Virus record (IMG/VR): IMGVR_UViG_3300033148_007488
Coordinates: 1 to 64,000 of that record
DNA length: 64,000 bases
Direction: 5' to 3' (one strand)
DNA from: a virus
Lineage: Duplodnaviria; Heunggongvirae; Uroviricota; Caudoviricetes
The notes beneath the pieces are model-generated. The model ran no database searches, was not told the DNA's origin, and was given only the letters and a program-made list of their open reading frames with translations. Both the position numbers and the translations under genes were made by a program. Shown one piece after another: positions 1 through 64,000 of this stretch; positions within the stretch are counted from its first letter, which is position 1, and each line of letters starts with the position of its first letter.

Positions 1-253
1 TATCCGTGAGTCGGTGTATATTGTATGCTGTGTCTGTGAGTATATCAGTTATAATAAAGGCAGAGGTGGTGCTAGTAATGGGCATCCTCGTTGATTAGCA
101 TTCACTCTTGAAGACAATATAGGGAGTGGAACCATCATAACGGGCTAGTTGATTATTGTAATATACTAGTAGACCGCAAGTGAGAACCTTGCCCTCTGCT
201 TTAACATAAATGAATAGGGCAAATAAAAGAAACAATCATATATCGCACTTAAA

Positions 254-430
254 ATGATAACTAAACAAAGCATACAATCAAACAAAAGAGGACATAAACA
301 ACTTTCCCCGAAGTGGATACCGGAAGACCTCTGGGATTATGTCAAAGAAGTAGCAAAAGAAAAAAACCTCACTGAAACAACCATTGTAATAGAATCTTTA
401 GAACTTCATCGCAAACAGGATAAAAAATGA
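254..430 (+). CDS. Small ribbon-helix-helix (CopG/Arc-like) DNA-binding protein, 58 aa. It is below the track's length cutoff. Sequence: MITKQSIQSNKRGHKQLSPKWIPEDLWDYVKEVAKEKNLTETTIVIESLELHRKQDKK.
   Basis: I translated it by hand. The pattern 'LSPKWIPEDLWDYVKEVAKEKNLTETTIVIESLEL' fits RHH topology (beta strand, helix, helix ending in ..aLe..L). The stop overlaps the start of the next ORF (ATGA at 427-430). Confidence 0.4.
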   Translation: MITKQSIQSNKRGHKQLSPKWIPEDLWDYVKEVAKEKNLTETTIVIESLELHRKQDKK

Positions 431-927
431 TATTCGGATATAAAACTAAGAACGACAGGAAGATTGAAGAACTTGAAAGAGAATCAAAATACTATAAAGA
501 AGCTATCAAAGGGATTATTGACGGACTGACAAAAAAAAGAAAAATCGAAGCAGACGAAAATGATAGTATTTTAAAAACATTGGCTGATGATAATAAGGCA
601 ATTAGGCTCGTAAAAGAAGTTGTTGAAGATCATATTGGTTTATGTGATAAACGTTTACAAAGAATTGAATCGATTGGTGACTTTGAAGTTCTAATGAAAA
701 GAATCACACGAGTTGAAGAACAATTCGGGCCTATCATGGGGAAAGTAAATGATACCTATTCCTCTGCAATGCAGTCACTTATTTCTGAGGCAGCAAAAAC
801 GAACCAGCATATGGTAAATGTGGCTAAGGACGCATTAGAAAAAGCTTTTGAAAATGAAGCTCCAGAGCATATCATGGACAGCGCAATAAGTGATGATGAC
901 AATATTCATAATACGAGTAACACATGA
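427..927 (+). CDS. Hypothetical early protein with a coiled-coil-like N-terminus.
   Basis: ORF of 166 aa. Its stop overlaps the next start (ATGA), so it is the first gene of a translationally coupled + strand operon. Confidence 0.5.
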   Translation: MIFGYKTKNDRKIEELERESKYYKEAIKGIIDGLTKKRKIEADENDSILKTLADDNKAIRLVKEVVEDHIGLCDKRLQRIESIGDFEVLMKRITRVEEQFGPIMGKVNDTYSSAMQSLISEAAKTNQHMVNVAKDALEKAFENEAPEHIMDSAISDDDNIHNTSNT

Positions 928-1559
928 TAACCACAACCATAGCAACAACTCTTCTGGATGCAAAAAAAGAGAAATTCACACTCAATGTCCTCAAGAAATT
1001 CAGGGATCATATCAACACTGTTCATCCTCAGATAAGAGTAACAAACGATGGTAAAGAAATTGGCCATGTATCAAAAGCAACCATCTCTAAGAAAAAACTA
1101 AAAGTAACTCTCGACATCAGGACAAAAGAAATTGACAAAACATGGGAGTATTTCTTTATTCCACATTTTGAAGATGGCAAATATCAAGAAGTCGAGAAAA
1201 TGACTATCATCACCTCAGCTCTGATTAAAGAAATTCACATGGTTAAATTCCCAACAGATTTAAGTCTGAAGCCTACAGTATTTCCTTTCAAAGAGGATGA
1301 GGATTATTTCGTTGTGAAGCATGATGAAATAACATCCTCTCAAATTAAGGAATATTTGCTGAAACAAAAACCTGTAGCAGTCTATTATCCATTAGAAATA
1401 GGCAAAGAAGATTTGATTTTAAATGATGCAGTAAAGAGAGGATTTCTTGTTGAGAAAGAAGGTGAGTTTGTTAACAATTTTCCTTTTTATGTTCAAGCAG
1501 TAGAAGAAGATTTCGAAGCTGTCAGGAAGTGGGCAGCAAACCAATTTAATATAAAATAA
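924..1559 (+). CDS. Hypothetical protein.
   Basis: ORF of 211 aa, start/stop-coupled to its neighbours. Confidence 0.5.
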   Translation: MITTTIATTLLDAKKEKFTLNVLKKFRDHINTVHPQIRVTNDGKEIGHVSKATISKKKLKVTLDIRTKEIDKTWEYFFIPHFEDGKYQEVEKMTIITSALIKEIHMVKFPTDLSLKPTVFPFKEDEDYFVVKHDEITSSQIKEYLLKQKPVAVYYPLEIGKEDLILNDAVKRGFLVEKEGEFVNNFPFYVQAVEEDFEAVRKWAANQFNIK

Positions 1560-2017
1560 TGGACTACGATCAAAAAACCGGAATCCTTGCACCTATCTCA
1601 GATATAGAAGCTCTGAATAATATTCGTGCTCGTGTAGAAGGTCTAATTAATCGGAAATACTCAAAAGGCTATGTCTACGACACGCTGGAAGAGATCATCA
1701 AGAAACATGCTGAAAACACTCCTTTTGAGTGCAGCAAAGCTAATTTTGAAAAGAGTATCTTCGCTGTCAGTGATATGGAAAGTACTTTGACACTTTTTAT
1801 CGGTCCTTATCCAGCTTATAGAAAAACCTGTCTTTCAAATCTATGTCAGAGAGTTTCCAATATAATTTATGAGATTAACCGAAAAGATGAGATCTTGGAG
1901 ATTATGTTTGCGTTTCTATTGAAAGAAATGAAGTTGAGATTTAGCAAAAGAAGATGTGGGTATGTTTATGAAGGTGTTGAGGGGATTCGGGAAGAGGGGA
2001 TTATTAAACTTAAATAG
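1559..2017 (+). CDS. Hypothetical protein.
   Basis: ORF of 152 aa, coupled to the upstream gene (TAATGG). Confidence 0.5.
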   Translation: MDYDQKTGILAPISDIEALNNIRARVEGLINRKYSKGYVYDTLEEIIKKHAENTPFECSKANFEKSIFAVSDMESTLTLFIGPYPAYRKTCLSNLCQRVSNIIYEINRKDEILEIMFAFLLKEMKLRFSKRRCGYVYEGVEGIREEGIIKLK

Positions 2018-2025
2018 GAGGTAAA

Positions 2026-2406
2026 ATGTCTGACCCGTTTGATGATATAATTTACAAACCACCCGGACCTTTATACGGGGATTATTTTTTAAATAAAAAC
2101 AATATAGATATATCAGAACCAGCATTACGTGAGGCTTCCCGCCAAATTAAAAATGATTTAAGGAATGAGATGGATAAAGAAAAATGGAAAGTTACTATTG
2201 ATATAGATGGTGATATTAAAGAATTTGCCGGTTTAGGTGAAGAGATATCCTATGCTACATGTACACATTTTACTCCAGATGATTATAAAAAATCACTAGT
2301 TCAAAAAATACAAATTGTTTCTGATTTGATAAATGATAGAACACTATCCTCAATCCCGCAGCCTTCATCAGATATAGGAGAACTTGAACCTATGATAAAG
2401 GGCTAA
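2026..2406 (+). CDS. Hypothetical acidic protein.
   Basis: ORF of 126 aa with an SD site (TAGGAGGTAAAATG) at ideal spacing. Confidence 0.55.
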   Translation: MSDPFDDIIYKPPGPLYGDYFLNKNNIDISEPALREASRQIKNDLRNEMDKEKWKVTIDIDGDIKEFAGLGEEISYATCTHFTPDDYKKSLVQKIQIVSDLINDRTLSSIPQPSSDIGELEPMIKG

Positions 2407-2447
2407 AATAACAAATCAACAATGGGCTTAATAAATTACAGCATATC

Positions 2448-2673
2448 ATGCAAAATTATAAAGTAATCGCTAGTAGTAGCGATAAATATGGGTTTGAATG
2501 TCAGGTGAACGATGAAATAAAAAAAAGGCTGGGAACCTATTGGTGGTGTAAGCACTCAAGACGACAAGAACCGTGTAAGATATTTTCAAGCTATGGTTAA
2601 AAAGAATGGAAAAAACACAGTTTTAACTCCAAAACAAAAAGAAGAGCTTGAAATCTTTTTTGGGACTTGTTAA
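2448..2673 (+). pseudogene. DUF1737-like small protein split by a frameshift at an A8 homopolymer. Frame A runs 2448-2600 and frame B runs 2521-2673. Removing one A gives MQNYKVIASSSDKYGFECQVNDEIKKGWEPIGGVSTQDDKNRVRYFQAMVKKNGKNTVLTPKQKEELEIFFGTC.
   Basis: I read both frames by hand. The run of 8 A's lies at 2519-2526. The fused product carries 'GWEPIGGV...YFQAMVKK', a motif I recall from the DUF1737 small-protein family. Confidence 0.35.
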
Positions 2674-2748
2674 CAATCAAGCCAAGTATATCACAAGAAC
2701 GGAATATTCTCAAAATTAAAAACCTATTTTGGATTTGGAGGAAAAACA

Positions 2749-2934
2749 ATGAAAATAACAGATCAACAAATATCATCCGCAATCAAAGAATTGGGATTTG
2801 AGATTGATCAAAAAAAAGATTCAACAGAATTTGCCCACACATGCGGAAGAATAAACGAGAAATCCTACAGGCATGAAATAATAATTAGAATCAAAGAAAA
2901 TGCTAAAGATGGAAAAATAGCATATTGTGGGTGA
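2749..2934 (+). CDS. Hypothetical small protein.
   Basis: ORF of 61 aa with SD GGAGGAAAAACAATG. Confidence 0.5.
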   Translation: MKITDQQISSAIKELGFEIDQKKDSTEFAHTCGRINEKSYRHEIIIRIKENAKDGKIAYCG

Positions 2935-2960
2935 TTGAATAATTCTATTTAGGAGGCGAA

Positions 2961-3344
2961 ATGTTTTTAAGACCAATAGACGAGGAAAAAGGGCTTAATA
3001 AGGTTCTAAGCTCAGAAAACTTAAAATCTATAAGGCGTGACCAAACTAAAGAAAATAATTATTTCAGTATTACTTTTGAGTACTATGATCAAAGCAAAGA
3101 AGTTTGGTATGATTACGAAACTCAAGAAAAAAGGGATCAAGAATATGAATGGGTTCTCTCACAGCTAAGTTGCAAAACTAATAACTTTGTGGAAAAACGT
3201 TTCGCAGCACCTTGTGAATTTTGCGGTTACGATAATGACGACTATTATCAAAAATACACCCACGATAAAAGATGTCCGTGGTATGAAATTGATGGGGTAG
3301 ACAGGGTGGGGCATTACAAAAAGTTGAACATGGATATAAAATAG
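2961..3344 (+). CDS. Hypothetical protein with a Cys cluster (C..C...C).
   Basis: ORF of 127 aa with SD TAGGAGGCGAAATG. Confidence 0.55.
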   Translation: MFLRPIDEEKGLNKVLSSENLKSIRRDQTKENNYFSITFEYYDQSKEVWYDYETQEKRDQEYEWVLSQLSCKTNNFVEKRFAAPCEFCGYDNDDYYQKYTHDKRCPWYEIDGVDRVGHYKKLNMDIK

Positions 3345-3524
3345 GTGCTGAGGTTGGACAGGAAAGAAGAAATAAAGGCTACTTATGACACCTATTTACC
3401 CGCAAGTGGTCAACATTTCTGGACCTACTCTAGGTTTTAATGACGGCAGACTTTAAAACAAATACTGTAAAATAGTATTACAGTGCATATTTACACATAT
3501 ACCAAGAAAAATTAAAAGTCAACA

Positions 3525-3989
3525 ATGGACCTATTCAAAAAGAAACAAAAAATAAAAAACCATCCCCCTTGGGTAATTACTTCCTACAGCTCCATTCATA
3601 ATAAAGGGATGGATGAAGAATTTGACGATGGATGGATTGAATTTGAAAACGGCAAAATAGTACGCAGAAGAGAGATGACCGAATTCAGGGGGGAAAAACC
3701 ATATAATAAAGAAGGTTACAAGCCGCCAGATTTAATTGATATATGGAGTTGGCTTTCTAAAATTACCCCTGGGACTAAAGGTTTTCAATACAAAGATTGG
3801 CGTGTAATAAGGGAACATGATTGTTTTATCTATGTTTTAATTGGAGAATCGCAAGGGGAACAGATCAGGAAATACAAGAAAATCATTGGTGACTATACCA
3901 GCCGGCAACAAGATTTTGCTTCTTTCCTCAATATGCTGGACCGTATTCAGGAAGAGAAGGGTGAAGTAACTGATTTAGGGGAACTTTAA
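3525..3989 (+). CDS. Hypothetical protein.
   Basis: ORF of 154 aa. Confidence 0.5.
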   Translation: MDLFKKKQKIKNHPPWVITSYSSIHNKGMDEEFDDGWIEFENGKIVRRREMTEFRGEKPYNKEGYKPPDLIDIWSWLSKITPGTKGFQYKDWRVIREHDCFIYVLIGESQGEQIRKYKKIIGDYTSRQQDFASFLNMLDRIQEEKGEVTDLGEL

Positions 3990-4035
3990 ATGTCCAAAGA
4001 TATAGGCATACATTCAGAACGACAGGAACTAAACT

Positions 4036-4407
4036 ATGAGAGTTGAATATAGGACAGAAGTTAAATATAAAATATTAATATTGACACGTAAAAATATAGA
4101 AATCGTTGATAATTGTAAATGTGGAAGATCAGTAGCAAGGCTAAAATACCCCAATGTTAGTTACCCGTTTAATTTGATTAATCCATTAACTGATTTAATC
4201 GACGGGCATAGTAGCAAATTTCATGAATTTCATAATCTCCCTAAGTTTGAAAATGACTACAACTCTATGGAAGGTGCGCTAAAAGCAATCGATGTTTTAT
4301 ATAGTGAATCAGAATCAGAACATGAATATACAATTTTGCCAATCATAGTTAGAAAAAGGTACGAACATTATGAAGCTGATGAATATAGACCACCTCAGAT
4401 GTATTAA
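4036..4407 (+). CDS. Hypothetical protein.
   Basis: ORF of 123 aa. Confidence 0.45.
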   Translation: MRVEYRTEVKYKILILTRKNIEIVDNCKCGRSVARLKYPNVSYPFNLINPLTDLIDGHSSKFHEFHNLPKFENDYNSMEGALKAIDVLYSESESEHEYTILPIIVRKRYEHYEADEYRPPQMY

Positions 4408-4492
4408 ATTAATTAAAAAAATTATCATAATTTACACACCTCATCCAAAAACAGAAACACAATAAAGTTCTCTTTGAATCTCCCCCAAAAGT

Positions 4493-6010
4493 GTGCCATA
4501 TATGGGTTATATCCGATATATTTCAGGCACAATTCAAAGAGCTTACCCCATGGAAAAAATCCTCATAAAAAAAGAGTTTCACGTTCCTTTTAATCGAAGA
4601 GTAGATCTTATTGGGATTGGCGATTATGACAAAGGAAGTTCTGTAATGGTCAAAATACTTCATCCTCCTAACTTTGAGGATAATGTATTAGAAGCTTTCA
4701 AATCCAATGTAGGAGCAAGTGTTTATATCCCTAAAAAACTTGGGAAAAAAGTTCTCCATCCTATCAATCAAGTCATTCTCAGTGTCTTTCAGGAAGTGTC
4801 GGTTCCTAAAGAAATTCATAAACCAATACCTGCCGTTGAAAAAATTCCTGAAGTCAAAACAAAGAATTCACCTGTACAGCCGAAAGAGGAAAAGAAAAAC
4901 GTTATAAGCAGGATAAAATCCGCAATAAGCAGAGACCACAAAGCACATGCAATCGAAGAAGCCCAAGAGCGCAAAACCCGCTTGGCAAAAACAAAAAGTG
5001 AAGTGGATGAAGCACTAGCCCTTAAACCATCAGGGCTTGACGGGAAACGAATACTTACGGGTGATAACTGTGATTATTCCAGAGGAGCTGCCTTAATCAA
5101 GATTCTAATGGGTCTTCAAATGTGGCACAACAAAGAAGACAACCTTACAAGGCCCAATGAAGGAAAATTACTTTGTGAACGGTATCATGCTATCTCTTTT
5201 TCTGGAATAGAAACTGTTATAGGCTTTTATGTTGCCCTTGGGGATAAAGTAAAAGGAGAAGGTGATCTTGAATATCTTCTGAAGTGGTACAAAGAAGAGT
5301 GCTCAAAAATATATTCAACTCTAAGTATAGAAGAGGCGAAGAAAAAAGGGATGCAGATCATTAACGGGATTACTCCAAAGAAACTAAGGAAAAAGCCAAA
5401 TCCTGGTTTATCAATAAAACATGTTGAAAAAATTGTAGGAAGTTTATTTGAGCACAAAACAACTAGGGAACCTTTAAGGCTGAAAGATATGTATTGTGAA
5501 GTTTACCAGCCTTTATTTCTTGAAGATGAGCAAACGAAAGTCTATTCAATTGCTGAGACACCGGACGCAAGGATTATCGATGTTATTTTGGATACAGGTC
5601 TGGACCCTCTTTATTTCCAATCAAGAAATATTGAAGGTCTAGGAATTTCTTTGGGGCCTTCAAGACGTTCATATGACCTTCCATTGGCTCAAAACAATGA
5701 AAATATTGATATTACAAGCATAGGGGCTTCACCTACTTACAGCCCTCCAAAAGAAGGAAGAGAAGGTATCAACCCCGCTCAAGTAGCTTTTTTGAATAAA
5801 AGGATGGGCTACAGACACGACTATACAGATGTTAAAACATATATGGAGAGTCATCCGTCAAAAGTTAATTATCTTCGTATAGAAGCTGGGCAAACTTACG
5901 GGGTAATGGCGAATTCAATTTTAATGAAAGATTTAAAGGCATGTGAAGAAAGTGCGGAGAGATGTACTTTTTTCACAAATGGTAAAAAAACAGCAATCGG
6001 GTGGAATTAA
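4493..6010 (+). CDS. Hypothetical large protein (505 aa).
   Basis: Long ORF. I recognised no motif in it. Confidence 0.5.
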   Translation: MPYMGYIRYISGTIQRAYPMEKILIKKEFHVPFNRRVDLIGIGDYDKGSSVMVKILHPPNFEDNVLEAFKSNVGASVYIPKKLGKKVLHPINQVILSVFQEVSVPKEIHKPIPAVEKIPEVKTKNSPVQPKEEKKNVISRIKSAISRDHKAHAIEEAQERKTRLAKTKSEVDEALALKPSGLDGKRILTGDNCDYSRGAALIKILMGLQMWHNKEDNLTRPNEGKLLCERYHAISFSGIETVIGFYVALGDKVKGEGDLEYLLKWYKEECSKIYSTLSIEEAKKKGMQIINGITPKKLRKKPNPGLSIKHVEKIVGSLFEHKTTREPLRLKDMYCEVYQPLFLEDEQTKVYSIAETPDARIIDVILDTGLDPLYFQSRNIEGLGISLGPSRRSYDLPLAQNNENIDITSIGASPTYSPPKEGREGINPAQVAFLNKRMGYRHDYTDVKTYMESHPSKVNYLRIEAGQTYGVMANSILMKDLKACEESAERCTFFTNGKKTAIGWN

Positions 6011-6882
6011 TTATGGGACTAGTATTTATTTATATTTTTTTGGCCTTGGCTGGAATTACTGGTATTTTATTTTTGCTTATTTCAAGTTTTGGTTCGTCTG
6101 ACAGTCAGGAAAAGAACTTTACTAATGCTGTGAGCCCTTATTTTACTGAACATGTAACACAGGCTCAAAGAGAAGAGGATGCTTACGAAGACCGACAAAG
6201 TGGCATACTGTCCATGATAGCCAGAAAAGCACCAGGGCTTATACTGACTTTCATTCTCGTTAATATTGCAACAAGCTTGTTTACTGGTTACATTTCGGTA
6301 AAAAATGCGGAAAGAATAGCCATGGCAGGTTCAGCAATTTCACAGGGGGATTATGGTTCCGCAGCCGTTTCATTATTCACAATGGCAAAACCTGAGTTAA
6401 TAGAACAAGGAAGAATAGCCAGTGGGTCTCATCCTGAATGTAAACAAGAAGGGTTCTCTTATATTGGCAAGCTTAATGGTAAGAATGTCTGCATGATGGA
6501 TCATCTTTTTTCATTCCAAGATCATGATGAAAATATAGACAAAGAAAGTGAATACTATGGAAAATTATTATTAGACCAATCTGCGAGTAAAGCAAGGGAG
6601 ATTTGCAAGGAAAAATATAATGGGGATCTTATTTCAATTGAAGAATGGGAACTCAACAGAGGACATTTTTTATCAGCCAGAAATATCAAAGAATTTCCTG
6701 AAACACCAGAATGGACAAGGAATGTGAGTTCAGGAGATAGTGACGATTATCTAGTCATCCAAAAGTCTTCAGGAGTTAGGGAATATGTGTTAAAAGAAGG
6801 TATTGACATGGAAGATGGCGGAAAATATGTTGACAGTGAAGACATTTCTACAGTTGCATTCAGATGTTCAAAAACATGGTAA
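6001..6882 (+). CDS. Membrane protein with an N-terminal transmembrane helix.
   Basis: ORF of 293 aa. The N-terminus 'LVFIYIFLALAGITGILFLLISSF' is hydrophobic. It overlaps the end of the upstream gene. Confidence 0.5.
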   Translation: MELIMGLVFIYIFLALAGITGILFLLISSFGSSDSQEKNFTNAVSPYFTEHVTQAQREEDAYEDRQSGILSMIARKAPGLILTFILVNIATSLFTGYISVKNAERIAMAGSAISQGDYGSAAVSLFTMAKPELIEQGRIASGSHPECKQEGFSYIGKLNGKNVCMMDHLFSFQDHDENIDKESEYYGKLLLDQSASKAREICKEKYNGDLISIEEWELNRGHFLSARNIKEFPETPEWTRNVSSGDSDDYLVIQKSSGVREYVLKEGIDMEDGGKYVDSEDISTVAFRCSKTW

Positions 6883-6885
6883 TAT

Positions 6886-8742
6886 ATGCTTCCAAAGACC
6901 ACACAGACAATTAAAGACGTTTTCAAAAATGACCTTTTGCCAGCTATTTCCAATGCTTTACCGATAAGGAAAAAAAAGGTTGAGACTAATGAGGTTAATA
7001 ATCGAATAACACAGATTGAAGATGTGTTGCTCAAGCTGAATACTGACAAACAGTATTCCAGTATGTTCGATTATTATCACCAGATGAATCCGTCTTCTAT
7101 CTCTCCAAACGTATTAGAGCAGCTTTACGGCAGAGACCTTGACTTTCTCAGGCAATATTATCGTGTCAATTCCCCAATAGACCAACTTATATTTGGTCGC
7201 AGGTTTGAACAACTAAGAGGACTTTCTGATTGTGTTGCAGACAATCCTAAAAAAGTAGGCTGGAGAGTCGTTCACAAGCAAAAGGATTCACCAAACTTTA
7301 AAACAGATGCTAAGACAGATAAGGTTTGCAGATTCTTTGAGGAACTAATTTCCAACCCAAATAAGGAACGTCACCCTGGAGGGTTCCCAGATGCTTTGAT
7401 CTCAATGGCTGAGTCTAAAATGTTGTTCGACAGAATCCCAATCGAGAAGTTGAAACATCAAGATCCAAAATGGGCTGGTGCTCCTGCAAGTTATCTGATT
7501 CCAGATGCAGCGACCATAAAACCGACAACGTGGGCTCTTCATTCCATGGCTGGTTCCTCTGGTTACAGTGGAGTAAGTGATCAGCATCAAGCTACAAGAA
7601 TTGTTACGGATTCCAGACAGACAGCACAAAGCCTCATCTCTTACGAACCATCAATAAGAGCGGCCTCTAAGACAATGGCTAAAAATAAAGCCTATGGAAG
7701 TGAAGTGAATGAATATCAAAGACTCATGTCCGGGATTATCATTTGGGTTCAACAGATGCCAGACAGACAAATAAGTGCGGGGTATACCAAGGATGATATC
7801 TGTGTATTTATAGGTAATCCAAGCCCACAAATAAATTCATGGGGGTGGTCTTCTGGATCAGCTTTTGAACGATCATTCTCTTTTGGTGAAGTTATCTTCA
7901 AGATGACCGGACTCAACAGAGAGATATTCGATTCAAGAATGCCTGAAGGAGTATTGACGGTTCAAGGTGTAGGAATGGACAAAAGGGCGAAACAGCAGCT
8001 CCACGAACGAATGTATGAGGAAGGGTCAGACCGTTATTCTAATCTTCTTGTTTTGCCAGTTGAAGATCCCGAAAAAGGCATTAAATACCACAAGATTAAA
8101 GATAAGCCAACAGACATGCAGTTCAATTCGATGTTTATTTTATACGTCAAATTGAAGTGCTCTGCTTATGGTTTTGACTATACTGAACTCAATCTTGAAG
8201 ATGGAAGATCAGGAGGATTAGGTGGTTCAGGTTCAGCAGAAAAAAGGATGGACAAGCATACTGCCACAGGGATCAGTAGCGATACAAAATATTATGCCCA
8301 TTGCCTGACTGAAGCCCTGATAAAGCCATGGTCAGAAGACTACAAGATGGAATTTGTGCATGATGTGACTGAGACTGAAGAGGAGGTAAAACTTAAGAAA
8401 GAAAAGATGGGTTACACCTCTTTATCTGAAACACGGACAGAAGATAATTTAGAGGAAAACTGGTGGGAATCAGCACCTAAAGAGTTCAGAGTAGAATTAA
8501 AGAAGTACGGAAAGTTCTCCTACATCCCAGGCGTTGATTCGTCTGGAAGGACTCAACTGATCTTAAAACAGATGGAGCAAGACCTTCAAGAAAAAATGCA
8601 GGCTCAAGAGACTGAACAGGAGCCTGAAGAACCAAAAGAAAGTAAAGAGATAACTGACCTTAAATCAGCTATCGGGCAACAGGAAACAGAGAATGAAGAA
8701 TTAGAGAAATCCTTTGCTGTTAAGGTTGAGCATCTTTATTAA
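6886..8742 (+). CDS. Hypothetical large protein (618 aa) with an acidic C-terminal tail.
   Basis: Long ORF. It has a Gly-rich segment and an acidic C-terminus. A portal-like role is only speculation. Confidence 0.5.
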   Translation: MLPKTTQTIKDVFKNDLLPAISNALPIRKKKVETNEVNNRITQIEDVLLKLNTDKQYSSMFDYYHQMNPSSISPNVLEQLYGRDLDFLRQYYRVNSPIDQLIFGRRFEQLRGLSDCVADNPKKVGWRVVHKQKDSPNFKTDAKTDKVCRFFEELISNPNKERHPGGFPDALISMAESKMLFDRIPIEKLKHQDPKWAGAPASYLIPDAATIKPTTWALHSMAGSSGYSGVSDQHQATRIVTDSRQTAQSLISYEPSIRAASKTMAKNKAYGSEVNEYQRLMSGIIIWVQQMPDRQISAGYTKDDICVFIGNPSPQINSWGWSSGSAFERSFSFGEVIFKMTGLNREIFDSRMPEGVLTVQGVGMDKRAKQQLHERMYEEGSDRYSNLLVLPVEDPEKGIKYHKIKDKPTDMQFNSMFILYVKLKCSAYGFDYTELNLEDGRSGGLGGSGSAEKRMDKHTATGISSDTKYYAHCLTEALIKPWSEDYKMEFVHDVTETEEEVKLKKEKMGYTSLSETRTEDNLEENWWESAPKEFRVELKKYGKFSYIPGVDSSGRTQLILKQMEQDLQEKMQAQETEQEPEEPKESKEITDLKSAIGQQETENEELEKSFAVKVEHLY

Positions 8743-9152
8743 TCCCTACCATTTATCTTTTTAAAAATAGCCCAATGCTTAAGCTCCCCTGATTCCGACA
8801 CATTTTTACTCTTCCAAAATTGTTTAGGACATGGATCATGCACAACAACACCATCAATATTTATTATCACTGAATGAGTTGAGTCAGGAAGACTAGACGG
8901 AACACATGCTTCAAAGAATCCACCAACATTCTCACACTCTGACAAATTATGCGTTTTCGGGTATCCGTTTTCATCCCAATTATAACCAAGGCCCCAAAGA
9001 AAACCACATAAAATAAAAGACCACTGTTTATCAGGGAACAATCTGAAATGTGGAACTTGATCTATTTCCAAATTAAAAAGAGAAGCTATAGTTGCCCTGT
9101 GACAATCTCCTTTCGTGTTGTCTCCTAAAATTGTTTGGAATATTGGTGTCAT
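8739..9152 (-). CDS. Hypothetical protein.
   Basis: ORF of 137 aa, adjacent to the next gene on the - strand. Confidence 0.45.
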   Translation of the reverse strand: MTPIFQTILGDNTKGDCHRATIASLFNLEIDQVPHFRLFPDKQWSFILCGFLWGLGYNWDENGYPKTHNLSECENVGGFFEACVPSSLPDSTHSVIINIDGVVVHDPCPKQFWKSKNVSESGELKHWAIFKKINGRD

Positions 9153-9153
9153 A

Positions 9154-10674
9154 TCACATCCTCAATAAAGTTAAATGCCTTTCACCAAAAGCAATAGGGA
9201 ATTCAGTTTTTAATTCTTCAAGCTTTTTGATCATTTTACCATCGTTCCTTTTATTCCATTCCATATAAATTTTTGATAATAGGATTGAAGGAGTGTAATA
9301 ATCTTTTAGTGATAGTTCTCTTTCTGTTATCACTTTCAACATCTCCTTGTATCTATTTTCAAATTTGCAATTCTTTCTCTTTTTAGGCGGGTCTTTTAGG
9401 ATTGTTTTAGCTTTGGTAATAGTAACCTCACCATTAAATACTTTCTTGAATAATTCGGGGGATCTTGCCTTGATGTTTTTGGCATCTGAAATATACCTTG
9501 GGTTGATTTCAAGGAAGTTTGCCAATCTTTCTGTTGACTTTCCTTTCGTGGAAGAGGGTATTAATTCCCTATCCTCTTTTAGCTGGCTATTTTTACCATT
9601 AACTTTACGCCTTTTCTGTGCTTCTTTCTCATACTTTTCAAGAAGATTTTCAACACCATAAGCAGCTAATTGAGAAGCCGTTAAATGCCTTCTTTTGAGG
9701 TTCATGGATTCCACGTATTCTTTAGGAGTACAATTACCCTTCCATGGTGCGTAAGGTGGTTTTATACCCTCTTCTACTGACAGCTCTTGCCGTGTCCTTC
9801 CATCCAAAACCATGCCTTGGTAAAGTTTAACAGGTTCATGAACACCGTGTAAGATAATATCTTTTCTTAATCTTTCTCTGTCCGTACCTGAAGCGGCAGG
9901 AATTTTAATGGCTAATGGATGAATCTTAAGGGATTGCCAATCAAACCCTTTCGGTTCCTTCTTTTCAACCTTTTTGGAATTAAGGAAATCCTTCTTTGCT
10001 CTTTCGATTTCATCCTGATCAATCTCTTTTTTCTTGTCGATTAAATCAATAACTTCAAGCGTCCTTTTGAATATCTCCTCATCATTAACCCAGGCATTTT
10101 TTTTATGACAATAATGCTCTTCAAGTATCACCCATTTACGATGAGCCCTGTTCGGTTTTGGTAGGTGGAACACTGTACCTTTTTTACCCTCGAAAATCTT
10201 CGGAGCAGAGACAAAATAATGAACATCAATGTCATCCTCTGAACGTCCATTAATCTCTTCTTTAGTCACAGGCAAAGTTACGTTCATTCGGTCGAAATAT
10301 TCCTCTGTAAGTTCTGAAGAGTAACAGGCAAGCTTAAAAATGATCTCTTCCCACGGTGGAGTCTCTTGAGGAAGGATCGTATATTTATTGAGATAAACTA
10401 AAATTTCCTCAGAGGTCATGATCCTGTTCGGGACATTGACTATCTGTTCGCAGGATTCCCCTTTTGAATTGAAAATAGGATGAACCCCATGGCTAGTGAT
10501 GAGCGGAGCAAGGAACGTAATAAAAGCTGGTTTTGTGGCGGTTTCGGTGTCAATTGTGGAGTGCTTTTTGTATTTTAAAGAGAAATTCTTGTGAGTAGCA
10601 AAGTTGATAACAGATTCTTCATAGTCTGATATTGCGTAGGAATCTTTTAATTTCCAGATTTGGTATTTTCTCAC
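9154..10674 (-). CDS. ParB-like nuclease/partition-domain protein with a long N-terminal extension.
   Basis: The segment '...DIILHGVHEPVKLYQGMVLDGRTRQEL...LTASQLAAYGVENLL' fits the ParB N-domain pattern (G..ePi.v..g.iidG..R..A). A C-terminal HTH-like tail follows it ('ISDAKNIKARSPELFKKVFNGEVTITKAKTIL'). Confidence 0.45.
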   Translation of the reverse strand: MRKYQIWKLKDSYAISDYEESVINFATHKNFSLKYKKHSTIDTETATKPAFITFLAPLITSHGVHPIFNSKGESCEQIVNVPNRIMTSEEILVYLNKYTILPQETPPWEEIIFKLACYSSELTEEYFDRMNVTLPVTKEEINGRSEDDIDVHYFVSAPKIFEGKKGTVFHLPKPNRAHRKWVILEEHYCHKKNAWVNDEEIFKRTLEVIDLIDKKKEIDQDEIERAKKDFLNSKKVEKKEPKGFDWQSLKIHPLAIKIPAASGTDRERLRKDIILHGVHEPVKLYQGMVLDGRTRQELSVEEGIKPPYAPWKGNCTPKEYVESMNLKRRHLTASQLAAYGVENLLEKYEKEAQKRRKVNGKNSQLKEDRELIPSSTKGKSTERLANFLEINPRYISDAKNIKARSPELFKKVFNGEVTITKAKTILKDPPKKRKNCKFENRYKEMLKVITERELSLKDYYTPSILLSKIYMEWNKRNDGKMIKKLEELKTEFPIAFGERHLTLLRM

Positions 10675-10794
10675 TTTTTCTCCTTTCTACATTTTTTATT
10701 TAGTGAAGTGACCACCTCAAGTTTAGGCTTTCATTCCCAAGGTTCAGGTTTTTCCCTTATTTGCCTCAAGATGTTTTTAAAAGCCTTTTTTGCA

Positions 10795-11286
10795 CTATAT
10801 TCCATTGCATGCCTTAATCTCTTCACGTTTAGTCACCTCAGAGCACTTTTTTAGCCTAAATGTTGCGCTTGGGTGGTCACTTGTCATACTGGTGTCATTC
10901 AAAGAATATTTAATTTTAGACTCAACAGGGTATATTAATTCTGCATTTTTCTGACACTCTGCAACTACAGATTTAATGTATTTTCTAGCTTTAGGAGAAA
11001 TGTACTTTTCTTCCATTCCTATTCTGTATTTTTTGGAAAGTTCCATCACTAAAAACAGTGTGAGGAAATCTTTTTTACCAGTTTCTCCTTCAAATCTGGC
11101 AATAAATCCAGTAATCATTTTTTCAACTACTACATCAGATGTCAGGCATTCTGAAATTTCCAAAGAGATAACAACCCCTTCCTTATAGGTGTACTCAGTC
11201 CATTCTTCAACTTTAATGAATTTATTTGATGCTTGAGCTGTCCATATAGAGAACAATATTGCAATAGTTAAGATCAGTTTTTTCAT
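10795..11286 (-). CDS. Secreted protein with a Sec signal peptide.
   Basis: The start is probably at 11286: MKKLILTIAILFSIWTAQA|SNKF has an AQA-S signal-peptidase site. The track ORF extends upstream to 11331. Confidence 0.45.
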   Translation of the reverse strand: MKKLILTIAILFSIWTAQASNKFIKVEEWTEYTYKEGVVISLEISECLTSDVVVEKMITGFIARFEGETGKKDFLTLFLVMELSKKYRIGMEEKYISPKARKYIKSVVAECQKNAELIYPVESKIKYSLNDTSMTSDHPSATFRLKKCSEVTKREEIKACNGI

Positions 11287-11480
11287 TTTCCACCTTTTTT
11301 CTTTGCATAATCTACAATGACACCTATGCAATAATTACATAGATGAATTTTACACTCGCTCATTTTTTTAGAGTGGGTTGAATATGCTGTTTCATGATCG
11401 CTTTCATGTTTAAAGCCAATTCCTTCTTCCCTGCTTAAATCAGTACTGCAAATATCACAGAAATACATTTGTTTTTTCAT
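11283..11480 (-). CDS. Small Cys-rich zinc-ribbon-like protein.
   Basis: ORF of 65 aa with CDIC...C..C..CNYC motifs. Confidence 0.4.
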   Translation of the reverse strand: MKKQMYFCDICSTDLSREEGIGFKHESDHETAYSTHSKKMSECKIHLCNYCIGVIVDYAKKKGGK

Positions 11481-11663
11481 AAGTTTACCTTGCTATATCT
11501 GTTTGAGATTTTTCCCAATAATCTATGATATTTTTATATCTGCATTTTGGGCATTTGATAATATCATTCTTTGATTCCCACACATCTTTGAGTTTTCCTT
11601 TTTATTTACAATGGCTGCAAACGCAAGCTAAAACTTCATTGCATTCAGGACATATTCCCATTA

Positions 11664-11852
11664 CTAGCTCCCAGTACCACGTTGGAATACTTCATATCCA
11701 TACGCTTTGCAAAACTCATGGTCATCGCCAGCCTGTTTCGCTTCTTTTAATGTTTTAAAAATTGCTACTTTGTCATCGTGATCGTTTCGAGCAACCTCCA
11801 TTGGCATAATTTCACCGTTTGGGTGGTTCATCATTATAAAATATTCACTCAT
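11664..11852 (-). CDS. Hypothetical small protein.
   Basis: ORF of 62 aa, coupled to 11849..12112. Confidence 0.3.
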   Translation of the reverse strand: MSEYFIMMNHPNGEIMPMEVARNDHDDKVAIFKTLKEAKQAGDDHEFCKAYGYEVFQRGTGS

Positions 11853-12112
11853 TCCAAAAATACCTGTGTTATAAATTTACCGTGTTTGTCGAAAAAGATT
11901 GAAGTGTAAAGACTAATATACCCGCCAAACTTATCTGATAATGTTTCACATTCTTGGCTGCACCAATTATTTTCAGCAAGAGTAATTATAAAATGGCTAG
12001 ATTTTTTATAACCTAAATCATCTGGTTCTAAAATTCCTATTCTACACTCAATTCCAAAAGATTGATACAGAGTAGTAAATTTCATGATCATCTGATTTAG
12101 CCAATTCTTCAA
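11849..12112 (-). CDS. Hypothetical small protein.
   Basis: ORF of 87 aa. Confidence 0.35.
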   Translation of the reverse strand: MKNWLNQMIMKFTTLYQSFGIECRIGILEPDDLGYKKSSHFIITLAENNWCSQECETLSDKFGGYISLYTSIFFDKHGKFITQVFLE

Positions 12113-12145
12113 AGTTAGCGTATTTTTTCATGATTGGCTTCACCT

Positions 12146-12910
12146 TTAAACTTTGTTTAGAGTTACCTTTTTAGTTATTATTTCACCTCCACAGCCATCT
12201 GCAAGAGCAATTGCCACAGATACAGCACTTTCTGTACTTTCACCAAGATATAAAGCAGATTCGGCATGTTTATAACCTGAACCAGTAGCACAGAAATCTT
12301 TTATTCTAAGTGGTAGCCAGTCTTCTATCATGAATAAACCGCTATTATGGGCGAGTATCATGCTACAACTTTGGTCCCATGAACCAGTCTTTTTTTTGCA
12401 ATAATCTAAAAATTCTGAACCCCATTCAATAATCCTGTCTTCATCACCTACCCCTATTTTATGATTTTTTGAGTAGACCATTAACAGCGGTAAGACCATT
12501 GCGCTTCCGCTAACACCTAGAATGAAATCATCCCCTGTAATTATTTTGTCAGGGTATCCAGTTGATTTTTTATGCCAACCCCTTGATATTTGTGAGTCAC
12601 AAGACATTGATATCTCATTTTTAATTATTTTTGCCGCTATTACTGTCATATATTCCTGACTCTGTATTGTTTGTATTTCATACCATTCTGGGTTTATTGT
12701 TTGATCTAAAAGGTGGCAAACTTTGCCTCCTAGTGAATATCCTTCCTTTATCGTTTTAACACAGCTATCATCTTTCAGCGCATCAGAAAAAGCTTTCTCT
12801 TTGTCAATTGCGACTCGTGGGATGCCTCCGCTTGATAAAAGTTCACCTTCAAACGTGTGAATCCTTGATTCAATTGTTGTTTTTTTGTGTGTTGTCTTCC
12901 CGTTTAACAA
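12146..12910 (-). CDS. Hypothetical protein, possibly an Ntn-hydrolase (HslV/proteasome-like) fold.
   Basis: 'FCATGSGYKHAESALYLG' and 'AIALADGCGGEIITKKV' faintly resemble the HslV motifs 'IAIGSGGPYAQAAARAL' and 'ALDIAGDICIYTN'. The resemblance is weak. Confidence 0.4.
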   Translation of the reverse strand: MLNGKTTHKKTTIESRIHTFEGELLSSGGIPRVAIDKEKAFSDALKDDSCVKTIKEGYSLGGKVCHLLDQTINPEWYEIQTIQSQEYMTVIAAKIIKNEISMSCDSQISRGWHKKSTGYPDKIITGDDFILGVSGSAMVLPLLMVYSKNHKIGVGDEDRIIEWGSEFLDYCKKKTGSWDQSCSMILAHNSGLFMIEDWLPLRIKDFCATGSGYKHAESALYLGESTESAVSVAIALADGCGGEIITKKVTLNKV

Positions 12911-13068
12911 AATAAAAGACTACAACATACTGGCGAATGTATTTAAGCATTAATACCTTATTTGAATACTACCGACCTACCGCTACATATGAACCAATGT
13001 TTTACACATTTATCAGGTCGGTAGCATAGTGTTAAGTTTTTTTTATGCGGCCACAAAAAGATCCACTT

Positions 13069-14373
13069 TTATTTGGTTTTAAGACTTCTTGCAAGATCCA
13101 GCGCAGCTTTATTAGCCATCACTTCTAAATAACTAATGGCATTGACACCCCCTTTTCCGCCACTTCCACTAACAACCAATGGAACAAGTTGAGCAGATTT
13201 CATATTTGAGTACAGGTCTCTGTTCATTGTAACTTTAGCTTTAAGAGTCTCATCAAATACGTATTTAGGATCAAGAGCTGATGTTTTAGCCCGTCTACGA
13301 GCAGCAGCAAGTACATCCATACCTTGAGCTTCCAATTTCTGTTGCTTAAGAATCTGTGTCTGTTCCAGAGCCAACTGAGCTTTTACTGATACTCTCTGTT
13401 CAGCAGCAATAATAGCATTGGCTTTCACTCTTTCAGCATCGATCATCTCTTTAGTCTTTAAGACTTCAGAATCAGCTCTCTGTTTAGCGATACGTTGAGC
13501 ACCTTGAGCAACTTCAGTTTTAGCAGCCTGTTCAGCCTTCTTAAGGTTTTGTCGAGACAAGGCTTCATCAGCAGCAGCTTGTTTTTGAGCTTCCAACCGA
13601 GCATCAACTTTAGTCTCATAATCGATATCAATAATACTTGCATCTACTACAGCAATAGCGTAATCGGATAACATCTTGTCATTTCTGAGTAATTCTTGAG
13701 TCTTAGGATCTTTTTTGATCTCGATAGTTACTCTTTGTCTTTGACTTAATGAATCATCTTCACCTTTTTGGGCTGCCTGCTCAATCTTCTGTTCAGTAAC
13801 ATAAATACCGTTTTGTAACTGATCAGAAAAGTTTTGAGATAACTGGCCATTACCACCTGAGTAATGCTGTTCTACTGACATCATCCGAGCAGATGCTTTC
13901 ACATTCTCAGTAACCGTTCTAACAAGTAAGTTAGAAACCAATGTTTCCTGAGAACCAAATTCTTCATGAATCTTTAACAATCCACGTAATATCCCAGTGT
14001 CAGCAGCAGCAACATGCCCAGGTAGCCTGAATCGAGCTACACCACGAGCATCACCAGTTGTTGTATCCAAAAATCGAATAGGAATCAAAGGAATAATTGA
14101 ACTGGCTTTAACTTCAGCATCACCAGAAAAATTAACAGAGATTACTTTCTTGTAGATTGTGGTTGTACCAAAGGCTTTCATGTAAGGCCCTGCTGACTCA
14201 ATCACTGTTAAGTCGCCATTAAAGGCTGACTGATGTACAATTCGTTCATCAGCTTCATTCCATGAAATCATCTGAAAGACTAAAATCAAACCGATGACTG
14301 CAATAACAACCGATGAAATTATAATCGTAATCAGTCTCAGTTTTTTCTTTTCACTCTCATCATCAAAACTCAT
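13069..14373 (-). CDS. SPFH/Band-7 family membrane protein (flotillin/YqiK/FloT-like).
   Basis: It has an N-terminal transmembrane helix (ITIIISSVVIAVIGLILVF), an SPFH-like core, a long Ala/Glu/Gln-rich coiled coil (..LEAQKQAAADEALSRQNLKKAEQAAKTEVAQGAQRIAKQRAD..) and a C-terminal 'PLVVSGSGG' motif like FloT 'VVDTGGSG'. Confidence 0.65.
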   Translation of the reverse strand: MSFDDESEKKKLRLITIIISSVVIAVIGLILVFQMISWNEADERIVHQSAFNGDLTVIESAGPYMKAFGTTTIYKKVISVNFSGDAEVKASSIIPLIPIRFLDTTTGDARGVARFRLPGHVAAADTGILRGLLKIHEEFGSQETLVSNLLVRTVTENVKASARMMSVEQHYSGGNGQLSQNFSDQLQNGIYVTEQKIEQAAQKGEDDSLSQRQRVTIEIKKDPKTQELLRNDKMLSDYAIAVVDASIIDIDYETKVDARLEAQKQAAADEALSRQNLKKAEQAAKTEVAQGAQRIAKQRADSEVLKTKEMIDAERVKANAIIAAEQRVSVKAQLALEQTQILKQQKLEAQGMDVLAAARRRAKTSALDPKYVFDETLKAKVTMNRDLYSNMKSAQLVPLVVSGSGGKGGVNAISYLEVMANKAALDLARSLKTK

Positions 14374-14702
14374 TTTTCGTCTCCATTAAATAATTTAGTT
14401 TTAACGAAAGCTATTACTTCTTCTTCCGTTAGATGCGCACAAAAACTTCCAGACCTATGTAGTTCAACAAAAGTATTAAGGATATCTTTCTTCCTTTCTT
14501 CTATTGTATCTTCATTCTCAACAATCTTATCAATTTTCATCAATTCGCTGATAAGAAAATCTACTATTGTATCTGGATCTTTGAGAAAATTATACTCTTT
14601 AGTCCGTATAAAATCCTCCTTTCTGAAGTTGCCAATCAACGCATAAGCAGCTCCTCCTAAAATTGCTATTAATATCAATAGCAATAGTGTATAAATAAAC
14701 AT
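14370..14702 (-). CDS. Small single-pass membrane protein, translationally coupled to the SPFH gene (NfeD/YqiJ-like partner position).
   Basis: ORF of 110 aa with an N-terminal transmembrane helix (LLLLILIAILGGAAYALIG). Its stop overlaps the SPFH start (ATGA). Confidence 0.5.
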   Translation of the reverse strand: MFIYTLLLLILIAILGGAAYALIGNFRKEDFIRTKEYNFLKDPDTIVDFLISELMKIDKIVENEDTIEERKKDILNTFVELHRSGSFCAHLTEEEVIAFVKTKLFNGDEK

Positions 14703-14893
14703 GAATTTGCCTTAAGCCAATTAGTTTAATCAGGATCGAAAAACACCAAGAGTAATAGTATCGTAAATAGTCGTTTAATTTATGCATTTTTATTTGAAGA
14801 TACCGCCCAAATCGAGCGGTATCTGAAATTCCTTAGACCGGGAAAAGGCCCGGCACCTTGCTTTCTGATACTTTTTCAGGCATTGCCCGTATT

Positions 14894-15190
14894 TCAAATA
14901 AAAGCGGTGATCAGCATTCTCCTCCTTTTAATTAATGGGCCAGTAGGCGACAGTTCGGTATATTTATCTTTTGTGAAATAAAGCCGGGCTAATATTCCCG
15001 TATGTCTGGGTAAGATTAAATATATTTTGGATTTGTCTAAGGATTTCAGGTCCTCAACAATCGCAACCTCACCACTGAACGAATTAACAACCAATCGGTC
15101 ATACTGAGTATCTGCAAACGCTGGGGCGGTAACCAGCGTAAACAATCCCAGAAAAAGGACCGCAAAAATGCTGCAAATTTTTAAAAACAA
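14894..15190 (-). CDS. Small secreted protein.
   Basis: The signal peptide MFLKICSIFAVLFLGLFTLVTAPAFA|DT has an AFA-D cleavage site. Confidence 0.45.
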   Translation of the reverse strand: MFLKICSIFAVLFLGLFTLVTAPAFADTQYDRLVVNSFSGEVAIVEDLKSLDKSKIYLILPRHTGILARLYFTKDKYTELSPTGPLIKRRRMLITAFI

Positions 15191-15446
15191 AACTAATCCT
15201 CCTTTTTAAATTATGAAGATAGATGCCGGATGGATCTACCAAAAATGTCTAGCCAGTTTAATCCGGCCTAGCCTGTATGAAACCTTTCGGCTCCAACTTA
15301 CGCATTGTGGTCTCCTGTTTGAGTTATAAAGTAATACTTAAGTACTGAACTAATACCCAAAAAGCCACAATTAAGTGGCTGTAAGAGCATAGGCATATTT
15401 TTAGCCATGAGATTTAAGGGTAATTATCGTTTACCCTTAATGTTAT

Positions 15447-16163
15447 TTATTCAATCTGAACATTATCAAAAAGAACCGTTCCTGCATACTTGATAACAGC
15501 TTGTTTTGCGAGTAGGAAGATTTCTTTATAATGAAGCTTATCTTCCATTCCTTGCTTAATGGTCTCATTGGCCACATGTTCAGCCATGACAATCATATGT
15601 AGTTTCATCCGGTCTAATGTGTCTCTGAAATTTGATGGTACTTTTTCCTTGTATTCAAGAAGTCTCAGGGCTACGTATTCCATTTTTGTTATGTTGCCAT
15701 AATATCTTGATGCTGATTTTGATCCTTGCTTTGTTGCATAATCAACGAATTCTTGAATACAACCTGTTAATTCAAGTCTAACAATTTTGCTGTCATCTCG
15801 AACCTGTTTCCACACTAAATCTTTATGATTTAGTAGAGTTCTTTCCATCAAGTTAAAAGCTTCAATGAAATCCATTTTCCATTTTAAAGCCTTATTTCCG
15901 GTAAAGCTCATTGCCAGCAATGAGAATGAATTTCGATCCATTTCGAAGTATCTAAAATCACGCCCCCTGATTGTTCTTTTTTTCTCAACAAAGGAATAAT
16001 GCGGCTTCCGAGTGCGTTTTTTTTCGTCCATGACTTTTTCTACACTCGTTTTCAGCTTGTCAATAGACTTTAATACCCTATCATGAGGTTTACCGAACTT
16101 TTCAGCAAGAACCCTACTATCTGCAACAGCATTACCCTTTTTAATAAATACTAAGTCGGTCAT
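15447..16163 (-). CDS. Phage regulatory protein Rha family.
   Basis: The N-terminus 'VFIKKGNAVADSRVLAEKFGKPHDRVLKSIDKL...LLAMSFTGNKALKWKMDFIEAFNLME' matches the Phage_pRha pattern (..v.tsS..vAe.FgK.H..VlR.I..l...LLamgf.g.kA..fk..yi.aF..mE). Confidence 0.6.
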   Translation of the reverse strand: MTDLVFIKKGNAVADSRVLAEKFGKPHDRVLKSIDKLKTSVEKVMDEKKRTRKPHYSFVEKKRTIRGRDFRYFEMDRNSFSLLAMSFTGNKALKWKMDFIEAFNLMERTLLNHKDLVWKQVRDDSKIVRLELTGCIQEFVDYATKQGSKSASRYYGNITKMEYVALRLLEYKEKVPSNFRDTLDRMKLHMIVMAEHVANETIKQGMEDKLHYKEIFLLAKQAVIKYAGTVLFDNVQIE

Positions 16164-16216
16164 AGTTGTTTTATCTTTGTGATTACAAAAGTTGTTTAAT
16201 CTAACTATATGGTGTA

Positions 16217-17491
16217 GTGGGAAAATGTGTCAATAGATATTTACGGAATTATGCACCACCGTTTGCCCATAATACCATATTATGCAACGATTATCTAAAA
16301 ACTAACTTACCCGACAAGGTTTTTATGAATTATCAAGCACCAGCCCCCGCAATGTCTTTGTTCTCAGCAAAAAGACCGGAAGAAAAGATCCACGTAAAAA
16401 AGAAAGAAGTTTACACTCTTGAGGATAGTTACAGCTTCCAAGGTATGCCTATTTCCATTGAAAATAAAGCTGGGAACTATCGCACAGGCAAAGACGGAGA
16501 CGGCCACGAATGGAAAACATTCATGTATTATGATTATGGATATATCAGAAATACAGAGGCTAAAGATGGTGAAGCCGTGGACGTTTATGTCAACAAAGAA
16601 GGCAGGAAATCAAATCTGGTTCATGTAATCCACCAAAAGAAAATTGAAGAAGTAAAGAAGTGGAAAAATGGAATCTGTCCTACCTGCAAGAAAAAGCATT
16701 TCAAATGCAAACACGCTTATGATGAAGATAAGGTTATGCTTGGATTTGATTACCGTGATGATGCAATCAAAGCTTATACCGCTCAATATGATTCTCCTCT
16801 TTTCTTGGGGCCTGTCTCTACCTACACAATTGAGGAATTCAAAGGACATCTCAAGAATTCGTGGGGGAAGAAACTTCCTTATAATAGGTTAGAGAAGGGA
16901 TGTGCAGTCAAAAAAGGGAATACTAGGTTTATAACAACTTCTGAATTGGGTACAAAGGTTGACGAAATGTACAAAGCCGATAAAAAAGAAGGCGAAACAA
17001 GAGATGAGTTTGTTAATAGATCCTTGAAAGAAATTGTAGCCAAACAACAGATGTCTGGGCTGGACAAATCCTATCTAGGACAACCAGGAGATCCAAGAGG
17101 ATCATTCGCATGGTTAAGAGAAAATCTGGATACCGTACCAGCCTCTTCAAAAATAAAAATAAAGAACAAAGTAACACTCGCTACTTACGAAGCACCAAGT
17201 TATTTAAAAACAACCATCGATGAAATATTAACCAGTAAAATGGAGAAAAGTATGGAACCTTATTCAGTCAAAAAACATTCTTGTACATCTGATGAAGATT
17301 ATATGTTGAATCGTGAACAAGGAGAAACCAAACAACAGTACGATTGGCGGATGAGGCTTGAATCCAGAACTTCAAAAGGAAGTCGGATTTGGAATGAAGG
17401 TGTTCATGTAGAAGCTGTAAATGATTATCCTCACGGAATGTACAAATCTACTAAAAAAATTATTGTTCCAACAGAAAAACAGGTGATATGA
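16217..17491 (+). CDS. Hypothetical protein whose N-terminal region resembles the inorganic-pyrophosphatase fold.
   Basis: 'ISIENKAGNYRTGKDGDGHEW..FMYYDYGYIRNTEAKDGEAVDVYV' aligns to E. coli PPase '[21 protein letters not shown]...[25 protein letters not shown]'. The downstream Asp residues are not conserved. The real start may be the internal ATG at 16325 (MNYQAP...). The stop overlaps the start of effector paralog A. Confidence 0.45.
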   Translation: MGKCVNRYLRNYAPPFAHNTILCNDYLKTNLPDKVFMNYQAPAPAMSLFSAKRPEEKIHVKKKEVYTLEDSYSFQGMPISIENKAGNYRTGKDGDGHEWKTFMYYDYGYIRNTEAKDGEAVDVYVNKEGRKSNLVHVIHQKKIEEVKKWKNGICPTCKKKHFKCKHAYDEDKVMLGFDYRDDAIKAYTAQYDSPLFLGPVSTYTIEEFKGHLKNSWGKKLPYNRLEKGCAVKKGNTRFITTSELGTKVDEMYKADKKEGETRDEFVNRSLKEIVAKQQMSGLDKSYLGQPGDPRGSFAWLRENLDTVPASSKIKIKNKVTLATYEAPSYLKTTIDEILTSKMEKSMEPYSVKKHSCTSDEDYMLNREQGETKQQYDWRMRLESRTSKGSRIWNEGVHVEAVNDYPHGMYKSTKKIIVPTEKQVI

Positions 17492-18432
17492 TGCAAGTTC
17501 CTAAATTACTTCTTTTCAGTCCTTTCCAAAAAGGTTTCGTCAGGGCTCATACCCGTAAAGGTAAAACCGTTGGCCCCTATTTCACGAAACGCCAGAAAAA
17601 AATAGGCACTGTCAAGCACACCAAAAAAACAAGAGTGGACTATTCCGAAAAGGATGCTCAACTCAAAATCAAACTCTTGGAAGAAAAAAAGAAACACCAT
17701 AATCTCCACGTCGAAGCGGCTAAAGAACTAAAAGAAAAAGTCGATTCTCACAAAGCAAAAGGCCATTCAACCTTCAAAATAGGCAACAAAGAACACGACA
17801 TCTCAAAGGTCGCCAAAGATCTGAATAACCATATTGAACACCACTCTAACGAGGTCAAATCACACGATAATCATATCTCAAAGATCAAGGATCGATATAA
17901 AACGGATAGGGAGTATTTTGCTAAGAAAAAAGTGGTAAAAACAATCGTAAAAAAAGAAAAACCGAATATGCACGTTGATTTATCGAATCTTCCAAAATTG
18001 GAAGGTGTTTCAGAAAAACAAGTTAGTTATGCTAATGATATAAGGGATGTTGTTTTAAACAATGATATTATAAAAGTTCTTGATGCGACAAAAGAAAATT
18101 ATGATAAATCAATAAAAGAACAAAGAGAACGGCTAAGAAGCAGAGGAAAATCAGATAGCAAATCGCTTTTAAGAAAAATTGAATATCAAAAAACTATTGA
18201 TAGATATAAAAATTTACTTGGAAGATTTAAGAAAGAAACAAGCGCATCCTTTTTTTTAGATCATCACCATTCTATGTTAAAAGTTTATAGACGGTCTACT
18301 ATGTCAGAAAGAATGCAGCAAATGAGTGATGATTGGATCAAGAGCGAAAATATAAAAGATGCCAAATCATACATTGAGTATGACTTGGCAATGAGGGACA
18401 ATCCGATTATGCCAATGTTAAGCAAGCTTTAA
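17488..18432 (+). CDS. Paralog A of a putative packaged/ejected protein family. It has the conserved N-terminal module plus a unique C-terminal domain.
   Basis: The N-terminus MMQVPKLLLFSPFQKGFVRAHTRKGKTVGPYFTKRQ.. is shared with ORFs 20136, 26853 and 29452. About 450 nt at the 5' end are roughly 90% identical to 26853..27300. Confidence 0.6.
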   Translation: MMQVPKLLLFSPFQKGFVRAHTRKGKTVGPYFTKRQKKIGTVKHTKKTRVDYSEKDAQLKIKLLEEKKKHHNLHVEAAKELKEKVDSHKAKGHSTFKIGNKEHDISKVAKDLNNHIEHHSNEVKSHDNHISKIKDRYKTDREYFAKKKVVKTIVKKEKPNMHVDLSNLPKLEGVSEKQVSYANDIRDVVLNNDIIKVLDATKENYDKSIKEQRERLRSRGKSDSKSLLRKIEYQKTIDRYKNLLGRFKKETSASFFLDHHHSMLKVYRRSTMSERMQQMSDDWIKSENIKDAKSYIEYDLAMRDNPIMPMLSKL

Positions 18433-18949
18433 ATTCATCCTTGGTTATGTTTGAGCATAATACATTTATCTGTTCAGCATGTTCTTTGATATTTCTAGCT
18501 CTATCAAATACAAATTTCCATGATATATCTTGTCCGCCTTGTGATAAATTTAAACTCTTACTTACATATGTTTTGTTAGTGACATTCCTATCGTAAATAG
18601 TCATCCATTCGCTTGTGCCATAAATATGTAATTCAAAACCATCTGGGATTACAAATAATTTTTTATGTTTTCCTCTCATAAAACCGGATTTTATCTTTGA
18701 TATCCATATGTTTTTTTGTGAAGTCAGATCTTGTAAGTGAACCCCAACTTTCCCTTCTTTTTTATGGTTATACCGCTCGTTAATTTCTTGAATGTTGTCA
18801 TTCACCCATTTTCTTGATTCAAAAATTTGTTGCGAATTATGAGCAATATACTTTCTCCAGCCTAACTTGCACCCTATTTTTAGACTTTGAATATCATTAG
18901 ACTGGAATTCGTGGCTATAATCTATCCCATTAGATAATCTAAATTTCAT
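18407..18949 (-). CDS. Hypothetical protein.
   Basis: ORF of 180 aa, convergent with paralog A. Confidence 0.45.
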   Translation of the reverse strand: MKFRLSNGIDYSHEFQSNDIQSLKIGCKLGWRKYIAHNSQQIFESRKWVNDNIQEINERYNHKKEGKVGVHLQDLTSQKNIWISKIKSGFMRGKHKKLFVIPDGFELHIYGTSEWMTIYDRNVTNKTYVSKSLNLSQGGQDISWKFVFDRARNIKEHAEQINVLCSNITKDEFKACLTLA

Positions 18950-19200
18950 GATATAGCCTTATCCACACAGGCTCTCATTTTTTCATCAAAAGAGTCATCT
19001 TCGTACTGATCAAAATCATCATCTTGTTTTGTGAGTAAACGATAAAACCCGTATGGAGTATGGCGGAGCGGTATCTCAATTTCAACATTACCGTTTTTAT
19101 ATGTGATTTCAAGTTCTATTTCATTGAGTATTTTTACTGATGTTACAAAATAATGTGCTGTTGCTATTCTAACACCTTGTTCCAATGTTGTTTTTAACAT
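18946..19200 (-). CDS. Hypothetical small acidic protein.
   Basis: ORF of 84 aa. It is preceded (on the - strand) by the repeated promoter-like element and GGAG. Confidence 0.45.
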   Translation of the reverse strand: MLKTTLEQGVRIATAHYFVTSVKILNEIELEITYKNGNVEIEIPLRHTPYGFYRLLTKQDDDFDQYEDDSFDEKMRACVDKAIS

Positions 19201-19206
19201 CCCAAT

Positions 19207-19480
19207 CTCCAGTTTTGATGTTTTGTTAAATCTTTGTGACTCAACTTGATATTAGTAGATCATAGTAAATTTACTAATGCAAGCTTTATTTGAATTTATC
19301 CACGAGTTTTTTTAATAAAACATTCGCTGGATCATCTGGCTTCCTGTCTTCCCAGTTTCTAAGGAGTTTTGTCGCAAAAGCCTTGAACCCCATGTTCAAA
19401 CCAGCTTCCTGAATCATTTTATCCATTCGTTGGTTCTTGCGTTTTATTAGTTCTTTTTTTGGTATTGCTGCCATGTTTTC
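19207..19480. repeat. Copy 1 of a ~270-bp duplicated segment (small basic-protein gene plus a ~85-nt upstream-element module). A second full copy lies at 28331..28600 and a partial copy (element only) at 19981..20060.
   Basis: 'CTCCAGTT..AAATCTTTGTGACTCAACTT(G/A)A(T/C)ATTAGTAGATCATAGTAAATTTACT(A/T)ATGCAAG' plus the near-identical 61-62-aa ORF. On the - strand the element ends in GGAG followed by the ATG of the downstream gene. Confidence 0.55.
19286..19474 (-). CDS. Small basic protein (62 aa), paralog of 28409..28594.
   Basis: 'PKKELIKRKNQRMD.M..EAGL.MGFK.FATKLLRNWEDRKPDDPANVLLKKLVDKFK' is nearly identical in the two copies. Confidence 0.5.
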   Translation of the reverse strand: MAAIPKKELIKRKNQRMDKMIQEAGLNMGFKAFATKLLRNWEDRKPDDPANVLLKKLVDKFK

Positions 19481-19495
19481 CTTTGAATTTGATTA

Positions 19496-19524
19496 AAGCC
19501 CCGAAGGGCTTATTTTTAAAAATA
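19496..19524. terminator. GC-rich tetraloop hairpin AAGCCC-CGAA-GGGCTT (a UUCG loop on the minus-strand RNA), followed on the + strand by ATTTTTAAAAAT.
   Basis: A perfect 6-bp stem. It sits 4 nt after the stop of 19516..19974 and 22 nt before the next start. It may be a terminator or an RNA-stability element. Confidence 0.3.
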
Positions 19525-19974
19525 CTTTTCAACTTCTTTTCGGAAAGAAACGGATTCTGTTTTCCAATCATACCGTTCAGAAATTTCTTTTAGTTCTCCA
19601 TTATCCTGAACTTTATAAATAAGACCCTCTTTATATCCATTTTTAACTGATCCACAAGGTATGCATTCAATTACAATAGAACCTGAATCAATTTCATGCT
19701 GCCCTTCTGAGAGAAAATCACCGACATATGCATAGCCATCTTTTTGAGTTGAGTCTATTGAGGTTACATGTTTTAGCCATGATTCACGTCTTCCACTCGC
19801 TGTTCTTGTCACGATAGTAACAGTAACGAGTTTATTTTTAGATTTCGGTTCAACTGTTTCCTGAAGTTCATTTTTCCAATCATTCAACATTGTATCGGCT
19901 TTCCCGCCTTCAATAAAGCTATTCCGTTTAAGATCTGCTATAATTTCACAGATAAAGTCTAAATCTTTTTTCAT
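19516..19974 (-). CDS. Hypothetical protein.
   Basis: ORF of 152 aa. It is preceded by a copy of the repeated upstream element. Confidence 0.5.
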   Translation of the reverse strand: MKKDLDFICEIIADLKRNSFIEGGKADTMLNDWKNELQETVEPKSKNKLVTVTIVTRTASGRRESWLKHVTSIDSTQKDGYAYVGDFLSEGQHEIDSGSIVIECIPCGSVKNGYKEGLIYKVQDNGELKEISERYDWKTESVSFRKEVEKYF

Positions 19975-19980
19975 ATCAAT

Positions 19981-20060
19981 CTCCAGTTGATTTATTTTGC
20001 TGAATCTTTGTGACCCAACTTAATATCATTAGAACAAAGTAAACTTACCTTGTCAACCCA
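19981..20060. repeat. Partial third copy of the upstream element (CTCCAGTTGATTTATTTTGCTGAATCTTTGTGACCCAACTTAATATCATTAGAACAAAGTAAACTTAC).
   Basis: It lies immediately upstream (on the - strand) of gene 19516..19974. Confidence 0.45.
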
Positions 20061-20135
20061 TATTTCACCCTTTGAAAAATAATTTAAAATAAGTAATATA
20101 ATCCATGGAGACACTAACTAATATTAAGGCTTATA

Positions 20136-21893
20136 ATGATTATTCCTTTATTTACTCTTTTCACCCCTTTTGAAAAAGGTTTCGTCCACGCTACAAGCTA
20201 CACAAACAAGCAAGGAAAGCCTGTTCACCGTAAGGCATACACAGACAAGCGTATTGCCAAAAAAGTAGTAGCAAAGGACAAAATACGCACTCCATGGACC
20301 AAAGATAAAACCTACCAAGAAGTCAAAGAAAAGCTTCACACCGAAAGAGACTCACTAAAAAAGAAACTCGAAGATGTCCGGGCTCACAAAGAAGAACTCC
20401 TTGAAGCAAAAAAGAAAGGATACACCCACACAAAAAGAGGAATCAAGGTTGATCATGAACACCACCTGAAAACCCACGAAAAGAATATCCATGAAAAACT
20501 GGAAACCACCAATCACAAAATCATGCTCCACGCAAGTCACAAAGAGTTGCTTAGAGAAAAAATTGAGGAGACAAGGGAGAAAGCGAGAGAAAAAAGAAAA
20601 GCCACTTCAAAAGAATTCAAAAATCAATCTGAATACATGGATTGGTACAGGAAGCAATCCACAAAAATAAAGGATGAACATAAGCTTAATAAAACTGATG
20701 GGAAGTTGATTGCATCGTGGGGTAAACCTTCAGAAAAGAAACCTCTTCCTAAAAAAGCTGTAGTGGTTAAGGATAAAAAGAAAGTCTCTGTTCCCCCTAA
20801 AGTTGCAAAGCAAAAAGAAAAAGATATTAAATTTTATACTAGACGGTTAGAAAAAGTTAAAGATCATTGGGGCGGTGATAACAAAAGCGGTTCTATGGGT
20901 GCTCAGGAAAAAGGCCCGTTAATGATAAAATATGCTCAAGCACAGCTTGACGCTGTTAAAAATGGAAAAAGTCCTTTTGAAGTAAAATTAAAAGAGGAAA
21001 AGATAGTAGTCCCCAAGGAAAAAGAGATTGATTATTCAAAAATCAAAGTAGGCAGAGAAGACTACAAAGAAAGAAAAGAAGCTAAAATTGACCGATTAAG
21101 AGATAGAGCAGAAAAAGCGCAAAGTGAATCTGATTCCAGATATAAATCAGCAAAGCAAACGGCTGATATGATACCATTCGGGCAACCTATTTTAGTTGGA
21201 CATCATTCTGAAGGAAGGGCAAGAAGAGATCAGCAAAAAATTCATGATAATATGGGCCGTTCAATCAAAGCACAGGAAAAAGCTGGAAGATTAAGTGATA
21301 GAGCAGACTCCGCAGAAAATAATCGTTCTATCTCCTCAGATGACCCAGAGGCGGCAGTTAAGCTAAAACAAAAGCTTGATAATTTAGAAAAACTTCAAGC
21401 AAAAATGAAAGAAATAAATGCAGCTTACAGGAAGTTTAAAAAGAATCCTGCCACACTTGATAAATCTGGCTTAGAAGAAAATCACAAGAAAACAATCAGA
21501 GATTTTGTCCCTCAATATTCATGGGAAAAAGGACCATTCCCATCATATAGAATGACAAACAACAACGCTACTATCCGCAACACTAAAAAGCGTTTAGATG
21601 GCATGGTAGCCAGTTCGGGTGCAGAAACAAAAACTCTTTATGAAAAAGGAGATATTAAGGTAGTCGATAATGTTGAAGATAATAGAATTCAAGTGCATTT
21701 CCCTGATAAGCCAGATGAAGCAACAAGAAAAGCTCTTAAATCGAATGGTTTTAAGTGGGCTCCTAGTGTTGGAGTATGGCAACGCAAGCGGTCTCCTAAC
21801 GCCAGATTCTCGACTAAGTATTTAATTAAAGAGTTGGAGTCTATGTCCAAGTCCGTAGCAATTCCTTTAATGCTATTATTCAAAGCTGTCTAA
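20136..21893 (+). CDS. Paralog B of the packaged/ejected family. It has a divergent N-terminal module (MIIPLFTLFTPFEKGFVHA..., K/H-rich helices) and a C-terminal DUF3560-like region.
   Basis: The LF.PF.KGFV motif is shared. The C-terminal 'IPFGQPILVGHHSEGRARRDQQKIHDN' resembles the DUF3560 family I recall from plasmids and phages (..iPfGQPilvGHHSe.r.rr...). Confidence 0.55.
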   Translation: MIIPLFTLFTPFEKGFVHATSYTNKQGKPVHRKAYTDKRIAKKVVAKDKIRTPWTKDKTYQEVKEKLHTERDSLKKKLEDVRAHKEELLEAKKKGYTHTKRGIKVDHEHHLKTHEKNIHEKLETTNHKIMLHASHKELLREKIEETREKAREKRKATSKEFKNQSEYMDWYRKQSTKIKDEHKLNKTDGKLIASWGKPSEKKPLPKKAVVVKDKKKVSVPPKVAKQKEKDIKFYTRRLEKVKDHWGGDNKSGSMGAQEKGPLMIKYAQAQLDAVKNGKSPFEVKLKEEKIVVPKEKEIDYSKIKVGREDYKERKEAKIDRLRDRAEKAQSESDSRYKSAKQTADMIPFGQPILVGHHSEGRARRDQQKIHDNMGRSIKAQEKAGRLSDRADSAENNRSISSDDPEAAVKLKQKLDNLEKLQAKMKEINAAYRKFKKNPATLDKSGLEENHKKTIRDFVPQYSWEKGPFPSYRMTNNNATIRNTKKRLDGMVASSGAETKTLYEKGDIKVVDNVEDNRIQVHFPDKPDEATRKALKSNGFKWAPSVGVWQRKRSPNARFSTKYLIKELESMSKSVAIPLMLLFKAV

Positions 21894-22190
21894 TGTGCGA
21901 AGGTTGCAGGATCATCATAAAAATGTAATAATCATATAATTTTAACGCTAAAGGTCATCAGCGGCCACAAATCCAGCCCATAGAAAGGGCTAGAATAAGA
22001 CAATTAATTTCACATTACAGCGGCGATTAACCCGTCTGCTGTACCGATTTGTTAGTTTTTTAAAAGGTAGAACGATGACAAAAGTTAATATGTTTGCATA
22101 TAAAATGAGAATGTCTGAATTAATAACAGGCAACCCGTTAGCATGGTTTTTGAATCCTGGGTATTGGGTAAAAAGTAATGCCCCTAAAAA

Positions 22191-22889
22191 TCACAAACAA
22201 AATCTCGACAACTGTTTGAAATTTTCTTGCATTAAATCTAAAGGTGATGAATAGCAAGAATATGAAAATGCTTTCCCACCACTAAATACAAACATTGATC
22301 CGACTTCACCAATCAATGATGGTTCGTCAGATTTGTCCTTTTCTATTAGTTCCCTGAAATATTTAGCGGGGTCTTCCGTGATTCTGGTTTCGTTAAAAAC
22401 GATATTCAAAGACTGCTTGTTGGCCAGAGCGAAAGGAATTAATCTGCGGTCACGGCACAAAACATAATTTAGTTCGTCTTTTATTTCTTCTGGAGGGTAT
22501 ATGGTGATTATAGCTCGATGGATTGTGAATTCCACATAATCTAATATAATCAATTCAGGGCGATTTTTAAGTAAAAGAGCGTATTCAGCATCTGTCAGCT
22601 TTTCCTTAATAACACCGTGAGTAACTTTGCTGTAATATTTCGCTAGATCAGTAATTTTTTTTAACAATGATTCAACATCATTATATTTATCATGTTTTTC
22701 AAATTCTGAAAGATAAGAAATAGGATCTATTATTTCTGATATGCTGTCTGAGCCACAAATAGCAATAGCATACCTATTGCCGACATAGCTAATCTTATCC
22801 ACCCTAATATTGTGCTTCGATTCTAAATTATCAGCAGCCAACACTCCAAACTTATCTTTTTTCGAAACGTACCCATAAATAGCTGTCAT
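22191..22889 (-). CDS. Hypothetical protein.
   Basis: ORF of 232 aa. The N-terminus is MTAIYGYV... Confidence 0.5.
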   Translation of the reverse strand: MTAIYGYVSKKDKFGVLAADNLESKHNIRVDKISYVGNRYAIAICGSDSISEIIDPISYLSEFEKHDKYNDVESLLKKITDLAKYYSKVTHGVIKEKLTDAEYALLLKNRPELIILDYVEFTIHRAIITIYPPEEIKDELNYVLCRDRRLIPFALANKQSLNIVFNETRITEDPAKYFRELIEKDKSDEPSLIGEVGSMFVFSGGKAFSYSCYSSPLDLMQENFKQLSRFCL

Positions 22890-22966
22890 ACATTTCTCCT
22901 ATGCTATTTGATTAAAAAATCCCTCTTTTGATATGATCACCTAAACCTCAAATTTAAGGAGACGAA

Positions 22967-23302
22967 ATGGGGCTCAAAACCATAACAACAGAAGAATTAA
23001 ATAAAAAAACAGAAAAAGAACTTTTGGTCCTCATTTTTAGAGAACAAGAAGCCACCTATCACGAAACTAATAGTGTAAGCTACCAGCTTAGATTAATCGC
23101 TTCATTAATGATGATTAATCAAAATCATGAAGGGATTAAAAAAGCTGGATTTGAAGGGCTTATACCAATGAAGCACCTAGGAGTGACGAAAGAATACCTG
23201 CAACAAGTGGGTGTTTCGCTAGATCTTGGATGGTTCCAAGGAGATCAGACTTTTGGTCAGGAGACAGCTCAGGATGATTCTCAATCCGATCAGAAAGTTT
23301 AA
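22967..23302 (+). CDS. Hypothetical protein.
   Basis: ORF of 111 aa with a strong SD (AAGGAGACGAAATG). It overlaps the convergent ORF 23160..23639 by about 140 nt, so one of the two may be shorter or spurious. Confidence 0.4.
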   Translation: MGLKTITTEELNKKTEKELLVLIFREQEATYHETNSVSYQLRLIASLMMINQNHEGIKKAGFEGLIPMKHLGVTKEYLQQVGVSLDLGWFQGDQTFGQETAQDDSQSDQKV

Positions 23303-23639
23303 GGAGTAGGTCAAGGCCTGAAGAGTTATTAACTGTAGCGGTCGAATTATCGAAGGCGATGCCCGCACCATGAATAGAACCATTGAAATTTATGCTTGTG
23401 TTACCACCCTCAACGACACCACGAACAATATTGTATCCTTTTTCAGTCAGCTTAATTGATTGCCCATATTCTTGTTTGATAAGGTCACGTTCAAAAAGAG
23501 GACTTAAAACATAATTGGGGTCCGAAGTGTTCACGGCTTTGAAAATTAATGTTTTAGGAATAGGTTTAATTCCCTCTTTTTCATGAGTATCAGCCATGAA
23601 TTTTAGGATGTCTTTTTCTATTGGTGATAATGGTAACAT
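23160..23639 (-). CDS. Hypothetical protein.
   Basis: ORF of 159 aa with protein-like composition. It overlaps the convergent + strand ORF. Confidence 0.4.
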   Translation of the reverse strand: MLPLSPIEKDILKFMADTHEKEGIKPIPKTLIFKAVNTSDPNYVLSPLFERDLIKQEYGQSIKLTEKGYNIVRGVVEGGNTSINFNGSIHGAGIAFDNSTATVNNSSGLDLLLKLSDRIENHPELSPDQKSDLLGTIQDLAKHPLVAGILSSLLGASLV

Positions 23640-23826
23640 TTTCTATCCCATATTATGATGAATAAATTAAAAATAAAACAAGCTATCAGAGACATAGGTA
23701 TAGCCCTGAATTTAGTTAACAACACCATAGCCACGGATGACGTGAACGCACAGCCATCTGAAACATCATGGCAGGTTGACAATTCAAAAGAGATCGACCA
23801 GTTGAAGGAGCTTGAAAGATTACTCC

Positions 23827-24033
23827 TTAATGACACTGATACCTGCCCTTTATGTAATCACTGTAATGAGTTCCCTTAGACGTTGAGTTGTAAAAGCTAT
23901 CAAATACAACTTGAGGGACATTGCAGTACTCATAGGTGTCACCACTCTGTACAAATGTGACTTCCATTCGTTGTGTCATGGAGTCATAACCTATGGAACT
24001 GATGGCCCTTGATTGAACGTCAAATGTTTCCAT
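23827..24033 (-). CDS. KTSC-domain small protein.
   Basis: 'IGYDSMTQRMEVTFVQSGDTYEYCNVPQVVFDSFYNSTSKGTHYSDYIKGRY' matches the KTSC domain pattern (..Yd.....L.v.F..G..Y.Y..Vp..v...f..a.SkG..f...Ik..Y). Confidence 0.5.
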   Translation of the reverse strand: METFDVQSRAISSIGYDSMTQRMEVTFVQSGDTYEYCNVPQVVFDSFYNSTSKGTHYSDYIKGRYQCH

Positions 24034-24086
24034 ATTTTTACCACTAAAGAAGTTCTTAAACTAACTCGAAATCACTGGGCGGCTTT

Positions 24087-25118
24087 ATGCTCCAGTGTAT
24101 TTATTTGTTAAAAATGTGCGAAGAATGCAACCAAAAGCACCATTCTATATTTCAGTCTGGTGTTGAAACTGGCTTATCCCACTTTGACCAATTAGATACC
24201 TATTACCCTGGACTGAATCAATACGGTGTTGAATATGATAGCATGAAAAAAGCTGTTGTCATCAGTCCCCAAAAAGTAAGGTACGGTGAAGAGTCCTTTG
24301 ATAATTACATTCAGGAGCTTCTTGAAGAACTTAGTGATGGTTTAAGATTAGGAGATAAAAAAGAGCATATCAAAAATGTTCTACGAAAATTCAGTGACCG
24401 GAAATTTCAAGATAAGAACTGGTGGGGAAACCTGACTGAAAAGGAACTTGAAGAGCTTTTAGCAGGGATCAGGTCTTACTACCTTCCTCACACCGCAATG
24501 CTCAATTCTGGACTATCTGAGGCTTATATTTTCGGCAAATTCTCAAAACTTCTTACTGAAAGCATGTCTCTTAAGAAAGCCAGAGCGACAGTCAAAGGAT
24601 TAGAACTCACCACTTTTGATAAAGCAAGAATCGATGCCATTCAAAAGACCTCTCATATATTCTGGAACAAAGCGATCAGTAGAGAAGCAGATTCAGCAGC
24701 CATTAAATTACTCAAATACAACCGGGACGTAACAACTGAAATCCTCAAAGATCCAAATAGAAAGAATTGGCGGTCCTTGACCAGCGATATATACAACAGT
24801 ATAAATAAAGACAAATCAATTATTTTAAGGGATTTAGACAGAATTACGAGGACTGAAACGGCTTATTCTCAGAATTATGCGGTGTTGGCTTCGGGAAAAG
24901 ATACAGGGGCCAAATACTTTTTTGTTCAGGTCAGACCAACGGCCTGTAAGATTTGCAAAGGGATGTATCTTTACAAGAATGGGAAGCCAAGGCGGTTTTT
25001 AATTGAGGATGTTATGGATTTGCCAAGGGATCTTAATTGGGGTAAAAAACCTAATGATTTCAGTATGACAGCACCACCCAGTCACCCGTTTTGCTTTTGT
25101 AGAATTATGACAGAATAA
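24087..25118 (+). CDS. Phage head-morphogenesis protein of the Mu gpF / SPP1 gp7 (MuF) family.
   Basis: The C-terminal signature is 'RTETAYSQNYAV...APPSHPFCFCRI' (RTE....PP.HPnCRC). It lies in the effector block, away from the capsid module. Confidence 0.6.
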   Translation: MLQCIYLLKMCEECNQKHHSIFQSGVETGLSHFDQLDTYYPGLNQYGVEYDSMKKAVVISPQKVRYGEESFDNYIQELLEELSDGLRLGDKKEHIKNVLRKFSDRKFQDKNWWGNLTEKELEELLAGIRSYYLPHTAMLNSGLSEAYIFGKFSKLLTESMSLKKARATVKGLELTTFDKARIDAIQKTSHIFWNKAISREADSAAIKLLKYNRDVTTEILKDPNRKNWRSLTSDIYNSINKDKSIILRDLDRITRTETAYSQNYAVLASGKDTGAKYFFVQVRPTACKICKGMYLYKNGKPRRFLIEDVMDLPRDLNWGKKPNDFSMTAPPSHPFCFCRIMTE

Positions 25119-25147
25119 CAACGATATCAGTAACGTAGGAGGCGAAA

Positions 25148-25282
25148 ATGATAAAATGGGCAGTACTTGGGACAATATTTGTAATAGGTCTCTACTCAAT
25201 CATAGGAACAGTATGTCAAAGCAGAAACGAGTTTGTTTCTGGAATCTTAACTTTTACAGGGCTAAACCAAACCTGTAATAAA
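25148..25282 (+). CDS. Possible 44-aa single-TM peptide (MIKWAVLGTIFVIGLYSIIGTV...).
   Basis: I translated it by hand. It has a strong SD (TAGGAGGCGAAAATG). The overlapping - strand ORF 25216..25620 looks like a shadow. Confidence 0.3.
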
Positions 25283-25300
25283 TTGATCAAAAGGTGAATT

Positions 25301-25759
25301 ATGAATGAACAAAAATTGAGAGAGAACAATAAAAACCTGAAAATTGAGAATGACAAACTCATAATCAAGATTAAGGAATTGGAAAAGAACGCTCCTCTTC
25401 TGGAAAAATCAACAAAGAAAGTGGATGATCTTGGATCGCAATTAGAAGAATCAAAAAACAAAGTATCAGGTCTTTCCATTGAAGTGGAAAGCAGAGATTC
25501 ATCTATTAAAAACATGCAAGGCCAGATTTCAGCATTGGAAAAGAAGGTTGGAAAAGCAAGTGGACCTTTCCCACGTCTTCCTGTTAGAAATAGCAGCATA
25601 CAAAAAGCGGTTCTTGCCACAGAAATCGGAATCAGCGAAGATGAGCAATTACAACTTTATTATGTCGAGATGAAAGATAAAAATATCCCGGCATGTATGC
25701 TGAAAGTTCGGATGAAAAACGGAAAATGTACAAGTGCTGATTTCAGTCGGTGGAAATAA
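25301..25759 (+). CDS. Coiled-coil protein.
   Basis: ORF of 152 aa with heptad-like K/E-rich sequence. Confidence 0.5.
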   Translation: MNEQKLRENNKNLKIENDKLIIKIKELEKNAPLLEKSTKKVDDLGSQLEESKNKVSGLSIEVESRDSSIKNMQGQISALEKKVGKASGPFPRLPVRNSSIQKAVLATEIGISEDEQLQLYYVEMKDKNIPACMLKVRMKNGKCTSADFSRWK

Positions 25760-25778
25760 ACTTGAATTTAGGAGACGA

Positions 25779-26285
25779 ATGGAAGACGATCTATACGATG
25801 ACATTTTCAGCCAAAAAAAGAATTTACCTGTATCAACAAAGCCCAATAAGAATGTCAAAACAGTTGAAGAGAAGGTAAAATTATGGCAGGAAATAGCCAA
25901 TAGGTGGCGTACAACGATCACGCAAAATGAAAAGGTCATTGTTATTTTTTGCATGTTGGCAGGGTTTGTATACTCTTATGCTGTCAATGAATGTACAGGG
26001 AATTTTGATGTTCCAATCTATGTATACGCTATGGCATTTGGAATTGTTATCCTTTGTTCATTGCTATTGATAGCCGAAAAGACGTTGCCTTTGCTGGTAC
26101 TGGTTAAGTTTTCAGCAGCGGCAGCTTTCGGACATGTAGCTATGATGTTTTTGATTGTAGCTGATGGGCCTATTGGGGTATTTACGGTTGCAACGTGTAG
26201 TTCACCTGTAACTATCGACTCTGTTATGGTCTGGCTTTTTGGATCAGGTACAGGTTATATAGCCGCTAATTTTCAGATGGAATAA
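25779..26285 (+). CDS. Multi-pass membrane protein.
   Basis: The start is probably MEDDLYDD, preceded by SD GGAGACGAATG. The track starts the ORF at 25734. The C-terminal half holds 3-4 hydrophobic helices. Confidence 0.5.
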   Translation: MEDDLYDDIFSQKKNLPVSTKPNKNVKTVEEKVKLWQEIANRWRTTITQNEKVIVIFCMLAGFVYSYAVNECTGNFDVPIYVYAMAFGIVILCSLLLIAEKTLPLLVLVKFSAAAAFGHVAMMFLIVADGPIGVFTVATCSSPVTIDSVMVWLFGSGTGYIAANFQME

Positions 26286-26593
26286 TGATGAAATATATAT
26301 TCATTCTCCTCTTCTTAATTAGTTGTAATGGAGAAGTTAAAGAAAAACCTGAAGAAAAGGTCAATATTCAAAGATTGGTCGGGATACTCCAAAATGCCGA
26401 ACTCGATCAAGAGATTTTAGTCGGTGGAGGATTTAAAATTACCGGGCATTTTGATTACAAGATTAAAAATCGTGGAATAGAGGAAGAGTGCAAAGGTTCT
26501 ATTTTCAGAAAAGAGTTTCCTGAATCTTTCTTTTATTTTTATGTTGATTGTCGTGGGAATTATATGTTTAATCTTTTGAGGAAAAAAATATGA
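26285..26593 (+). CDS. Small lipoprotein.
   Basis: MMKYIFILLFLISC: the lipobox is L-I-S-C. The start overlaps the upstream stop (TAATGATG). Confidence 0.5.
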   Translation: MMKYIFILLFLISCNGEVKEKPEEKVNIQRLVGILQNAELDQEILVGGGFKITGHFDYKIKNRGIEEECKGSIFRKEFPESFFYFYVDCRGNYMFNLLRKKI

Positions 26594-26856
26594 GTTTTAT
26601 ATGGGATATATGGAGTCTTTACCATTTTTGGGCATTGCTCCCTGTAGCAATAATGTTTTTCTTTGGTGCGTTTCTTTGGGTAAAAGTTGTTACTCCAAGT
26701 GATTATCATGAACGGAAGGCATGGAAACAACAGCGAGAAAATAAGAAATCAGGTCAAACAAAGTTCAGGCGTGTTGTTATGACCTCAATGATCTTAGTGT
26801 TCGGGTTGATGGCTTCAACAACATTCTGTTTTTCCTTCTATATGGCACTCAAATGA
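26590..26856 (+). CDS. Small two-TM membrane protein.
   Basis: ORF of 88 aa with two hydrophobic helices. It is coupled to its neighbours by ATGA overlaps. Confidence 0.5.
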   Translation: MSFIWDIWSLYHFWALLPVAIMFFFGAFLWVKVVTPSDYHERKAWKQQRENKKSGQTKFRRVVMTSMILVFGLMASTTFCFSFYMALK

Positions 26857-28148
26857 TACCCAGTATCCTTCTTTTCAGCCCCTTCCAGAAGGGATTTGTC
26901 AGGGCTCACACTCGCAAAGGGAAAACCGTTGGCCCCTATTTCACAAAACGTCAAAAGAAAATAGGCACCGTCAAGCACACCAAAAAAACCAGAGTCGATT
27001 ATTCAGAAAAGGATGCTCAACTCAAAATCAAACTCTTGGAAGAGAAAAAGAAACACCATAATCTCCATGTCGAAGCGGCTAAGGAACTCAAAGAGAAAGT
27101 CGATTCTCACAAAGCAAAAGGACATTCAACTTTTAAAATAGGCAATAAAGAACACGACATTTCCAAAGTGACCAAAGACCTGAATAATCACATTGAGCAC
27201 CATTCAAATGAAGTGAAATCACACGATAATCATATCTCAAAAATCAAGGATCGATATAAGACAGATAGGGAGTATTTTGGGAAGAAAAAGACACTTGTTA
27301 AAAAAGAATCCCCTATCTACAAAATAGAAAAAATAGGAGATTCAGACAGGTATAACTTTTATTATCCTGAAAAAGACGGGACACAAGGGTCCATGAAAGG
27401 AAGGCCGTTAGGACAAATTAGTATGTTTTTTAAAACTGGAAGGGCCACTGAAGCAATACCAGATAAGTTTGAAGGAAGAGAACATATGGGTGATTTAGTG
27501 CTAAAAAGTAAACCACGAAATGACCAGAATCCTACTCTTAGATTAGAAAAGAAAGGGCGAAAGTACAATATTTATTACCCTACACATGCAGGAAAACACG
27601 GTATAGTAGAGGGGCAAACTTTAGACCAAGCAAAAGATTTCTTCAAAAGATGGGCTAAAGGACCAGACGAATTTGAGGGGAAACATCTTCTTTTAAAGGA
27701 ACCCCAAAAAAGAGCTAAACCAAAACCAAAGAAAGTAGAACAACAGATAGATAGGGTTGATTATGAATCATTTTCAAAAGATGGGTGGGTACATAGAAAA
27801 ACAGCTTTAAAATTCACTCTCACAGAATCAGTAACGAAAACTCATTTCAAAGAATTGATGAGGCTTTCTCATAACTATAATTCAAGAGAAAAAACAGGGT
27901 ACATCAATGAAGACGACAAGGAAAAATTTCTTGCGCTTACCAATAAAATGAAAAGCTCAAGCCTCAAAAGAGCTAAAACATCACACAAAAGATCTTTAGA
28001 AAAGTTTCAAGAGATGAAACAGCAAAGTCGTTCAGGAGAGAAATACACTTTTGAAGACTACGTGGAGGATTTTATGGATCAGCACGTAGCCTTGATGTCA
28101 GATAAAGACAGGAGTGAAGCTTATAAAAACTATATAAGAGACACTTAA
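26853..28148 (+). CDS. Paralog C of the packaged/ejected family. It has the N-terminal module plus a C-terminal domain with an internal ~40-aa repeat.
   Basis: The first ~150 aa are nearly identical to paralog A. The C-terminal part repeats 'YN.YYP...G..G...G..L.QA..FFK....A..PD.FEG' twice. Confidence 0.6.
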   Translation: MIPSILLFSPFQKGFVRAHTRKGKTVGPYFTKRQKKIGTVKHTKKTRVDYSEKDAQLKIKLLEEKKKHHNLHVEAAKELKEKVDSHKAKGHSTFKIGNKEHDISKVTKDLNNHIEHHSNEVKSHDNHISKIKDRYKTDREYFGKKKTLVKKESPIYKIEKIGDSDRYNFYYPEKDGTQGSMKGRPLGQISMFFKTGRATEAIPDKFEGREHMGDLVLKSKPRNDQNPTLRLEKKGRKYNIYYPTHAGKHGIVEGQTLDQAKDFFKRWAKGPDEFEGKHLLLKEPQKRAKPKPKKVEQQIDRVDYESFSKDGWVHRKTALKFTLTESVTKTHFKELMRLSHNYNSREKTGYINEDDKEKFLALTNKMKSSSLKRAKTSHKRSLEKFQEMKQQSRSGEKYTFEDYVEDFMDQHVALMSDKDRSEAYKNYIRDT

Positions 28149-28330
28149 GATGGTTAAAATTGAAAATTTCTGGGGTCTTCATATTGGATGTCTTTTTCGG
28201 CCATTAAATTTAAAAGAAAGAATAAAACCTTTCTCATGATTTTTAATTTTGCGGAATATGTGTTTTCAAGTTTGTTAACCTTTTTTATCAAGTTTGATAT
28301 TATGCTTCTTATTTTAGCTTTCATCTTAAT

Positions 28331-28600
28331 CTCCAGTTAGTGGTTTCGTTAAATCTTTGTGACTCAACTTAACATTAGTAGATCATAGTAAATTTACTTA
28401 TGCAAGTTTTATTTGAATTTATCCACGAGTTTTTTTAATAAAACATTCGCTGGATCATCTGGCTTCCTGTCTTCCCAATTTCTCAGGAGCTTTGTAGCAA
28501 AAGATTTGAATCCCATGTCAAGACCTGCTTCTTTGACCATGATATCCATTCTTTGATTTTTACGCTTTATAAGTTCTTTTTTAGGTATTGGCATTGTTTC
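28331..28600. repeat. Copy 2 of the ~270-bp duplicated segment.
   Basis: See 19207..19480. Confidence 0.55.
28409..28594 (-). CDS. Small basic protein (61 aa), paralog of 19286..19474.
   Basis: It has the near-identical sequence and sits inside a ~270-bp duplicated segment. Confidence 0.5.
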   Translation of the reverse strand: MPIPKKELIKRKNQRMDIMVKEAGLDMGFKSFATKLLRNWEDRKPDDPANVLLKKLVDKFK

Positions 28601-28668
28601 CTTTTGTTAAGCTCCCATTAAGAGAACTGGTTTGTTTTTTGGTTAGCATTTCATTAAAAAAAACTTGT

Positions 28669-29322
28669 TCATGCTGTTTTTTTGTTCCTGTAATCTGCGA
28701 TAATCTTTTCTACGTTATCGATTCCATTGTTAATAGCTTGAAAAGCTATACTGTTTCTTGCAACCATACTTTTCACGTATGCCTGATTTTTAGGCGAGAA
28801 CAGTTTTTCAGTTTCATCACCGATAATTTCTTTTTCCACGGCATTGTATAATCTTTTTGCTTTAGGGTTCATTTCACCATGTCGAGTTCTATTATCGGTG
28901 TATTTTTTTTCGCTAAAAAACGACATTGCAATATTACATGGAACATAATAGTCGACTTTATCTCTGAATACACGCCCATAGATGGGGATCAACGGGACAG
29001 ATTGAGCACAAATAAACTGTGCTCCGTTGATAGTATAGTACCAACTGTCTCTTGATTTCGCTAGTTTAAGATTTAGACCTTTCGACATTAAGAAAAGATT
29101 CACATACAGCAATGCTTCAATGTTTGTTTCTGTCTTTTCGCATATATCATTATACATCAGTTCAAAAAGAACAGCATGTTTCATGGACCTATCCTTTTTT
29201 ACTAATTTCTTTTCGTGATCAAGAATTTTAGACAGTAATTCTTTGACTTCTTTTTGTTCGTTTGTGAATTTCATCTTCATCCCCCATTTGTTTGTTTGTT
29301 TCGCTTCGTCTGATTGACTCAA
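28669..29322 (-). CDS. Hypothetical protein.
   Basis: ORF of 217 aa. It is divergent from paralog D across an intergenic region holding a 30-bp palindrome. Confidence 0.5.
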   Translation of the reverse strand: MSQSDEAKQTNKWGMKMKFTNEQKEVKELLSKILDHEKKLVKKDRSMKHAVLFELMYNDICEKTETNIEALLYVNLFLMSKGLNLKLAKSRDSWYYTINGAQFICAQSVPLIPIYGRVFRDKVDYYVPCNIAMSFFSEKKYTDNRTRHGEMNPKAKRLYNAVEKEIIGDETEKLFSPKNQAYVKSMVARNSIAFQAINNGIDNVEKIIADYRNKKTA

Positions 29323-29345
29323 CTTAAATATACAATCTCATAAGT

Positions 29346-29375
29346 GTAAACATTATGTCAAACAAAATGTTTACA
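29346..29375. promoter_or_regulatory. Second copy of the 30-bp palindromic element (putative operator), between divergent genes 28669..29322(-) and 29452..31359(+).
   Basis: Identical to 44901..44930. Confidence 0.5.
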
Positions 29376-29451
29376 AATAATCATCTGTTTGAAATAAATT
29401 TTTAAATATGTAAAAGATAAGTATAATATATTAACTCATACTGAAATTAAA

Positions 29452-31359
29452 ATGATACCCAGCCTACTTCTCTTCAGTCCATTCCAGAAAGGATATGTTC
29501 AGGCCCACACACGTAAAGGAAAAAGAGTAGGTCCTTACTTCACCAAAAGACAGCCCGGACAAGTCCAAGAAAAGCATACCAGAGACCGCTTTATTGACCA
29601 CGACAAAGCCAGTGCATCCAAAGCCCATGAAGAACTTGAATCACTTAAAGCCAAGCACCAAGAATTACTCAATGCAGCCAAGAAGCATCATGATGAAATA
29701 AAAAGCAAAGGACCAGTTGAAGGCGAAAGGGTAGACCACAAAACAAAACTTTCTCATCTCAAAGCAGAAATCAAGAATCAAAAGACTCACATAGACAACC
29801 ATTCCAGAAAACAAAAACTGATCAAGGACCGCTACAAAATAAGCAGCAAGCAGATTACCCAAAGAAAATCAAAGTCTGATCTGGAAAGAAAAATAGCTTC
29901 CCACTCAGACGGACAGAAAAAAACTATTCGTGCAATTCACGAAGCCCATAAAAAAGGTGAATCAAAACTTGAGCCTGGCAGAATTCTTAAAGGCAAAGAT
30001 AAAGACCATATTTATCTTGAAACAAAGCACAAGGACACAGGAGAAGCGCACCATATCGCCATTCATAAAGATGGTTCAGTTAAGGACCCCAATATTCTCC
30101 ATGGTGGAAAATTCGATTCAAAAACACTCAAAGAAGATGCCAAGCCAAAGAAGATTGTAGTTAAGTCTGAACCTAAAAAAGGAGTGACGGTTAAGAAACA
30201 AGAGCCATTTAAAAAAGTTGAGAAATCTGAGGCTAAGAAGATCGGTGTTAAGAAACAAGAGGAGAAAAAACAGACAAGATCGCAGGCCATGAAAGGCAAT
30301 AAGAATGCGTGGAAGGGAGGACCGAAGGATGAACCGAAAAAAGTCAAAGTTAAAACAAAAGAGGGATTGACAGCAAAAACTGGAACTTTAACATCAGGTG
30401 AAAAATCATCTTTGAGTTGGTATTCAGGAGATGGATTCCATAAATTAAATGAATATTTAAGAAAAGATAATGCATCTAAAAATAAGAGTCTTGATAAATT
30501 TACAGATAGTTTAAATAGTGCAATTAGTAAAAGTGAGATCACTAAAGATACAACGCTATATAGAGGCATAAACAATGATGAGTTAACAAAAAAATTCCAA
30601 TCAGTTAAAACTGGAAATAAGATTCCTGTTAGTTCGTTTCAAAGTACATCTTCTAGCGAACGAGCTTTATTTGCTCATGCAGGACTTGTAGGTGTTGCAT
30701 TGAAAATTAATGTTAAAAAAGGAACAAACATAGCTGATCTTGCAGGCAGCGGCACAGCTATGGACGCTAAAGAACAAGAAATCCTGTTGCCAAATAAAGG
30801 GCATTATGTGGTTAAAAGTGTAAGCAAACCAGAAAAAGGTGAATTAGGAAGAACTATAGTTGAAGTAGATTATATTCAAGATGAACAGGAAAAGAATGAA
30901 GATAAAAAAACTTCTAAAAAAGTTGAGAAATCTGAGGCTAAAAAGATTGTTGTTAAAAAATTAGATCAGGAGAAAAAAGAAACCAGGCTACCTGAAATAA
31001 AAAAAGGCCATTATATAAAGCGCAAGATATCGGGGCTCGGAGACAGACCTTCACCTTGGGAATATGTTTCATCTACTGTTAAAAACGGATTCATGGTTGA
31101 GGGTAGACCTTTTACGGTTCCGTTTTCAGATATTATAAGCGTTAGAACAGGAAACCCAGCACTTGGCCGTGGTGACGTGATTTATGATGATGGAAGCATC
31201 CAATCTAGGGTATTAAAGAAATCCATACCCACAACATCCAAACAATTAGAAAACTTATTGCAAGAAGAAAGACTGTTCAAATCCCTCAAATCTCCAGAGG
31301 AAATAAAACTCCTCAAGGAGAAGAGGAAACGAAGAAAGAAACGTAAAAATAAAAGGTAG
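29452..31359 (+). CDS. Paralog D of the packaged/ejected family. It carries the N-terminal module and a C-terminal mono-ADP-ribosyltransferase domain (R-S-E class, C3/Vip2/Alt-like).
   Basis: The N-terminus is MIPSLLLFSPFQKGYVQAHTRKGKRVGPYFTKRQ. The ART motifs, in order, are 'SLSWYSGDGFHKLNEYLRK', 'TLYRG' (Arg codon 30562-30564), 'FQSTSSSER' (STS at 30643-30651) and 'AKEQEILLP' (EQE at 30772-30780). The ART domain is flanked by 45-bp direct repeats encoding KKVEKSEAKKI.VKK. Confidence 0.7.
   Translation: MIPSLLLFSPFQKGYVQAHTRKGKRVGPYFTKRQPGQVQEKHTRDRFIDHDKASASKAHEELESLKAKHQELLNAAKKHHDEIKSKGPVEGERVDHKTKLSHLKAEIKNQKTHIDNHSRKQKLIKDRYKISSKQITQRKSKSDLERKIASHSDGQKKTIRAIHEAHKKGESKLEPGRILKGKDKDHIYLETKHKDTGEAHHIAIHKDGSVKDPNILHGGKFDSKTLKEDAKPKKIVVKSEPKKGVTVKKQEPFKKVEKSEAKKIGVKKQEEKKQTRSQAMKGNKNAWKGGPKDEPKKVKVKTKEGLTAKTGTLTSGEKSSLSWYSGDGFHKLNEYLRKDNASKNKSLDKFTDSLNSAISKSEITKDTTLYRGINNDELTKKFQSVKTGNKIPVSSFQSTSSSERALFAHAGLVGVALKINVKKGTNIADLAGSGTAMDAKEQEILLPNKGHYVVKSVSKPEKGELGRTIVEVDYIQDEQEKNEDKKTSKKVEKSEAKKIVVKKLDQEKKETRLPEIKKGHYIKRKISGLGDRPSPWEYVSSTVKNGFMVEGRPFTVPFSDIISVRTGNPALGRGDVIYDDGSIQSRVLKKSIPTTSKQLENLLQEERLFKSLKSPEEIKLLKEKRKRRKKRKNKR
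30205..30280 (+). repeat. Left copy of a ~45-bp direct repeat (AAAAAAGTTGAGAAATCTGAGGCTAAGAAGATCGGTGTTAAGAAA) flanking the ART domain. The right copy lies at 30919..30963.
   Basis: The protein repeat is KKVEKSEAKKIGVKK / KKVEKSEAKKIVVKK. Confidence 0.5.
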
Positions 31360-31360
31360 T

Positions 31361-31708
31361 ATGACAAAAGAAGATATTGCAAAAATAGCTCATGAAATAA
31401 ATAGGGCATATTGTAAAAGCATAAAAGACCATTCTCAAAAAATATGGAAATGTGCGCCTGAATGGCAAAGGAAAAGTGCTATAACTGGAGTGGAATTCCA
31501 TATTGACAACCCAGGGGCTGGAGTTGACGATTCTCACAAAAGTTGGCTGAAAGAGAAATATGATGATGGCTGGAAATATGGTCCGGTAAAAGACTCGTCA
31601 AAAAAAGAACATCCTTGCTGTGTCCCCTATGAAGAATTACCTGTTGAACAACAGGCAAAAGATTATTTATTCAGGGAAATAGTTCACCAACTTAAAACAT
31701 ATTTATAA
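31361..31708 (+). CDS. Small protein with a RyR-like (ryanodine-receptor domain family) motif, immediately downstream of the ART gene.
   Basis: '...DGWKYGPVKDSSKKEHPCCVPYEELPVEQQAKDYLF' fits the RyR-domain pattern I recall (GW.yG...d...K.hP.LvPy.eLpe.eK..dr). Its start lies 2 nt after the ART stop. Confidence 0.45.
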   Translation: MTKEDIAKIAHEINRAYCKSIKDHSQKIWKCAPEWQRKSAITGVEFHIDNPGAGVDDSHKSWLKEKYDDGWKYGPVKDSSKKEHPCCVPYEELPVEQQAKDYLFREIVHQLKTYL

Positions 31709-31719
31709 TTGAGGAAACA

Positions 31720-32139
31720 ATGGCAAAAATACCAAACAATTTTAAATTAAAAATGGCAGAGGCTTTTTTCCAAGCAGCCAAGACTTACAGAATGTCTCTC
31801 CACACAAGTTCTTTGATCCCAGATGAGGACACTCATAAAAACTTTTCTGATCTGACAGATGAAGTTTCAGGAACCGGATATGTAGCTGGTGGTGATGACA
31901 TTGGAGATCCAGAACTTACTCAAGATGATGAACTCAACCAGATAGTAGTCGATTGGGACGATTACACCTTCTCAAATTTGACAGTAGCAGAAATCAGATA
32001 TGCAGCCATTTATGAAGATACTGGCAATGGAGGAACCAGCACCATCATTGCAATTTTAGATTTTGGTCAAAACGAAGCATCTTCAGCAGCCGATTTCATT
32101 GTAAAAATCAATGCCCACGGGGTCTTAAATGTCACTTAG
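31720..32139 (+). CDS. Hypothetical protein.
   Basis: ORF of 139 aa with SD GAGGAAACAATG. Confidence 0.5.
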   Translation: MAKIPNNFKLKMAEAFFQAAKTYRMSLHTSSLIPDEDTHKNFSDLTDEVSGTGYVAGGDDIGDPELTQDDELNQIVVDWDDYTFSNLTVAEIRYAAIYEDTGNGGTSTIIAILDFGQNEASSAADFIVKINAHGVLNVT

Positions 32140-33787
32140 TTATGGCACTGTTTCATTAACAGGTAGAGATGTTTTAGCACAAAATTCAATAGTGGCCACT
32201 CTTGACCACGGAATAGCCCATATTGACGCTTATGATGTAAGAGTCATACCTGAGCATGTCCTTGACCATGTAGAGGCTCATTTTGACGCTTATGACGTTA
32301 AAGGTGTCGTTGCGGAACTGGCCATTACTTTACTAAAGCCTGAATTCTGTCGTTTCGAGGAGAATTTTAAAACCCTGAAAGCAAGAATAAAGCTCAAGAA
32401 CCAATTTGATCCAAACAGGGAAAATCTTTTCACGGCAAAAATAATTACTGGGATAACCGATCCAAGTAACCCCGAGTCTAAATTAGAGTTTCCACTGACA
32501 ACATGGACCCAAAAAATTGGAGACAATACCACAAAACTTATCAAGGAGTATGATCTTAATTTAGTCACTTTCGAACTTGAAAACTGCGATATTGATTTAC
32601 CTTTGAATATTGGGAAACACACCTTGGAAGTCAGAATAAATGATCAGGTTGAAACGGCTGAGTTTGATGTTGTGCCAGTGACAGTGCAAAGTGTGAAGAA
32701 CCAGTACATGCTTGGCGTTGATATGGTAGGAAACTCTGAGTTAGTATTGCAGCAAGATTTGAGAAAAATTACTGGGGTTGAAGTATTGCATATCAGTAAA
32801 GAAACGGCAGTCGGTTCTAAAGAATTCACATGGAACGCAAAAGACCAGACTTTGCAGTGGGATTTTGGAGCACCAGTCGTAATTTCAGATGACCATATGG
32901 AGTATGAAATTTTCGACCATATGATGGAACCATCCCTAGCAGGAGGAGATTATATAAAGGTAAACATTGAGGACATTGATAATCTTCCATCAATTAATAA
33001 GACTGAAGTAGTCCTTGTAGATGTTAAAAAGTACAAAAACGAAGAGTATCAATATTGGATTAACACAGGTCTCAGAGTACTGACAGAACTAATGATCATG
33101 ACAGATATCGAACCCACACTCTACAGCTCAGACAAAAGTCTTGGCTATAAATATCTGGACCCTGTTACAAACCAACCTAAATCACAGTCAGAATCAAGTA
33201 ATATTACTTTCGAGTTTGCAACTAATATGCTCCAATGTGTCCAAAGATTATGGGTACACCAGAGGGGAATCAGTGACGTTGATCTGAATGTTAACAAGCA
33301 CGTGGAACTAAGCACAGATGGGGCCGTTACAGTAATTGGTCATCCTTACGGGCGTGGATCAGGAAATACGGCTATATGGTCGGCTGGAATATGGGATAGA
33401 ACTCTCTATGCTAAGAACGGGCATCGAGATTATAATAAGGTTAAGAATTTTTGGAATGCTACTGTTGTCGCAGGGATTCCAGATAGTGCCAGTGAATTAA
33501 GACTCCTTTCCTTAGATATCATTTCCAAGCTGGCTGCGGTCGATTTGTACGTTCAAAGCGGTTTAGGCAGAGGAAGTGGGATTGCAAGTAGATCGTTTTC
33601 AGTGGGTGGAATATCCAGTAGTTTCAATAGCGTAGAAAGCGCAGAAAATGCGCTGATGAGTTCCAGCATACTCGAAATTCAGAGAAAATTGGGTGTCGGG
33701 CGTGCAACTAAAGATGAACAAAAGACAGGATTAGTTCAATCTTTAAAAACAAAAATATTAGGTGGGGCTCTTTCTTTTAAATTTTAA
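32129..33787 (+). CDS. Hypothetical large protein with an N-terminal tandem His/Asp repeat (HIDAYDVRVIPEHVLDHVEAHFDAYDVKGV).
   Basis: ORF of 552 aa. It is beta-rich and may be virion-associated, but that is unproven. Confidence 0.5.
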   Translation: MSLSYGTVSLTGRDVLAQNSIVATLDHGIAHIDAYDVRVIPEHVLDHVEAHFDAYDVKGVVAELAITLLKPEFCRFEENFKTLKARIKLKNQFDPNRENLFTAKIITGITDPSNPESKLEFPLTTWTQKIGDNTTKLIKEYDLNLVTFELENCDIDLPLNIGKHTLEVRINDQVETAEFDVVPVTVQSVKNQYMLGVDMVGNSELVLQQDLRKITGVEVLHISKETAVGSKEFTWNAKDQTLQWDFGAPVVISDDHMEYEIFDHMMEPSLAGGDYIKVNIEDIDNLPSINKTEVVLVDVKKYKNEEYQYWINTGLRVLTELMIMTDIEPTLYSSDKSLGYKYLDPVTNQPKSQSESSNITFEFATNMLQCVQRLWVHQRGISDVDLNVNKHVELSTDGAVTVIGHPYGRGSGNTAIWSAGIWDRTLYAKNGHRDYNKVKNFWNATVVAGIPDSASELRLLSLDIISKLAAVDLYVQSGLGRGSGIASRSFSVGGISSSFNSVESAENALMSSSILEIQRKLGVGRATKDEQKTGLVQSLKTKILGGALSFKF

Positions 33788-33800
33788 AATTGGAACATAT

Positions 33801-34166
33801 TTAACTGTTCAGGCATCTTTTACAATTATCTTTTTCCATTTGTTCAATATCAACTGGATAACTTCTACACGCATATGGCCGATATTTGTAAATAGTGCAT
33901 TTATAGGTTGGTTTATTCCTGTCTTTTCTTAGGAAAGGACACCTTATTAATTCATCACCCGTTACAGGACTTATCCACATATCACCAAATCTACCGTTTC
34001 CAAAGTCAGGAAACATCCCTAGATATTTAATTACATGTGGTGCGAATTCTTCCCACTCTTGGATTTGATCTTCGTCTACAGATCCAAGGCCAGCACCATT
34101 ACTGTATTTTGTGCAGCATCCACCGCACTGTTGACATGGGGTTATTTTGTTTTCTATTAGGCTCAT
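33801..34166 (-). CDS. CxxCxxCC-motif protein (putative zinc/iron-chelating domain, UPF0153/YkgJ-like).
   Basis: 'CQQCGGCC' near the N-terminus plus further Cys (C..C) near the C-terminus. Confidence 0.5.
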   Translation of the reverse strand: MSLIENKITPCQQCGGCCTKYSNGAGLGSVDEDQIQEWEEFAPHVIKYLGMFPDFGNGRFGDMWISPVTGDELIRCPFLRKDRNKPTYKCTIYKYRPYACRSYPVDIEQMEKDNCKRCLNS

Positions 34167-34172
34167 TTTAAA

Positions 34173-34511
34173 TTATCCAGTGACAGGGTTCTTTTTCCAA
34201 TCTCTTTTTTTGACTTTATCCCAAGTTAATTGGACAGCTTCTTCAAAGTCAATCCCAACTGAAGAACAATACCCAGATAGGAAAATAACAATATCACCAA
34301 CTGCATCAAAAGCTTTTTCTTTGTGATCAGTGTCAGTTCTAATTTGAAGTTCACTTTTAAGATGAGCGTGAGAGAGTTCGCCTAGTTCTTCCATTACTCC
34401 CATAATGAACATCCATGGTTTAGGATCATCGAAATTGGCTTTAACCCATTCTTTGTGTTCTGATTGTAGCTTTTTAAGCATATGAGCCATCCGCTTTATG
34501 GATTTCAGCAC
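34173..34511 (-). CDS. MazG-like nucleoside triphosphate pyrophosphohydrolase.
   Basis: It has the 'MEELGELSHA' (EE.GE) and 'EKAFDAVGDIVIFL' motifs typical of all-alpha MazG NTP-PPases. Confidence 0.55.
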   Translation of the reverse strand: MLKSIKRMAHMLKKLQSEHKEWVKANFDDPKPWMFIMGVMEELGELSHAHLKSELQIRTDTDHKEKAFDAVGDIVIFLSGYCSSVGIDFEEAVQLTWDKVKKRDWKKNPVTG

Positions 34512-34854
34512 CTTTTAATGGTGGGTTAAAGACACATATAAGAACTGTATCTTCTTCTGCTTTGAATTTATGGTCATCGTGTTTATCCAATATATAAACT
34601 GTATCAGGTGTTATCTCAAAATAGTCCCCATTCTCATTATTATATAGGTGTCCTTTACCTTTAATGCAATAGCATGTTTCAAGATGGTTTTTATAATGCC
34701 AATATTGCCATTCTCCTTTTGGGATCTCAGTTTTCGTTAATGAATATCCCATCCCATCTGATTCTAAAAGTATTCTGTTGCTGATAAATCCACCATTAGG
34801 GCAAAAAACTTGTCTATCTGTTCCTTTTAGATCTTTAATTTTTACGAATTTCAT
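34474..34854 (-). CDS. EctC-like cupin (ectoine synthase family).
   Basis: 'DRQVFCPNGGFISNRILLESDGMGYSLTKTEIPKGEWQYWHYKNHLETCYCIKGKGHL...ILDKHDDHKFKAEEDTVLICVFNPPLKGAEIHKADGSYA' parallels EctC as I remember it ('[58 protein letters not shown]...[39 protein letters not shown]'). Confidence 0.6.
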   Translation of the reverse strand: MKFVKIKDLKGTDRQVFCPNGGFISNRILLESDGMGYSLTKTEIPKGEWQYWHYKNHLETCYCIKGKGHLYNNENGDYFEITPDTVYILDKHDDHKFKAEEDTVLICVFNPPLKGAEIHKADGSYA

Positions 34855-34860
34855 ATTTAC

Positions 34861-36159
34861 CTATAATTTTTTATATTTTTCCATTATCGCCCGTTGTCGA
34901 ATTGCCTGTTCTTTTGTTGGTGCAAGTCCCATATATTTACAGGTGTGATCATTCTTTAGAATTGTTAAAGCAAAGCGTTTCCATGATGCTACGTCACCAT
35001 TATTACAGCTTAACATGTCCAAGTGGTCTGGAAACTTTCTTATTCTAATTCTAGTTAAATTTTTCCTGCCATGATGAGTAAGCCCATTCTCAAAAAACTC
35101 TATTTTATGTTCTTTTAATTCATTGATTATTTTTTCTGGTAGGCCACGCCCTGTCCTGCCCCAAACTTTGAACGATTGGACAAAGCGCATCTTAAAATTT
35201 TCAGCGACTTCCTTTGGCAGAGTGTCTAAAAGAAATTTAGTGAATGACTTCCAAGTATGACCATCAGGAAGTTTAAATGTTCTATAACTCAATTGTTTTC
35301 CATAAGTTGCAATAAAATTTGCACCTTGCACCCTGGCACATAATTTAGCCCATACATGAGGATCAATCACCCTATACAATCCAAGACTTGACTTTGACTC
35401 ACTCATAAATGGTGAAGCAACTCTCATGCTACCCACTGGAATGCCAGCTTTATAGAAAATGTCGTAAAGTTCGTTGTATTCCCATTCAAACTTTGCATTT
35501 GCCACCCAAATATCGTCAGTTTTCCAATCATATATAGGGTAGCAATTATAGACTGTTTTTGTATTTTTCTTAGTCCACATTTGACCTTTGAGAATTGTTT
35601 TTCTTGTATTCATGATAGCCCTGAACCTGTTTAGGCTTTCAGAAGTTCTAATCCCTATAAGGCATGCTGTTTGTTCTCCTTGCCCGTACCAATCACCAAA
35701 TTTATCCCAAAATTCATCGTAGTTCATGTCTTCATAAAAGAAATCAAATTTATGATTGTTAATGTTTACAATATAGTCATCTTTAGGCATTGGCTTAATC
35801 CATCTTTCTTTATCTCTTTCTCCCCAACATTGCCATTCAACAGCATAAGCACTTACCGTACATGGCAGTGTAATAGGTAGGCAACACCAATAAACATCAA
35901 GTAAGTCTAAATTGGCTCTGACAATAGAGTGCATGAAAGCAAGGGAATATTCATAATTTGCTTCATTATCTAATATCATGACACCTATCTTTTTAGTGAT
36001 ATTGTTTTTTCGCATGTAATCTATGAAAAGGTTGAGCATCACTCCACTGTCTTTTCCACCTGAAAAAGAGATATAAATTTTAGGAAAATTATCAAATATA
36101 AATTTTATTCTTTCTTGGCTTGCATCATAAACATTAATTTCTGTATTATATCTTCGCAT
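34861..36159 (-). CDS. PAPS-reductase/PP-loop ATP pyrophosphatase superfamily protein with a C-terminal extension (IbrA/DndC-like architecture).
   Basis: The PP-loop is 'IYISFSGGKDSGVML'. It is 432 aa, in an operon with a ParB-like gene, as in the ibrAB pairs described in E. coli and in phages. Confidence 0.6.
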   Translation of the reverse strand: MRRYNTEINVYDASQERIKFIFDNFPKIYISFSGGKDSGVMLNLFIDYMRKNNITKKIGVMILDNEANYEYSLAFMHSIVRANLDLLDVYWCCLPITLPCTVSAYAVEWQCWGERDKERWIKPMPKDDYIVNINNHKFDFFYEDMNYDEFWDKFGDWYGQGEQTACLIGIRTSESLNRFRAIMNTRKTILKGQMWTKKNTKTVYNCYPIYDWKTDDIWVANAKFEWEYNELYDIFYKAGIPVGSMRVASPFMSESKSSLGLYRVIDPHVWAKLCARVQGANFIATYGKQLSYRTFKLPDGHTWKSFTKFLLDTLPKEVAENFKMRFVQSFKVWGRTGRGLPEKIINELKEHKIEFFENGLTHHGRKNLTRIRIRKFPDHLDMLSCNNGDVASWKRFALTILKNDHTCKYMGLAPTKEQAIRQRAIMEKYKKL

Positions 36160-36394
36160 TTTTCTCCCTTTGTTCTATTTCAATTCGTTTTAATTCTGAA
36201 TACCATTTTGATTTTTTAGGTGTAAAACCTAAACTCTGCATCGAATGGTCATTTTTAAGGATTGCAAAACAAATTGCTTTATAAGAAGGAGCAATTCCAA
36301 GCTGCATCAATTTTTCTGGTACTTCATCAGGAATATCCTCTTTGTAGCCTCTTTTTTTCCAAATGTTTAGATATTTTTTTGCTTTTGTTATCAT
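36146..36394 (-). CDS. Hypothetical small protein.
   Basis: ORF of 82 aa. It overlaps both neighbours, so the exact start is uncertain. Confidence 0.35.
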   Translation of the reverse strand: MITKAKKYLNIWKKRGYKEDIPDEVPEKLMQLGIAPSYKAICFAILKNDHSMQSLGFTPKKSKWYSELKRIEIEQREKNAKI

Positions 36395-36755
36395 GTATTT
36401 CTTTCCAGATAGTGTAATATTTTAATGCCATTGTATCCGCTTCATTCTGTTCTTTTATAGATAGGAGCTTAAAGCCTCCTCTTGCTTCTGATGGCAAACC
36501 TTTAGCATATGCGGCAGAAGCCTGTCCTAGCCATGCTATTTTGTTTAGGCTTTTATTACTCAAAAAATGTTCACACGAGTAAGTCCATTCATTGATAACA
36601 CATTCTAAAGCTGTTTCGAATTGCCATAGGCAAGATAGGAAAATCTTATATTCTTGTTGTGCATATTCTTTAGTCATTTTTAGATCAGCACAACTATCGT
36701 AAAATCCATCTTTATAACATTCCCATTTATGCCAAGGGTGCCAGATCTTTTTCAT
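36327..36755 (-). CDS. Hypothetical Cys/Trp-rich protein.
   Basis: ORF of 142 aa. The start is coupled to the upstream ParB-like stop. Confidence 0.45.
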   Translation of the reverse strand: MKKIWHPWHKWECYKDGFYDSCADLKMTKEYAQQEYKIFLSCLWQFETALECVINEWTYSCEHFLSNKSLNKIAWLGQASAAYAKGLPSEARGGFKLLSIKEQNEADTMALKYYTIWKEIHDNKSKKISKHLEKKRLQRGYS

Positions 36756-37555
36756 TCTGCTTGTTCTAAAAAGTCTTCTCTATTTTCGTAATCATCTTCT
36801 GTGTCAGCTTCCCAACTGTCAGAAAAATCTTTATTGTCAAACAATGCAGCTACACCAGTGATTTGCTTAAGCCTTAAAAGCTCATCTATGCTCATTCCAA
36901 TATGCTTGCAGATCCACCTATCCCCTTTGCCCATCTCAACTAATTCAGCAACGATTGTACTCATTAATTCAACATTATGAGTACCCCTAGCTCTATTGTG
37001 CCGAATAGTTGAAGCAATTCTATCACCTTTGCCCTCTCTCTCTTGATTAATATTAACAATTGGCAGATAACCAAGAATTCTTTTTTTTACTCCATCATTC
37101 TCTTTCCCAACTCTATTACGGTGAAATCCATCAACGACCTCTATATCTTTAGGTTTAGCCCATGCTACAATTGGTTGAGTATATCCGTCTTCAAGTATAG
37201 ACTGACTAAGTAACTCCATTTCAGGAGGGGCTACGGCATTGGGATTATAATCATTAGCATGAACATATTCTGATTTTTCCCATACTACACAATCTACAGG
37301 TTCATTTTTGAAAGGGCTGATTGAGTGCAATTCTTTTTTGACAGTATTTAAAGACTCAATTTTATCGTCCAATGGCATTGATTCTATAAGTTCACTAATA
37401 TTAGATATTAATTCTTTAAGATATCCGTTTTTTTCGGTTTTTTCCATTCTTTCTATTTTTAAAAAAGTATTTATTATTTTACTCATTATTAATCCTATTT
37501 TGCAGTTAACAAGGTTGCGGTATCCAATATCTTCTTTTCTTGATTGTCGAGCCAT
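36752..37555 (-). CDS. ParB-like nuclease domain protein (IbrB-like).
   Basis: 'YTQPIVAWAKPKDIEVVDGFHRNRV' fits the ParB/Srx pattern G.Piv......y.vvDG.HR..a. It is the first gene of the minus-strand operon that ends at 33801. Confidence 0.55.
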   Translation of the reverse strand: MARQSRKEDIGYRNLVNCKIGLIMSKIINTFLKIERMEKTEKNGYLKELISNISELIESMPLDDKIESLNTVKKELHSISPFKNEPVDCVVWEKSEYVHANDYNPNAVAPPEMELLSQSILEDGYTQPIVAWAKPKDIEVVDGFHRNRVGKENDGVKKRILGYLPIVNINQEREGKGDRIASTIRHNRARGTHNVELMSTIVAELVEMGKGDRWICKHIGMSIDELLRLKQITGVAALFDNKDFSDSWEADTEDDYENREDFLEQAE

Positions 37556-37845
37556 TTTGCGAAGGTCTCTGCGGTATCGAAAGGGTATTCAGAGTTCCAT
37601 TCAAATTGTTTAACAATTATTTTAAAACTCCCAAATTTGTAAGTGATGATAAATGTTTTTACATCATATTCTGAATTAACAATGTGTGAATTAAAAAGAG
37701 TATCATAACTCAGATAATGCAAAATTTCACAGATTGTATTTGTTTTCTCTCCTCTTACATCTTTTAGGCAATCTTCAATTGAATACCCATTAGCGCACTG
37801 GAAGGTGCTTTTATATGCGAATCTTATCTTTTCTTCGAGTGTCAT
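37495..37845 (-). CDS. Hypothetical protein.
   Basis: ORF of 116 aa. Confidence 0.45.
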   Translation of the reverse strand: MTLEEKIRFAYKSTFQCANGYSIEDCLKDVRGEKTNTICEILHYLSYDTLFNSHIVNSEYDVKTFIITYKFGSFKIIVKQFEWNSEYPFDTAETFAKWLDNQEKKILDTATLLTAK

Positions 37846-38588
37846 TTTGATTCAATTTCCTGATAGTTATTTTTTATTCTATCCCAGACTCTAGTCTGAC
37901 CTTTTCCGGTGATTAAGGTTCTCTTACTGATGCGGTCTTTTTCGTTTTTGTCTTGGAATGAATATTCATCCACTTCAAACCATTTATAGGTTAGATATTG
38001 TTGGTAAGGTAGATTGTTTTGCAGAAGTAGCCTTGCGTCTCTCATATCACGATAAAGCCTGTTTCTGCCTGTCTGATATCCTTTTTTACATAGAATCTTA
38101 GCAAACTCTTCTATTGTGACTGTACCTTCTGAATATCTGATTGATTCTGCGAATTTTATTTTAGGCTGGTCTTTTTCAATTTTTATATTTAGCCTTCTGT
38201 TCACTTCAAGTACGGCCAACTTTTTAAGCTCTGTGTCTCTGAGCATGTCTATAAGTTCTAACCTTGTTAATTCTTTTGGTGGCTCTTTGATCAGTTTCTT
38301 TTCGCATTCAATAAAATACTTTCTGGCCTGCCTGCCTTTATCGTTCCTCTCAACCATTGACAATTCCTTTGCCATGTCAAGAGTTAGATGGTAATCAATA
38401 GCGGTTCCCCCGTTTTGGGGAATCGATTTTAAGACCATATAATCAATATTTTCTTCAAAATCATATTGTTCGATTCTTCCTTTTACCCATGTTGAAAAAT
38501 CTTTACCAATTTCTAAAAAGGAATGCAGGTCTCTTGCGTTAACTGTTTTAATGCCTTCTGAACTTGTTTCAATTTTTATCAATTCCAT
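37842..38588 (-). CDS. Phage antirepressor (AntA-like N-terminal domain plus KilA-C/ORF6C C-terminal domain).
   Basis: The N-terminal part is 'NARDLHSFLEIGKDFSTWVKGRIEQYDFEENIDY' (AntA pattern ardLh..L.....fs.W.k.ri..y.f.e..Df). The C-terminal part is 'IEEFAKILCKKGYQTGRNRLYRDMRDARLL' (KilAC). Confidence 0.6.
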   Translation of the reverse strand: MELIKIETSSEGIKTVNARDLHSFLEIGKDFSTWVKGRIEQYDFEENIDYMVLKSIPQNGGTAIDYHLTLDMAKELSMVERNDKGRQARKYFIECEKKLIKEPPKELTRLELIDMLRDTELKKLAVLEVNRRLNIKIEKDQPKIKFAESIRYSEGTVTIEEFAKILCKKGYQTGRNRLYRDMRDARLLLQNNLPYQQYLTYKWFEVDEYSFQDKNEKDRISKRTLITGKGQTRVWDRIKNNYQEIESK

Positions 38589-38733
38589 TTTTTATACTCC
38601 TCTCTATTTTTGATAGATACAGGCCAATTGCTCTGCGCACAGCTTCAGACATTGGAACGCCTGATTTTTTGCTGTATTTTTTCAACTGCTCAATCTGTTC
38701 ATCTTCTAAAAAGAAATTCATTTTTGATTTCAT
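38569..38733 (-). CDS. Arc/CopG-like ribbon-helix-helix repressor (54 aa: MKSKMNFFLEDEQIEQLKKYSKKSGVPMSEAVRRAIGLYLSKIERSIKNGIDKN).
   Basis: I translated it by hand; it is below the track cutoff. It has the classic RHH layout and overlaps the start of the downstream antirepressor gene by 20 nt. This is the same arc-ant arrangement as P22 immI. Confidence 0.45.
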   Translation of the reverse strand: MKSKMNFFLEDEQIEQLKKYSKKSGVPMSEAVRRAIGLYLSKIERSIKNGIDKN

Positions 38734-38772
38734 GGTGTAATCCTACATATACGTAATTATATTTGTAAACAG

Positions 38773-38928
38773 TTATTTTTTATTTTTTGCATTTAAACAT
38801 ATACGAGGAGTCTCGCAATGAAATCTTTCACCTTCACACTCAACCCATGAGCCGGATTCGTATTTAATACAGTTTTTGCATTTCACAGTTGGGACGAAAG
38901 GAACTGTTTGTTTTGATTTTTTAGCCAT
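38773..38928 (-). CDS. Possible 51-aa Cys-rich zinc-ribbon peptide (MAKKSKQTVPFVPTVKCKNCIKYESGSWVECEGERFHCETPRICLNAKNKK).
   Basis: I translated it by hand. It has CxxC...C...C and begins 3 nt after the upstream stop. Confidence 0.3.
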   Translation of the reverse strand: MAKKSKQTVPFVPTVKCKNCIKYESGSWVECEGERFHCETPRICLNAKNKK

Positions 38929-38933
38929 TTAAT

Positions 38934-39200
38934 CTATTTATAAGGTTTATACTCAGATATTTTTATTGCGTCTTCTTTTGACAATCCACGACCGATATAT
39001 TTTATTGGTTCACGGTAAAAACAACTCAAATATTCAGGTAGTTCATCTGGTATATTCTCACAATTCCAAAACAACCATTGTTCATTAAGGCTTTGTGGTG
39101 TTGCATGTTGATATGTTATTCCACGACTTTTCATTACTGTTTGTGGATGATCCATTTCACCTAAATAGTAAGCCTTCATCATGCTGAATCTTAAGTGCAT
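38934..39200 (-). CDS. Hypothetical small protein.
   Basis: ORF of 88 aa. Confidence 0.4.
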   Translation of the reverse strand: MHLRFSMMKAYYLGEMDHPQTVMKSRGITYQHATPQSLNEQWLFWNCENIPDELPEYLSCFYREPIKYIGRGLSKEDAIKISEYKPYK

Positions 39201-39224
39201 CTTATCCTTTTATTGAATTATTAG

Positions 39225-39443
39225 TTAATCAGCTTCCATAAATAAAGCCCACGATTTAACGTATCCATTAAACATGTCGTTCGGTTGTTCTTCATAGCAA
39301 AAATTTTTACCATCCCAATGTGCTATCTGATACTCTTTAGAACACCAATCGGGGCAATAACAAATTACGACTCTACCGATACTTGGTTTTATGTTTGATT
39401 TTATGTCTATCCAGTTCATTATCATCTCCTTAATTATTAACAA
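39225..39443 (-). CDS. Hypothetical small Cys-containing protein.
   Basis: ORF of 72 aa. Confidence 0.4.
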   Translation of the reverse strand: MLIIKEMIMNWIDIKSNIKPSIGRVVICYCPDWCSKEYQIAHWDGKNFCYEEQPNDMFNGYVKSWALFMEAD

Positions 39444-39697
39444 TCTTTAGGGCTTAAAACACATTTGAATTCTGAAACATTCCCATCATTCCACCATGCA
39501 TCTCCAAATTGGTTATGATGATCTGGTAGCTTATATGGGTTATCAGCCTGAATTTCATATATCACGGCTCTATGGACTTTCATTGCCCATGCCATGGCAG
39601 CTTGTAGAGTTGTAAATCCTCTGACTGGGCTTTTTATATGACCAGTCTTCCGGTATGCTTTGGCTTTCTTTTCTGTTGTTGCGTGGTATAGTTTCAT
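39437..39697 (-). CDS. Hypothetical small protein.
   Basis: ORF of 86 aa. It overlaps the downstream gene by 7 nt. Confidence 0.4.
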   Translation of the reverse strand: MKLYHATTEKKAKAYRKTGHIKSPVRGFTTLQAAMAWAMKVHRAVIYEIQADNPYKLPDHHNQFGDAWWNDGNVSEFKCVLSPKDC

Positions 39698-39837
39698 CCT
39701 TCATGAGCCATCTGATCGTGTGAACCGCACTTGCTGGAACAGTACTTGTTTGTTTTTTGATTAACAAATTTATTATATCCATTCCAATCTTGAAATATAA
39801 TTTTACATTCAACGGATTTGTTTTTATGGTAGAGTGT

Positions 39838-40539
39838 TTATTGGCCTGATTTGGCTGAATAGAGAAAATACTTGATGTCTCTAAGTGCAATTGAGATTTC
39901 TTTTTCATGCCAGTCTGGTTTATCAAGCCTTTGGTTTGATTGACTGTACGCATAGTGTGAATATGAAAAGCAATGCCCAATATCTCTTGCATCGCCGTAC
40001 CCAAAATTAAAATTGAAGTCTCTGTATGTCTGAATGGATGGAATATCAACGTCTCTATGATCGTGACATTCGCTACCTTTTTTCTTTTGTCGTGCCCAAA
40101 CTCTTCTACATAGAAATTTAGTACGGAAAGAATTTTCTTCAAATATGAAAATCAGGGTACTATCATCCCTACACACACAATGGTTAGTTGCTATTATTAC
40201 CTTGAGCCCTTTTATTTTCTCAACCCAAATATCACCGTCCAAATCACCAACACTAATTGAATTTTTACGGCTAAAGTGTTTTCCTTTTTCCAGAATTTGA
40301 TACAGCTCAAGAAAAGCAGGGATATGGTCTTGAACTAACCGACCGTAGAATTTGGATTTTGCACACTCTAAAAGAAGGTCTCCCATTCCGTCGCAACCTT
40401 TTCCAGTTTCTTCATGAGTATACATTTCATAAAGTTGATCTCCTAATTTGTCACATCTTTCTTGGAATTCCATCTTGTCCTTTGAGTTTATAATATGCGA
40501 TTTCAGCCAACTTCCAGATATCAGATTCAGAAGGAGCAA
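39838..40539 (-). CDS. Hypothetical Cys/His-rich protein (possible nuclease or zinc-binding).
   Basis: ORF of 233 aa with CHDHRD and HCVCRDD motifs. I cannot assign a family confidently. Confidence 0.4.
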   Translation of the reverse strand: MLLLNLISGSWLKSHIINSKDKMEFQERCDKLGDQLYEMYTHEETGKGCDGMGDLLLECAKSKFYGRLVQDHIPAFLELYQILEKGKHFSRKNSISVGDLDGDIWVEKIKGLKVIIATNHCVCRDDSTLIFIFEENSFRTKFLCRRVWARQKKKGSECHDHRDVDIPSIQTYRDFNFNFGYGDARDIGHCFSYSHYAYSQSNQRLDKPDWHEKEISIALRDIKYFLYSAKSGQ

Positions 40540-40623
40540 GCCCTTTTTTCTTGCACCAATCCATCATGAAAAACCATTTTTCTTCCACCTTCTCCCCTGT
40601 CTTTTATCTATCCTATAGTATAG

Positions 40624-40860
40624 TTATTTTTCCAAACAAGCCCCAATAGCTTCATAAAGTCTAACTCTGGGGAATTTATCAGTGCCTACATTCTCACAAC
40701 TTTTAAGTGCATCTACACACTTACTTTTAATATCCTTTTCTTGATTCTTGAATGCTGAAACCAACACGCACTGTAGAACAGCTTTTTTCTGTCCTTCAGA
40801 ATTGTAATCTTCATTTTCCCACTCGTTGATTAATTCTAATGCTAGCGTGTCGTAATCCAT
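40624..40860 (-). CDS. Hypothetical small acidic protein.
   Basis: ORF of 78 aa. Confidence 0.45.
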   Translation of the reverse strand: MDYDTLALELINEWENEDYNSEGQKKAVLQCVLVSAFKNQEKDIKSKCVDALKSCENVGTDKFPRVRLYEAIGACLEK

Positions 40861-40862
40861 AT

Positions 40863-41690
40863 CTATCCTGTAGTGTTGATTTTATAAGGAACAAGATCAG
40901 TGTTTTTCAACCTATTTGATATATACACTTGACCTTTTCCGGTAACAGTTATTTTAGTGCATAGTTTATTGATCACTTCGCCTGTCTCATCCTTTATGAC
41001 TTCTTTGCTAAATTCATCATATTTAAACCATCCTGAATTGACCGCACTTTGATATGGAATGTTTTTCCGATTACTAATGAATATCAGTTTTAGTTCTCTG
41101 AGTTTTTTAAATAGGTTATTTTGCCCGATCATATAACCATTCTTACTAAGGATTTTTGAAAATTCTCCAATAGAGATCGCATCATTTGATTCTTGAATTT
41201 TACCAGCGAATTCAACTAAAGGTTTGTCTGCCTCAATTTTCTCTTGAAGCTTTTCTTTTTCTTCAACCTCATAGAGCAAAGCTTTCAACGCTTCTCTGTA
41301 GTTTTGGGGCAGTTTTAATTCTTCTTGAGATACCTTTTTCCCAAACCAATAGCCGTGGAGAACATGAAAACATTCTTCTTGATACTCTTCAACCTTCTTT
41401 CTTGTTTTATTATTCTTTATGTTGTTCGGGTTGACAGTAAAAAGCCATCCATTCAATTTCCTGATAGGAATACACCCCATATTTCTTAATCTTCCATCAC
41501 CGGCAACTATGGCGATATCCCCATAGTCGAACTTTTTACTATTAGACTTTAGCCTTGAAGACTGAGAGGACCAATCCAAACCCATATTTTCAACAACTGA
41601 CTTCATGGCAACATAAATTCCTTTTTCGGTCCTCACCGTTTGAATTTGGTCACCATGAAAACCAATTAGTACTTGTTCTTTTAATGACAT
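40863..41690 (-). CDS. Second antirepressor-like protein (N-terminal Ant/Bro-type domain plus C-terminal KilA-C).
   Basis: The C-terminal 'ISIGEFSKILSKNGYMIGQNNLFKKLRELKLIF' parallels the KilAC region of 37842..38588. The N-terminal 'LIGFHGDQIQTVRTEKGIYVAMKSVVENMGLDW' is antirepressor-N-like. Confidence 0.5.
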   Translation of the reverse strand: MSLKEQVLIGFHGDQIQTVRTEKGIYVAMKSVVENMGLDWSSQSSRLKSNSKKFDYGDIAIVAGDGRLRNMGCIPIRKLNGWLFTVNPNNIKNNKTRKKVEEYQEECFHVLHGYWFGKKVSQEELKLPQNYREALKALLYEVEEKEKLQEKIEADKPLVEFAGKIQESNDAISIGEFSKILSKNGYMIGQNNLFKKLRELKLIFISNRKNIPYQSAVNSGWFKYDEFSKEVIKDETGEVINKLCTKITVTGKGQVYISNRLKNTDLVPYKINTTG

Positions 41691-41697
41691 ATCATTC

Positions 41698-41979
41698 CTA
41701 TAAAATATTATCCTTATCGAAGTCTTTTGAAGCTTTTATAAACCAATTGCTGATTGGGTTTGCCCCTTGTTCCCAAGATCTGGCAGTCCTTTCGGAAAAT
41801 CCAAATTGGTTACACATTAAAGCCCTTGATTTGGTAATTGTTTTTTCAGGAAAGTAATGTCTCCTGAATTTATTTAGCTGTTCTTTTGTCATATCGTGAT
41901 AATATTTTATGTGACATTCAATGTCAATTAAATTATCGAACTTATGGGGAAACCCCAGCAGTTCAAAAACACCTTGCAA
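41698..41979 (-). CDS. Hypothetical protein.
   Basis: ORF of 93 aa. Confidence 0.45.
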   Translation of the reverse strand: MQGVFELLGFPHKFDNLIDIECHIKYYHDMTKEQLNKFRRHYFPEKTITKSRALMCNQFGFSERTARSWEQGANPISNWFIKASKDFDKDNIL

Positions 41980-42071
41980 ATATCCACTACAAATGAGATA
42001 TTAAAACCTCATCATCTCCAGTGGTGTTCAAAGTGAGTCTTTAACTTCTTCCTCAAAGGCTCACTTCCTAC

Positions 42072-42332
42072 TTAAAATTCTTCTACAGTTACCCCATAAA
42101 TAGCTATAATACGGCTTTCAATAGCCAGCTTTATCTCTTCAGGAGCATGATATTTTACTTTTATGTTAGTCATGTAAGGAACGTTTTGATTCATCATAGC
42201 TTCATATTCAATATCTGGAAATTCTTTAGCCATGATATGAGGAATTGTTATTTTGCTTGGATCATCTGGATAAGGCGTAGATTGTAATAACTTAATCTTT
42301 TCTTGCCACTTTTCTTTATAAGTCTCTTCCAT
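42072..42332 (-). CDS. Hypothetical small protein.
   Basis: The start is probably at 42332 (MEETYKEK..), preceded by GAGG. The track ORF is extended upstream to 42449 and overlaps the next gene. Confidence 0.4.
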   Translation of the reverse strand: MEETYKEKWQEKIKLLQSTPYPDDPSKITIPHIMAKEFPDIEYEAMMNQNVPYMTNIKVKYHAPEEIKLAIESRIIAIYGVTVEEF

Positions 42333-42543
42333 TTTCATCCTCAATCTCAAGATCAGAAGGAACCCCATCATTTTGAAAATGGAAGGTTTCTGCAACAGGT
42401 GATGTAAAGGGGGAAGCGTTAAGACTGGCAACCATCTCATCTTCAGCACGTTCTCTGGCTATTTTAAGGGCTTCCTCTGGTGAATCAGCTTCAACTTCTG
42501 TCCAGCAACTAACTGTCATTATGCCTGTAATTCCGTATTTCAT
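42316..42543 (-). CDS. Hypothetical small acidic protein.
   Basis: ORF of 75 aa. Confidence 0.45.
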   Translation of the reverse strand: MKYGITGIMTVSCWTEVEADSPEEALKIARERAEDEMVASLNASPFTSPVAETFHFQNDGVPSDLEIEDENGRDL

Positions 42544-43142
42544 TATTCCTCAATCAAATATTGTTTTCCTTTCAAAGACTCAATCCCTAACTGAGTCACG
42601 GTATGAGTAACTAAAGCGTCAACATCTGCCTTTGCTTCTGTAACAACTTTGTCCATCTCTTCTTTAAATACTTTATCAACAAATGGGATGTTTGAAGCAA
42701 AATGAGATCTTAATGTCCTGATTTGCGAATCTAAACCATCTTTTGCTTTTTTAGATAATTTTAGGGTTTTAGCTGTTTTTTGCAATTCTAATAGTCGTTC
42801 ATCCAATTCAGAAAGGATTTCTTTGAGATAATCATCACCTCTTTTTCTTGCGTTATCTCTTTTTTGGAATGGCTCAACATCATTTCTGCCCTGAATCCGT
42901 TTAATGGTACATGGAACACCTGAGCCAACATTCATCGTAGTCAAAAGTTCAGAAAATTGGTTAGGTGTTAAGTAAACCTCAATCAGTTGTTTCTTTGCAA
43001 AAACTCTTTCAGATCCATATTCATCCTCAACTCCAGCCGTGTTGATTCTTAGAGCAACGCAAGTATTAACTGGTATCTTGCTTGCAAATAAATCAAAATC
43101 GCCCTGTATCCTGCTTAGTTGTACCGTTCCGTATGGCTTCAT
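42543..43142 (-). CDS. Hypothetical protein.
   Basis: ORF of 199 aa. Confidence 0.5.
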   Translation of the reverse strand: MKPYGTVQLSRIQGDFDLFASKIPVNTCVALRINTAGVEDEYGSERVFAKKQLIEVYLTPNQFSELLTTMNVGSGVPCTIKRIQGRNDVEPFQKRDNARKRGDDYLKEILSELDERLLELQKTAKTLKLSKKAKDGLDSQIRTLRSHFASNIPFVDKVFKEEMDKVVTEAKADVDALVTHTVTQLGIESLKGKQYLIEE

Positions 43143-43489
43143 TTAATGTACTCCTCAATATCTTCAATTTCATTATCACCATACCAGAAGGCGTTGGCCC
43201 AAAGATTGATGATAAAAGAGTCTGCCAGGGAAAGAGTAGAAACGAATTGTATATTCTCAGGATCTATTTTCTCTCCATTTTGTGATTTAACAAGGGAGAT
43301 CAAAAAATCTTTTTTAAAATCCAACTTCAGTCTTATCACAGTTGAAGCGTAAATTTCATGGAACGAATCAAGAACCAAAGCTGAAATGGCACCTGACCCT
43401 TTAAGTTTATTATTTTTGAAAAATGTTTCAGTTGATTTTGATACCCTTGTGGAGATAGTACCTGTTTTGTAGTTACTTTGTGCTTTCAC
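43139..43489 (-). CDS. Hypothetical protein.
   Basis: ORF of 116 aa. Confidence 0.45.
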   Translation of the reverse strand: MKAQSNYKTGTISTRVSKSTETFFKNNKLKGSGAISALVLDSFHEIYASTVIRLKLDFKKDFLISLVKSQNGEKIDPENIQFVSTLSLADSFIINLWANAFWYGDNEIEDIEEYIK

Positions 43490-43492
43490 TTT

Positions 43493-43735
43493 TTACCTCA
43501 TAGTTATTGGTTTAGGAAGATATTCACCAATCAAATCAAAATCATCGTGGTCAATTTTTATGCTTAATTCAGGTGAGTACTCTGCTAATTTCTGTAATTT
43601 TTCAATCTTGGGTCTATTATCTTCGTTGAATTTATCTTCCCAAGCTCTTTTACAAGCTTTAATCACAATCTTTGAGTCTATTTTTATTGATGCCATTATT
43701 CTATCCCTCGTGCGTATTTTAGAGCAGCCAACCAA
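43493..43735 (-). CDS. Hypothetical small protein.
   Basis: ORF of 80 aa. Confidence 0.4.
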   Translation of the reverse strand: MVGCSKIRTRDRIMASIKIDSKIVIKACKRAWEDKFNEDNRPKIEKLQKLAEYSPELSIKIDHDDFDLIGEYLPKPITMR

Positions 43736-44202
43736 ATTGCTAAAACAAGCCTGTATTCAATACTGTATTCTGTTTGGAAACCACTGCTATTCATGAATTC
43801 TTTTAGTACTGCTATATCTTTTTCCTCATCCACCACCTGACAAAGTTCCTGTTTTCTATGCGCATCGTTCCATCCATTTGAATAGTAATGTTTGGGCGTG
43901 GGATTATCATGTTTAAAAATTTCTGAAAAATGTAGCCAAGATTCTTCCAATGTCAACGGCTCCTTGATTTCTGTGAGGAATGAATGTGGAAGTTTGCCTA
44001 AATCCCGATGTACAACAAGGTCATCATCTGACCTGAAAGCAAAAGTCCCATCATCGTTTTTTGTGCAAATACTGCCATCCCACCCGGATTCCTCTAAATT
44101 TGCTACAAGACTTACATTTTCCTTAGTAGTCTCAGAATAAATTATTTTAAATCGATATTTCGTCATCTCTTCGCCTATATAAAAAGTTAATAAGTTCAAC
44201 AT
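43696..44202 (-). CDS. Hypothetical protein.
   Basis: ORF of 168 aa. Confidence 0.45.
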   Translation of the reverse strand: MLNLLTFYIGEEMTKYRFKIIYSETTKENVSLVANLEESGWDGSICTKNDDGTFAFRSDDDLVVHRDLGKLPHSFLTEIKEPLTLEESWLHFSEIFKHDNPTPKHYYSNGWNDAHRKQELCQVVDEEKDIAVLKEFMNSSGFQTEYSIEYRLVLAIWLAALKYARGIE

Positions 44203-44318
44203 TAAAATGCGGTTTGTTTATCGTGTGGAGACTACTTTGTTCCAGTGCTTATGATTGACCATGAAATCTTTTCGTTAAATTCTTCCTGAATCCAATCAGC
44301 GATTAATTCTTCACGTTC

Positions 44319-44612
44319 CTATTCCGTTTCACAATCTGCAAGCTCGCCGTCATCAATATCGATTTCGTGTGGTCTTAGACCTCCTGCATAACCGTCATCA
44401 ACCTGCCATATTACTTTCATTTTATCTCCTATTAAAATCAAGTTTCGGATTTCACTCATTGGTTTAGCGTCACATATCCAGATATTTACATTTTTCCAAA
44501 CACCCATGATTCTCGTGACTTCTTTTTTCGTTGCCAAGCGGTACATGATCCCAGTTTTAAGGTATGTATCTAGCTGAAATTGACTTGAGAAGTTTAAACG
44601 CTTAGTTTTCAT
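44319..44612 (-). CDS. Hypothetical protein.
   Basis: ORF of 97 aa. Confidence 0.45.
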   Translation of the reverse strand: MKTKRLNFSSQFQLDTYLKTGIMYRLATKKEVTRIMGVWKNVNIWICDAKPMSEIRNLILIGDKMKVIWQVDDGYAGGLRPHEIDIDDGELADCETE

Positions 44613-44657
44613 GCTTTTCCCACTTTAAAATTAAAGAAAGCCCCAGATGGCTACAAA

Positions 44658-44852
44658 TTAAATTCCTGCAAAATCATAAAGGAAATCACGATCAACCGTG
44701 TACCATTTGCCAGCCTTTCTAAAACCGTCAATAGCTACCTTAAAAGCATATCCTTTAGCTTCCTCATGCATACAAACAACTGATTGCCCACAAAGTTGCT
44801 CAAGTGCTTTGAAAAGTATGTCGAAGTTTGACATGATATCTCCCGTTAGCAA
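44658..44852 (-). CDS. Hypothetical small protein.
   Basis: ORF of 64 aa. It is the first gene of the long minus-strand block and is divergent from the lysin gene. Confidence 0.4.
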   Translation of the reverse strand: MLTGDIMSNFDILFKALEQLCGQSVVCMHEEAKGYAFKVAIDGFRKAGKWYTVDRDFLYDFAGI

Positions 44853-44900
44853 GTGATGTTAAGATCGTTTTTGCCTTAACTTGATCCCACTATTTCAAAA

Positions 44901-44930
44901 TGTAAACATTATGTCAAACAAAATGTTTAC
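44901..44930. promoter_or_regulatory. A 30-bp element, GTAAACATTATGTCAAACAAAATGTTTACA, containing the 9-bp inverted repeat TGTAAACAT/ATGTTTACA. An identical copy lies at 29346..29375.
   Basis: Exact 30-nt identity at two divergent-promoter intergenic regions. Confidence 0.5.
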
Positions 44931-44944
44931 ATTTATTAAAACTT

Positions 44945-44973
44945 TTGACAAATATTTTATACAGCACTATATT
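44945..44973 (+). promoter_or_regulatory. Sigma70-type promoter: TTGACA, 17-nt spacer, TATATT.
   Basis: TTGACA at 44945-44950 and TATATT at 44968-44973, about 20 nt upstream of the lysin ATG. Confidence 0.5.
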
Positions 44974-44993
44974 TATTGAAAAAAGGAGATGCT

Positions 44994-45803
44994 ATGAAAA
45001 TAATTTTAATTCTATTTTTACTAATAAAACCACTTTATGCTTTAGAAATACCTGAAAATAAACGTGTGGATCATTGGGTTCAGAGATTTACAGGTGACAA
45101 AAAAGAATTCTTCCAGAGATCATTAACAAGGTCTGGATTATACAGAGAGAAAATAAAATCAGTTTTTAAAAAAGAAGGGATTCCAGAAGAACTTTCTTGG
45201 CTACCTTTGATCGAGTCAGGATTTAATTGTTCAGCAGACAGCAAAGCAAAAGCGGCAGGATGCTGGCAATTTATCCCAATGACAGGGGAAGCTTTCGGTC
45301 TTAAAAAGGATTCGTGGACAGATCAAAGATATGATTTCAATAAATCAACAATAGCGGCTGCAAAGTATTTAAAACAACTTAACAAACAGTTCAAAGATTG
45401 GGATTTGGTACTTGCAGCTTATAATACCGGGCCTACAAACGTAATAAAAGCGATTAAAAAGAAAGGAAGGAATTATTGGGATTTGGAACTATACGAAGAG
45501 ACAATGAATTACGTCCCTCAACTTTATGCGGTCATCAAAATAACTCAGAATCTTAGAGAATACGGCTTTAAAGAGCCTAAAAATAATCTTACTGTAGTTC
45601 ACTTAAAAGAGGGAATCCATAACCTTAAATATATTGCGGGGAACATTTTAAGAGTAGATTATGACGTTTTCAAACGATTAAATCCAGGATATAAACTTGG
45701 ATATACCCCGCCAAATGAAGTAACAAAGATTTATCTTATGAGAGATTGGGATATCTCTTTACTCAGGGGGTTTGGATTTTTAGCTAAAAGCTCCCAGAAT
45801 TAA
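44994..45803 (+). CDS. Secreted lytic transglycosylase (SLT domain) with a Sec signal peptide. It is a candidate endolysin or virion-associated murein hydrolase.
   Basis: The signal peptide is MKIILILFLLIKPLYA|LE. The SLT motifs are 'LIESGFNCSADSKAKAAGCWQFIPMTGEAFGL' (ES.F.....S.AGA.G.mQ..p.T) and 'AAYNTGPTNV' (AYNaG.g.v). The track ORF starts at a TTG at 44976; the ATG at 44994 has AAGGAG 8 nt upstream. Confidence 0.65.
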   Translation: MKIILILFLLIKPLYALEIPENKRVDHWVQRFTGDKKEFFQRSLTRSGLYREKIKSVFKKEGIPEELSWLPLIESGFNCSADSKAKAAGCWQFIPMTGEAFGLKKDSWTDQRYDFNKSTIAAAKYLKQLNKQFKDWDLVLAAYNTGPTNVIKAIKKKGRNYWDLELYEETMNYVPQLYAVIKITQNLREYGFKEPKNNLTVVHLKEGIHNLKYIAGNILRVDYDVFKRLNPGYKLGYTPPNEVTKIYLMRDWDISLLRGFGFLAKSSQN

Positions 45804-45821
45804 CTAATTTCAATTATGTTT

Positions 45822-46508
45822 TTAAGGAACAACATCAAACCCAATAGATGGAGTTTGAGAAAAAGCGATCTTCTTTTTTACTGTCTGAGTTTTTCCATCC
45901 TTTGTCTCTGCTGTAATTTTCATATCCACAAAATTTGAAGTGAAAGTAGTTGTCTCATCTCCTGACAAAAATATCCTGAATATTTGGAATGTATCTCCTT
46001 GAGCTACGAGTTTAACCTGTTCATTCCCACCAGCTACCCCATCTCCTCTATCTGCGATATCAGAAGTCGCTTTGTAGATATAAACATCCATATCAGAGAA
46101 TTCAACGGCAACATTCAAATTTTGTGAATTAGTATCAATCCTGATTTCCGGTTCAAATGAGTCTCCTTTATTGATTCCCAATTTAGAAACATCTACATCA
46201 AAAGGGACTGAGAAAAAGCACCTTGGATCTTCACCTTCGAAAGTGTCAACATCACTTTGAATGGCCGATAATTGATTTTCCATTGTCCAAGTGTATTCTT
46301 CATACTCTGTAGGAATGTCATCAAGGTTGGCGTAAGGCCATTGAAACATTCCTGAAGTCCCCATTTCTGTACATACTTTATCACCTGCAAGAGCAGGGGT
46401 TACGTTAACTCTATCCTTATCAAATATCTCCAGAATATTTACCGTGTCACCTGTGATGAATCTTGCTTGAGCGTTAGATTTGTTTATGTCTTTTAATTTT
46501 AGATTCAT
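45822..46508 (-). CDS. Tail-fibre-associated structural protein (the distal or adaptor gene downstream of the fibre).
   Basis: ORF of 228 aa, translationally adjacent to the tail fibre gene. It is beta-rich. Confidence 0.4.
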   Translation of the reverse strand: MNLKLKDINKSNAQARFITGDTVNILEIFDKDRVNVTPALAGDKVCTEMGTSGMFQWPYANLDDIPTEYEEYTWTMENQLSAIQSDVDTFEGEDPRCFFSVPFDVDVSKLGINKGDSFEPEIRIDTNSQNLNVAVEFSDMDVYIYKATSDIADRGDGVAGGNEQVKLVAQGDTFQIFRIFLSGDETTTFTSNFVDMKITAETKDGKTQTVKKKIAFSQTPSIGFDVVP

Positions 46509-46525
46509 TTATAACCTTTAATTTA

Positions 46526-49500
46526 TCAGAATTGAATAGTTCCTGTTTGTCCTATTCTGGGACGAAAATCTACTATGGACTCTATAGAAGTGGAACTTCC
46601 TGTCAATATGATATTGCACACCGCTATAACACCAGATGCCGCTTGACTAACAAATACACCATAATTGGCAGGTGCTGCTTGTGCTGCTGCTAATGAACCA
46701 TATTCTGTATCGCTATAAATCAGAAAAAACTGATCGTCTTCTTTGGGGCCTTTCAGCAATGTGTGCGCACCGTGCTTGCTTGGACCGAGTCCGACTATAT
46801 CTGTTCCATTGTCGTAAAACTTGGGAATCACGAGCGTTGCCTGCGTCTGGACTGACCATGAACCAGATACGTGATAGACCGCTTTTGCTTCAATATCAGC
46901 ACTTACTGGAATTTCTATCCTGTTTCTTTGCGCTGAATACATAATACCTGCCGTCTGGTCTAGCTGAAGGGCGGTTGAACTTTCATTATATATCCCCCCA
47001 GAATTATACAAGGCACCAATCGCTTCTTCTTGCCATAATCGTTGCAAATATCCATTTTCTGAAATGATGAATCTTTGATCAATTGGAGTTATTAAGGTTG
47101 ATCCTGGACCTGTTTGGCCTTGGACTGCCTGCAATCGTGCGAGAGGTAAAATCGTCTGTTTTTGGATATTAGTCCATTTAGTTTCACTATATACAAGTCC
47201 ACTGGCATCAAAACCGACAAAAGTACTACTATCCCCTGCGCCAATTGTGGGAGAAATGGCTGTTCCTCCGGCATATACATACCTTACACCTTTGATATAA
47301 TAAATACCGTTGTCTATATCTATTTTTGTTGGGTCTGCGTTAAGTTCTACAAGTCCAGTGCCATTTACTATTCCCGTTGCGGCCAGGTCATCAGTGCTCT
47401 TTGAAGCTTCACTTATTTCGGCTATTCCCCCATTTTCTACGGTTCTTGTTCCTATAACTGACTGAGTGCTCAATCGAAGTGTTGCACCATTTGATATATC
47501 CCATGCTGTATCGGCAGTAATAGTAGAAGTGGTTAAATTTACACTCCCACCAGTTACTTTTATTCCAGTCGTTGTAGTTGGTGTTCCATCTTCTGTTATT
47601 AAGTCTACGGTTCCAGTGACTTCACCAACATCGCATTGAATAGCGATACCACTGTTTCCTACAATACCTGAATGATTTACAAGCAGATGCATGTGGCCTG
47701 TTCCTGTGTTGCGAATACCTATCCCATTCAATGGCGTTTTTACTTTTCGGGCAAAGATAGTCAAAACACTGGCTGAACCTGAATTTAATACTCCTGTTTC
47801 CCCGTCTGGAGTATTTACAAAACAACAATCAACATACGCACTACCACTTACCGTACTTTTTATTATTTTATCTACTGTGCAAATTCTGGTAGAAGTATTG
47901 TTACCTGGCGTTAAAACACCATCTAGCACCGCAGATTGCGCCTTAATATCAATCCAATCACTTGTGACAACATCCTCACTATACACCCCTGCATCATTAC
48001 AATAAAGAACAAATCTATTTGTTGAAGTGGGTGTCTGTGTTGAAGCTTCGGTAATTGCTGCTCCAAATGTTAGAAAAGCTTTATCAGGTGATAATCCACT
48101 GTTTGAATCATTGCCATGCTTTCCGACAAAATATACATGATCGTGGGGGAGGTCTAATCCTGCAAGCTTTGTCTTATCTGCAAGTGGATAGTAAAGGTTT
48201 GTTCCCTCTGTAACATCATCAGTGTCAAGAGTGACAATACCAATTTGTCCATTTACGGATTGAACGATGTCCTCAGAAGGTATTTTCTCCCAAATTGTGC
48301 CATTATAAATTAAAAAATCACCTGGCAGTACCGTAATTGATCCGCTACCAAAATCTCTTGATCCACCAACCGAACATCTGTAAGCGTCTCCGTTGTCTCC
48401 TGTCCCATCAATTAGGGCAGGGGTATTCGTGACAATGTTATAGGCCCCTTTGTATTCCATGACAGAAGCAGGAAGCTGACTAGCAGGTATTTTGCTCCCA
48501 GAATCCAAAGTGGCCACACCATTTGCGGAACCTTTTTGCGAAAGTGGAACCTGTTGAAGATTGTCAACATTACTAAGTCCAATTTCTGTTTTTGTGACTA
48601 CGTGAGGATTTCCTGTGACTACAGAACGGTGAGTATTGTTTAAGACAACATCTGAGTGATTTTTCCCATCTGATCCACGATGAGTTGTATTTGATGCAAC
48701 GTCAGAATGGTCGGACCCACTTCCAGAACGGTGACTATTATTAGAGACAACATCGGAATGGTTCTTCCCATCAGATGACCTATGGGCGGTATTTGCAGCT
48801 ACATTGGTATTGGCGTTGACTCTCGATTCAGTGTAATATTTATTTGCAGCTTCAGAAACGTCATCTGTGTTTAATGTGACTACACCTACCTTACCAGCCA
48901 CAGATTGGACTAAATCAGAAGATGGGATATCTTCCCAAATAGTTCCATTATATATGAGAGAATCCCCTTCAGCTACAGTTACGTTTCCAGAACCGAAATC
49001 TCTTGTTCCAGCCGTAGAGCATTTATAATAATCACCGTTAGTACCCGTTCCGTCTATAACAGTTGGAGTATTAGTGATAATATCATAAGTTCCTAAATAA
49101 TTTTGTGGGGATGTTGGAATGTGGATAGTTGGAACCTTTCCAGCACCATCCAAAGGAGTATATCCATTAGATTGCCCTTTATCCGCTACATTCTCAGGAG
49201 TGAATCCAAGGGCATCTTCTTTTCCGTTCCAAGCCGTCTTTTCTGCATCCGTAACAAAACGGTTATTTACATCCTGAGTAATTATTGCAGGTGGATGATT
49301 TGCTGGGTGAGAATAATTATTTGCGTTGTCGTCTATATCAACAAGTTTAGATTCTTCTTCTGTAGTATAACTGGCTGTATCACCATCGAGAATAGATTTA
49401 TTGCTATGAGTGTGATCAGGAACTACCGTTGACCATTCTGTGTCACTCTCTGCATCTGTTTTTTTTACTAAATGTTGTCCAGTAGTTCCGCCAGAGGGTA

Positions 49501-49531
49501 ATTCTTTAGGTGATAGGGTGCTTCTTCCCAT
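46526..49531 (-). CDS. Tail fibre protein (1001 aa).
   Basis: It has N-terminal His-containing short repeats (HRSSDGKNHSDVVSNNSHRSGSGSDHSDVASNTTHRGSDGKNHSDVV..). A ~90-aa domain is duplicated, each copy ending in the motif 'VQSV.G..G.VTL.TDDV.E' common in phage fibres. The C-terminal region is long and Gly/Thr/Ser-rich. Confidence 0.7.
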   Translation of the reverse strand: MGRSTLSPKELPSGGTTGQHLVKKTDAESDTEWSTVVPDHTHSNKSILDGDTASYTTEEESKLVDIDDNANNYSHPANHPPAIITQDVNNRFVTDAEKTAWNGKEDALGFTPENVADKGQSNGYTPLDGAGKVPTIHIPTSPQNYLGTYDIITNTPTVIDGTGTNGDYYKCSTAGTRDFGSGNVTVAEGDSLIYNGTIWEDIPSSDLVQSVAGKVGVVTLNTDDVSEAANKYYTESRVNANTNVAANTAHRSSDGKNHSDVVSNNSHRSGSGSDHSDVASNTTHRGSDGKNHSDVVLNNTHRSVVTGNPHVVTKTEIGLSNVDNLQQVPLSQKGSANGVATLDSGSKIPASQLPASVMEYKGAYNIVTNTPALIDGTGDNGDAYRCSVGGSRDFGSGSITVLPGDFLIYNGTIWEKIPSEDIVQSVNGQIGIVTLDTDDVTEGTNLYYPLADKTKLAGLDLPHDHVYFVGKHGNDSNSGLSPDKAFLTFGAAITEASTQTPTSTNRFVLYCNDAGVYSEDVVTSDWIDIKAQSAVLDGVLTPGNNTSTRICTVDKIIKSTVSGSAYVDCCFVNTPDGETGVLNSGSASVLTIFARKVKTPLNGIGIRNTGTGHMHLLVNHSGIVGNSGIAIQCDVGEVTGTVDLITEDGTPTTTTGIKVTGGSVNLTTSTITADTAWDISNGATLRLSTQSVIGTRTVENGGIAEISEASKSTDDLAATGIVNGTGLVELNADPTKIDIDNGIYYIKGVRYVYAGGTAISPTIGAGDSSTFVGFDASGLVYSETKWTNIQKQTILPLARLQAVQGQTGPGSTLITPIDQRFIISENGYLQRLWQEEAIGALYNSGGIYNESSTALQLDQTAGIMYSAQRNRIEIPVSADIEAKAVYHVSGSWSVQTQATLVIPKFYDNGTDIVGLGPSKHGAHTLLKGPKEDDQFFLIYSDTEYGSLAAAQAAPANYGVFVSQAASGVIAVCNIILTGSSTSIESIVDFRPRIGQTGTIQF

Positions 49532-49537
49532 TATTTA

Positions 49538-49585
49538 TCTCTATTATGTGGTTGCGTCTCCTTGATGACCAACATAATAGAGGGG
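49538..49585 (-). promoter_or_regulatory. Hairpin of 11 bp or more (CTCTATTATGT / ACATAATAGAG) between 49597..49809 and the tail-fibre start. Its loop contains AAGGAGACGCAA.
   Basis: The inverted repeat is visible in the sequence, about 10 nt upstream of the tail-fibre ATG region. Confidence 0.3.
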
Positions 49586-49596
49586 AAAAGCCATTG

Positions 49597-49809
49597 TCAA
49601 AGCGTGTTAGCGTGTTCAACTAATTTTTGAGCTACTTTATCATCGTTAAGTCTAAGCCTTCCATCTATCCAAGAGAATGAGTAGTCCTCATCTGTGCCAT
49701 ATTTTTCAAATTTGCCACTGTAAGTTGCAAGCTTGGCGAGCTTTTCAAGAGATATTCCTTTTTCTTCCGCTGCGGTTCTTGCTTTAATTTGAGCCTTAGT
49801 TCTTTTCAT
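49597..49809 (-). CDS. Hypothetical small protein.
   Basis: ORF of 70 aa. Confidence 0.45.
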   Translation of the reverse strand: MKRTKAQIKARTAAEEKGISLEKLAKLATYSGKFEKYGTDEDYSFSWIDGRLRLNDDKVAQKLVEHANTL

Positions 49810-49912
49810 GTCTTATATAATTAAAGTTAATTTAAAATCTAATTTTTCTTTAACCAACCATACTGTCTTTCCCCTTTGAAAAGCAAATAGCAATAGGTGA
49901 TATAGTAATCAC

Positions 49913-50614
49913 ATGAATAGACAACCAAAGATTACAAGAAGAGAACAACAAAATTTCTTAAGAGATGAGAACATTAAGTTTCTTCATTTTGCGGTGAGAG
50001 TTTGCCCTTGTGATGGTGTTGGTTGTTCAAATTGTAACAATACAATGAAATATTTTGATGATCCAGTCCCAATGAGAGGAGCAATCACAAGTGGAATGAA
50101 CTCAAAGAAAAAAGAGGCTCAACTTCCAACTGTGAATAAAGGGTCATATAAATTGTTAGTTGAACCAAGACATAGATTCGTTAAGGGTGATCGTATTATT
50201 CCTTTTGGGATGAGAGAATTTGAAGATATTGATGAAAAATTACCATCTTCAGATCCTCTTTTAACTTTTATCCCAATTAATCCAAGAGGTGTGGCAATTA
50301 GTTTCATCGGGGTAGATGGGGTTATTGATTTCAGGCCGATTCAGGATTTCACGATCAGAAAACAACTTTATGGGAGAGTCCCTTTATATTCAAAAGAAAT
50401 CAACTGGGAAATTGATCCTCCTGGTGAACATTTTTCAGCCAGATACAGTTACTACCCTGAATTTGAAATCGATGAAATACCATCGGCAAATTTAAGCCAA
50501 GGACAACTTTTGATTCAGCAATTAGACCTTAAGAAAATTACTATCAATGATGTTAAAAAGCAGAAATCTAATGAGAATACCAGCAAAGCGGCTATAGGGG
50601 TTCAGTATGTATAA
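49913..50614 (+). CDS. Hypothetical protein, the first gene of the morphogenesis module. It has a CPCDGVGCSNC Cys cluster.
   Basis: ORF of 233 aa. Upstream are TTGAAA and TGATATAGT (extended -10-like). Confidence 0.5.
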   Translation: MNRQPKITRREQQNFLRDENIKFLHFAVRVCPCDGVGCSNCNNTMKYFDDPVPMRGAITSGMNSKKKEAQLPTVNKGSYKLLVEPRHRFVKGDRIIPFGMREFEDIDEKLPSSDPLLTFIPINPRGVAISFIGVDGVIDFRPIQDFTIRKQLYGRVPLYSKEINWEIDPPGEHFSARYSYYPEFEIDEIPSANLSQGQLLIQQLDLKKITINDVKKQKSNENTSKAAIGVQYV

Positions 50615-51371
50615 TAGTTTGAACTTCGACATAACAGAATCACAAGAATTGACTGAAGGTGATATTTTCGAATTGGTCAAAAAAAGCTGGGGAAAATCAA
50701 TCCCAAAAGGCTTCGAAAAATTCGAAAAATCAAACCGTGTTAGACGTTACTTAAAAGGGATTGCAGCGGGAGCGCACAGGGATTTTGAGTTGGATAAATT
50801 TTTAGTTAAGAATATTGACTTTAGTTATCTCAAAAGCCCTCAAGGGTCTACGAATTATGATCATGATGGAAGATTAAGAATAGGAAGACCAATCTATGCT
50901 GGTCTCATGAAAGACCCTAAAGATGGCCAGGATAAACTTTATTACAGTACAACGTTGATTGAAAGGAAAGACCATCAAGGGGCGACTTACAAAGATCTTG
51001 ATGATTCTTTGGAAGCGGCTGAAAAAGTTTGGGCCATGCAAAAAGCTTTTGAAGACGATCCTTTAGGTGTTTCCCCTCATGCTTTTTCTGTGGAAGGAGG
51101 AAAGCAGGTCAAAAATGGGGATATTGTTAAATCTCTCATAACAGCGGTTGCTGTAACCCCCCATGCTGTTAACCCTGAAGAATGTACAGTTCAATCGTTT
51201 GCTAAAAGTCTGAAAAAAGGATTTGAAGCAAATCAAGTTTCTCAAATCATAAAAAGTAAAATAAACATTGATGATATAAAATCTCATGTTGATTTTGTTG
51301 AGTTTTGCAAAAGCATCGGTCTTACGGTCGATGAATCTAAACAATTTTATCGCACTGTAAGGAGTTTGTGA
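50607..51371 (+). CDS. Candidate prohead protease.
   Basis: The C-terminal 'HAFSVEGG...SLITAVAVTPHAVNPE' resembles the end of HK97-type prohead protease domains (..Slv..PA.p.a). It sits immediately upstream of scaffold-like and capsid-candidate genes. Confidence 0.4.
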   Translation: MYNSLNFDITESQELTEGDIFELVKKSWGKSIPKGFEKFEKSNRVRRYLKGIAAGAHRDFELDKFLVKNIDFSYLKSPQGSTNYDHDGRLRIGRPIYAGLMKDPKDGQDKLYYSTTLIERKDHQGATYKDLDDSLEAAEKVWAMQKAFEDDPLGVSPHAFSVEGGKQVKNGDIVKSLITAVAVTPHAVNPEECTVQSFAKSLKKGFEANQVSQIIKSKINIDDIKSHVDFVEFCKSIGLTVDESKQFYRTVRSL

Positions 51372-52183
51372 TGACACCAGAAGAACAAGCAGCTTTAGAG
51401 CTGGAAAATGATTCAAACAAAGAAAAATCTGAACTTGCAAAAATTGGCGAAGGTTTGGAGGGAGTTCAAAATCTTCTAAAATCTCAGGTTGAGAAAAAAG
51501 AAAATCCAAAAAAGGAGATTGATTTTGATAAATTGTCCCCTGAAGAGATCGCAGAAAAAATGTCAAAATCGTTCGCTGGTGATAAAGACGGGGCTGTATC
51601 TTTTATCTCTTCTTTTGTCGAACATATGGGAGTAAATGCCCAAGATATGTTTGACGAGGAAGGAGAACCGTTTATTCCAGATGATATGAGAAAATCCTTG
51701 GAAGAGTCCTCAGAAAAAGGAGAGAGGCTTATGTCAGCACTTCTTTATTCACAAGAGGAATCTACAAAGAGAATGCAAAAAGCTAATGAGGTTCTTTTCA
51801 GCACACTTTCAATTTTTGGGAAAAGTATCTCTGGTCTCGTTGGTGAATCTACGAAGATGAATGAAACCGTTGAAGAAATGAAAAAATCGATGGTGACAGG
51901 GCCTCAAAGTGAGCAAGAAATTCCTGACTTAAATGGGAATGCAAATGATCCACTAAGTCAGATCGAACTTGAATCAGGTACACCGAAAATTGATTACACT
52001 ACCTCCATGAATGTTCTCCAAAAGTCTTTTCCTTCAGATGGGACAGTTGATGAACAAACCGCATATCAAGAATACGCTGGTATGGTTGGAAATGAGATCC
52101 CTCTTGAGCAGATTATTCCCACGATGCCTATCGATCACCAAACGGTGGTCAAAGGCAACCTTTTATACATTCAAGGCGTTTAA
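51368..52183 (+). CDS. Scaffolding-like protein (acidic, helical).
   Basis: ORF of 271 aa, strongly acidic and rich in E/K coiled-coil sequence. It lies between protease-like and capsid-candidate genes, matching the T4 gp21-gp22-gp23 order. Confidence 0.5.
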   Translation: MMTPEEQAALELENDSNKEKSELAKIGEGLEGVQNLLKSQVEKKENPKKEIDFDKLSPEEIAEKMSKSFAGDKDGAVSFISSFVEHMGVNAQDMFDEEGEPFIPDDMRKSLEESSEKGERLMSALLYSQEESTKRMQKANEVLFSTLSIFGKSISGLVGESTKMNETVEEMKKSMVTGPQSEQEIPDLNGNANDPLSQIELESGTPKIDYTTSMNVLQKSFPSDGTVDEQTAYQEYAGMVGNEIPLEQIIPTMPIDHQTVVKGNLLYIQGV

Positions 52184-52211
52184 GCCTTCAACCCATTAAT
52201 AAAGGTAAAAA

Positions 52212-54152
52212 ATGAGTAAAAACGCACTTGATAAAGGGCCAACAACAAAACCAATTGAGAAGCAAATGGAGGAAAACATTGCTCTCATGAAAAAAGGTTT
52301 TGACCATCAGTACAGAACCACAGTAGATGCTCTTCAGAACAGGATCACCACTCTGGAAGCTACGCAGCGTAAAGCGGCTATCCCTCCAAGCTTTCTTGTG
52401 AAACCTCTGGCAAAATCTTTTGATGACCATTTGGCTGAAGATTATCCAGGTATTCCAGCAAAAAGAGCACTTGAAATGCATTATGATCTGGCCCAATCCA
52501 GTCTTGGCAATGCCTCTTTTAAAGGGGAACAGCCAGCAGTTGGGCAGATGCAAAAATCTATGGGAGATTTTGCGGCTTTTCAGGGTACAAAATCTACATT
52601 TGCTGGTAAGTACAGCGAATTGCAAAAAGCATTTGGTGGGGAAGAATATGAGAATCTGGCTAAATCATTCTTAGGTGGTGCTGGTGCTCCTGGTGCTCCT
52701 GGTGCATGGTTTTCATTTTTGGAAGAAAATCTTTCCAGATACATCCAAAGAATCATTTTAGAGAATGCGGATACAACCGCCCTACAGTCCATTGCAACGT
52801 CAATCACTTCAAATATCATCCCTGAATTGGGACGTTTGAAAAGTTCAGGTGTTGGGTATGGAAAGCATACCATGGGACTCTCAAAAGAGGGTGGAACTTT
52901 CCAGTTTGGTGGTGGCCAATTGATGGATAGATTGACTAACAATCTTGTGCAACGTGGTATCAAGGCGTCCGTCACAGAATTATTACTTGGAAACAAGCAA
53001 AAGTTGATCGACAGGAATCCTTTGGAACTGGAACGTGAACTCAGAGTTCTGGAATTCAACTTGGGTATGAACCATAACTTGCTCTATGGAAATGATCAAA
53101 TCCATAAGACAGGCTCTACGATCAATGAAGTTTCTGGGTTTGAGCAGCAGTTAACAGATCCTACAACTGGGCATCCTGCTCATATTATGGATTGGGATGG
53201 TAAGGCATTGAATGCAACCACAGAAAACCCTCTCAATATATTCAGGAGAGTGGCTGAGGATCTGGTAGTCAATGGACATATCCCAGGCGGTGCGATCACA
53301 GGACGTTACACGACTCTTATCGATTACGGGGTATCTAATAATATCTCAACGGTAGTCGATGAAAAGCAACGTCTGTTAATCCAAAATTATGCTGATGCAG
53401 CTATCCAATATGGACAGCAATTCTCAGGATTTGTAACCGATTTGGGAACATTTCGGTTCAAAAGAAGTAAAACCCTCGATCTCACAGCCGGAGATACTTG
53501 GACATTAGATGACGATGTTCCACCTACAGCGATTATTTCAACGCTTGCAGGGGCAACTTTGAAAGCCGTACCAACGGGTGTATCTGATGAAAAAGAGGAC
53601 GCTGGATTTCCAGATAAATTGGATCTCCCAACAGGGAAATATCTTTATAGAGTTTCTGTTGTGAATGATCAGGCTGAGAGTAATATTTCAGCCGCTATTG
53701 AAACGACTACTGATGGAAGTACGCCAGCAGATGTCGCAGCTACACAGACAGTAGTAATTACAATTCCATATGAGACTGAATTTGCTGGTGGTGTTGTAGC
53801 AGGCGAAACGGTAACTCCTGCAAGATATTTCCTAATCTACAGATCAAATGCTGAAGAAGGGGCTACCCCCGCTGAAATGTCATGTATTGCAAAAGTGCCT
53901 ATTAACGGAACTTCAGCTACAACATACGTGGATTGGAATCAAAGAATCCCCGGAACGGCTCCAATGTTCTTTATCCCTAACGATCCTATGGACTTGGCTC
54001 ATTGTTCATTGACCCCAACTTATGAAGTGCCATTTTATGATCCGCTATTAGGAACAACCCGTCAGTGGCAAATCATGAACATAGGCGGATTGTGTATGTG
54101 GGCTCCCGTTAGGTGTTATTTAGTGAATAACGTCCCACGGTTCCCAAAATAA
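52212..54152 (+). CDS. Major capsid protein candidate (646 aa).
   Basis: It is the largest ORF, directly after the scaffold-like gene, and has a strong SD (AAAGGTAAAAAATG). I recognised no diagnostic motif, so the call rests on position. Confidence 0.45.
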   Translation: MSKNALDKGPTTKPIEKQMEENIALMKKGFDHQYRTTVDALQNRITTLEATQRKAAIPPSFLVKPLAKSFDDHLAEDYPGIPAKRALEMHYDLAQSSLGNASFKGEQPAVGQMQKSMGDFAAFQGTKSTFAGKYSELQKAFGGEEYENLAKSFLGGAGAPGAPGAWFSFLEENLSRYIQRIILENADTTALQSIATSITSNIIPELGRLKSSGVGYGKHTMGLSKEGGTFQFGGGQLMDRLTNNLVQRGIKASVTELLLGNKQKLIDRNPLELERELRVLEFNLGMNHNLLYGNDQIHKTGSTINEVSGFEQQLTDPTTGHPAHIMDWDGKALNATTENPLNIFRRVAEDLVVNGHIPGGAITGRYTTLIDYGVSNNISTVVDEKQRLLIQNYADAAIQYGQQFSGFVTDLGTFRFKRSKTLDLTAGDTWTLDDDVPPTAIISTLAGATLKAVPTGVSDEKEDAGFPDKLDLPTGKYLYRVSVVNDQAESNISAAIETTTDGSTPADVAATQTVVITIPYETEFAGGVVAGETVTPARYFLIYRSNAEEGATPAEMSCIAKVPINGTSATTYVDWNQRIPGTAPMFFIPNDPMDLAHCSLTPTYEVPFYDPLLGTTRQWQIMNIGGLCMWAPVRCYLVNNVPRFPK

Positions 54153-54740
54153 ATGAGACCTGAAATTCTCATCAGAAATTGGTTACTGAGTTGGTTTAAG
54201 CCTGACTTAGTAACCGATTACAACATATCAGCGAAAAGACCTCTGACAGATAAGAATTTCAGTGCATTTATAGGAATGTTTAAAGATGAATTTGGGGGAC
54301 AACAGTTCGATGATGATGAAAAGAAAACGTTAAAAGAGATTATTTTAAAACCACTTTCTTTTGGATCTGGATATCCTATTAACGAAAAAGAAGCGATAAA
54401 GACAGGGACCATTTATTTTGTCGGTGCTGGATGGCAACAATCAACTTCGCACCTCGGTGTTAATTATTGGGAAGGAAGAGCCGGAACACATATAGCAATA
54501 GTAGGAACAACGGCAGGATCTCCATTAAATATGGCAGAAACCAGCCTATTGCTTCAGGTGGTAACGGCACTTTTACTTTCAGGTCGTGGTTATTTCACTT
54601 CTTACCATATGTTGAACCCTATGGTTACAGAAACGCTTTATTCTCAAGATGAGGCAAATTCTATGGAAAAGGGGTTCTCAATAAGATCACTGACTATGAC
54701 ATACGAGTCAAAACGGAATGGAGTAACAACTAATGGGTAA
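54153..54740 (+). CDS. Hypothetical structural protein.
   Basis: ORF of 195 aa, coupled to the capsid-candidate stop. Confidence 0.45.
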   Translation: MRPEILIRNWLLSWFKPDLVTDYNISAKRPLTDKNFSAFIGMFKDEFGGQQFDDDEKKTLKEIILKPLSFGSGYPINEKEAIKTGTIYFVGAGWQQSTSHLGVNYWEGRAGTHIAIVGTTAGSPLNMAETSLLLQVVTALLLSGRGYFTSYHMLNPMVTETLYSQDEANSMEKGFSIRSLTMTYESKRNGVTTNG

Positions 54741-54960
54741 ACACCATAATTCTGAAAAAAAAATAGAATTACAGCCTAAAGAACAAACAGAATTACCACC
54801 TAAAAAGATTATCAGCTCAAAGCAGTTTATTCAAAAACTTAAGAGTGAAGTTAAGGGGATATCTGAAAATGTGCTTAATGCCTTTATTTCAATTTCTCCA
54901 AAATTGGACACTGAAGAAAATTACCGGAAAGTCTGGAATTCAACATTCAAACGAAAATAG
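54733..54960 (+). CDS. Hypothetical small protein.
   Basis: ORF of 75 aa. Confidence 0.4.
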   Translation: MGKHHNSEKKIELQPKEQTELPPKKIISSKQFIQKLKSEVKGISENVLNAFISISPKLDTEENYRKVWNSTFKRK

Positions 54961-54966
54961 GTTATA

Positions 54967-56694
54967 ATGGCAAAAATTTTTACTTTCTACGGTAGGGAAA
55001 TATTCGATCCCGGAGTATATTCTAAAATTCTTACAGTCGGTGATGCCGCACCTACTCCAAGCGGTGAAAATGCACTCATGATCATTGCTGAAGCGATCAA
55101 TGGTCCTGCATTTGGAGAAGTTGTATCCGTTGGAAGTATTACTTCAGCTAGACAATTGCTTGGAGATCAGGGACCAGCAATTGAGGCTTATTTTCAAGCT
55201 TCTAATCCTTCTTCATTATCAGCGGCTCAGGATATCAGAATTTTTAATCCAAGGGCTCTTGTTCAGGCGACAGGAATTATAGAAACAGTTGCGGCTGGTG
55301 CTGAGGCTTTCACAATAGATAGCCGTATTTATGGGCCTTCTGGGAACAGTGTCACAGTTAGTTTAGCTTCAACTTTAGCCACGGTTCATTTCCCATGGTC
55401 AGAAGATGATTTTCAACAGACGATTGATAATCCTGTCATGGATATTATTATGGCATCTGGATTTATCACGATAACCGCTACTACAATTTCTGTAGGGTTA
55501 ACAGGAGCCTTGGTTGATTTCACGTTCCTTGATTACCCTAAATTAATTGACCTGATAAATGCTATCGAAGCATCTGCGGTGGCTATAACGATTACGAGGG
55601 ATGCAAATATATCAGATCTCACAAATACTTTGGGGCTTTTTGACCATCTGGTAGGTGAAAATGATATCGCAACGTTGACCACGATCAAAGGAGACATGAG
55701 ACAGTTTGAAGACTTCCTTGTCTCTATTCCTGACCTTGAAGTCACAAGAGAAGCAACTGCTACGGTTATGGTTGATGATTTTTCTCTTACTCTTGCAGGG
55801 GGAACTTCAGGTGTTGATCCTGATGCTACTCAGTGGGGAAAGGTTTATGATGAACTCAAAACACAAAAATTTGCTGTTACATGTCCGATTGCTGACGGAT
55901 TAGCTACCCCATACGATGAAACACTAACTAAAGCGGTGATGGCACTTGATGAAAGTCACGCAATAGCTATGAATCAGCCAGACCAGAGAGGAAAGAAAAG
56001 ACAATCCTTTATTTCTGCTCACGGTGGGTATGGTTGGAGTGGTCAATTTGTTGCTAAACCTGCGGATGCAGCGGCAATCGCAGTTCTAGGAAATCTTCAC
56101 AATTCAGAGTACTCACAATTTTTTGGTGATGGAGTCAACGCAATTAATTTCAACGGGATTGAATACGCTCAACTTCCTTGTTATTTTGCGGTCAAAGCGG
56201 CTTCTATGTTTGTGGGTGGATTGGCAAGCAGAGTATTGACTGGGCAATCTGTGACAGCAATCAAAGCATCAACTGTTTATATTGATGCAGATAGAAAGAA
56301 ACTTCACAAGGCATCTGTTATATTCGCTATTGATGATGAAGGAACAAAAATCAGACAGTTCTTCTCGACATGGAAACAAACTGATGAACCGATGAAGACC
56401 GTCCCTTCACGGCAAAGATGTGTTTTACTCTCAGATAATGATGTTGCAAGAAAACTGGAATCTTGGATGGCCGGGTATCAGGATAGCGGGCTTTCTCCCT
56501 CTAATTCAGCGGGGAGAACTTACATTAGATCTATACTGAATTCGCATAAAGCACCCTCTGTTAACTGGGTAAAAAGTTATGGAGATGTAACCTTCTCATC
56601 ATCAGGAATAGAATTTGAGTATTCAATTGAAGACCATATTGTTCCAACAATACCAGAAATTGGGTTTGGAACAGTGAAATCACTTAACGTTTAG
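54967..56694 (+). CDS. Contractile tail sheath protein.
   Basis: The N-terminus 'FDPGVYSKILTVGDAAPTPSGENALMIIAEAING' parallels the sheath N-termini of T4 gp18 (LSPGIELKE..) and P2 FI (HHGVQVLE..). It is 575 aa and is followed by a tube-sized ORF. Confidence 0.6.
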   Translation: MAKIFTFYGREIFDPGVYSKILTVGDAAPTPSGENALMIIAEAINGPAFGEVVSVGSITSARQLLGDQGPAIEAYFQASNPSSLSAAQDIRIFNPRALVQATGIIETVAAGAEAFTIDSRIYGPSGNSVTVSLASTLATVHFPWSEDDFQQTIDNPVMDIIMASGFITITATTISVGLTGALVDFTFLDYPKLIDLINAIEASAVAITITRDANISDLTNTLGLFDHLVGENDIATLTTIKGDMRQFEDFLVSIPDLEVTREATATVMVDDFSLTLAGGTSGVDPDATQWGKVYDELKTQKFAVTCPIADGLATPYDETLTKAVMALDESHAIAMNQPDQRGKKRQSFISAHGGYGWSGQFVAKPADAAAIAVLGNLHNSEYSQFFGDGVNAINFNGIEYAQLPCYFAVKAASMFVGGLASRVLTGQSVTAIKASTVYIDADRKKLHKASVIFAIDDEGTKIRQFFSTWKQTDEPMKTVPSRQRCVLLSDNDVARKLESWMAGYQDSGLSPSNSAGRTYIRSILNSHKAPSVNWVKSYGDVTFSSSGIEFEYSIEDHIVPTIPEIGFGTVKSLNV

Positions 56695-56707
56695 CTGAGA
56701 GTATAAA

Positions 56708-57268
56708 ATGCCAACTTATGAAGAAACATTGTATGATGCTCCTCAACATTATAAGGATTCTCATGCTCTAGCTCCTGAGAGTTCGGACTTGAGATTTTTA
56801 CATGCTTCAGCAGCCGTGATAAAAGTAGGAGGAATCCCTACAGTTGCTATTGAAAATATCAATATCACCGTTCAGAATAATCGAACACCTATTTTTGTAT
56901 GCGGCTCTATTTCTGCTTTAGCCTTTGATGTGAGTGGGGTTTTAGTCAATGTTTCAGGCCAAATTGTCCAATTAGCCAGCATGTCATTGGACAACAGTTC
57001 TTTTTACCCCCAAAGTGAAAGTGATTTGATAGGGAATATCAATAGGGTTTTTAAAATAGAAATTATCATGCTAGATCATAAAAAAGATGATGCTAATGAT
57101 ATCGAAACCGATCCTATTTTCACCGTATTAAATTGTCAAAACACAGGACAGAATATCAATATTAACCCGACTACTAACATGAAGGATGCATTTACCTGTG
57201 TTGGTACATTTATGAACCGTAACCTCAAAGGTCCATTGAAAGATTTTAATAAAATACCCGTAACATAA
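56708..57268 (+). CDS. Tail tube protein.
   Basis: ORF of 186 aa, directly downstream of the sheath gene. Confidence 0.5.
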   Translation: MPTYEETLYDAPQHYKDSHALAPESSDLRFLHASAAVIKVGGIPTVAIENINITVQNNRTPIFVCGSISALAFDVSGVLVNVSGQIVQLASMSLDNSSFYPQSESDLIGNINRVFKIEIIMLDHKKDDANDIETDPIFTVLNCQNTGQNININPTTNMKDAFTCVGTFMNRNLKGPLKDFNKIPVT

Positions 57269-57289
57269 AAAACTTAATTAGGAGACGAA

Positions 57290-57754
57290 ATGAAAGAAGA
57301 TAAATCCGCTTCAAAAAAAGAAGCTGAGAAAATTACCGCAAAGAAACTCGAAAAACAGCAAAAAGAATACCGCAAACATGTAGAGGAACAGTTAAAAGAA
57401 TGTTCTTTCACGATTATTGATGATAAGAACTACTCACTTGTCTTCAACAAAGAAAAGTTTATTTTCCACCTTCCTTCCTTTTTAGAAAAGACTCAAATCA
57501 AAGCAATTGTATCACAAATAGCTTATAGCCCGTCTGGAACGCTTTCAGGTGAGTTAGATATTGAATCCAGCGGGGATCTTTCTCTTAGATGCAGGACCAA
57601 ACTTTTTACGCATATTTCTGTTTTAGCTGATAAAAATGACCTAAATCTTGATAGTTTGTCTGAAACAGAAGTATTCAATTTCGGGTATTCCATTTTATTG
57701 TCAGAGCAAGAATTTTTAGATCGGAAAAAAAAAGTCTCTACCGAAGAGCCGTAG
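57290..57754 (+). CDS. Tail assembly chaperone (gpG/E-like short form).
   Basis: It lies between the tube and tape-measure genes and ends just after an A9 slippery run (RKKKVSTEEP*). Confidence 0.55.
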   Translation: MKEDKSASKKEAEKITAKKLEKQQKEYRKHVEEQLKECSFTIIDDKNYSLVFNKEKFIFHLPSFLEKTQIKAIVSQIAYSPSGTLSGELDIESSGDLSLRCRTKLFTHISVLADKNDLNLDSLSETEVFNFGYSILLSEQEFLDRKKKVSTEEP

Positions 57755-58356
57755 ATGATGTCTTCTCTATTTACTGGCAATATAGAGATTATCATAAACT
57801 TGCAGCAAACAGCCCTGAGTACCTTTCTTTAACAGATGATGACGTTTTATTATGGCATCATACCAGATTGGCAAAGAATCATCTTGAAACCATGCAAAAA
57901 GGGTTTGACATTGAAGATGGCGAGCTGACAAGTGAGGAACTTTCTGGTAAGTACAAGGGTGGTACTCTTGGAACAAAATCTAAGAACTTTAATAAACTTC
58001 CAATTGATGATCAAAAAGAAGTTCTATATGCCAGCATTTCAGGCAAGGAAACAAAGGTTTCAAAAGATATAAAAGAATCACCTGTACACATATTTGTTAT
58101 ACAAAGAGTCAAAGTATTCTTAAAAAACTTGAAAGAAATAAATAAATTAAATGAATGGATAAAGCGATCATGTTCATTCCAAATATTTCTCAAGTTAGAA
58201 CTTGATGAAAAAAGAAAATACCACAATGCACTATTAAAATTTCATGATAAACACATGAAAGGGGAGTCTGCACCTAAACGGGTCTTGGATTCGTCTCCTA
58301 CCGTGGGAGTGGGCTTCCCTGATTTCAACGATTCCGCAAAATGGGCTAAAGAATAA
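57290..58356 (+). CDS. Tail assembly chaperone long form (gpGT/E+E'-like), produced by a -1 frameshift at A_AAA_AAA (57727-57733).
   Basis: The -1 frame is open from 57664 to 58356 with no stop. Slipping on the A9 run (57725-57733) joins ...DRKK to SLYRRAVDDVFSIYWQY...MQKGFD... and runs to the stop at 58356, which overlaps the tape-measure start. The track's separate ORF at 57868 starts at TTG and is unlikely to be expressed on its own. Confidence 0.5.
57725..57733 (+). other. A9 slippery run, the site of a programmed -1 ribosomal frameshift in the tail chaperone gene.
   Basis: CGG AAA AAA AAA GTC in the 0 frame. The -1 frame continues open into the downstream ORF. Confidence 0.5.
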
Positions 58357-60506
58357 TGACTGATTTATCTATAGGTATAACTACCAAAGGTGATGTTTCC
58401 GGTATTAAAGCTATTGGCAGAGAACATCAGGCCCTCTTCACACAAATCAAACAATCCTTTAAAAGCCTTCAAGAAAGATCTCCTATGCAACGGATGGCTG
58501 ACCGCCAAGTTGTTGATAGGAAAATGGGTGATCTTGAACGTAAAGCCAATGAACTTGAACGGAAAGTAGCTCAAGCCAAATTAGGACTTATTGAATATGG
58601 CCCAGCAGCAGGAACCGCAGGACCACCATCAGCAGGAACCGCAGCCGCAAAGCAATTCAAAACAGACCTTGAGCGTGTAAATTTGCAACGTACCGTAATG
58701 AGGACGGAAGCGTTTGAACGCCAAGCTGGGCAACAAGCAGGCGGTCCAAGTTTTATGGGTGGGGTTGGCAGAGCTGGAAGATTTACAGCAGGCAAAGCTT
58801 TAAAATATGGCGGTGCTATCGCTGGGATGGCAGGGGCCTATTCTTTGTTTTCTAATATTGCTGAAAGTGTTGGAACAGCAGAAGAGATGAATAAATCTTT
58901 TGCAATGGCTTTGTCCACTGGTCAAACTGGAATGGATCTTAAAGATAAAGAAGAATTCTTCAATATAAAAGATTCAATCAAAGAATTCGGGCAAACAGCT
59001 TATATTACGTCAAAAGACATGCTCCCTTACATCGATTTACTTAAAGAGATGAATGCGGAATATGCCATCATGGATGAGCTTACAGGAAAAATTAGACCTT
59101 TTGAATATGGGAAAGGCGGAGGTCCACAATCCGAAGCGTATAAAGAAAGTATTGCCAGAACCGCTAATATGGCTGGTCGGTTAAGCGTTGACCAATCAGT
59201 AATCAATGAATTTCTTAAAGGAGGAGTGAGATTAAGAGGAGAGGACCCTGTGACTGGTGGCAATATTGCTCAAATGCTGATGTCAAATGACAGGACTTCT
59301 CACATGGCCATGGAAGTTATGCAGTCCATGAATCAAGTTTTGTCAGCGACCGCACATGGAACGCAAAGTTTAGGAGCTTTTGGAATTTCGAATCTTCTCT
59401 ATACGATCAATAGAAGTGGCCCAGCCAAATATTTAGGCATGGGCGGTGCTCAAGCTATCATGAATGTTGACCAAGCATTCCGTGGTGGCGGTGGTAGTGA
59501 AAGTTTCCAATATTTCCAAAATCTAGCTTTAAATCCAGCTTTTCAGGAGCAAAATAGAGCAAAAACACGAGGCATGGGGAAAAGAGCAGGAGAGGAAACG
59601 GATTGGCAATCAGGTCTATATGATCAATATATCACAGATGCCTTGGTTGGGCTCGGGGCAATGGGGACTCCATCAGCATTAAAAAAAGAGTTCGAAAATA
59701 GAGGAATTGGTGGTGGAATTGGTGCTTACATCGATAAAATGTATAAATCCAGCGGAATGGATAAAACAAATTTTGCACGGGTAGCTGAACAATACGAAGT
59801 CAGTTATGGCGGAGATTTAAGTGCCGGGCGTAAATTTTTAATGCAGGAAGAACTCGCAAAAGGAATGGGGATTAATCCATCAGACATAGCCGTGATAACC
59901 GGGGCTGTAAAAGATGTAAAATATCGATACCGCCAGAAATTAGGCGGTTTCTCTGAGGGGGAAATTGAAGATATGCGCAAACAGGCGAAAGCTGGGAAAA
60001 TCACAGGAGTTGAAGCTTTTATTGGTGCCAAGTCAGAATCAGAAGAAGAATTTATTAAAGCTGGATTTGCTATAGCAGGAATTAAAGATGATGTTCGATT
60101 GCTGGTTACAAGATCTGTTATTAAAACAGCCACAACAGCGGCTGAAGCGGCAGCGGCAGGAGTTAAAGCTGCGGTCGGAGAAAGAGAGTCAGCCGTTGGA
60201 AGAATGAGGTATCGCAACAGTCCAGAAGGCAAAAGATTATCTGAAGAAGAATTCCACAAAAGCTGGAAGCCCTTATCTGATATATTTTCTGGTGCAACTC
60301 CACAAAGAAATTATGTTCAGGAAGAAGCACAACAAACATCTGATTTAGCCGAAGACGCAAAAAAAGGGGCTGCCCCTTTAATTACAAGTTCTTTTTGGGA
60401 AAAAGTCGGAAAGGATATAGCCATCGGTTTTATGAGTGCCTATAAGGACAAATCTAAAAAATCTCCAGGAACAATGAATATAAGCGGAAAACCAGAGGTA
60501 GATTAA
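58356..60506 (+). CDS. Tail tape measure protein.
   Basis: It is 716 aa, Gly/Ala-rich with helical segments, and lies immediately after the frameshifted chaperone pair. Confidence 0.6.
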   Translation: MTDLSIGITTKGDVSGIKAIGREHQALFTQIKQSFKSLQERSPMQRMADRQVVDRKMGDLERKANELERKVAQAKLGLIEYGPAAGTAGPPSAGTAAAKQFKTDLERVNLQRTVMRTEAFERQAGQQAGGPSFMGGVGRAGRFTAGKALKYGGAIAGMAGAYSLFSNIAESVGTAEEMNKSFAMALSTGQTGMDLKDKEEFFNIKDSIKEFGQTAYITSKDMLPYIDLLKEMNAEYAIMDELTGKIRPFEYGKGGGPQSEAYKESIARTANMAGRLSVDQSVINEFLKGGVRLRGEDPVTGGNIAQMLMSNDRTSHMAMEVMQSMNQVLSATAHGTQSLGAFGISNLLYTINRSGPAKYLGMGGAQAIMNVDQAFRGGGGSESFQYFQNLALNPAFQEQNRAKTRGMGKRAGEETDWQSGLYDQYITDALVGLGAMGTPSALKKEFENRGIGGGIGAYIDKMYKSSGMDKTNFARVAEQYEVSYGGDLSAGRKFLMQEELAKGMGINPSDIAVITGAVKDVKYRYRQKLGGFSEGEIEDMRKQAKAGKITGVEAFIGAKSESEEEFIKAGFAIAGIKDDVRLLVTRSVIKTATTAAEAAAAGVKAAVGERESAVGRMRYRNSPEGKRLSEEEFHKSWKPLSDIFSGATPQRNYVQEEAQQTSDLAEDAKKGAAPLITSSFWEKVGKDIAIGFMSAYKDKSKKSPGTMNISGKPEVD

Positions 60507-62047
60507 TGCCAGCTCCTAAAATAGTTATTTATTTTACCCCGGACATACAAGAGATAGGGCGTATCCCAATCAGTAGTATTGAGTTCGATACATCAAAATT
60601 CCCGAAAAGAGGGAGATATGAGATCAGTATCAAAGAGCCTTGTTTCATAGACGGGAACTGCTCTAGTCTTAAATCAGCGATTAAAAGTGACGCAGTTCTT
60701 AATTTTAAAAGTGTTTGTTTCGGTGAACAGACAAAGTATGTTTTTAAGGTTAATGATTATTTTGAAATCTGGGATACAAGAGATCCAGATGATGAATGGT
60801 GTTATTTTAGAGGGGTTGTTAATCAAACATCCAGTAGCTATACAGGGGATAAAAGAACTTTTAGCCTTTCCTTAGAAAATGCTGGTGGTTGGGCATTAGG
60901 TGACAATTCTGTCTATTATTTGGGGCAATTGATTGTCACCAAAGCTGAAACTCCAGCCAAATTTTTTAATGTTATTAAATCAAAATTTGGCTGGATTAAG
61001 GCAAACGGTGATCTGACAGAAAAAGGGAAAGCAATAAATTTCAATTTAATAAAAAAACCTTCTGAACTCCTTGAAACATTGGTTGATTTATATGCTAATG
61101 AACGAATAAAAATACTAAAAGAGGAATTCTATGGAGATGAATCAATAAAATCTATTGGATTCAAAACAGGTGTTGAAATTTCGAAAGAGACTGTATTTAT
61201 TGCTAATCGTTTGTCAAAAATGGAAGGTTCAATCCTGAATATTCTAACTCAATTTGAAGGTAGACCTTTTAACGAAATATTTATAACAGAAAATGAATAC
61301 CAAACAAAAGTTATTTGGAGAAATTCACGGTGGAGGGATTTCAATGAAAAATTATGTATGGGAGATCTTGCTGGTGATCAGGAAAACTTGATTATTCTTA
61401 ACACAGGCGAACGCTCAAGAACAGATAATTACAATAATTTAGGATATAAAAATGTAAGAGAATATTCCAATATGATCACTGAGAACGTAAATAAAACCAA
61501 CGCTGATGTGATCAACGCAGTTTTCATTTATCCACCTTCATTAAGCACTAACACATCTGTTTCTACTGTGGTGATTGCTCAGACTTCTTTCGATATAAAT
61601 GGGGCTAAAAACCTGCTTGATTTGAATTCAACAATTAGGCATGGGTATCGCCCTATCAAGCTTGATCTACCTTTTATTCCTGGCTATATTAGTGGAAAAG
61701 CCTTTAGTAAAATGAGTATATCAAAAAGAAAATCAGTGAAGATTTCCGAATCAAAAAGCAGCGGGGAATATTTAAGCGAACACACAGAAATTGCCGCTTC
61801 AATGTACCGAAATATCCAAAATTCAGGAAATGGAGCCAGCGCATTCCAAAACAATCTTCATTGTACGGTAGCCGATGATTTTAAGATTACGAGATCCATT
61901 CAGGAAGAGGATTTTTTTGTCAATGTGAATAAAATAACTTGGTATTTTGATGCTGACACACCAAGAACTGTTCTTGAATGGGATAGAGGGTTTGAACAAC
62001 TAAAACAAGAAAGCAGACCAGACAACTCTCAAATAGGTTTTTTCTAA
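60506..62047 (+). CDS. Tail/baseplate protein (distal tail or hub position).
   Basis: ORF of 513 aa, coupled to the tape-measure stop (TAATG). Confidence 0.45.
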   Translation: MPAPKIVIYFTPDIQEIGRIPISSIEFDTSKFPKRGRYEISIKEPCFIDGNCSSLKSAIKSDAVLNFKSVCFGEQTKYVFKVNDYFEIWDTRDPDDEWCYFRGVVNQTSSSYTGDKRTFSLSLENAGGWALGDNSVYYLGQLIVTKAETPAKFFNVIKSKFGWIKANGDLTEKGKAINFNLIKKPSELLETLVDLYANERIKILKEEFYGDESIKSIGFKTGVEISKETVFIANRLSKMEGSILNILTQFEGRPFNEIFITENEYQTKVIWRNSRWRDFNEKLCMGDLAGDQENLIILNTGERSRTDNYNNLGYKNVREYSNMITENVNKTNADVINAVFIYPPSLSTNTSVSTVVIAQTSFDINGAKNLLDLNSTIRHGYRPIKLDLPFIPGYISGKAFSKMSISKRKSVKISESKSSGEYLSEHTEIAASMYRNIQNSGNGASAFQNNLHCTVADDFKITRSIQEEDFFVNVNKITWYFDADTPRTVLEWDRGFEQLKQESRPDNSQIGFF

Positions 62048-62964
62048 TGATACATCAAGGAAGAGTTGATTCACAAGGGAATTATAGGAACATTGGGAGG
62101 AAAGACGAGGGATATTTTGATACACTTGGAGACCGTCCTTTTGCCGCATTGGTTACAGCTTGGCATCCAAAATCGCAGACTATTGATGTTATCGTTCCTG
62201 TGCAATACGGCAATGTTGAACTGGATGAGATCACTGTTTACGGGGACTTCTTTGAATCTACTGGAACTATCTATACTCCAAAAATAGCGACAGAAAAAGG
62301 ATCTGAAGGTTACACAACGGCATATAATGAAAACATTCAGGGTGATCCAACTTCTGATAAATATGTCCTGAACAACCATATTGAAGCTCTTATTTTCAAG
62401 ACAAATAGCGGAGAATACGCCACAAATTCTTTTAGATTCCTATCTGCCAATTCCCAAATGTTGAATAATGTTAAAGAGGGTAGAAAGATAATACGGCATG
62501 ATGACGGTTCTTTTTCTGTCCATGATGAAGATGGTAATTATCAATTCAAGCACCCGTCAGGTCTTAAAGTAAGGATTGGAGATGTTGATGATGACATTGA
62601 GTTAGATGAGCAATTTGACGAACACTTGAAAAACAAAACGGCTTATGCTTCAGGCATTAAAGCTTTTGTTGAATACCCGCTTGGCGGTAAACTTGGTTAT
62701 GATGATGACGGGAAGATATTTTTATCGAATCCAATAGGTTCAGTAAAAGAGGAAGTTCTTGACGTAATGCTTGACCACCATACATCAACGCTTGGATTTA
62801 TTGATGAGTTTTTAGCTCTTTTTATTGCCCATAATCATCCTTGTATCGTGCCTACTGGAACACCTTTAAATGCATCTAATGCGGTAAACATACAAGTAGA
62901 TGTCCAACTTGAAATAACAGGAATATCCACCACTAAAGCAACACTCAGTACGATACTGTCATGA
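62047..62964 (+). CDS. Baseplate protein candidate.
   Basis: ORF of 305 aa, coupled to the upstream gene. Confidence 0.4.
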   Translation: MIHQGRVDSQGNYRNIGRKDEGYFDTLGDRPFAALVTAWHPKSQTIDVIVPVQYGNVELDEITVYGDFFESTGTIYTPKIATEKGSEGYTTAYNENIQGDPTSDKYVLNNHIEALIFKTNSGEYATNSFRFLSANSQMLNNVKEGRKIIRHDDGSFSVHDEDGNYQFKHPSGLKVRIGDVDDDIELDEQFDEHLKNKTAYASGIKAFVEYPLGGKLGYDDDGKIFLSNPIGSVKEEVLDVMLDHHTSTLGFIDEFLALFIAHNHPCIVPTGTPLNASNAVNIQVDVQLEITGISTTKATLSTILS

Positions 62965-63278
62965 TAGAAGAATACAGAAAGCAAGAAGCCATTGGATTAA
63001 AAAAGGAAAAAGATATTGAAGCCATGTACGAAAACCTTTTCCAGGGAGTTTGCTTGGAAATTATAAGAAGGTGGCTTTCTGGAAAAGCGGGCAGATTAAG
63101 AGACGCAAAAGATAATAAAGAAATCAAAATCATGATAGATAAGCTTGATAAACAATGGGTTGATTTCCGTACAGAAATAAAAAAGTCTGATGATGGTTAT
63201 TTCCGTAAATTTATGGAAAAATCTTATAAAAAACTTTATGCAATCTGGACTTATGACGATACTGAAAGCAACGCTTAA
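62961..63278 (+). CDS. Hypothetical small structural-module protein.
   Basis: ORF of 105 aa. Confidence 0.4.
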   Translation: MIEEYRKQEAIGLKKEKDIEAMYENLFQGVCLEIIRRWLSGKAGRLRDAKDNKEIKIMIDKLDKQWVDFRTEIKKSDDGYFRKFMEKSYKKLYAIWTYDDTESNA

Positions 63279-63825
63279 AATTGGATTACAAAAATTCCTT
63301 GATGATCAGTATGCAGGTTTTACAGGGTATGCTACCAGTGCAGCAGATCATAAAACAAAATTTGATGCAGCTATCGATACTTATTTAGCACCGATAACGG
63401 TTATTAATCCAGTAACAGTGCTCCCAAATAATACACAAATAGATGCCTCGAATTCAGGGTTAGATTTTTCAGATGAGCTTATACTTGCGGTTGGTGAGCC
63501 TTCTCTCCAATATGACATAGAAATGTCAGATGGGTTCGAAGCTATGATAACAAAAGCTGTATTGGCTGCATCAGGTGATTATTTTGGTGGGACTATTAAC
63601 CCTATTTCTTTGATTAATCCATTGGTTGCGGCAAGTAAATCAGCCGTTAAAACAGCCGTAAATACAATATCTCAGACATTCAATACTGGTGGAGAATTTT
63701 GTGAAGCGATAGCAGACGCAATCCATACAAACGCTTTACTTGATTATAAGACTACATGCACCTATTTAGTTCTAACACCACCTAGTACTCCACCTGTAAC
63801 AGGAGCACCGTTAGATTATGGCTAA
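63253..63825 (+). CDS. Hypothetical baseplate-module protein.
   Basis: The track ORF starts at 63190. An internal start at 63253 (MTILKATLK) reduces the overlap with the upstream gene. Confidence 0.4.
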   Translation: MTILKATLKIGLQKFLDDQYAGFTGYATSAADHKTKFDAAIDTYLAPITVINPVTVLPNNTQIDASNSGLDFSDELILAVGEPSLQYDIEMSDGFEAMITKAVLAASGDYFGGTINPISLINPLVAASKSAVKTAVNTISQTFNTGGEFCEAIADAIHTNALLDYKTTCTYLVLTPPSTPPVTGAPLDYG

Positions 63826-64000
63826 TTATACCTACGAAGAGCTTGAAAGACTTGCAAATGCAGTCAGAAACACATGGGCGTCAAATTATAACGGTGGTAT
63901 GCTCACAGGCATGTCAAATCGGATTGGAGCAACTGGAGACAAAGCTTTTGAAGCGTTAATGGGTGATACGATAGAAGTGATCGGAGGAGGCATTTTTTCC
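63818..64000 (+). CDS. 5' part of a further structural-module ORF (MANYTYEELERLANAVRNTWASNYNGG...), truncated by the window end.
   Basis: I translated it by hand. The ATG at 63818 overlaps the previous stop. Confidence 0.35.
   Translation, partial: MANYTYEELERLANAVRNTWASNYNGGMLTGMSNRIGATGDKAFEALMGDTIEVIGGGIFS

Follow-up and report, generated by a model that had tools for sequence, protein, structure and literature searches.

A predicted SPFH-superfamily membrane protein and its overlapping small partner gene in phage DNA

The overlapping gene pair and its phage surroundings

The window, the whole stretch of 64,000 nucleotides that was analysed, comes from an uncultured marine phage and carries two overlapping open reading frames on its minus strand. 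The larger (bp 13069..14373, stop codon included) encodes a 434-aa SPFH-family protein, recognised by its match to phrog_11908, its homologs and its structural model, and the smaller (bp 14370..14702), which lies directly upstream and has conserved homologs, encodes a 110-aa partner. The two genes share an ATGA sequence (bp 14370..14373, minus strand) in which the partner stop codon TGA (bp 14370-14372) lies over the ATG start of the SPFH gene (bp 14371-14373). The SPFH gene has a putative GGAG ribosome-binding site (bp 14381..14384, minus strand) within the end of the partner gene, spaced 8-11 nt 5' of this ATG; the junction reads TAATGGAGACGAAAAATGAGT. From its sequence, the ATGA overlap is a translational-coupling junction between the partner and the SPFH gene. 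Since an identical copy of the 434-aa protein was found on a 79,459-bp JGI contig, along with 68 other homologs (best E 1e-179), and the partner family comprises 98 clusters, both frames are real genes and not chance. The two frames are present exactly as an earlier note on this DNA had described them, both with many homologs. Its description of the 110-aa product as a single-TM protein translationally coupled to the SPFH gene was likewise upheld, the partner being conserved in relatives. A scan for promoters and terminators gave site counts no higher than those of shuffled controls, and a separate 'moron' transcription unit is therefore not claimed.

The window contains capsid, sheath, tail, protease, Rha/Ant and primase genes. 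The cassette shares a leftward block with genes for Rha regulators and small exported proteins, away from the structural and replication genes, and the genes to either side of it are common to two phage-like contigs, L007 and L041, in the same order. These shared flanks, together with the capsid, sheath and tail genes of the window, confirm that the SPFH gene lies inside phage DNA, as had been proposed. Alternatively, the gene could be foreign to the phage, coming from host or neighbouring DNA or from an assembly error, or its product could be a virion coiled-coil protein mistaken for SPFH; among named homologs the nearest are bacterial chromosomal proteins, and the window protein has no direct Pfam match. 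This alternative is extremely unlikely, since identity to any cellular copy is just 64-70%, the flanks are those of the two phage-like contigs, GC content is even across the cassette region, and the protein matches PHROG 11908 end to end (E 9.5e-46). A virion component is further disfavoured by the predicted TM anchor and SPFH fold and by the distance of the gene from the structural module.

Several Rha/Ant regulators and a ParB-like gene suggest a temperate or carrier lifestyle for the phage; no integrase or repressor was identified within the window. The cassette proteins did not match any of the PADLOC defence models, and membership of the cassette in a defence system was rejected on this basis. 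An HslV-like peptidase is encoded just downstream (bp 12146-12910). A functional partnership modelled on protease-type NfeD was considered for it and rejected, because it has no counterpart by the cassette in L007, L041, a further phage-like contig (L006) or the bacterial loci. The only lysis-type enzyme found in the window is a transglycosylase (bp 44976-45803) approximately 30 kb from the cassette, and membership in a lysis cassette was ruled out on position.

Several envelope-targeted small ORFs lie near the cassette. These would fit with a role in lysis timing or envelope stabilisation, in which a cage would buffer membrane damage or restrain holins until late infection, and SPFH/flotillin proteins have been tied to bacterial membrane stress tolerance (PMC10434171, PMC13086221). 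Such a role is nevertheless quite unlikely, given that the transglycosylase is so distant, that no holin or spanin adjoins the cassette, and that the neighbour genes are not conserved with it in related contigs.

Fold, family and predicted topology

The 434-aa protein contains one strongly hydrophobic segment, at residues ~14-36 (KD up to 3.09), which from hydropathy and flank charges is a predicted N-terminal TM anchor (bp 14266..14334; this and the following features are on the minus strand). In the AlphaFold model, which has a mean pLDDT of 75.8, the anchor is followed by an SPFH (Band 7) domain at residues ~36-251 (bp 13621..14268), placed by model secondary structure, Foldseek, an hhalign alignment to HflC and a profile-versus-PDB search. 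It is modelled as beta-rich SPFH1 followed by alpha/beta SPFH2, the latter containing an insertion at ~190-235. A long helical (coiled-coil) wall of ~140 residues, rich in A/E/Q/K (bp 13195..13617), is predicted to follow as a continuous helix at residues 253-364 and a second helix at 369-393, and its AAADEAL..NLKKA block shows strong conservation in the family alignment. The C-terminal region (residues 394-434, bp 13072..13194), defined from conserved columns and the model, contains in order an LVP motif in the hydrophobic strand QLVPLVV, a Gly-rich linker SGSGGKGG and an amphipathic helix at 413-432. The positions L396, V397 and P398 are invariant columns, and the window protein retains all 97 family-invariant residues. 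By analogy with solved SPFH cages, the QLVPLVV strand may contribute to the cap barrel. The pLDDT of the monomer model is low at 391-415, and a strand of low confidence here would be consistent with a cap that needs oligomerisation to form. The layout proposed in the earlier note (TM helix, SPFH region, A/E/Q-rich helix and Gly-rich tail) is borne out by hydropathy and by the model.

A direct search with the window protein gave no Pfam match even at E<=1, and NCBIfam and PDB sequence searches gave none. The earlier note had pointed to Pfam PF01145 (Band_7) as a check on the SPFH assignment; the protein's own sequence does not match it, but 34 of 36 full-length relatives do (best E 8.6e-11), these relatives being 44-70% identical to the window protein with >90% of their length covered. 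Foldseek comparison of the AlphaFold model with the PDB returned 48 matches at E<=1e-3, and the best 50 listed were all SPFH or vault proteins. The top match was HflC (7vhq_G, E 3.3e-11), and HflC/K, erlin, prohibitin, flotillin, stomatin and QmcA, including the QmcA-YbbJ complex (8z5g), were among the matches. The isolated SPFH domains of stomatin and flotillin-2 (4fvj, 1win) aligned at TM ~0.67-0.69. The claim of an SPFH fold is sustained by the PF01145 matches of the relatives and by the SPFH proteins among the Foldseek matches listed, which indirectly support the 434-aa protein as a divergent SPFH-superfamily membrane protein. For the window protein itself, the assignment is transitive via its relatives or comes from the predicted structure.

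HflC was also the best match of the family profile against the PDB. In pairwise hhalign comparisons, this profile aligned with HflC residues 118-240 (E 4.5e-5, probability 69%), while YqiK, QmcA and HflK gave E values of 0.03-0.2, with the match to E. coli YqiK (E 0.033, probability 1.5%) confined to the TM region. By sequence profile and modelled fold, E. coli HflC is the nearest characterised relative. The hhalign match marks a nearest relative and not HflC membership, judging from the NCBIfam models: the HflC model PRK11029 was matched by 2/36 members at E 0.003, far under cutoff, and the HflK model by none of the 36. Neither the Pfam Flot model nor the flotillin NCBIfam models were matched by any of the 36 members, and no second SPFH paralog was found beside the cassette in the window or in any locus examined.

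In the window protein, KKKLRL lies before the TM helix and an acidic flank after it. Across the 36 family members, the N-flank contains 1-6 K/R (3-6 in most) and is net-positive in 32, that of the window protein being net neutral; with two exceptions, the C-flank is acidic. Using the positive-inside rule, the SPFH protein is predicted to be N-in/C-out, with its body in the periplasm as in HflK/C. When E. coli SPFH proteins were used as controls, the N-flank was positive in HflK and HflC but not in QmcA or YqiK; the C-flank term of the rule fails on HflK/HflC, and only the N-flank separates HflK/C from YqiK/QmcA. The orientations of the E. coli proteins are known (PMC10434171), and that of YqiK is opposite to the periplasmic one predicted here.

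The 110-aa partner begins with a single hydrophobic TM helix from residue 1 (residues 1-24, bp 14631-14702, minus strand). It has no N-tail and carries 3-6 K/R after the helix, a charge bias from which its soluble domain is predicted to face the cytoplasm. This domain is modelled as four helices (all-alpha, no strands, pLDDT 66) and has the conserved core LHRSGSFCAHL(T/S)EEE. Identity is 64% to the partner in the phage-like contig L006; to the ORFs that precede the SPFH genes of Shewanella and Pseudoalteromonas it is 51% and 48%, respectively. An NfeD/YqiJ-SPFH operon had been suggested, but no Pfam or NCBIfam match to NfeD PF01957 or YqiJ/DUF1449 was found at E<=1 (18 or 34 partner members), hhalign against YqiJ gave a probability of 0.2%, and the model is all-alpha rather than an OB-fold. 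A comparison of the model with PDB folds gave no match (best E 1.8). Weak matches to CcoQ, FtsL, TrbI and similar models were under cutoffs and were attributed to the TM helix. Some partners carry the database name EpsI (defined in PMC1569441). This identity was rejected, since the EpsI model TIGR02914 was absent among the 25 of 35 families listed for 34 partner members, and no EpsH (exosortase) gene was found in the bacterial loci examined. On sequence and modelling grounds, the partner is an uncharacterised single-pass membrane protein and is not NfeD, YqiJ or EpsI.

These results bear on the reading favoured in the earlier note, a FloT/YqiK-type flotillin scaffold facing the cytoplasm and organising microdomains with an NfeD/YqiJ-type partner. 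The length and layout of the protein (TM, SPFH, long helix, C-terminal tail) are flotillin-like, flotillin cages are among the Foldseek matches (9bq2, E 2.4e-8), and the gene for a small membrane protein precedes it, in the manner of yqiJ and yqiK. The reading is disfavoured and very unlikely, because flotillin family models are not matched, the hhalign probability is 1.5% for YqiK against 69% for HflC, the flank charges are the reverse of those of YqiK and QmcA with a predicted orientation opposite to that of YqiK, and the partner has neither a PF01957/YqiJ signal nor modelled beta strands. By its family matches, the SPFH protein is not a flotillin, and the database label requires correction.

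The cassette in bacteria and other phages

The partner gene lies upstream of the SPFH gene, mostly overlapping it, in approximately 30 loci. Among marine Alteromonadales, the cassette is part of the core chromosome in Shewanella, Pseudoalteromonas, Psychromonas, Moritella and Colwellia, whose SPFH proteins are 64-70% identical to that of the window, and a form with a shorter partner is found in Desulfobacterales, SAR324 and Acanthopleuribacter. The overlap at the start is approximately 8 nt in most Alteromonadales loci checked and up to 26 nt in Shewanella, with none in one locus (L010). Upstream ORFs in five distant loci (L027, L030, L032, L035 and L036) were not partner homologs and were dropped. 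The chromosomal copies sit among housekeeping genes outside prophages, as in Shewanella woodyi, where the cassette lies between rlmB and rpsF. Cellular SPFH copies form a tight clade with ~85% identity across genera; the phage-associated copies fall outside this clade and show greater divergence. A scan of viral contigs with the single SPFH protein gave no relatives, and the contig relatives came from exact-protein look-ups. At least three other phage-like contigs also carry the cassette; in L007 only the SPFH gene is found, and the partner is thus not indispensable. Since L007 and L041 have at least eight other genes and the local gene order in common with the window, the cassette is stably inherited in the phage lineage.

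The earlier note called SPFH scaffolds unusual in phage genomes, which was overstated. SPFH genes in phages are not new: such ORFs were listed in 2006 in the T4-like phages 44RR, Aeh1 and RB43 (PMC1524935), and SPFH annotations are found in crAss001, Aeromonas phages 1233 and MQM1, and Vibrio phages CHOED, River4 and Thalassa. By tblastn, viral SPFH proteins are 21-33% identical to the window protein. Foldseek matched 23 viral structures at E<=1e-3, including M4SNG3 of Pseudoalteromonas phage pYD6-A (E 5e-23), and PHROG 11908 is itself a viral family. Giant viruses are also among the carriers of annotated SPFH/Band 7 proteins. In the literature searched, viral SPFH proteins were mentioned at the level of annotation, with no functional test of any of them found.

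The bacterial distribution also bears on superinfection exclusion or an injection block, in which a periplasmic cage would corral or mask an inner-membrane component needed by incoming DNA. The predicted periplasmic orientation and membrane location would fit, as would the leftward block with Rha and small exported proteins and the lifestyle suggested by the Rha/Ant and ParB-like genes. Against this stand the lack of a PADLOC match and of an identified integrase or repressor in the window. In many bacteria the cassette is a core-chromosome gene outside prophages, which argues for a housekeeping membrane function. We consider exclusion unlikely.

Proposed role and comparison with known systems

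SPFH scaffolds (HflK/C, flotillins, prohibitins, stomatins) build membrane cages. In E. coli, HflC together with HflK forms a periplasm-facing SPFH cage around the FtsH protease and modulates FtsH, and HflK/C is a heteromer of two SPFH paralogs. Our preferred reading, to which we give a probability of roughly 55%, is that the two genes form a cassette of a divergent HflC-like SPFH scaffold and a non-NfeD partner, a host-type membrane module kept by the phage, with any role in the phage being speculative. On the inner membrane, copies of the SPFH protein would build a homo-oligomeric ring or cage, as do all solved SPFH proteins, with the cage facing the periplasm and the partner soluble domain facing the cytoplasm according to the positive-inside rule. 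Since the SPFH body and the partner domain would then lie on opposite sides, the two proteins presumably meet via their TM helices, and the partner, supplied by coupled translation, may serve in stoichiometric amounts as an assembly or adaptor subunit. During infection, the cassette could act as an auxiliary host-type gene pair that fences off an inner-membrane patch, where host membrane proteins would be sequestered, regulated or protected by an HflKC-type modulation of turnover. By analogy with HflKC, FtsH would be the obvious candidate client. Speculatively, the envelope could thereby be kept in working order, or phage regulators could be tuned. Among the roles that had been proposed (lysis control, exclusion and protection from FtsH), only the HflKC-like one gains some support.

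Several observations count against this HflC-like reading. The window protein has no direct Pfam, NCBIfam or PDB sequence match, a single SPFH gene is present where HflK/C is heteromeric, similarity to HflC is weak, the charge rule for topology fails in its C-flank term, L007 lacks the partner, and any client, FtsH included, is hypothetical. A bolder version has a small chance of being correct: the cassette may be a previously undescribed two-component SPFH machine, a periplasmic cage coupled to a cytoplasmic adaptor, kept by marine phages to re-wire the host inner membrane; a cage around FtsH, or around a protein for transport or DNA entry, could for instance control the stability of phage regulators or block superinfection. 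If true, the large PHROG 11908-like viral SPFH family would gain its first assigned function. The locus is a compact, stably phage-inherited SPFH cassette with a dedicated, unannotated partner, and its close cellular counterparts in cultivable marine Pseudoalteromonas and Shewanella make it a tractable system. It raises the questions of what the non-NfeD partner does, which side the cage faces and how the phage benefits, and two database labels, EpsI for the partner and flotillin for the SPFH protein, are corrected.

Compared with known systems, the window protein resembles HflC in its best profile and fold match, its single N-terminal TM helix, the K/R-positive N-flank found in HflC and in most family members, the order of SPFH domain, helical wall and C-terminal cap segment, and the lack of an associated NfeD gene. 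It differs in being approximately 100 residues longer, with a longer helical wall, and its similarity is far under the HflC family cutoff. The window cassette has one SPFH gene rather than a K/C pair, and a dedicated small TM partner that HflKC does not have. The SPFH-NfeD operons (QmcA-YbbJ, YqiK-YqiJ and FloA/FloT-NfeD) likewise pair an SPFH scaffold with a small membrane protein in two genes, and for QmcA-YbbJ (8z5g) a stoichiometric cage complex of both proteins has been solved (PMC13086221). The window partner, however, is not homologous to NfeD/YqiJ and is predicted to be all-alpha instead of an OB-fold; the SPFH body is predicted to face the opposite way, and the partner soluble domain to lie across the membrane from it.

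Known viral SPFH proteins are similarly phage-borne, ~410-430 aa in length and of the same end-to-end architecture, and in River4 a 52-aa TM-first ORF lies directly upstream of the SPFH gene, whereas CHOED and Aeromonas phage 1233 are without the conserved ~110-aa partner. The window subfamily differs from these viral proteins in being much nearer to the Alteromonadales chromosomal genes (64-70%). The chromosomal pairs of SPFH and 112-aa 'hypothetical / methanolan biosynthesis protein EpsI' genes are direct homologs of the window cassette, in the same order and with mostly overlapping starts, but they have housekeeping surroundings and form a tight clade, while the phage copies lie outside it.

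The gene pair and the SPFH fold

Both ORFs proposed in the earlier note were found at the positions it gave: a 434-aa SPFH-family gene (13069-14373, complementary strand) and the 110-aa gene of its small partner (14370-14702, complementary strand), together referred to as the cassette. The TGA stop of the partner and the ATG of the SPFH gene have the tetranucleotide ATGA in common and, in the junction sequence, a GGAG lies 8-11 nt 5' of the SPFH ATG, so translational coupling of the two genes is plausible. Because identical copies of both genes are present on a 79,459-bp JGI metagenome contig and many homologs exist beyond this copy (68 for the large protein, with E down to 1e-179, and 98 clusters in the partner family), we consider both genes to be real. 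The SPFH protein has a single strongly hydrophobic helix (residues ~14-36) as its membrane anchor, and the partner has a single hydrophobic helix beginning at residue 1.

The 434-aa sequence itself had no match in Pfam (E<=1), NCBIfam, PADLOC or PDB sequences, and its sole direct match was end to end to PHROG 11908, a family of 'unknown function' (E 9.5e-46). Of the 36 full-length homologs in the alignment (44-70% identical), 34 matched PF01145 (Band_7; best E 8.6e-11), and the best PDB sequence match of the family profile was HflC (E 0.045). An AlphaFold2 model built on the 36-homolog family alignment (mean pLDDT 75.8) contained a TM helix (residues 6-35), a beta-rich and then alpha/beta body (residues 36-251), a 112-residue helix (residues 253-364) and a second helix (residues 369-393), followed by a low-confidence tail. 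The top Foldseek matches of this model in the PDB were exclusively SPFH-type cage proteins, the best being HflC (7vhq_G, E 3.3e-11) and the others erlin, prohibitin, flotillin, HflK, stomatin, QmcA and vault; the isolated SPFH domains 4fvj and 1win gave TM scores of 0.67-0.69 to the model. Given the Band_7 matches in the relatives and the Foldseek result, the profile searches do not speak against the SPFH fold suggested earlier, which is supported transitively, via relatives and model. When clustered at 50% identity, the larger family sharing this end-to-end architecture numbered 1,062 clusters, of which 280 had E<=1e-30. All 97 family-invariant positions are kept in the window protein, which is consistent with purifying selection.

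Protein class, membrane topology and the small partner

The more specific label of a FloT/YqiK flotillin was not upheld: none of the 36 family members matched the Pfam Flot domain or the flotillin NCBIfam models, the hhalign match of the family profile to YqiK was weak (E 0.033), and the charges flanking the TM helix predict the opposite orientation. The hhalign E values were 0.034 for QmcA and 0.23 for HflK, with a probability below 2% for each of the three, against E 4.5e-5 and a probability of 69% for HflC. Membership of the HflK/C family proper was also rejected, as the matches were far below the model cutoff and, unlike HflK/C, each cassette locus has a single SPFH gene.

In nearly all 36 members the N-terminal flank of the TM helix carries mostly 3-6 K/R (1-6 overall), and an acidic stretch follows the helix in all but two. 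On the basis of these flanks, the SPFH protein is predicted to be N-in with a periplasmic body. The charge rule was controlled on HflK, HflC, QmcA and YqiK, as the orientation of HflK/HflC versus QmcA/YqiK is known (PMC10434171). N-flank charge was positive in HflK/HflC and none or acidic in QmcA/YqiK; since this term discriminates and the C-flank term was uninformative for HflK/C, we infer the topology with a partial control.

The pairing of the two genes is conserved. A partner 64% identical to that of the window is found on the phage-like contig L006, with 51% identity in Shewanella woodyi and 48% in Pseudoalteromonas, and the partner is present in essentially every Alteromonadales locus fetched, where in most cases it overlaps the start of the SPFH gene (as a rule by ~8 nt). 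A shorter form of ~74 aa, consisting of the TM helix and first helix 'PD.LV(D/E)AII' only, occurs in Desulfobacterales, SAR324 and Acanthopleuribacter. The proposal that the partner is of the NfeD/YqiJ type had to be abandoned: neither PF01957 nor YqiJ gave a signal in 18 or 34 partner-family members, hhalign against YqiJ gave a probability of 0.2%, and the AlphaFold model (pLDDT 66) had five helices and no strands and matched no fold in the PDB (best E 1.8). As no tail precedes the TM helix of the partner and 3-6 K/R (mostly 4-5) come directly after it, the partner's soluble domain is predicted to be cytoplasmic, across the membrane from the SPFH body.

In public databases, many cellular partner proteins (P0078-P0134 and others) go under 'methanolan biosynthesis protein EpsI' or 'cbb3-type cytochrome oxidase subunit 3'. 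Genuine EpsI corresponds to TIGR02914 and adjoins the exosortase EpsH (PMC1569441); TIGR02914 was absent among the listed matches of 34 partner-family members, leaving the EpsI name unsupported. TIGR02736, with the short name 'cbb3_Q_epsi', weakly matched 14 of the 34 (E 3.6e-4), and may be the source of these odd names.

Phage setting, related contigs and origin

The cassette resides in a phage genome. Genes in the window encode a major head protein, head protease, tail sheath, tail proteins and a lytic transglycosylase, as well as a primase-like protein, a ParB-like protein (36752-37555), the Rha regulator (15447-16163), two AntA/KilAC-type anti-repressors (37842-38588 and 40863-41690) and a PAPS-reductase/DUF3440 protein (34861-36159), the last five all on the complementary strand. 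GC content is even across the window, no tRNAs were found in it, and no integrase was found in the window ORFs scanned. No close cultured relative was found; identity of the capsid protein to those of Bacillus phages is ~22%. Upstream of Rha, at 16233-16204, lies a near-consensus sigma-70 promoter (11/12), and promoter and terminator scans performed no better than on shuffled controls.

A 254-aa ORF (12146-12910, complementary strand), 158 bp downstream of the SPFH gene, matched PHROG 1040, 'peptidase HslV family', over residues 78-249 (E 2.5e-22) and had no Pfam match. Two small ORFs with signal-peptide-like starts, 14894-15190 (…LVTAPAFA-DTQ) and 10795-11331 (MKKLILTIAILFSIWTAQA-SNK), both on the complementary strand, give the leftward block with the cassette several predicted envelope-targeted products. 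None of these neighbours (the HslV-like peptidase, Rha and the small exported ORFs) shows conserved association with the cassette: the HslV-like ORF was not beside it in L006, L007, L041 or the bacterial loci, and tblastn of the two small ORFs gave no match in L006, L007, L008 or L041.

Three other phage-like contigs have the SPFH gene. L006 has partner and SPFH gene and has the cassette alone in common with the window. In L041 the same pair is divergent from a 1,074-aa InPase polyvalent protein, and in L007 the SPFH gene, without partner, is divergent from a 969-aa InPase protein. With L007 and/or L041 the window has at least eight other genes in common (41-63% amino-acid identity), and the local order of InPase, cassette and 506/530-aa protein is the same; from this we conclude that the cassette is an inherited, long-maintained feature of the window's phage lineage. 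InPase (PF18823) and several window ORFs match successive segments of the L007/L041 polyvalent proteins (~1,000-1,300 aa; InPase, RadC and ART-PolyVal domains), which lie at 976-7808 in L007 and 6339-9563 in L041 and are transcribed divergently from the SPFH cassette. The polyvalent protein thus seems to be split or dispersed in the window into separate ORFs, the polyvalent-type ORFs there being 16217-17491, 17488-18432, 20136-21893, 26853-28148 and 29452-31359, all on the forward strand.

In the loci inspected, cellular homologs sit among housekeeping genes, not prophages; in S. woodyi the cassette is between rlmB and rpsF. It also lies a few genes past DUF2065-purA-rnr there, and yjeT (DUF2065) and purA come after hflK-hflC in E. 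coli, a similarity of setting that may be coincidental. In a neighbour-joining tree of SPFH proteins, which does not fix the direction of transfer between phage and cell, the chromosomal Alteromonadales copies formed a tight clade, with ~85% identity between genera, and the phage-associated copies fell outside it. The cassette or SPFH gene was also seen on MAG contigs labelled 'Bacteroidetes bacterium' (L008, 3.9 kb; 69% best-segment identity, 73% by tblastn) and 'Thermoplasmatota archaeon' (L027, 51%). On the tree, the copy from the short L008 contig clusters with the phage-like ones, and both contigs may be mis-binned phage or gammaproteobacterial fragments.

Possible function and known viral SPFH genes

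Like every solved SPFH protein, the large protein would form a ring or cage on the inner membrane, predicted to face the periplasm. A candidate cage-top strand is the invariant LVP/hydrophobic strand with its Gly-rich linker (residues 394-412, low-confidence in the monomer model). The partner would co-assemble by TM-TM contacts, with its small domain on the cytoplasmic side. Speculatively, the cassette may have an auxiliary role that was copied from the host or is common to both, fencing off inner-membrane proteins or regulating their turnover, for which HflKC and FtsH are the nearest analogy. A role in superinfection exclusion has less support, given the lack of a PADLOC match, as does envelope or lysis-timing control, there being no adjacent lysis genes.

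SPFH genes had been thought unusual in phages, but they are already known in viruses at the level of annotation: they were listed in 2006 for the T4-like phages 44RR, Aeh1 and RB43 (PMC1524935). SPFH genes are likewise annotated in crAss001 and in phages of Aeromonas, Vibrio and Alishewanella, and 23 viral structure matches at E<=1e-3 included giant viruses and Pseudoalteromonas phage pYD6-A (E 5e-23). In Vibrio phage River4, the 52-aa gp164 (2257-2415 of L047, forward strand), directly upstream of the distant SPFH homolog gp165, is laid out like the short partner form: its TM helix begins at residue 1 and is followed by a K/R-rich flank and a short helical tail. In Vibrio phage CHOED and in Aeromonas phage 1233, the upstream ORFs are instead soluble, unlike the TM-type partner. 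Two points are new beside these known systems: a small partner that is not NfeD is conserved with the SPFH gene, the domains of the pair being predicted to lie on opposite sides of the membrane, and an uncultured lineage of marine phages has stably carried the cassette as a whole.

Follow-up and report, generated by a model that had tools for sequence, protein, structure and literature searches.

A shared N-terminal leader on four basic proteins of an uncultured tailed phage suggests capsid-loaded polyvalent effectors

Introduction

Phage polyvalent proteins form a class for which packaging and injection have been predicted (Iyer, Burroughs, Anand, de Souza & Aravind 2017, PMC5512222), and mass spectrometry of virions has revealed one of them, gp47 of phi24B (bioRxiv 10.64898/2026.04.10.717836). 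Cargo domains of the InPase, ddrB-ParB, and ART-PolyVal type are hallmarks of the class, and its members do not follow a layout of constant N-terminus and variable cargo according to the 2017 survey (PMC5512222). In this work, we analyzed a 64,000-nt stretch of a tailed-phage record (hereafter the window), which encodes four proteins that resemble this class together with their relatives. The two sets share a domain repertoire (InPase, ART, ART-PolyVal, ddrB-ParB, LPD1, SNF2, and metallopeptidase), are encoded beside portal and head genes, and include solo and multi-domain versions with shuffled domains (PMC5512222). Unlike the surveyed proteins, the polypeptides of this lineage all share one leader at their start, behind which the same hairpin module usually lies. 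This module falls outside the Pfam families, and stereotyped linkers join the domains of the proteins.

Short N-terminal peptides are also found on the injected proteins IPI-III and Alt of T4 and DarB of P1, where they act as capsid-targeting sequences (PMC9024508; PMC5694885). The N-terminal 30 aa of DarB suffice for capsid targeting, and BLAST analysis of the P1 Dar N-termini revealed no consensus (PMC9024508). Alt is an ADP-ribosyltransferase, as is predicted for one of our four proteins, and DarB is a polyvalent protein. In contrast to the Dar proteins, the proteins studied here, whose injection we infer, have an obvious leader consensus that is common to two to four paralogues per genome. 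They further differ from the T4 and P1 cases in that the motif is also found at C-termini, its function is predicted, and no cleavage site was identified.

The inner-head and ejection proteins of phiKZ and SPN3US likewise occur as several paralogues per genome with conserved N-regions of >100 aa, and a head-internal location is proposed for both groups. However, no sequence relationship to our module was found, these proteins do not carry polyvalent effectors, and their propeptides are cut at defined S/A/G-x-E sites, for which no equivalent was identified here. Polymorphic toxins and the MuF-toxin fusions of temperate phages have exchangeable C-terminal effector domains behind a constant N-terminal part, as observed here, but no immunity gene is evident in our locus, the MuF-like gene is separate, and none of the 33 members scanned matched MuF or secretion-related Pfam families. 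Encapsulin cargo-loading peptides are short, located at the N- or C-terminus of the cargo, and dock on the inside of an HK97-fold shell. The leader resembles them as a short terminal peptide at either end, a likeness by analogy only.

Results

Four plus-strand ORFs of the window (17488..18432, 314 aa; 20136..21893, 585 aa; 26853..28148, 431 aa; and 29452..31359, 635 aa; hereafter paralogues 1 to 4) share an N-terminal motif, as an earlier sequence-only reading had claimed, with profile matches far beyond chance (2e-22 to 2e-16). The first ~45 aa are common to all four, with invariant P5, L9, F10, P12, F13, K15, G16, V18, A20, K26, P30, Y31, K34, and R35 (numbering of paralogue 1). This region starts with a hydrophobic leader of 7-15 aa (consensus IPxLLLFxPFx) and K-G-F-V. 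A basic beta-hairpin (AHTRKGKxVGPYFTKR) follows, and then usually a Lys/His-rich antiparallel helical hairpin, which bears a small beta-hairpin at its tip in a structure model (pLDDT >90). The hairpin module matched no known family, including the Pfam LPD families. Its fold matches are generic coiled-coil hairpins, and prefoldin beta subunits were the best structural matches at a non-significant level (E=0.2, TM 0.65 on target).

The sequence-only reading had extended the shared Lys/His-rich segment to ~100-130 aa, which holds for all four proteins only over the first ~45 aa. The helical part of paralogue 2 has the composition of the paralogue 1/3 type and aligns in register, but the profile-profile comparison with that type was non-significant (hhalign probability 2.7%, E=0.017). 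The shorter string KDRYK was indeed found in three of the four proteins.

When a 46-position profile of the motif was searched against 1.84 billion protein representatives (E<=1e-3), 37 matches were obtained, 36 of which are genuine cluster representatives. These proteins are 76-2039 aa long, and in 30 of the 36, the motif begins no later than residue 20. At least six further phage contigs, recovered from independent samples, also conserve it. A search of 50,697 phage records and 185,579 species genomes found nothing comparable, and the lineage is uncultured.

In paralogue 1, the leader with KGFV (MMQVPKLLLFSPFQKGFV) occupies aa 1-18 (nt 17488-17541), and the basic and helical hairpins end at ~aa 146 (nt 17925). 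Its C-terminal domain has no family match in Pfam, PHROG, or NCBIfam. Paralogue 2 has a B-type module (leader MIIPLFTLFTPFE, hairpin KGFVHATSYTNKQGKPVHRKAYTDKR), a DUF3560 domain at aa 310-429 (nt 21063-21422; 122 bits against a cutoff of 27), and a leader-like motif at its C-terminus (AIPLMLLFKAV, nt 21858-21890). In paralogue 3, whose start overlaps the stop of a small membrane-protein gene (26590-26856), the module (aa 1-144, nt 26853-27284) is followed by a tandem repeat with a ~70-aa unit (~nt 27303-27728, roughly residues 152-292) and a helical C-terminus; the repeat score of 97 was reached by 0 of 1000 shuffles. Paralogue 4, of the A-type, has the leader and hairpin at aa 1-145, a conserved N-region up to ~aa 230 (nt 30141), an ADP-ribosyltransferase domain at aa 312-471 (nt 30385-30864; PF03496, 61 bits against a cutoff of 23) with the R-S-ExE residues YRG370, STS398, and EQE441, and a polybasic helical tail at aa 596-635 (nt 31237-31356). 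Two plus-strand 61-nt direct repeats (30210-30270 and 30915-30975; 84% identical) flank this domain and encode the linker KKVEKSEAKKI(G/V)VKK. All four descriptions of the C-terminal parts in the sequence-only reading (unrecognized, DUF3560-like, internally repeated, and ADP-ribosyltransferase) are thus borne out. Stereotyped linkers, KK(I/V)VV(K/P)K and AMxGNxNAxKGG, are located at domain borders.

None of the other gene proxies in the window (63 in total) is as basic as the four proteins (pI 9.8-10.0 versus a median pI of 6.6), which have a net charge of +8 to +10 per 100 aa and a high His content. Judged from charge alone, DNA binding is plausible. The modules of paralogues 1 and 3 are 99% identical as proteins but only ~89% identical as DNA, and the similarity breaks sharply at ~aa 145. 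Across 138 codons, we found 45 synonymous and two non-synonymous differences (dN/dS ~0.006, dS ~1); the module is under purifying selection.

The leader tracks the start of the polypeptide rather than the helical module, and only the first 7-15 aa do so. In six internal copies of the module, the match to the profile begins only at position 12-14 and thus lacks the leader. Among the InPase-type proteins with an internal module, P0023, P0024, P0030, and P0031 have a leader-like N-terminus of their own (e.g., MSTQLLLFSPLQKA); it is weak in P0014, and P0034 is a fragment lacking the N-terminus. In the window, the InPase protein is split and paralogue 1 starts with MMQVPKLLLFSPFQ. Mean leader similarity was 0.61 between paralogues within one genome (n=7) and 0.24 between orthologues of different genomes (n=21; Mann-Whitney p=0.0018, from few and non-independent pairs), and the next 45 aa reversed the pattern (0.25 versus 0.52, p=0.0002). 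This co-variation may owe something to gene conversion at the 5′-ends, although 7 of the 36 leader nucleotides differ between paralogues 4 and 3, including four synonymous changes. The virion-incorporation or ejection signal proposed in the sequence-only reading is partly supported: the leader co-varies within genomes, but the ~150-aa module is composite, and its hairpin part is internal in six InPase-type proteins. Five members (paralogue 2, P0016, P0017, P0021, and P0038) have a leader-like motif at the C-terminus, which a simple N-terminal signal does not explain, and P0014 also has an internal leader-like stretch (YYVDFEKSFV).

A fifth related gene, with an InPase domain (16217..17491, plus strand; true start probably Met46 at nt 16352, MSLFSAKRP...), adjoins paralogue 1, whose start overlaps its stop (ATGA). 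In relatives, a single InPase polyvalent protein with an internal module is collinear with these two ORFs taken together. The MuF-family gene named in the sequence-only reading (24087..25118, plus strand, 343 aa, C-terminal HPFCFCR) is a candidate minor head protein that is syntenic with the block and is retained in L002, L003, L004, and L007, where it separates the InPase gene from the polyvalent genes. Its family scores are below curated thresholds (TIGR01641, 14.5 bits against 39.65; no Pfam match at E<=0.1), and only PHROG minor-head-protein families matched (6e-8), so that the MuF assignment is weak. Three small plus-strand hydrophobic or lipoprotein-like genes (25734-26285, 26285-26593, and 26590-26856) lie directly upstream of paralogue 3, two of which are kept at the same place in relatives. 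The block also contains segmental duplications (D1-D5) and duplicated minus-strand genes of 61-62 aa.

With the portal-like gene (6886..8742, plus strand) as the synteny anchor, the portal, InPase, MuF-like, and two polyvalent genes are contiguous on one strand in L003, and the same order is found in L002, L004, L006, and L007/L008. The block had been described as unlike structural modules, which is misleading; it is the continuation of a portal-proximal head module, split in the window by minus-strand insertions. Further plus-strand head genes are those for a head-maturation-protease-like protein (50607-51371), an acidic scaffold-like protein (51368-52183, pI 4.4), and the major capsid protein (52212-54152). 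The leader superficially resembles a conserved island within the N-region of the capsid protein, but comparison did not support this likeness.

Among the 33 members scanned, InPase was found in five, ddrB-ParB in three, DUF3560, ART-PolyVal, LPD1, SNF2 helicase, and RadC-JAB in two each, and Peptidase_Mx and ADPrib_exo_Tox in one each. Based on the InPase, ddrB-ParB, ART-PolyVal, LPD1, SNF2, RadC-JAB, and metallopeptidase domains of the relatives, these are therefore lineage-specific polyvalent proteins. A constant N-terminus with variable cargo is also seen across related phages, and cargo is shuffled behind different module types, the C-terminal swapping that the sequence-only reading had suggested looking for: the A-type P0006 and the B-type P0035 share effector segments (386 aa, 56% identity), and L002_1766 and L004_16739 have 714 aa in common (46% identity).

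Discussion

The leader may be a docking site for a host protein, e.g., the beta sliding clamp (QL[SD]LF), and the module a domain that binds nucleic acids or host factors in effectors produced within the infected cell and never packaged. We consider this unlikely. The extreme positive charge and His content, the QLLLF or QMLLF in some leaders (P0024, P0016, and P0005), and the presence of both the leader and clamp-binding motifs at either protein terminus are compatible with it, as are the upstream regions of paralogues 2 and 4, each of which is preceded by an intergenic region of its own amid minus-strand regulator- or moron-like genes, an arrangement that makes co-expression with late genes, and with it packaging, less certain. 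However, Q is absent from most leaders, and several have no LLLF at all (MILIPLEKGFV and IIPRSEFFQKGFV) but retain P-(F/L)-x-K-G-F-V, unlike the clamp motif. Divergence between phages combined with likeness within genomes would not be predicted by a host target, and the polyvalent cargo and the synteny with portal and MuF-like genes point to packaged proteins.

Similarly improbable, in our judgment, is that the helical hairpin is a structural head-internal component (scaffold, core, or inner body) that oligomerizes via its tip, with the enzymes as passengers and the leader as an assembly contact. The high-confidence hairpin model with its beta-hairpin tip, the prefoldin resemblance, the several paralogues per genome as in the phiKZ/SPN3US inner-head families, and the scaffold-like gene adjoining the capsid gene would fit, but the fold matches are generic, searches for homology to scaffold or inner-body families found none, and the module is sometimes internal in proteins of 1200-1700 aa. 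This possibility is less an exclusive alternative to our preferred explanation than one that overlaps with it. An export or membrane-targeting signal is very improbable: despite the hydrophobic N-terminal stretch and the nearby membrane/lipoprotein genes, the hydrophobic run is just 4-7 residues long, begins at residue 2-5 without a charged n-region, precedes a highly basic soluble domain, and recurs at C-termini. Least probable, and already contradicted, is a functionless trace of recent duplication or gene conversion in one genome, for although segmental duplications are present, the closest two copies are half saturated at synonymous sites with the protein unchanged (dS ~1, dN 0.006), and the motif persists in other contigs.

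We consider it somewhat more probable than its opposite that the four genes and the adjoining InPase gene encode short or "solo" lineage-specific polyvalent effectors of the head-morphogenesis module, loaded into the capsid by the leader. Synteny, selection, start-tracking, and within-genome co-variation fit a shared recognition signal, most plausibly for capsid loading, and the comparison of related phages suggests that the leader loads proteins into the head for injection. During assembly, a phage-specific part of the procapsid would recognize the leader and basic hairpin, with the portal, MuF-like protein, acidic scaffold, and inner capsid surface as candidates, such that all leader-bearing polypeptides would enter the head. 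These very basic, linker-rich proteins would then lie with the DNA and exit through the tail at infection; the linkers KK(I/V)VV(K/P)K and AMxGNxNAxKGG may be processing sites or recombination joints. Once injected, the cargo domains (ADP-ribosyltransferase, DUF3560, InPase, and others) would act on the host.

Shared N-Terminal Module

The four paralogous ORFs picked out in the sequence-only reading (17488-18432, 20136-21893, 26853-28148, and 29452-31359; referred to below by their start coordinates) were confirmed at these positions, all on the plus strand. Alignment revealed an N-terminal motif common to all four, with 14 invariant positions within the first 35 residues. Each protein begins with a hydrophobic leader of 7-15 residues that precedes K-G-F-V, followed by a module consisting of a basic beta-hairpin and a Lys/His-rich helical hairpin. 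Because word-indexed homology searches for relatives retrieved almost nothing, an exhaustive profile scan was needed. A 46-position motif profile scanned against 1.84 billion cluster representatives (E ≤ 1e-3) returned 37 proteins, with those of the window itself at 2e-22 to 2e-16; one of these matches (P0020) is a low-complexity artefact. This result indicates that the motif similarity is real and that the family is rare. The motif starts at or before residue 20 in 30 of the 36 members, an N-terminal location as in the capsid-targeting sequences of T4 internal proteins and Alt and of P1 DarB.

In an AlphaFold model based on an alignment of 25 family members, residues 1-50 of the module are predicted to be extended, with low confidence and a small beta-hairpin at 19-26, and residues 52-151 to form an antiparallel helical hairpin (pLDDT above 90) with a short beta-hairpin at its tip. 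For the 29452 type, the confident region reaches about residue 230 and adds one helix and a three-stranded sheet. In the full-length 29452 model, the shallow alignment left the ADP-ribosyltransferase (ART) part at a pLDDT below 50. No match covering the module was found in Pfam, PHROGs, or NCBIfam, and PDB sequences gave no match to it; the only matches reaching into the module are a weak one to a tape-measure PHROG, spread across 26853 (2.7e-5, residues 40-409), and one to DUF6047 in 17488, which is sub-threshold (16 bits vs. 27). Significant structural or sequence similarity to prefoldin was not found. Of the window's 63 gene proxies, the four paralogues are the most basic, with pI values of 9.8-10.0, a Lys content of 17-19%, and a net charge of +7 to +12 over the first 45 residues.

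Judged from sequence, homology across all four paralogues can be regarded as secure only for the first ~45 residues. The hhalign profile-profile comparison between the helical part of 20136 and the other module type was not significant; for this part, we therefore claim only analogy, together with mosaics such as P0034, which combines a 20136-type hairpin with 17488-type helices. All A-type proteins, which have the module subtype of 29452, carry a conserved helical polybasic C-terminal tail (...KEKRKRRKKRKNKR), found at the C-terminus of 29452-31359, in L003 (5199-10004), L004 (16739-20575), and L008 (11405-14305) among the related contigs, and in P0019, P0022, and P0027. This subfamily thus has a variable middle between two constant ends.

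C-Terminal Cargo Domains and Linkers

The ART call made for 29452 was borne out by a match to PF03496 (ADPrib_exo_Tox; residues 312-471, 61.4 bits vs. a gathering cutoff of 23.4, 9e-17), and the catalytic residues of the R-S-E clade are all present (YRG370, STS398, and EQE441). The DUF3560 call for 20136 likewise holds (PF12083; residues 310-429, 122.1 bits vs. a gathering cutoff of 27.2, 2e-35); a literature search yielded no function for this domain. The internal repeat noticed in 26853 is significant, and no family was found for the 17488 C-terminus, in agreement with its description as unrecognized. Upstream of 17488, ORF 16217-17491 (plus strand) encodes an InPase domain (PF18823, 9e-30), which is typical of polyvalent proteins.

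A domain scan behind the module in 33 family members identified InPase in five, ddrB-ParB in three, DUF3560, ART-PolyVal, LPD1, SNF2-type helicase, and RadC-JAB in two each, and a zinc metallopeptidase (Peptidase_Mx) and ADPrib_exo_Tox in one each. This set corresponds to the repertoire of phage polyvalent proteins (Iyer et al., 2017, PMC5512222), and such hallmark effector or LPD domains are present in both the window proteins and their module-bearing relatives. Polyvalent proteins have 2 to 15 disparate domains, a range that the relatives of 880-2039 aa fit; the four window proteins are short or "solo" versions, because each consists of the module and only one or two further domains. Polymorphic toxins and MuF-toxin fusions have a secretion or MuF domain at the N-terminus, fused to the toxin, and an immunity gene alongside; the family does not qualify as such, as the 33 members yielded no Pfam domain related to secretion or MuF. 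The founding survey (PMC5512222) expressly contrasted polyvalent proteins with a layout of constant N-terminus and variable cargo, whereas the present family has such a layout.

Domain swapping, which the sequence-only reading had suggested looking for, was found, with the same cargo segments behind different module subtypes. One segment is shared by an A-type and a B-type protein, the latter having the module subtype of 20136 (386 aa at 56% identity), and another by an InPase-type and an A-type protein (714 aa at 46% identity). The domains of family proteins are joined by stereotyped linkers: KK(I/V)VV(K/P)K has 30 copies in 30.7 kaa of family sequence vs. 0 in 14.5 kaa of other window proteins, and AMxGNxNA has 24 copies in the family. 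Two 61-nt direct repeats encoding such linkers flank the ART domain of 29452.

Genomic Context and the Head Module

No relative of this phage was found among 50,697 cultured phage records, and no copy of it in 185,579 species genomes. A first IMG/VR scan for relatives gave nothing useful, a second yielded one related contig, and a metagenome scan yielded two short contigs; the analysis recovered six related contigs, which come from independent samples. In the related contig L003, a portal homologue (44% identity to window 6886-8742), InPase, a MuF-like gene, small genes, and two polyvalent genes are contiguous on one strand, and this gene order is repeated in L002, L004, L006, and L007/L008. 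In the window, the head module is interrupted by minus-strand blocks (8739-16163, 18407-19974, 22191-24033, and 28409-29322). This contiguity and these interruptions indicate that the block, which had been described as unlike the structural modules, is instead the portal-proximal part of the head module, cut by minus-strand blocks. Polyvalent proteins are encoded with portal, terminase, or head genes, and the same was found here, with the portal and capsid assignments coming from weak PHROG matches.

The MuF label given to 24087-25118 is weak. This gene has no Pfam match at E ≤ 0.1 and falls short of the curated cutoff for the MuF/SPP1 gp7 families (PF04233 and TIGR01641; 14.5 bits vs. 39.65 for the latter), but it matches PHROG minor-head-protein families at 6e-8. 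A C-terminal H-P-x-C-x-C motif and a conserved position after the portal lend it further support. Head-assembly genes at 50607-54152 comprise a protease-like gene (50607-51371; phrog_1028, 1.4e-7), for which no cleavage motif was definable, an acidic scaffold-like gene (51368-52183), and a capsid gene (52212-54152).

Other genes were also noted. Three small hydrophobic or lipoprotein-like genes (25734-26856) lie between the MuF-like gene and 26853, and two of them have homologues at the equivalent position in L002, L003, L005, L007/8, and L010; they might be membrane-inserting ejection proteins. A minus-strand gene at 12146-12910 has an HslV-family peptidase PHROG match (2.5e-22), and another at 22191-22889 begins with MTAIYGY..., reminiscent of an N-terminal-nucleophile hydrolase; no family match was found for it. 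Also on the minus strand, a PAPS-reductase-like gene (34861-36159; phrog_2302, 1e-107) lies near a ParB-like gene (36752-37555; phrog_2159, 2e-67). Ant/Rha-like regulator genes are present at 15447-16163, 37842-38588, and 40863-41690. The 20136 homologue in an ENA contig (L001) has an in-frame TAG after codon 78 (1128-1130) with clear homology beyond it; this codon could be a sequencing error, mark a pseudogene, or be recoded. A homologue of part of the capsid protein (51% identity), accompanied by three small genes upstream of it, was found in Candidatus Zixiibacteriota (L011; CP070742.1, 1195072-1216594), flanked by cellular genes (Mg chelatase and cytochromes) in a 3.7-Mb genome. This locus is possibly what is left of a prophage and could offer a clue to the host range of the wider lineage.

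Repeats and Expression Signals

A promoter and terminator scan of the window revealed no enrichment over shuffles, and CCCTTTGAAAA, found upstream of both 20136 and the head operon at 49913, is no more frequent than expected by chance when a single mismatch is tolerated. A perfect 29-nt repeat with an inverted repeat (GTAAACATTATGTCAAACAAAATGTTTAC), of which none would be expected by chance, occurs at 29346-29374 and 44902-44930, immediately 5' to the promoter-like regions of two genes, the ART gene 29452 and an SLT-like gene (44976-45803). It is a candidate operator common to these two genes. In addition, an element of ~100 nt is present three times (19192-19291, 19966-20065, and 28315-28414) in front of small genes on the minus strand and resembles a promoter and 5' leader with a GGAGAT ribosome-binding site. 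A minus-strand gene of 61-62 aa is duplicated (19286-19474 and 28409-28594; 88% nt identity). The insertions splitting the head module thus carry their own repeated expression signals.

The Leader as a Candidate Loading Signal

The leader tracks the start of the polypeptide rather than the helical domain, as three observations indicate. First, all six internal module copies belong to InPase-type proteins, and their match to the profile begins only at position 12-14, so that the leader is missing from them. Second, the InPase-type proteins P0023, P0024, P0030, and P0031 have their own leader-like N-terminus (e.g., MSTQLLLFSPLQKA). Third, the InPase protein is split in the window, and its downstream piece, 17488, starts with MMQVPKLLLFSPFQ. 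The N-terminus of P0014 has only a weak resemblance to the leader, with a leader-like stretch at an internal position, and P0034 is a fragment without its N-terminus. The motif is repeated at the C-terminus in five members, including 20136 (AIPLMLLFKAV).

Leader similarity is 0.61 between paralogues in one genome vs. 0.24 between orthologues across genomes (p = 0.0018), and the next 45 residues have the reverse pattern (0.25 within a genome vs. 0.52 between orthologues, p = 0.0002), in a test with few and non-independent pairs. One IMG/VR phage, for example, has the leaders MNQIIIPRSEFFQKGFV and MQIVIPRSEFFQKGFV, and L003 has MILIPLEKGFV and MILLPLKKGFV. Such co-variation would be the pattern expected of a signal co-evolving with one phage-specific receptor; gene conversion is a residual alternative source of this likeness.

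In the capsid protein (52212-54152), the N-region is long (~150 aa) and poorly conserved apart from one island (IPPxFLGPxKPFVKSFDDHL, residues 57-74) that is strongly conserved across 23 homologues. A likeness of this island to the leader was rejected: the pairwise score is marginal and was reached by 12 of 500 shuffles, and an HMM of the island from the 23 homologues retrieved no polyvalent N-terminus above noise.

Three precedents fit a role of the leader in loading injected polyvalent effectors into the head. In P1, the first 30 residues of DarB are enough for targeting to the capsid, and BLAST found no N-terminal consensus among the P1 Dar proteins (PMC9024508), whereas every such protein of this lineage has a recognizable leader. 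A capsid-targeting sequence is also known from T4, and the paralogous inner-head proteins of giant phages carry long propeptides. Mass spectrometry has found a polyvalent protein, gp47 of phi24B, in virions (bioRxiv 10.64898/2026.04.10.717836).

Interpretation and Significance

On balance, it appears somewhat probable from these sequence patterns that 17488, 20136, 26853, and 29452 are head-loaded, injected polyvalent effectors with the leader as the loading signal, a reading in which we infer packaging, receptor, processing, and ejection alike. Alternatively, these proteins may be cytoplasmic effectors whose module serves for binding to DNA or to a host factor. A structural role of the hairpin in the inner head is another alternative and overlaps with the head-loading reading. 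Some leaders contain QLLLF or QMLLF, resembling a beta-clamp-binding motif, and divergent leaders lack it; this candidate was rejected and is retained solely as a low-probability rival. An export signal is unlikely because the hydrophobic run of the leader is short. As for a meaningless duplication of the N-termini, comparison of the 17488 and 26853 modules over 138 codons gives 45 synonymous and 2 non-synonymous differences; this result, together with the profile scan, contradicts such a duplication. The dS of about 1 and dN/dS of about 0.006 point to an old duplication under extreme constraint rather than a recent copy, and the similarity ends abruptly at about residue 145.

Going beyond head loading, we tentatively propose a modular "load and inject" system, which we consider possible but rather doubtful. 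Here, the leader would serve as a genome-specific and transferable loading signal that works at either end of a protein and directs polyvalent effectors into the capsid. The basic hairpin, which is prefoldin-like, would retain this cargo or anchor it to DNA, and the stereotyped linkers would be joints into which domains are plugged. If true, polyvalent proteins would gain their first consensus capsid-targeting signal, one that co-evolves with a head receptor.

The selection of large multi-domain effectors for packaging into the phage head is still poorly understood. The class of proteins is known, and to our knowledge no description exists for polyvalent proteins of a shared grammar of leader, hairpin, and linker in which the leaders are genome-specific. 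The leader provides a concrete, testable candidate for a capsid-loading peptide from an uncultured lineage; its within-genome co-variation points to a specific receptor, and co-evolution or complex prediction offers a route to this partner. It may also be usable as a tag that can be moved onto foreign proteins to load them into capsids. In this family, polyvalent proteins are seen to be assembled from standard pieces, namely leader, hairpin, linker, and cargo, which helps explain their domain shuffling.

Follow-up and report, generated by a model that had tools for sequence, protein, structure and literature searches.

A recurrent leader and helical-hairpin module ahead of swappable cargo in the head gene region of an uncultured myovirus

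Results

A module carried by four genes among the head genes

Four genes that lie in the head-morphogenesis region of an uncultured tailed phage, here called A, B, C and D, carry versions of the same module, a recurrent and previously uncatalogued leader plus helical hairpin that stands ahead of swappable cargo. We favor, with modest confidence, the overall reading that A through D are a modular effector gene set in which this module is a loading handle. The descriptive part of that reading (a module family, cargo swapping, and an old duplication under extreme constraint) can be held with high confidence, while the loading-handle function itself is something we infer tentatively. The DNA analyzed, called the window below, is the 64,000-nt stretch at positions 1–64,000 of IMG/VR record IMGVR_UViG_3300033148_007488 (Caudoviricetes). 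It contains only four module-bearing genes, which are listed here with their parts and the adjoining InPase gene:

16217–17491, + strand: InPase (PF18823) gene, directly upstream of A
17488–18432, + strand: gene A, 314 aa; type-1 module, then orphan C-terminal cargo
17509–17931, + strand: type-1 module core in A (A codons 8–148; self-blastn and codon comparison)
20136–21893, + strand: gene B, 585 aa; type-3 module (aa 1 to ~160), DUF3560 (aa 310–429)
26853–28148, + strand: gene C, 431 aa; type-1 module, then cargo
26868–27290, + strand: type-1 module core in C (C codons 6–146; self-blastn and codon comparison)
29452–31359, + strand: gene D, 635 aa; type-2 module (aa 1 to ~228), ADP-ribosyltransferase domain, C-terminal region
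30277–30327, + strand: D junction motif RSQAMKGNKNAWKGGPK (aa 276–292)
30385–30864, + strand: D ADP-ribosyltransferase domain (aa 312–471; match to ADPrib_exo_Tox)

The start codon of A overlaps the InPase gene stop codon as ATGA, and the start of C overlaps an upstream 88-aa ORF in the same way. The InPase gene likely has its true start near 16352 (MSLFSAKR...), and its C-terminus is the linker ...KKIIVPTEKQVI, whose end lies just ahead of the A start. In the cargo of C, two beta-beta-beta-alpha repeats of ~65–80 aa stand in tandem, followed by a helical tail. By blastp, no significant similarity links the C-terminal halves of A, B, C and D to one another, in agreement with the earlier statement that the 3' halves of A and C are unrelated. 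The presence of three module subtypes (type 1 in A and C, type 2 in D, type 3 in B) and of four carrier genes had gone unnoticed in the initial annotation of this DNA, as had a second colinear repeat arm downstream (below).

The module genes are placed between the genes for the portal, a MuF-like protein and the major capsid protein in a clade of uncultured myoviruses. The corresponding structural genes in the window are as follows:

6886–8742, + strand: portal-like protein
24087–25118, + strand: gene for a MuF-like minor head protein, located centrally in the array (phrog_115 match, MuF-like C-terminal)
50607–51371: candidate head maturation protease (weak partial match, E=1.4e-7)
52212–54152: major head protein (MCP)
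54967–56694: tail sheath

The MuF-like gene is a conserved synteny anchor whose product is 55–86% identical in relatives, and the portal, MuF-like, MCP order is also found in L004, L007, L009 and L013.

Architecture and distribution of the module

In order, the module consists of a short hydrophobic tag (IPSILLFSPF), a strongly basic beta unit (KGFVxAHTRKGKxVGPYFTKR) and a hairpin of antiparallel helices rich in His and Lys with a beta-hairpin at its tip; a Lys-rich linker and then unrelated cargo of the "polyvalent protein" repertoire follow. The length of the shared part ranges from 141 to ~230 aa. An AF2 model of the module (pLDDT 82) predicts a disordered tag followed by the beta unit and the helical hairpin. 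Sequences that resemble the tag also occur at the C-terminal tail of B (...AIPLMLLFKAV) and in the N-terminal region of the MCP.

An exhaustive HMMER profile search gave 43 matches, two of them spurious, and so a family of 41 genuine protein clusters. Nearly all matches are at residues 1–65 of proteins of 76–2039 aa and a few are internal, so the module is either N-terminal or between the domains of polyproteins. The hydrophobic tag is present at true N-termini only, InPase polyproteins included, plus one C-terminal variant. The module is covered by no Pfam, PHROG or NCBIfam model, although it may correspond to an LPD domain of Iyer et al. (PMC5512222) that was never entered in Pfam. It was not found in any cultured phage. 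It is absent from 185,579 species genomes, and the phages that carry it therefore look virulent.

Cargo is exchanged at the linker

Recognizable cargo in the family includes InPase (6), ddrB-ParB (3), ART-PolyVal (3), DUF3560 (2), LPD1 (2), SNF2/Sno helicase (2), RadC (2) and a Zn-peptidase, Peptidase_Mx (1). In relatives the modules are fixed in genomic slots and the cargo is exchanged exactly at the Lys-rich linker: P0003, P0022, P0032, P0008, P0021 and P0023 have the same module with other cargo from the same position, and synteny with cargo exchange and with split or fused forms is seen in L003–L007, L009, L010, L013 and L015. Two linker motifs recur, KK[IV]VVKK at junctions (23 observed, 0.3 expected) and RSxAMxGNKNAxKGG (18 occurrences in 12 proteins). 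Fused proteins have InPase on the N-terminal side of the module; elsewhere the gene just upstream encodes it. InPase, module and cargo are fused in P0013, P0018, P0025, P0030, P0033, P0042 and L009:4311-9272 and split in the window, L004, L005 and L013. Several polyvalent-type domains are present in one polypeptide in P0026 (2039 aa), P0042, P0030, P0040 and L009:4311-9272; A through D in the window, each a module plus a single recognizable or orphan cargo, are the split versions.

What might such a module do? In an alternative to the loading handle that we consider unlikely, it acts in the infected cell and not in assembly, as an adaptor that binds nucleic acid or a target and whose basic beta unit and coiled coil tether each enzyme to the incoming phage DNA or to a single host complex. 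The leader is indeed basic, its 39 residues including 13 Lys/Arg and 1 Asp/Glu; the module is also found between polyprotein domains, where an N-terminal sorting signal is less sensible, and polyvalent proteins are proposed as DNA escorts (PMC5512222). The module has, however, no similarity to known DNA-binding domains, and a tag restricted to true N-termini plus one C-terminal variant better fits a sorting or docking peptide. The adaptor and loading-handle readings are mutually compatible.

It is improbable that the module is nothing more than a spacer or a processing unit of a giant ancestral polyprotein and that the split genes are its fission products with no targeting. InPase, module and cargo are known both fused and split, a linker motif ends the InPase gene just before the A start, and family members carry Zn-peptidase domains, which PMC5512222 proposes as polyprotein processors; but the ω of 0.006 (below) is unexpected for a passive spacer, the fold is confidently predicted, the three subtypes are conserved across 41 clusters, and the N-terminal tag has been added specifically to the split forms.

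The repeat shared by A and C

Self-blastn aligns 17509–17930 with 26868–27289 (88.9% identity over 422 nt, E=3e-158), and a second repeat search recovers the same pair at an offset of 9359. Codon-by-codon comparison gives a core of 423 nt that has no gaps and 48 differences (88.7% identity). The similarity reported initially, ~450 nt at ~90% DNA identity aligning base-for-base over 17488–17940 and 26853–27300, is thus real and its core is ungapped, but the aligned core is shorter than stated, and those ranges are ORF starts with approximate ends and do not mark aligned positions. The first 5–7 codons are unlike (MMQVPKL in A and MIPSI in C, with A two codons longer at its N-terminus), and upstream of ~17500/26859 similarity between A and C is absent. 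At the 3' side identity collapses at 17931/27290 (~17940/27300 had been expected), directly after REYF[A/G]KKK; a 3-codon indel and then weak Lys-rich similarity (TIVKKEKP and TLVKKESP, ~8 codons) lie past the breakpoint. The proposed junction after REYF.KKK is a genuine boundary between module and cargo, since relatives carry other cargo from the same position.

The observation that nearly all differences are in third positions was also correct: they are distributed 1/1/46 over codon positions 1, 2 and 3 (binomial P=6e-20 against an even spread). The encoded modules are, as had been noted, nearly identical, with 139 of 141 residues the same (98.6%) and two replacements, A109T (17812/27171) and A145G (17920–22/27279–81). 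By the Nei-Gojobori method (Sd=46, Nd=2) pS is 0.55, dS 0.99, dN 0.006 and ω 0.006, and the purifying selection inferred earlier is therefore very strong.

The duplication is old and the protein is held nearly constant

The same values do not support the claim that the duplication is recent, as the synonymous sites are over half way to saturation. Codons at identical residues are identical in 67.6% of cases in A and C; the plateau against orthologous modules of other phages is 56–60%, and 46–51% would be predicted were saturation complete. The DNA is still ~89% identical because the protein, whose sequence is Lys/Glu/His-rich and offers few synonymous sites, is almost fully conserved, and not because the copies are young. 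Orthologues of neighboring genes, the type-3 module included, have ω of 0.07–0.14 at dS of 0.8–1.45, and orthologous genes in sister phages with equal silent divergence have 9–17% amino-acid divergence. The Poisson probability of two or fewer replacements in the A/C module is 5e-4 to 4e-18. Where dS is saturated, upper bounds on ω are ~0.036–0.038 (type-1 module against P0003 and D module against P0005), and the long-term divergence of the type-1 module matches that of the MuF-like, portal and MCP proteins (53–61% identity).

The A and C modules are more closely related to each other (98.6% aa identity) than to any other module (86–89% to P0003), and the two corresponding module slots of L009 are 49% identical. 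In this lineage one type-1 copy has supplanted the other, and the modules of A and C both descend from it. The replacement is old (dS ~1); silent drift has thereafter been symmetric in both copies (an outgroup agrees with A at 17 sites, with C at 15 and with neither at 13) and almost no amino-acid change has been accepted. We infer that protein identity has been kept because both modules must fit one partner in the same virion.

The second colinear repeat arm, downstream, pairs 19220–19467 with 28343–28590 and contains a 70-nt identical tract. Its features, with a further copy of the intergenic element, are these:

19286–19474, − strand: 62-aa gene, paralog of 28409–28594
28409–28594, − strand: 61-aa gene, paralog of 19286–19474
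19192–19291, no strand assigned: ~100-nt intergenic element (core AATCTTTGTGACTCAACTT), upstream of a leftward gene start
28315–28414, no strand assigned: second copy of the ~100-nt element
19966–20065: further copy of the ~100-nt element

In the co-duplicated small gene pair pS is 0.77 and dN 0.087 (Fisher P=0.003 compared with the module); its silent divergence is the same as or above that of the module and its dN is ordinary.

Could the duplication nevertheless be young, its silent changes having been selected to break the homology between 423-nt direct repeats that lie 9.4 kb apart? B, the MuF-like gene and others, which are probably essential, would be lost by recombination between the repeats, and this would impose a deletion load; the protein is near-perfectly identical while the DNA is 11% diverged, and the 70-nt identical tract shows that exchange between the regions occurs. 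We nonetheless regard this as very improbable: the longest identical run is 38 nt (simulated median 32, P=0.81), the spacing of the differences is no more even than random and the variance of the gaps between them is not reduced, the changes are evenly divided between the copies, the 55% of silent sites changed is far beyond the need for blocking recombination, and in the co-duplicated gene the silent sites have diverged as much or more while replacement divergence is ordinary, as age alone predicts. A simple recent in-genome duplication of the module, its few differences filtered by purifying selection, is hardly credible, for although A and C are closest to each other and their codon identity (0.676) is still over the saturation plateau, it is largely refuted by dS ~1.0 (pS 0.55), and against it stand also the 9–17% amino-acid divergence of sister-phage orthologues at the same silent divergence, a co-duplicated 62-aa gene that is saturated at silent sites, and a longest identical run of just 38 nt.

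Discussion

Comparison with known systems

Polyvalent proteins were described in phages and conjugative elements by Iyer, Burroughs, Anand, de Souza and Aravind in 2017, and they are characterized as having two to fifteen characteristic domains per polypeptide, as encoded among virion or late genes in phages and as delivered into the host with the DNA (PMC5512222). The proteins described here share with them ART, ddrB-ParB, InPase, SNF2 helicase, RadC, zincin peptidase, LPD1 and DUF3560-type cargo, a location among virion genes adjoining the portal and MuF genes, and much domain shuffling between relatives; the giant fused members of the module family, which reach 2039 aa, are themselves true polyvalent proteins. 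They differ in that the arsenal in the window is divided among four genes, with a module copy at the head of each, and the main text of PMC5512222 describes no comparable handle recurring at N-termini or between domains.

The capsid targeting sequence (CTS) of phage T4, a conserved N-terminal element of 10–20 residues on IPI–III and Alt, loads these proteins into the prohead for injection with the DNA, binds the scaffolding core to direct encapsidation, and is cleaved off by the prohead protease at a consensus site (PMC3012670, PMC5694885). As judged from sequence, both systems place a conserved N-terminal element on otherwise unrelated, fast-diversifying anti-host proteins, an ADP-ribosyltransferase among them. 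The module differs from the CTS in having ~150–230 residues, a predicted fold, three subtypes and a sometimes internal position, and the two have no sequence similarity; no L/I-x-E-type protease cleavage site could be assigned at the module boundary. The ejection-protein paralogs of phiKZ and SPN3US have shared N-terminal regions of >100 residues that are inferred to target them to the prohead, and the extreme N-termini of paralogs such as gp53 and gp54 can be identical (PMC5694885). Long shared N-terminal regions on paralogous proteins are thus common to both cases, but the protein families are different, the cargo here includes recognizable enzymatic effectors, A through D have no pfam12699 match (Pfam, E<=0.01), unlike inner-head paralog family A of phiKZ/SPN3US, and jumbo-phage status is not indicated for the present phage.

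The MuF polymorphic toxins of temperate phages (Jamet et al. 2017, PMC5576092) provide an analogy only: there, as here, a constant N-terminal domain is joined to a variable C-terminal effector that is swapped by recombination. The constant domain of the toxins is the head-associated MuF domain (SPP1 gp7 / Mu F). In the window the MuF-like protein is a separate gene (24087–25118), A through D have no MuF domain match, no immunity genes are evident, and the phages look virulent. The predicted hairpin resembles prefoldin beta subunits in structure only (helix, beta-hairpin, helix, making an antiparallel coiled coil); the best Foldseek E is 0.14, which is not significant, with TM 0.6–0.67 when target-normalized (best TMq 0.48, TMt 0.67), sequence similarity is lacking, and the module adds a basic beta unit on the N-terminal side. 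The likeness of the model is not evidence of homology or of a chaperone function.

How the module might work

As a loading handle, the module would dock each effector on, or load it into, the procapsid, or would hold it with the DNA, and the loaded effectors would be delivered into the host at infection, in likeness to the T4 CTS on internal proteins and Alt and to the long shared phiKZ/SPN3US propeptides. A more specific version, which we offer as speculative and rather doubtful, is that the three module types are a dedicated, unrecognized cargo-loading system of this uncultured myovirus clade. In that system the hairpins of A through D might co-assemble through their beta-hairpin tips and coiled coils, prefoldin-like, or alternatively the N-terminal tag might dock on one capsid, portal or scaffold site; whatever domain sits behind the Lys-rich linker would be packaged and injected, and A and C would be held identical because they occupy equivalent positions in the assembly. 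The conserved arms (the module on one side, the 62-aa gene and intergenic element on the other) would flank a variable middle and could be recombination handles by which effector cassettes swap between slots and between co-infecting phages.

The A/C pair is a clean natural case of in-genome copies long kept identical as protein (ω 0.006, compared with 0.07–0.14 for neighboring genes), and this constraint points to a specific binding partner. Phage proteins that enter with the injected DNA form the first line of counter-defense, and to our knowledge the way in which effectors are selected for packaging is understood in only a few model phages, for example the T4 CTS and P1 Dar. A folded modular handle borne by dozens of polyvalent-type effectors would amount to a new logic of loading; if confirmed, the handle would serve as a portable tag with which foreign proteins are packaged.

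A repeated module at the N-termini of A and C

Self-BLASTN of the window aligned 17509-17930 with 26868-27289 (88.9% identity over 422 nt, E=3e-158), and a repeat search of the window found the same pair at an offset of 9359. The repeat is shared by two rightward genes:

17488..18432, ORF A, 314 aa
26853..28148, ORF C, 431 aa

In a codon-by-codon comparison the ungapped core aligns A codons 8-148 with C codons 6-146, and its 48 differences in 423 nt fall 1, 1 and 46 at codon positions 1, 2 and 3 (P=6e-20 against an even spread), so that 139 of the 141 residues are identical; the longest run of identical bases is 38 nt. Upstream of the core similarity is absent (the first 5-7 codons of A and C differ), and identity is lost at 17931/27290, directly 3' of 'REYF[A/G]KKK', where a 3-codon indel is followed by only a brief Lys-rich linker likeness. 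The initial annotation had described a recent duplication of about 450 nt at about 90% identity, with mostly synonymous differences under purifying selection, unrelated C-terminal halves, and a recombination junction after 'REYF.KKK'. The duplicated module is real, with slightly narrower coordinates, and the C-terminal halves are indeed unrelated; the selection is borne out by the codon-position counts and an omega of 0.006, and the junction by the mapped collapse of identity and by relatives that change cargo at this linker. That reading was right in part, since selection and junction hold and recency fails, as follows.

Age and constraint of the two copies

Nei-Gojobori counts for the A/C core (Sd=46, Nd=2) give pS=0.55, dS~1.0, dN=0.006 and omega=0.006. 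Codons are identical at 67.6% of identical residues; the same measure is 46% (sd 4%) for random draws from genome codon usage, 51% for the module's own usage and 56-60% for orthologous modules of other phages. The copies have thus gone roughly 60-75% of the way toward silent-site saturation, and their DNA identity is high because the protein is almost wholly conserved and the sequence offers few synonymous sites. With P0003 (a related module-bearing protein) as outgroup, the silent changes are divided evenly between the copies: the outgroup agrees with A at 17 sites, with C at 15 and with neither at 13. The idea that selection against recombination drove this silent divergence is not supported: even spacing of the changes was tested and found no support, and their polarity also gives no backing to such recoding.

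Is such protein conservation usual for these phages? Orthologues in the closest relatives (L0xx, related contigs; P00xx, cluster representatives) gave the following values.

Silent divergence and omega between the window and its closest relatives
W31720 (window gene) vs L003 orthologue: dS 0.83, omega 0.070
MuF-like gene vs L005 orthologue: dS 1.34, omega 0.069
InPase vs L005 orthologue: dS 1.39, omega 0.12
Type-3 module of B vs P0011: dS 0.83, omega 0.14
W32129 (window gene) vs L003 orthologue: dS 1.45, omega 0.08
Type-1 core, A vs P0003: silent sites saturated, upper bound only, omega <=0.036
D module vs P0005: silent sites saturated, upper bound only, omega <=0.038

The first five comparisons, at comparable silent divergence, show ordinary constraint, and the conservation of the A/C core is unusual. 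An omega of 0.036-0.14 would predict 12-47 replacements in that core, where 2 are seen (P 5e-4 to 4e-18). Slow change is not inherent in the type-1 module, which is 53-54% identical between the window phage and L006/L007/L009 and so diverges between phages like the MuF-like protein (55-61%), the major head protein (MCP, 57%) and the portal (56%) of these relatives. In L009 the A slot (inside an InPase polyprotein) and the C slot are both occupied by type-1 modules, and the mutual identity of these modules, only 49%, indicates that the two slots are ancient and rules out concerted evolution as a general trait of them. The A/C near-identity reflects a lineage-specific copy-over, later than the split from the P0003 lineage.

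A module family absent from curated libraries

With the A N-terminus as tblastn query, two further window genes were found:

29452..31359, gene D, 635 aa, 38% identity to the A N-terminus over 148 residues
20136..21893, gene B, 585 aa, likeness to the A N-terminus limited to the first ~25 residues

The leaders of A, B, C and D were combined in a 65-column profile, which matched only these four genes in the window; its exhaustive search of 1.84 billion cluster representatives returned 43 proteins at E<=1e-3 (17 at E<=1e-10), two of which were rejected as low-complexity false positives, leaving 41 family members. Nearly all matches fall at residues 1-65, in proteins of 76-2039 aa; the few internal ones lie, for example, behind the InPase domain in P0013, P0018, P0025, P0030, P0033 and P0042. 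Type 1 (A, C) ends '...DRYKTDREYF.KKK', type 2 (D) is longer with an additional conserved 'GKDKDHIYLE...HHIAIHKDGS' part, and type 3 (B) carries '...RKAYTDKRIAKK...'. Pfam, PHROG and NCBIfam yielded no model covering any of the three types, and the family is absent from these curated libraries. A word-indexed protein search with the 146-aa module gave zero matches, so the exhaustive profile search was needed to detect the family. Nothing was found by a single-protein scan of viral contigs or a type-1 alignment scan of metagenome contigs, and the module was absent from 185,579 species genomes (type-2 scan) and from cultured phages (tblastn or megablast). The sole match to a FSPFQKGFV DNA pattern, in high-GC contig L001, was judged chance (about 1.5 matches expected), and the full-length family alignment was too divergent to serve as a locus query.

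The type-1 module was modelled with AlphaFold2 (AF2) from 22 family sequences; the model is confident, with a mean pLDDT of 82 (core above 90), and predicts a disordered tag at residues 1-11, then a small beta unit at 13-34 and a flexible stretch of basic residues, and after these a helix (52-88), a beta-hairpin (93-102) and a second helix (103-152). Within 39 residues the leader has 13 Lys/Arg and a single Asp/Glu; the hairpin has 11 His. Fold searches gave no significant match: the best were prefoldin beta subunits (E>=0.14), and the others were coiled coils.

Two resemblances to the hydrophobic tag were seen elsewhere. Type-3 proteins (B, 21860-21890; P0011, P0027, P0035, P0042) have a conserved end '...GKSF..LF....P..LLFK..'; B itself ends '...AIPLMLLFKAV', which resembles the N-terminal tag 'IP..LLFSPF', and some proteins seem to carry the tag at both ends. 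MCP residues ~55-70, 'AAIPPSFLVKPLAKSFDD', are loosely like the tag 'MIPSILLFSPFQKGFV' of A, C and D, and are kept in the L007 orthologue (L007:17528-19450) as 'AELPPNFLGPVEPFVKSFDD'; the loose pattern gives 0.23 matches per proteome in shuffles, and this post-hoc lead, which is not a finding, might reflect a shared protease or scaffold recognition motif.

Cargo domains and their junctions

The module, folded and strongly conserved, heads or separates effector domains of polyvalent type. B carries DUF3560, and D an ADP-ribosyltransferase (ART) domain with R/STS/ExE-type motifs visible in sequence; the ORF directly upstream of A is InPase. Among the 41 family members the Pfam domains are InPase (6), ddrB-ParB (3), ART-PolyVal (3), DUF3560 (2), LPD1 (2), SNF2/ResIII/Sno-type helicase (2), RadC (2) and Peptidase_Mx (1), a set that is the 'polyvalent proteins' repertoire of phages and conjugative elements. 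Such proteins have been proposed to be packaged and injected against host defences, with processing by zincin peptidases (PMC5512222). The cargoes of A and C have no relatives in Pfam, PHROG, NCBIfam or PDB sequences, and that of A none even within the module family. The AF2 model of the C cargo is poor (pLDDT 51). Its start (27306-27700, C aa ~153-280) is a tandem duplicate of a ~65-80-aa domain ('YNFYYP...G..G......FF......FEG') that is present once in P0032 and P0008; each repeat is beta-beta-beta-alpha in AF2 at pLDDT 70-80, the remainder of the model being poor.

KK[IV]VVKK-like linkers occur 23 times at domain junctions (0.3 expected). A second motif, 'RSxAMxGNKNAxKGGPK' (with the variable residue specified, 'RSxAMxGNKNA[WFY]KGGPK'), has 18 copies in 12 family proteins (including P0005, P0006, P0010, P0011, P0020 and P0040); it always lies between domains, follows an acidic/Lys stretch and may be a site of processing or recognition. 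D has one copy, at aa 276-292 (nt 30277-30327). Direct repeats of 61 nt in D (30210-30270 and 30915-30975, 84% identical), encoding 'KKVEKSEAKKI[G/V]VKK...', flank its ART domain, which has the look of a cassette placed between two copies of the linker.

Genomic context

The window, at 36.8% G+C, is part of a tailed-phage genome and also encodes tail proteins:

6886..8742, portal-like protein
15447..16163 (-), Rha-family regulator
31361..31708, RyR-domain protein, directly after D
34861..36159 (-), PAPS-reductase-like protein (phrog_2302, E=1e-107)
44976..45803, SLT transglycosylase-domain protein
50607..51371, candidate head maturation protease (phrog_1028, weak, partial, E=1.4e-7), two genes upstream of MCP
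52212..54152, MCP
54967..56694, tail sheath

The relatives comprise the short contigs L002-L005, the 116-kb viral contig L006/L009, L007/L008 (74 kb), L010, L013 (111 kb) and L015, and block 49913-54152 is syntenic with L007:15240-19450. Records of relatives include IMGVR_UViG_3300037247_001689, IMGVR_UViG_3300032061_000001 and ENA NODE_38_length_111473. The shared backbone order is portal, InPase, tagged gene(s), MuF-like gene (24087..25118 in the window), four small ORFs (25301-26856 in the window), type-1 gene (C slot), type-2 gene (D slot), a 500-550-aa protein and, further on, the protease/MCP block. The tagged genes sit among head-morphogenesis genes of a myovirus clade, and their cargo is exchanged at a fixed linker: modules stay in their slots and cargo differs from the linker onward. 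P0005 (L003) matches D at 87% identity over residues 1-268 and then has ddrB-ParB in place of ART; P0011 (L005) matches B at 81% identity over residues 1-205 and diverges beyond; P0003 shares 86-89% identity with the A/C module and has a cargo of a third kind.

The genes are separate in the window, L004, L005 and L013, and form a single polyprotein in L009:4311-9272 and L007:1-5496. The L007 polyprotein (at least 1832 aa) contains, besides a type-1 module lying internally at aa 614-753, another leader variant, 'KSFVKATTRHLKSGKLVP...', in two copies at aa ~178 and ~355. An A7 run at 17453-17459 sits exactly where the A frame opens (in-frame TAA 17452-54), 30 nt before the InPase stop, and a -1 slip there would yield an InPase-A fusion resembling the fused ORFs of relatives. 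A programmed -1 frameshift was considered and not favoured, since runs of this kind are common in the window (0.48 per kb) and the A start has a conserved SD-like CAGGTG ahead of it, which makes independent initiation of A the simpler reading. Shared k-mers gave no convincing common promoter upstream of the tagged genes.

A second repeat arm was found by the repeat search at 19220-19467 and 28343-28590 (248 nt, 88% identical, offset 9123), consisting of a duplicated small gene and a ~100-nt element:

19286..19474, leftward, small gene, 62 aa
28409..28594, leftward, its paralog, 61 aa

Both regions are laid out as type-1 module arm, variable cargo with unrelated leftward genes, and element with 62-aa gene arm, and this common order of the two arms makes the A and C regions colinear segmental paralogs. 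The element core AATCTTTGTGACNCAACTT, or AATCTTTGTGAC[T/C]CAACTT, has exactly three copies in the window (19229-19247, 20003-20021 and 28352-28370; 0.15 expected). Each closely precedes, in the leftward sense, a leftward gene start with a GGAG-like ribosome-binding site, and the element is probably a promoter or leader for leftward gene cassettes lodged between the rightward tagged genes. A homologue of leftward gene 18946..19200 in the C-D gap of L003 indicates that cassettes move between the two gaps. Over its first 38 aligned codons the small gene has pS 0.77 and dN 0.087 (Fisher P=0.003 vs the module): its silent divergence is at least equal to the module's, but its replacement divergence is ordinary. 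The arm is a mosaic, in which this silent-site-saturated 5' part adjoins a 70-nt perfect match (19285-19354) within the gene's last 22 codons and the adjoining element; the tract suggests later gene conversion or nucleotide-level constraint.

Possible role of the module

We propose that the module may be a docking or loading handle that would carry each effector into the procapsid, or hold the effector with the DNA, so that the effector would be delivered at infection. An intracellular DNA- or target-binding adaptor is possible and would be compatible with a handle. An omega of 0.006 and the confident predicted fold sit badly with a passive spacer left behind by polyprotein fission. The two closest precedents for a handle are the T4 capsid targeting sequence, common to otherwise diverse internal proteins and the Alt ADP-ribosyltransferase (PMC3012670; PMC5694885), and the propeptides of >100 residues common to paralogous ejection proteins of SPN3US/phiKZ (PMC5694885). 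The module family has no entry in the curated libraries, and a conserved handle with swappable effector cargo is an already known kind of arrangement in phage-delivered proteins. For the extreme protein conservation of A and C, set beside the ordinary rates seen between genomes, the best explanation would be a single partner within the virion that both copies must match.
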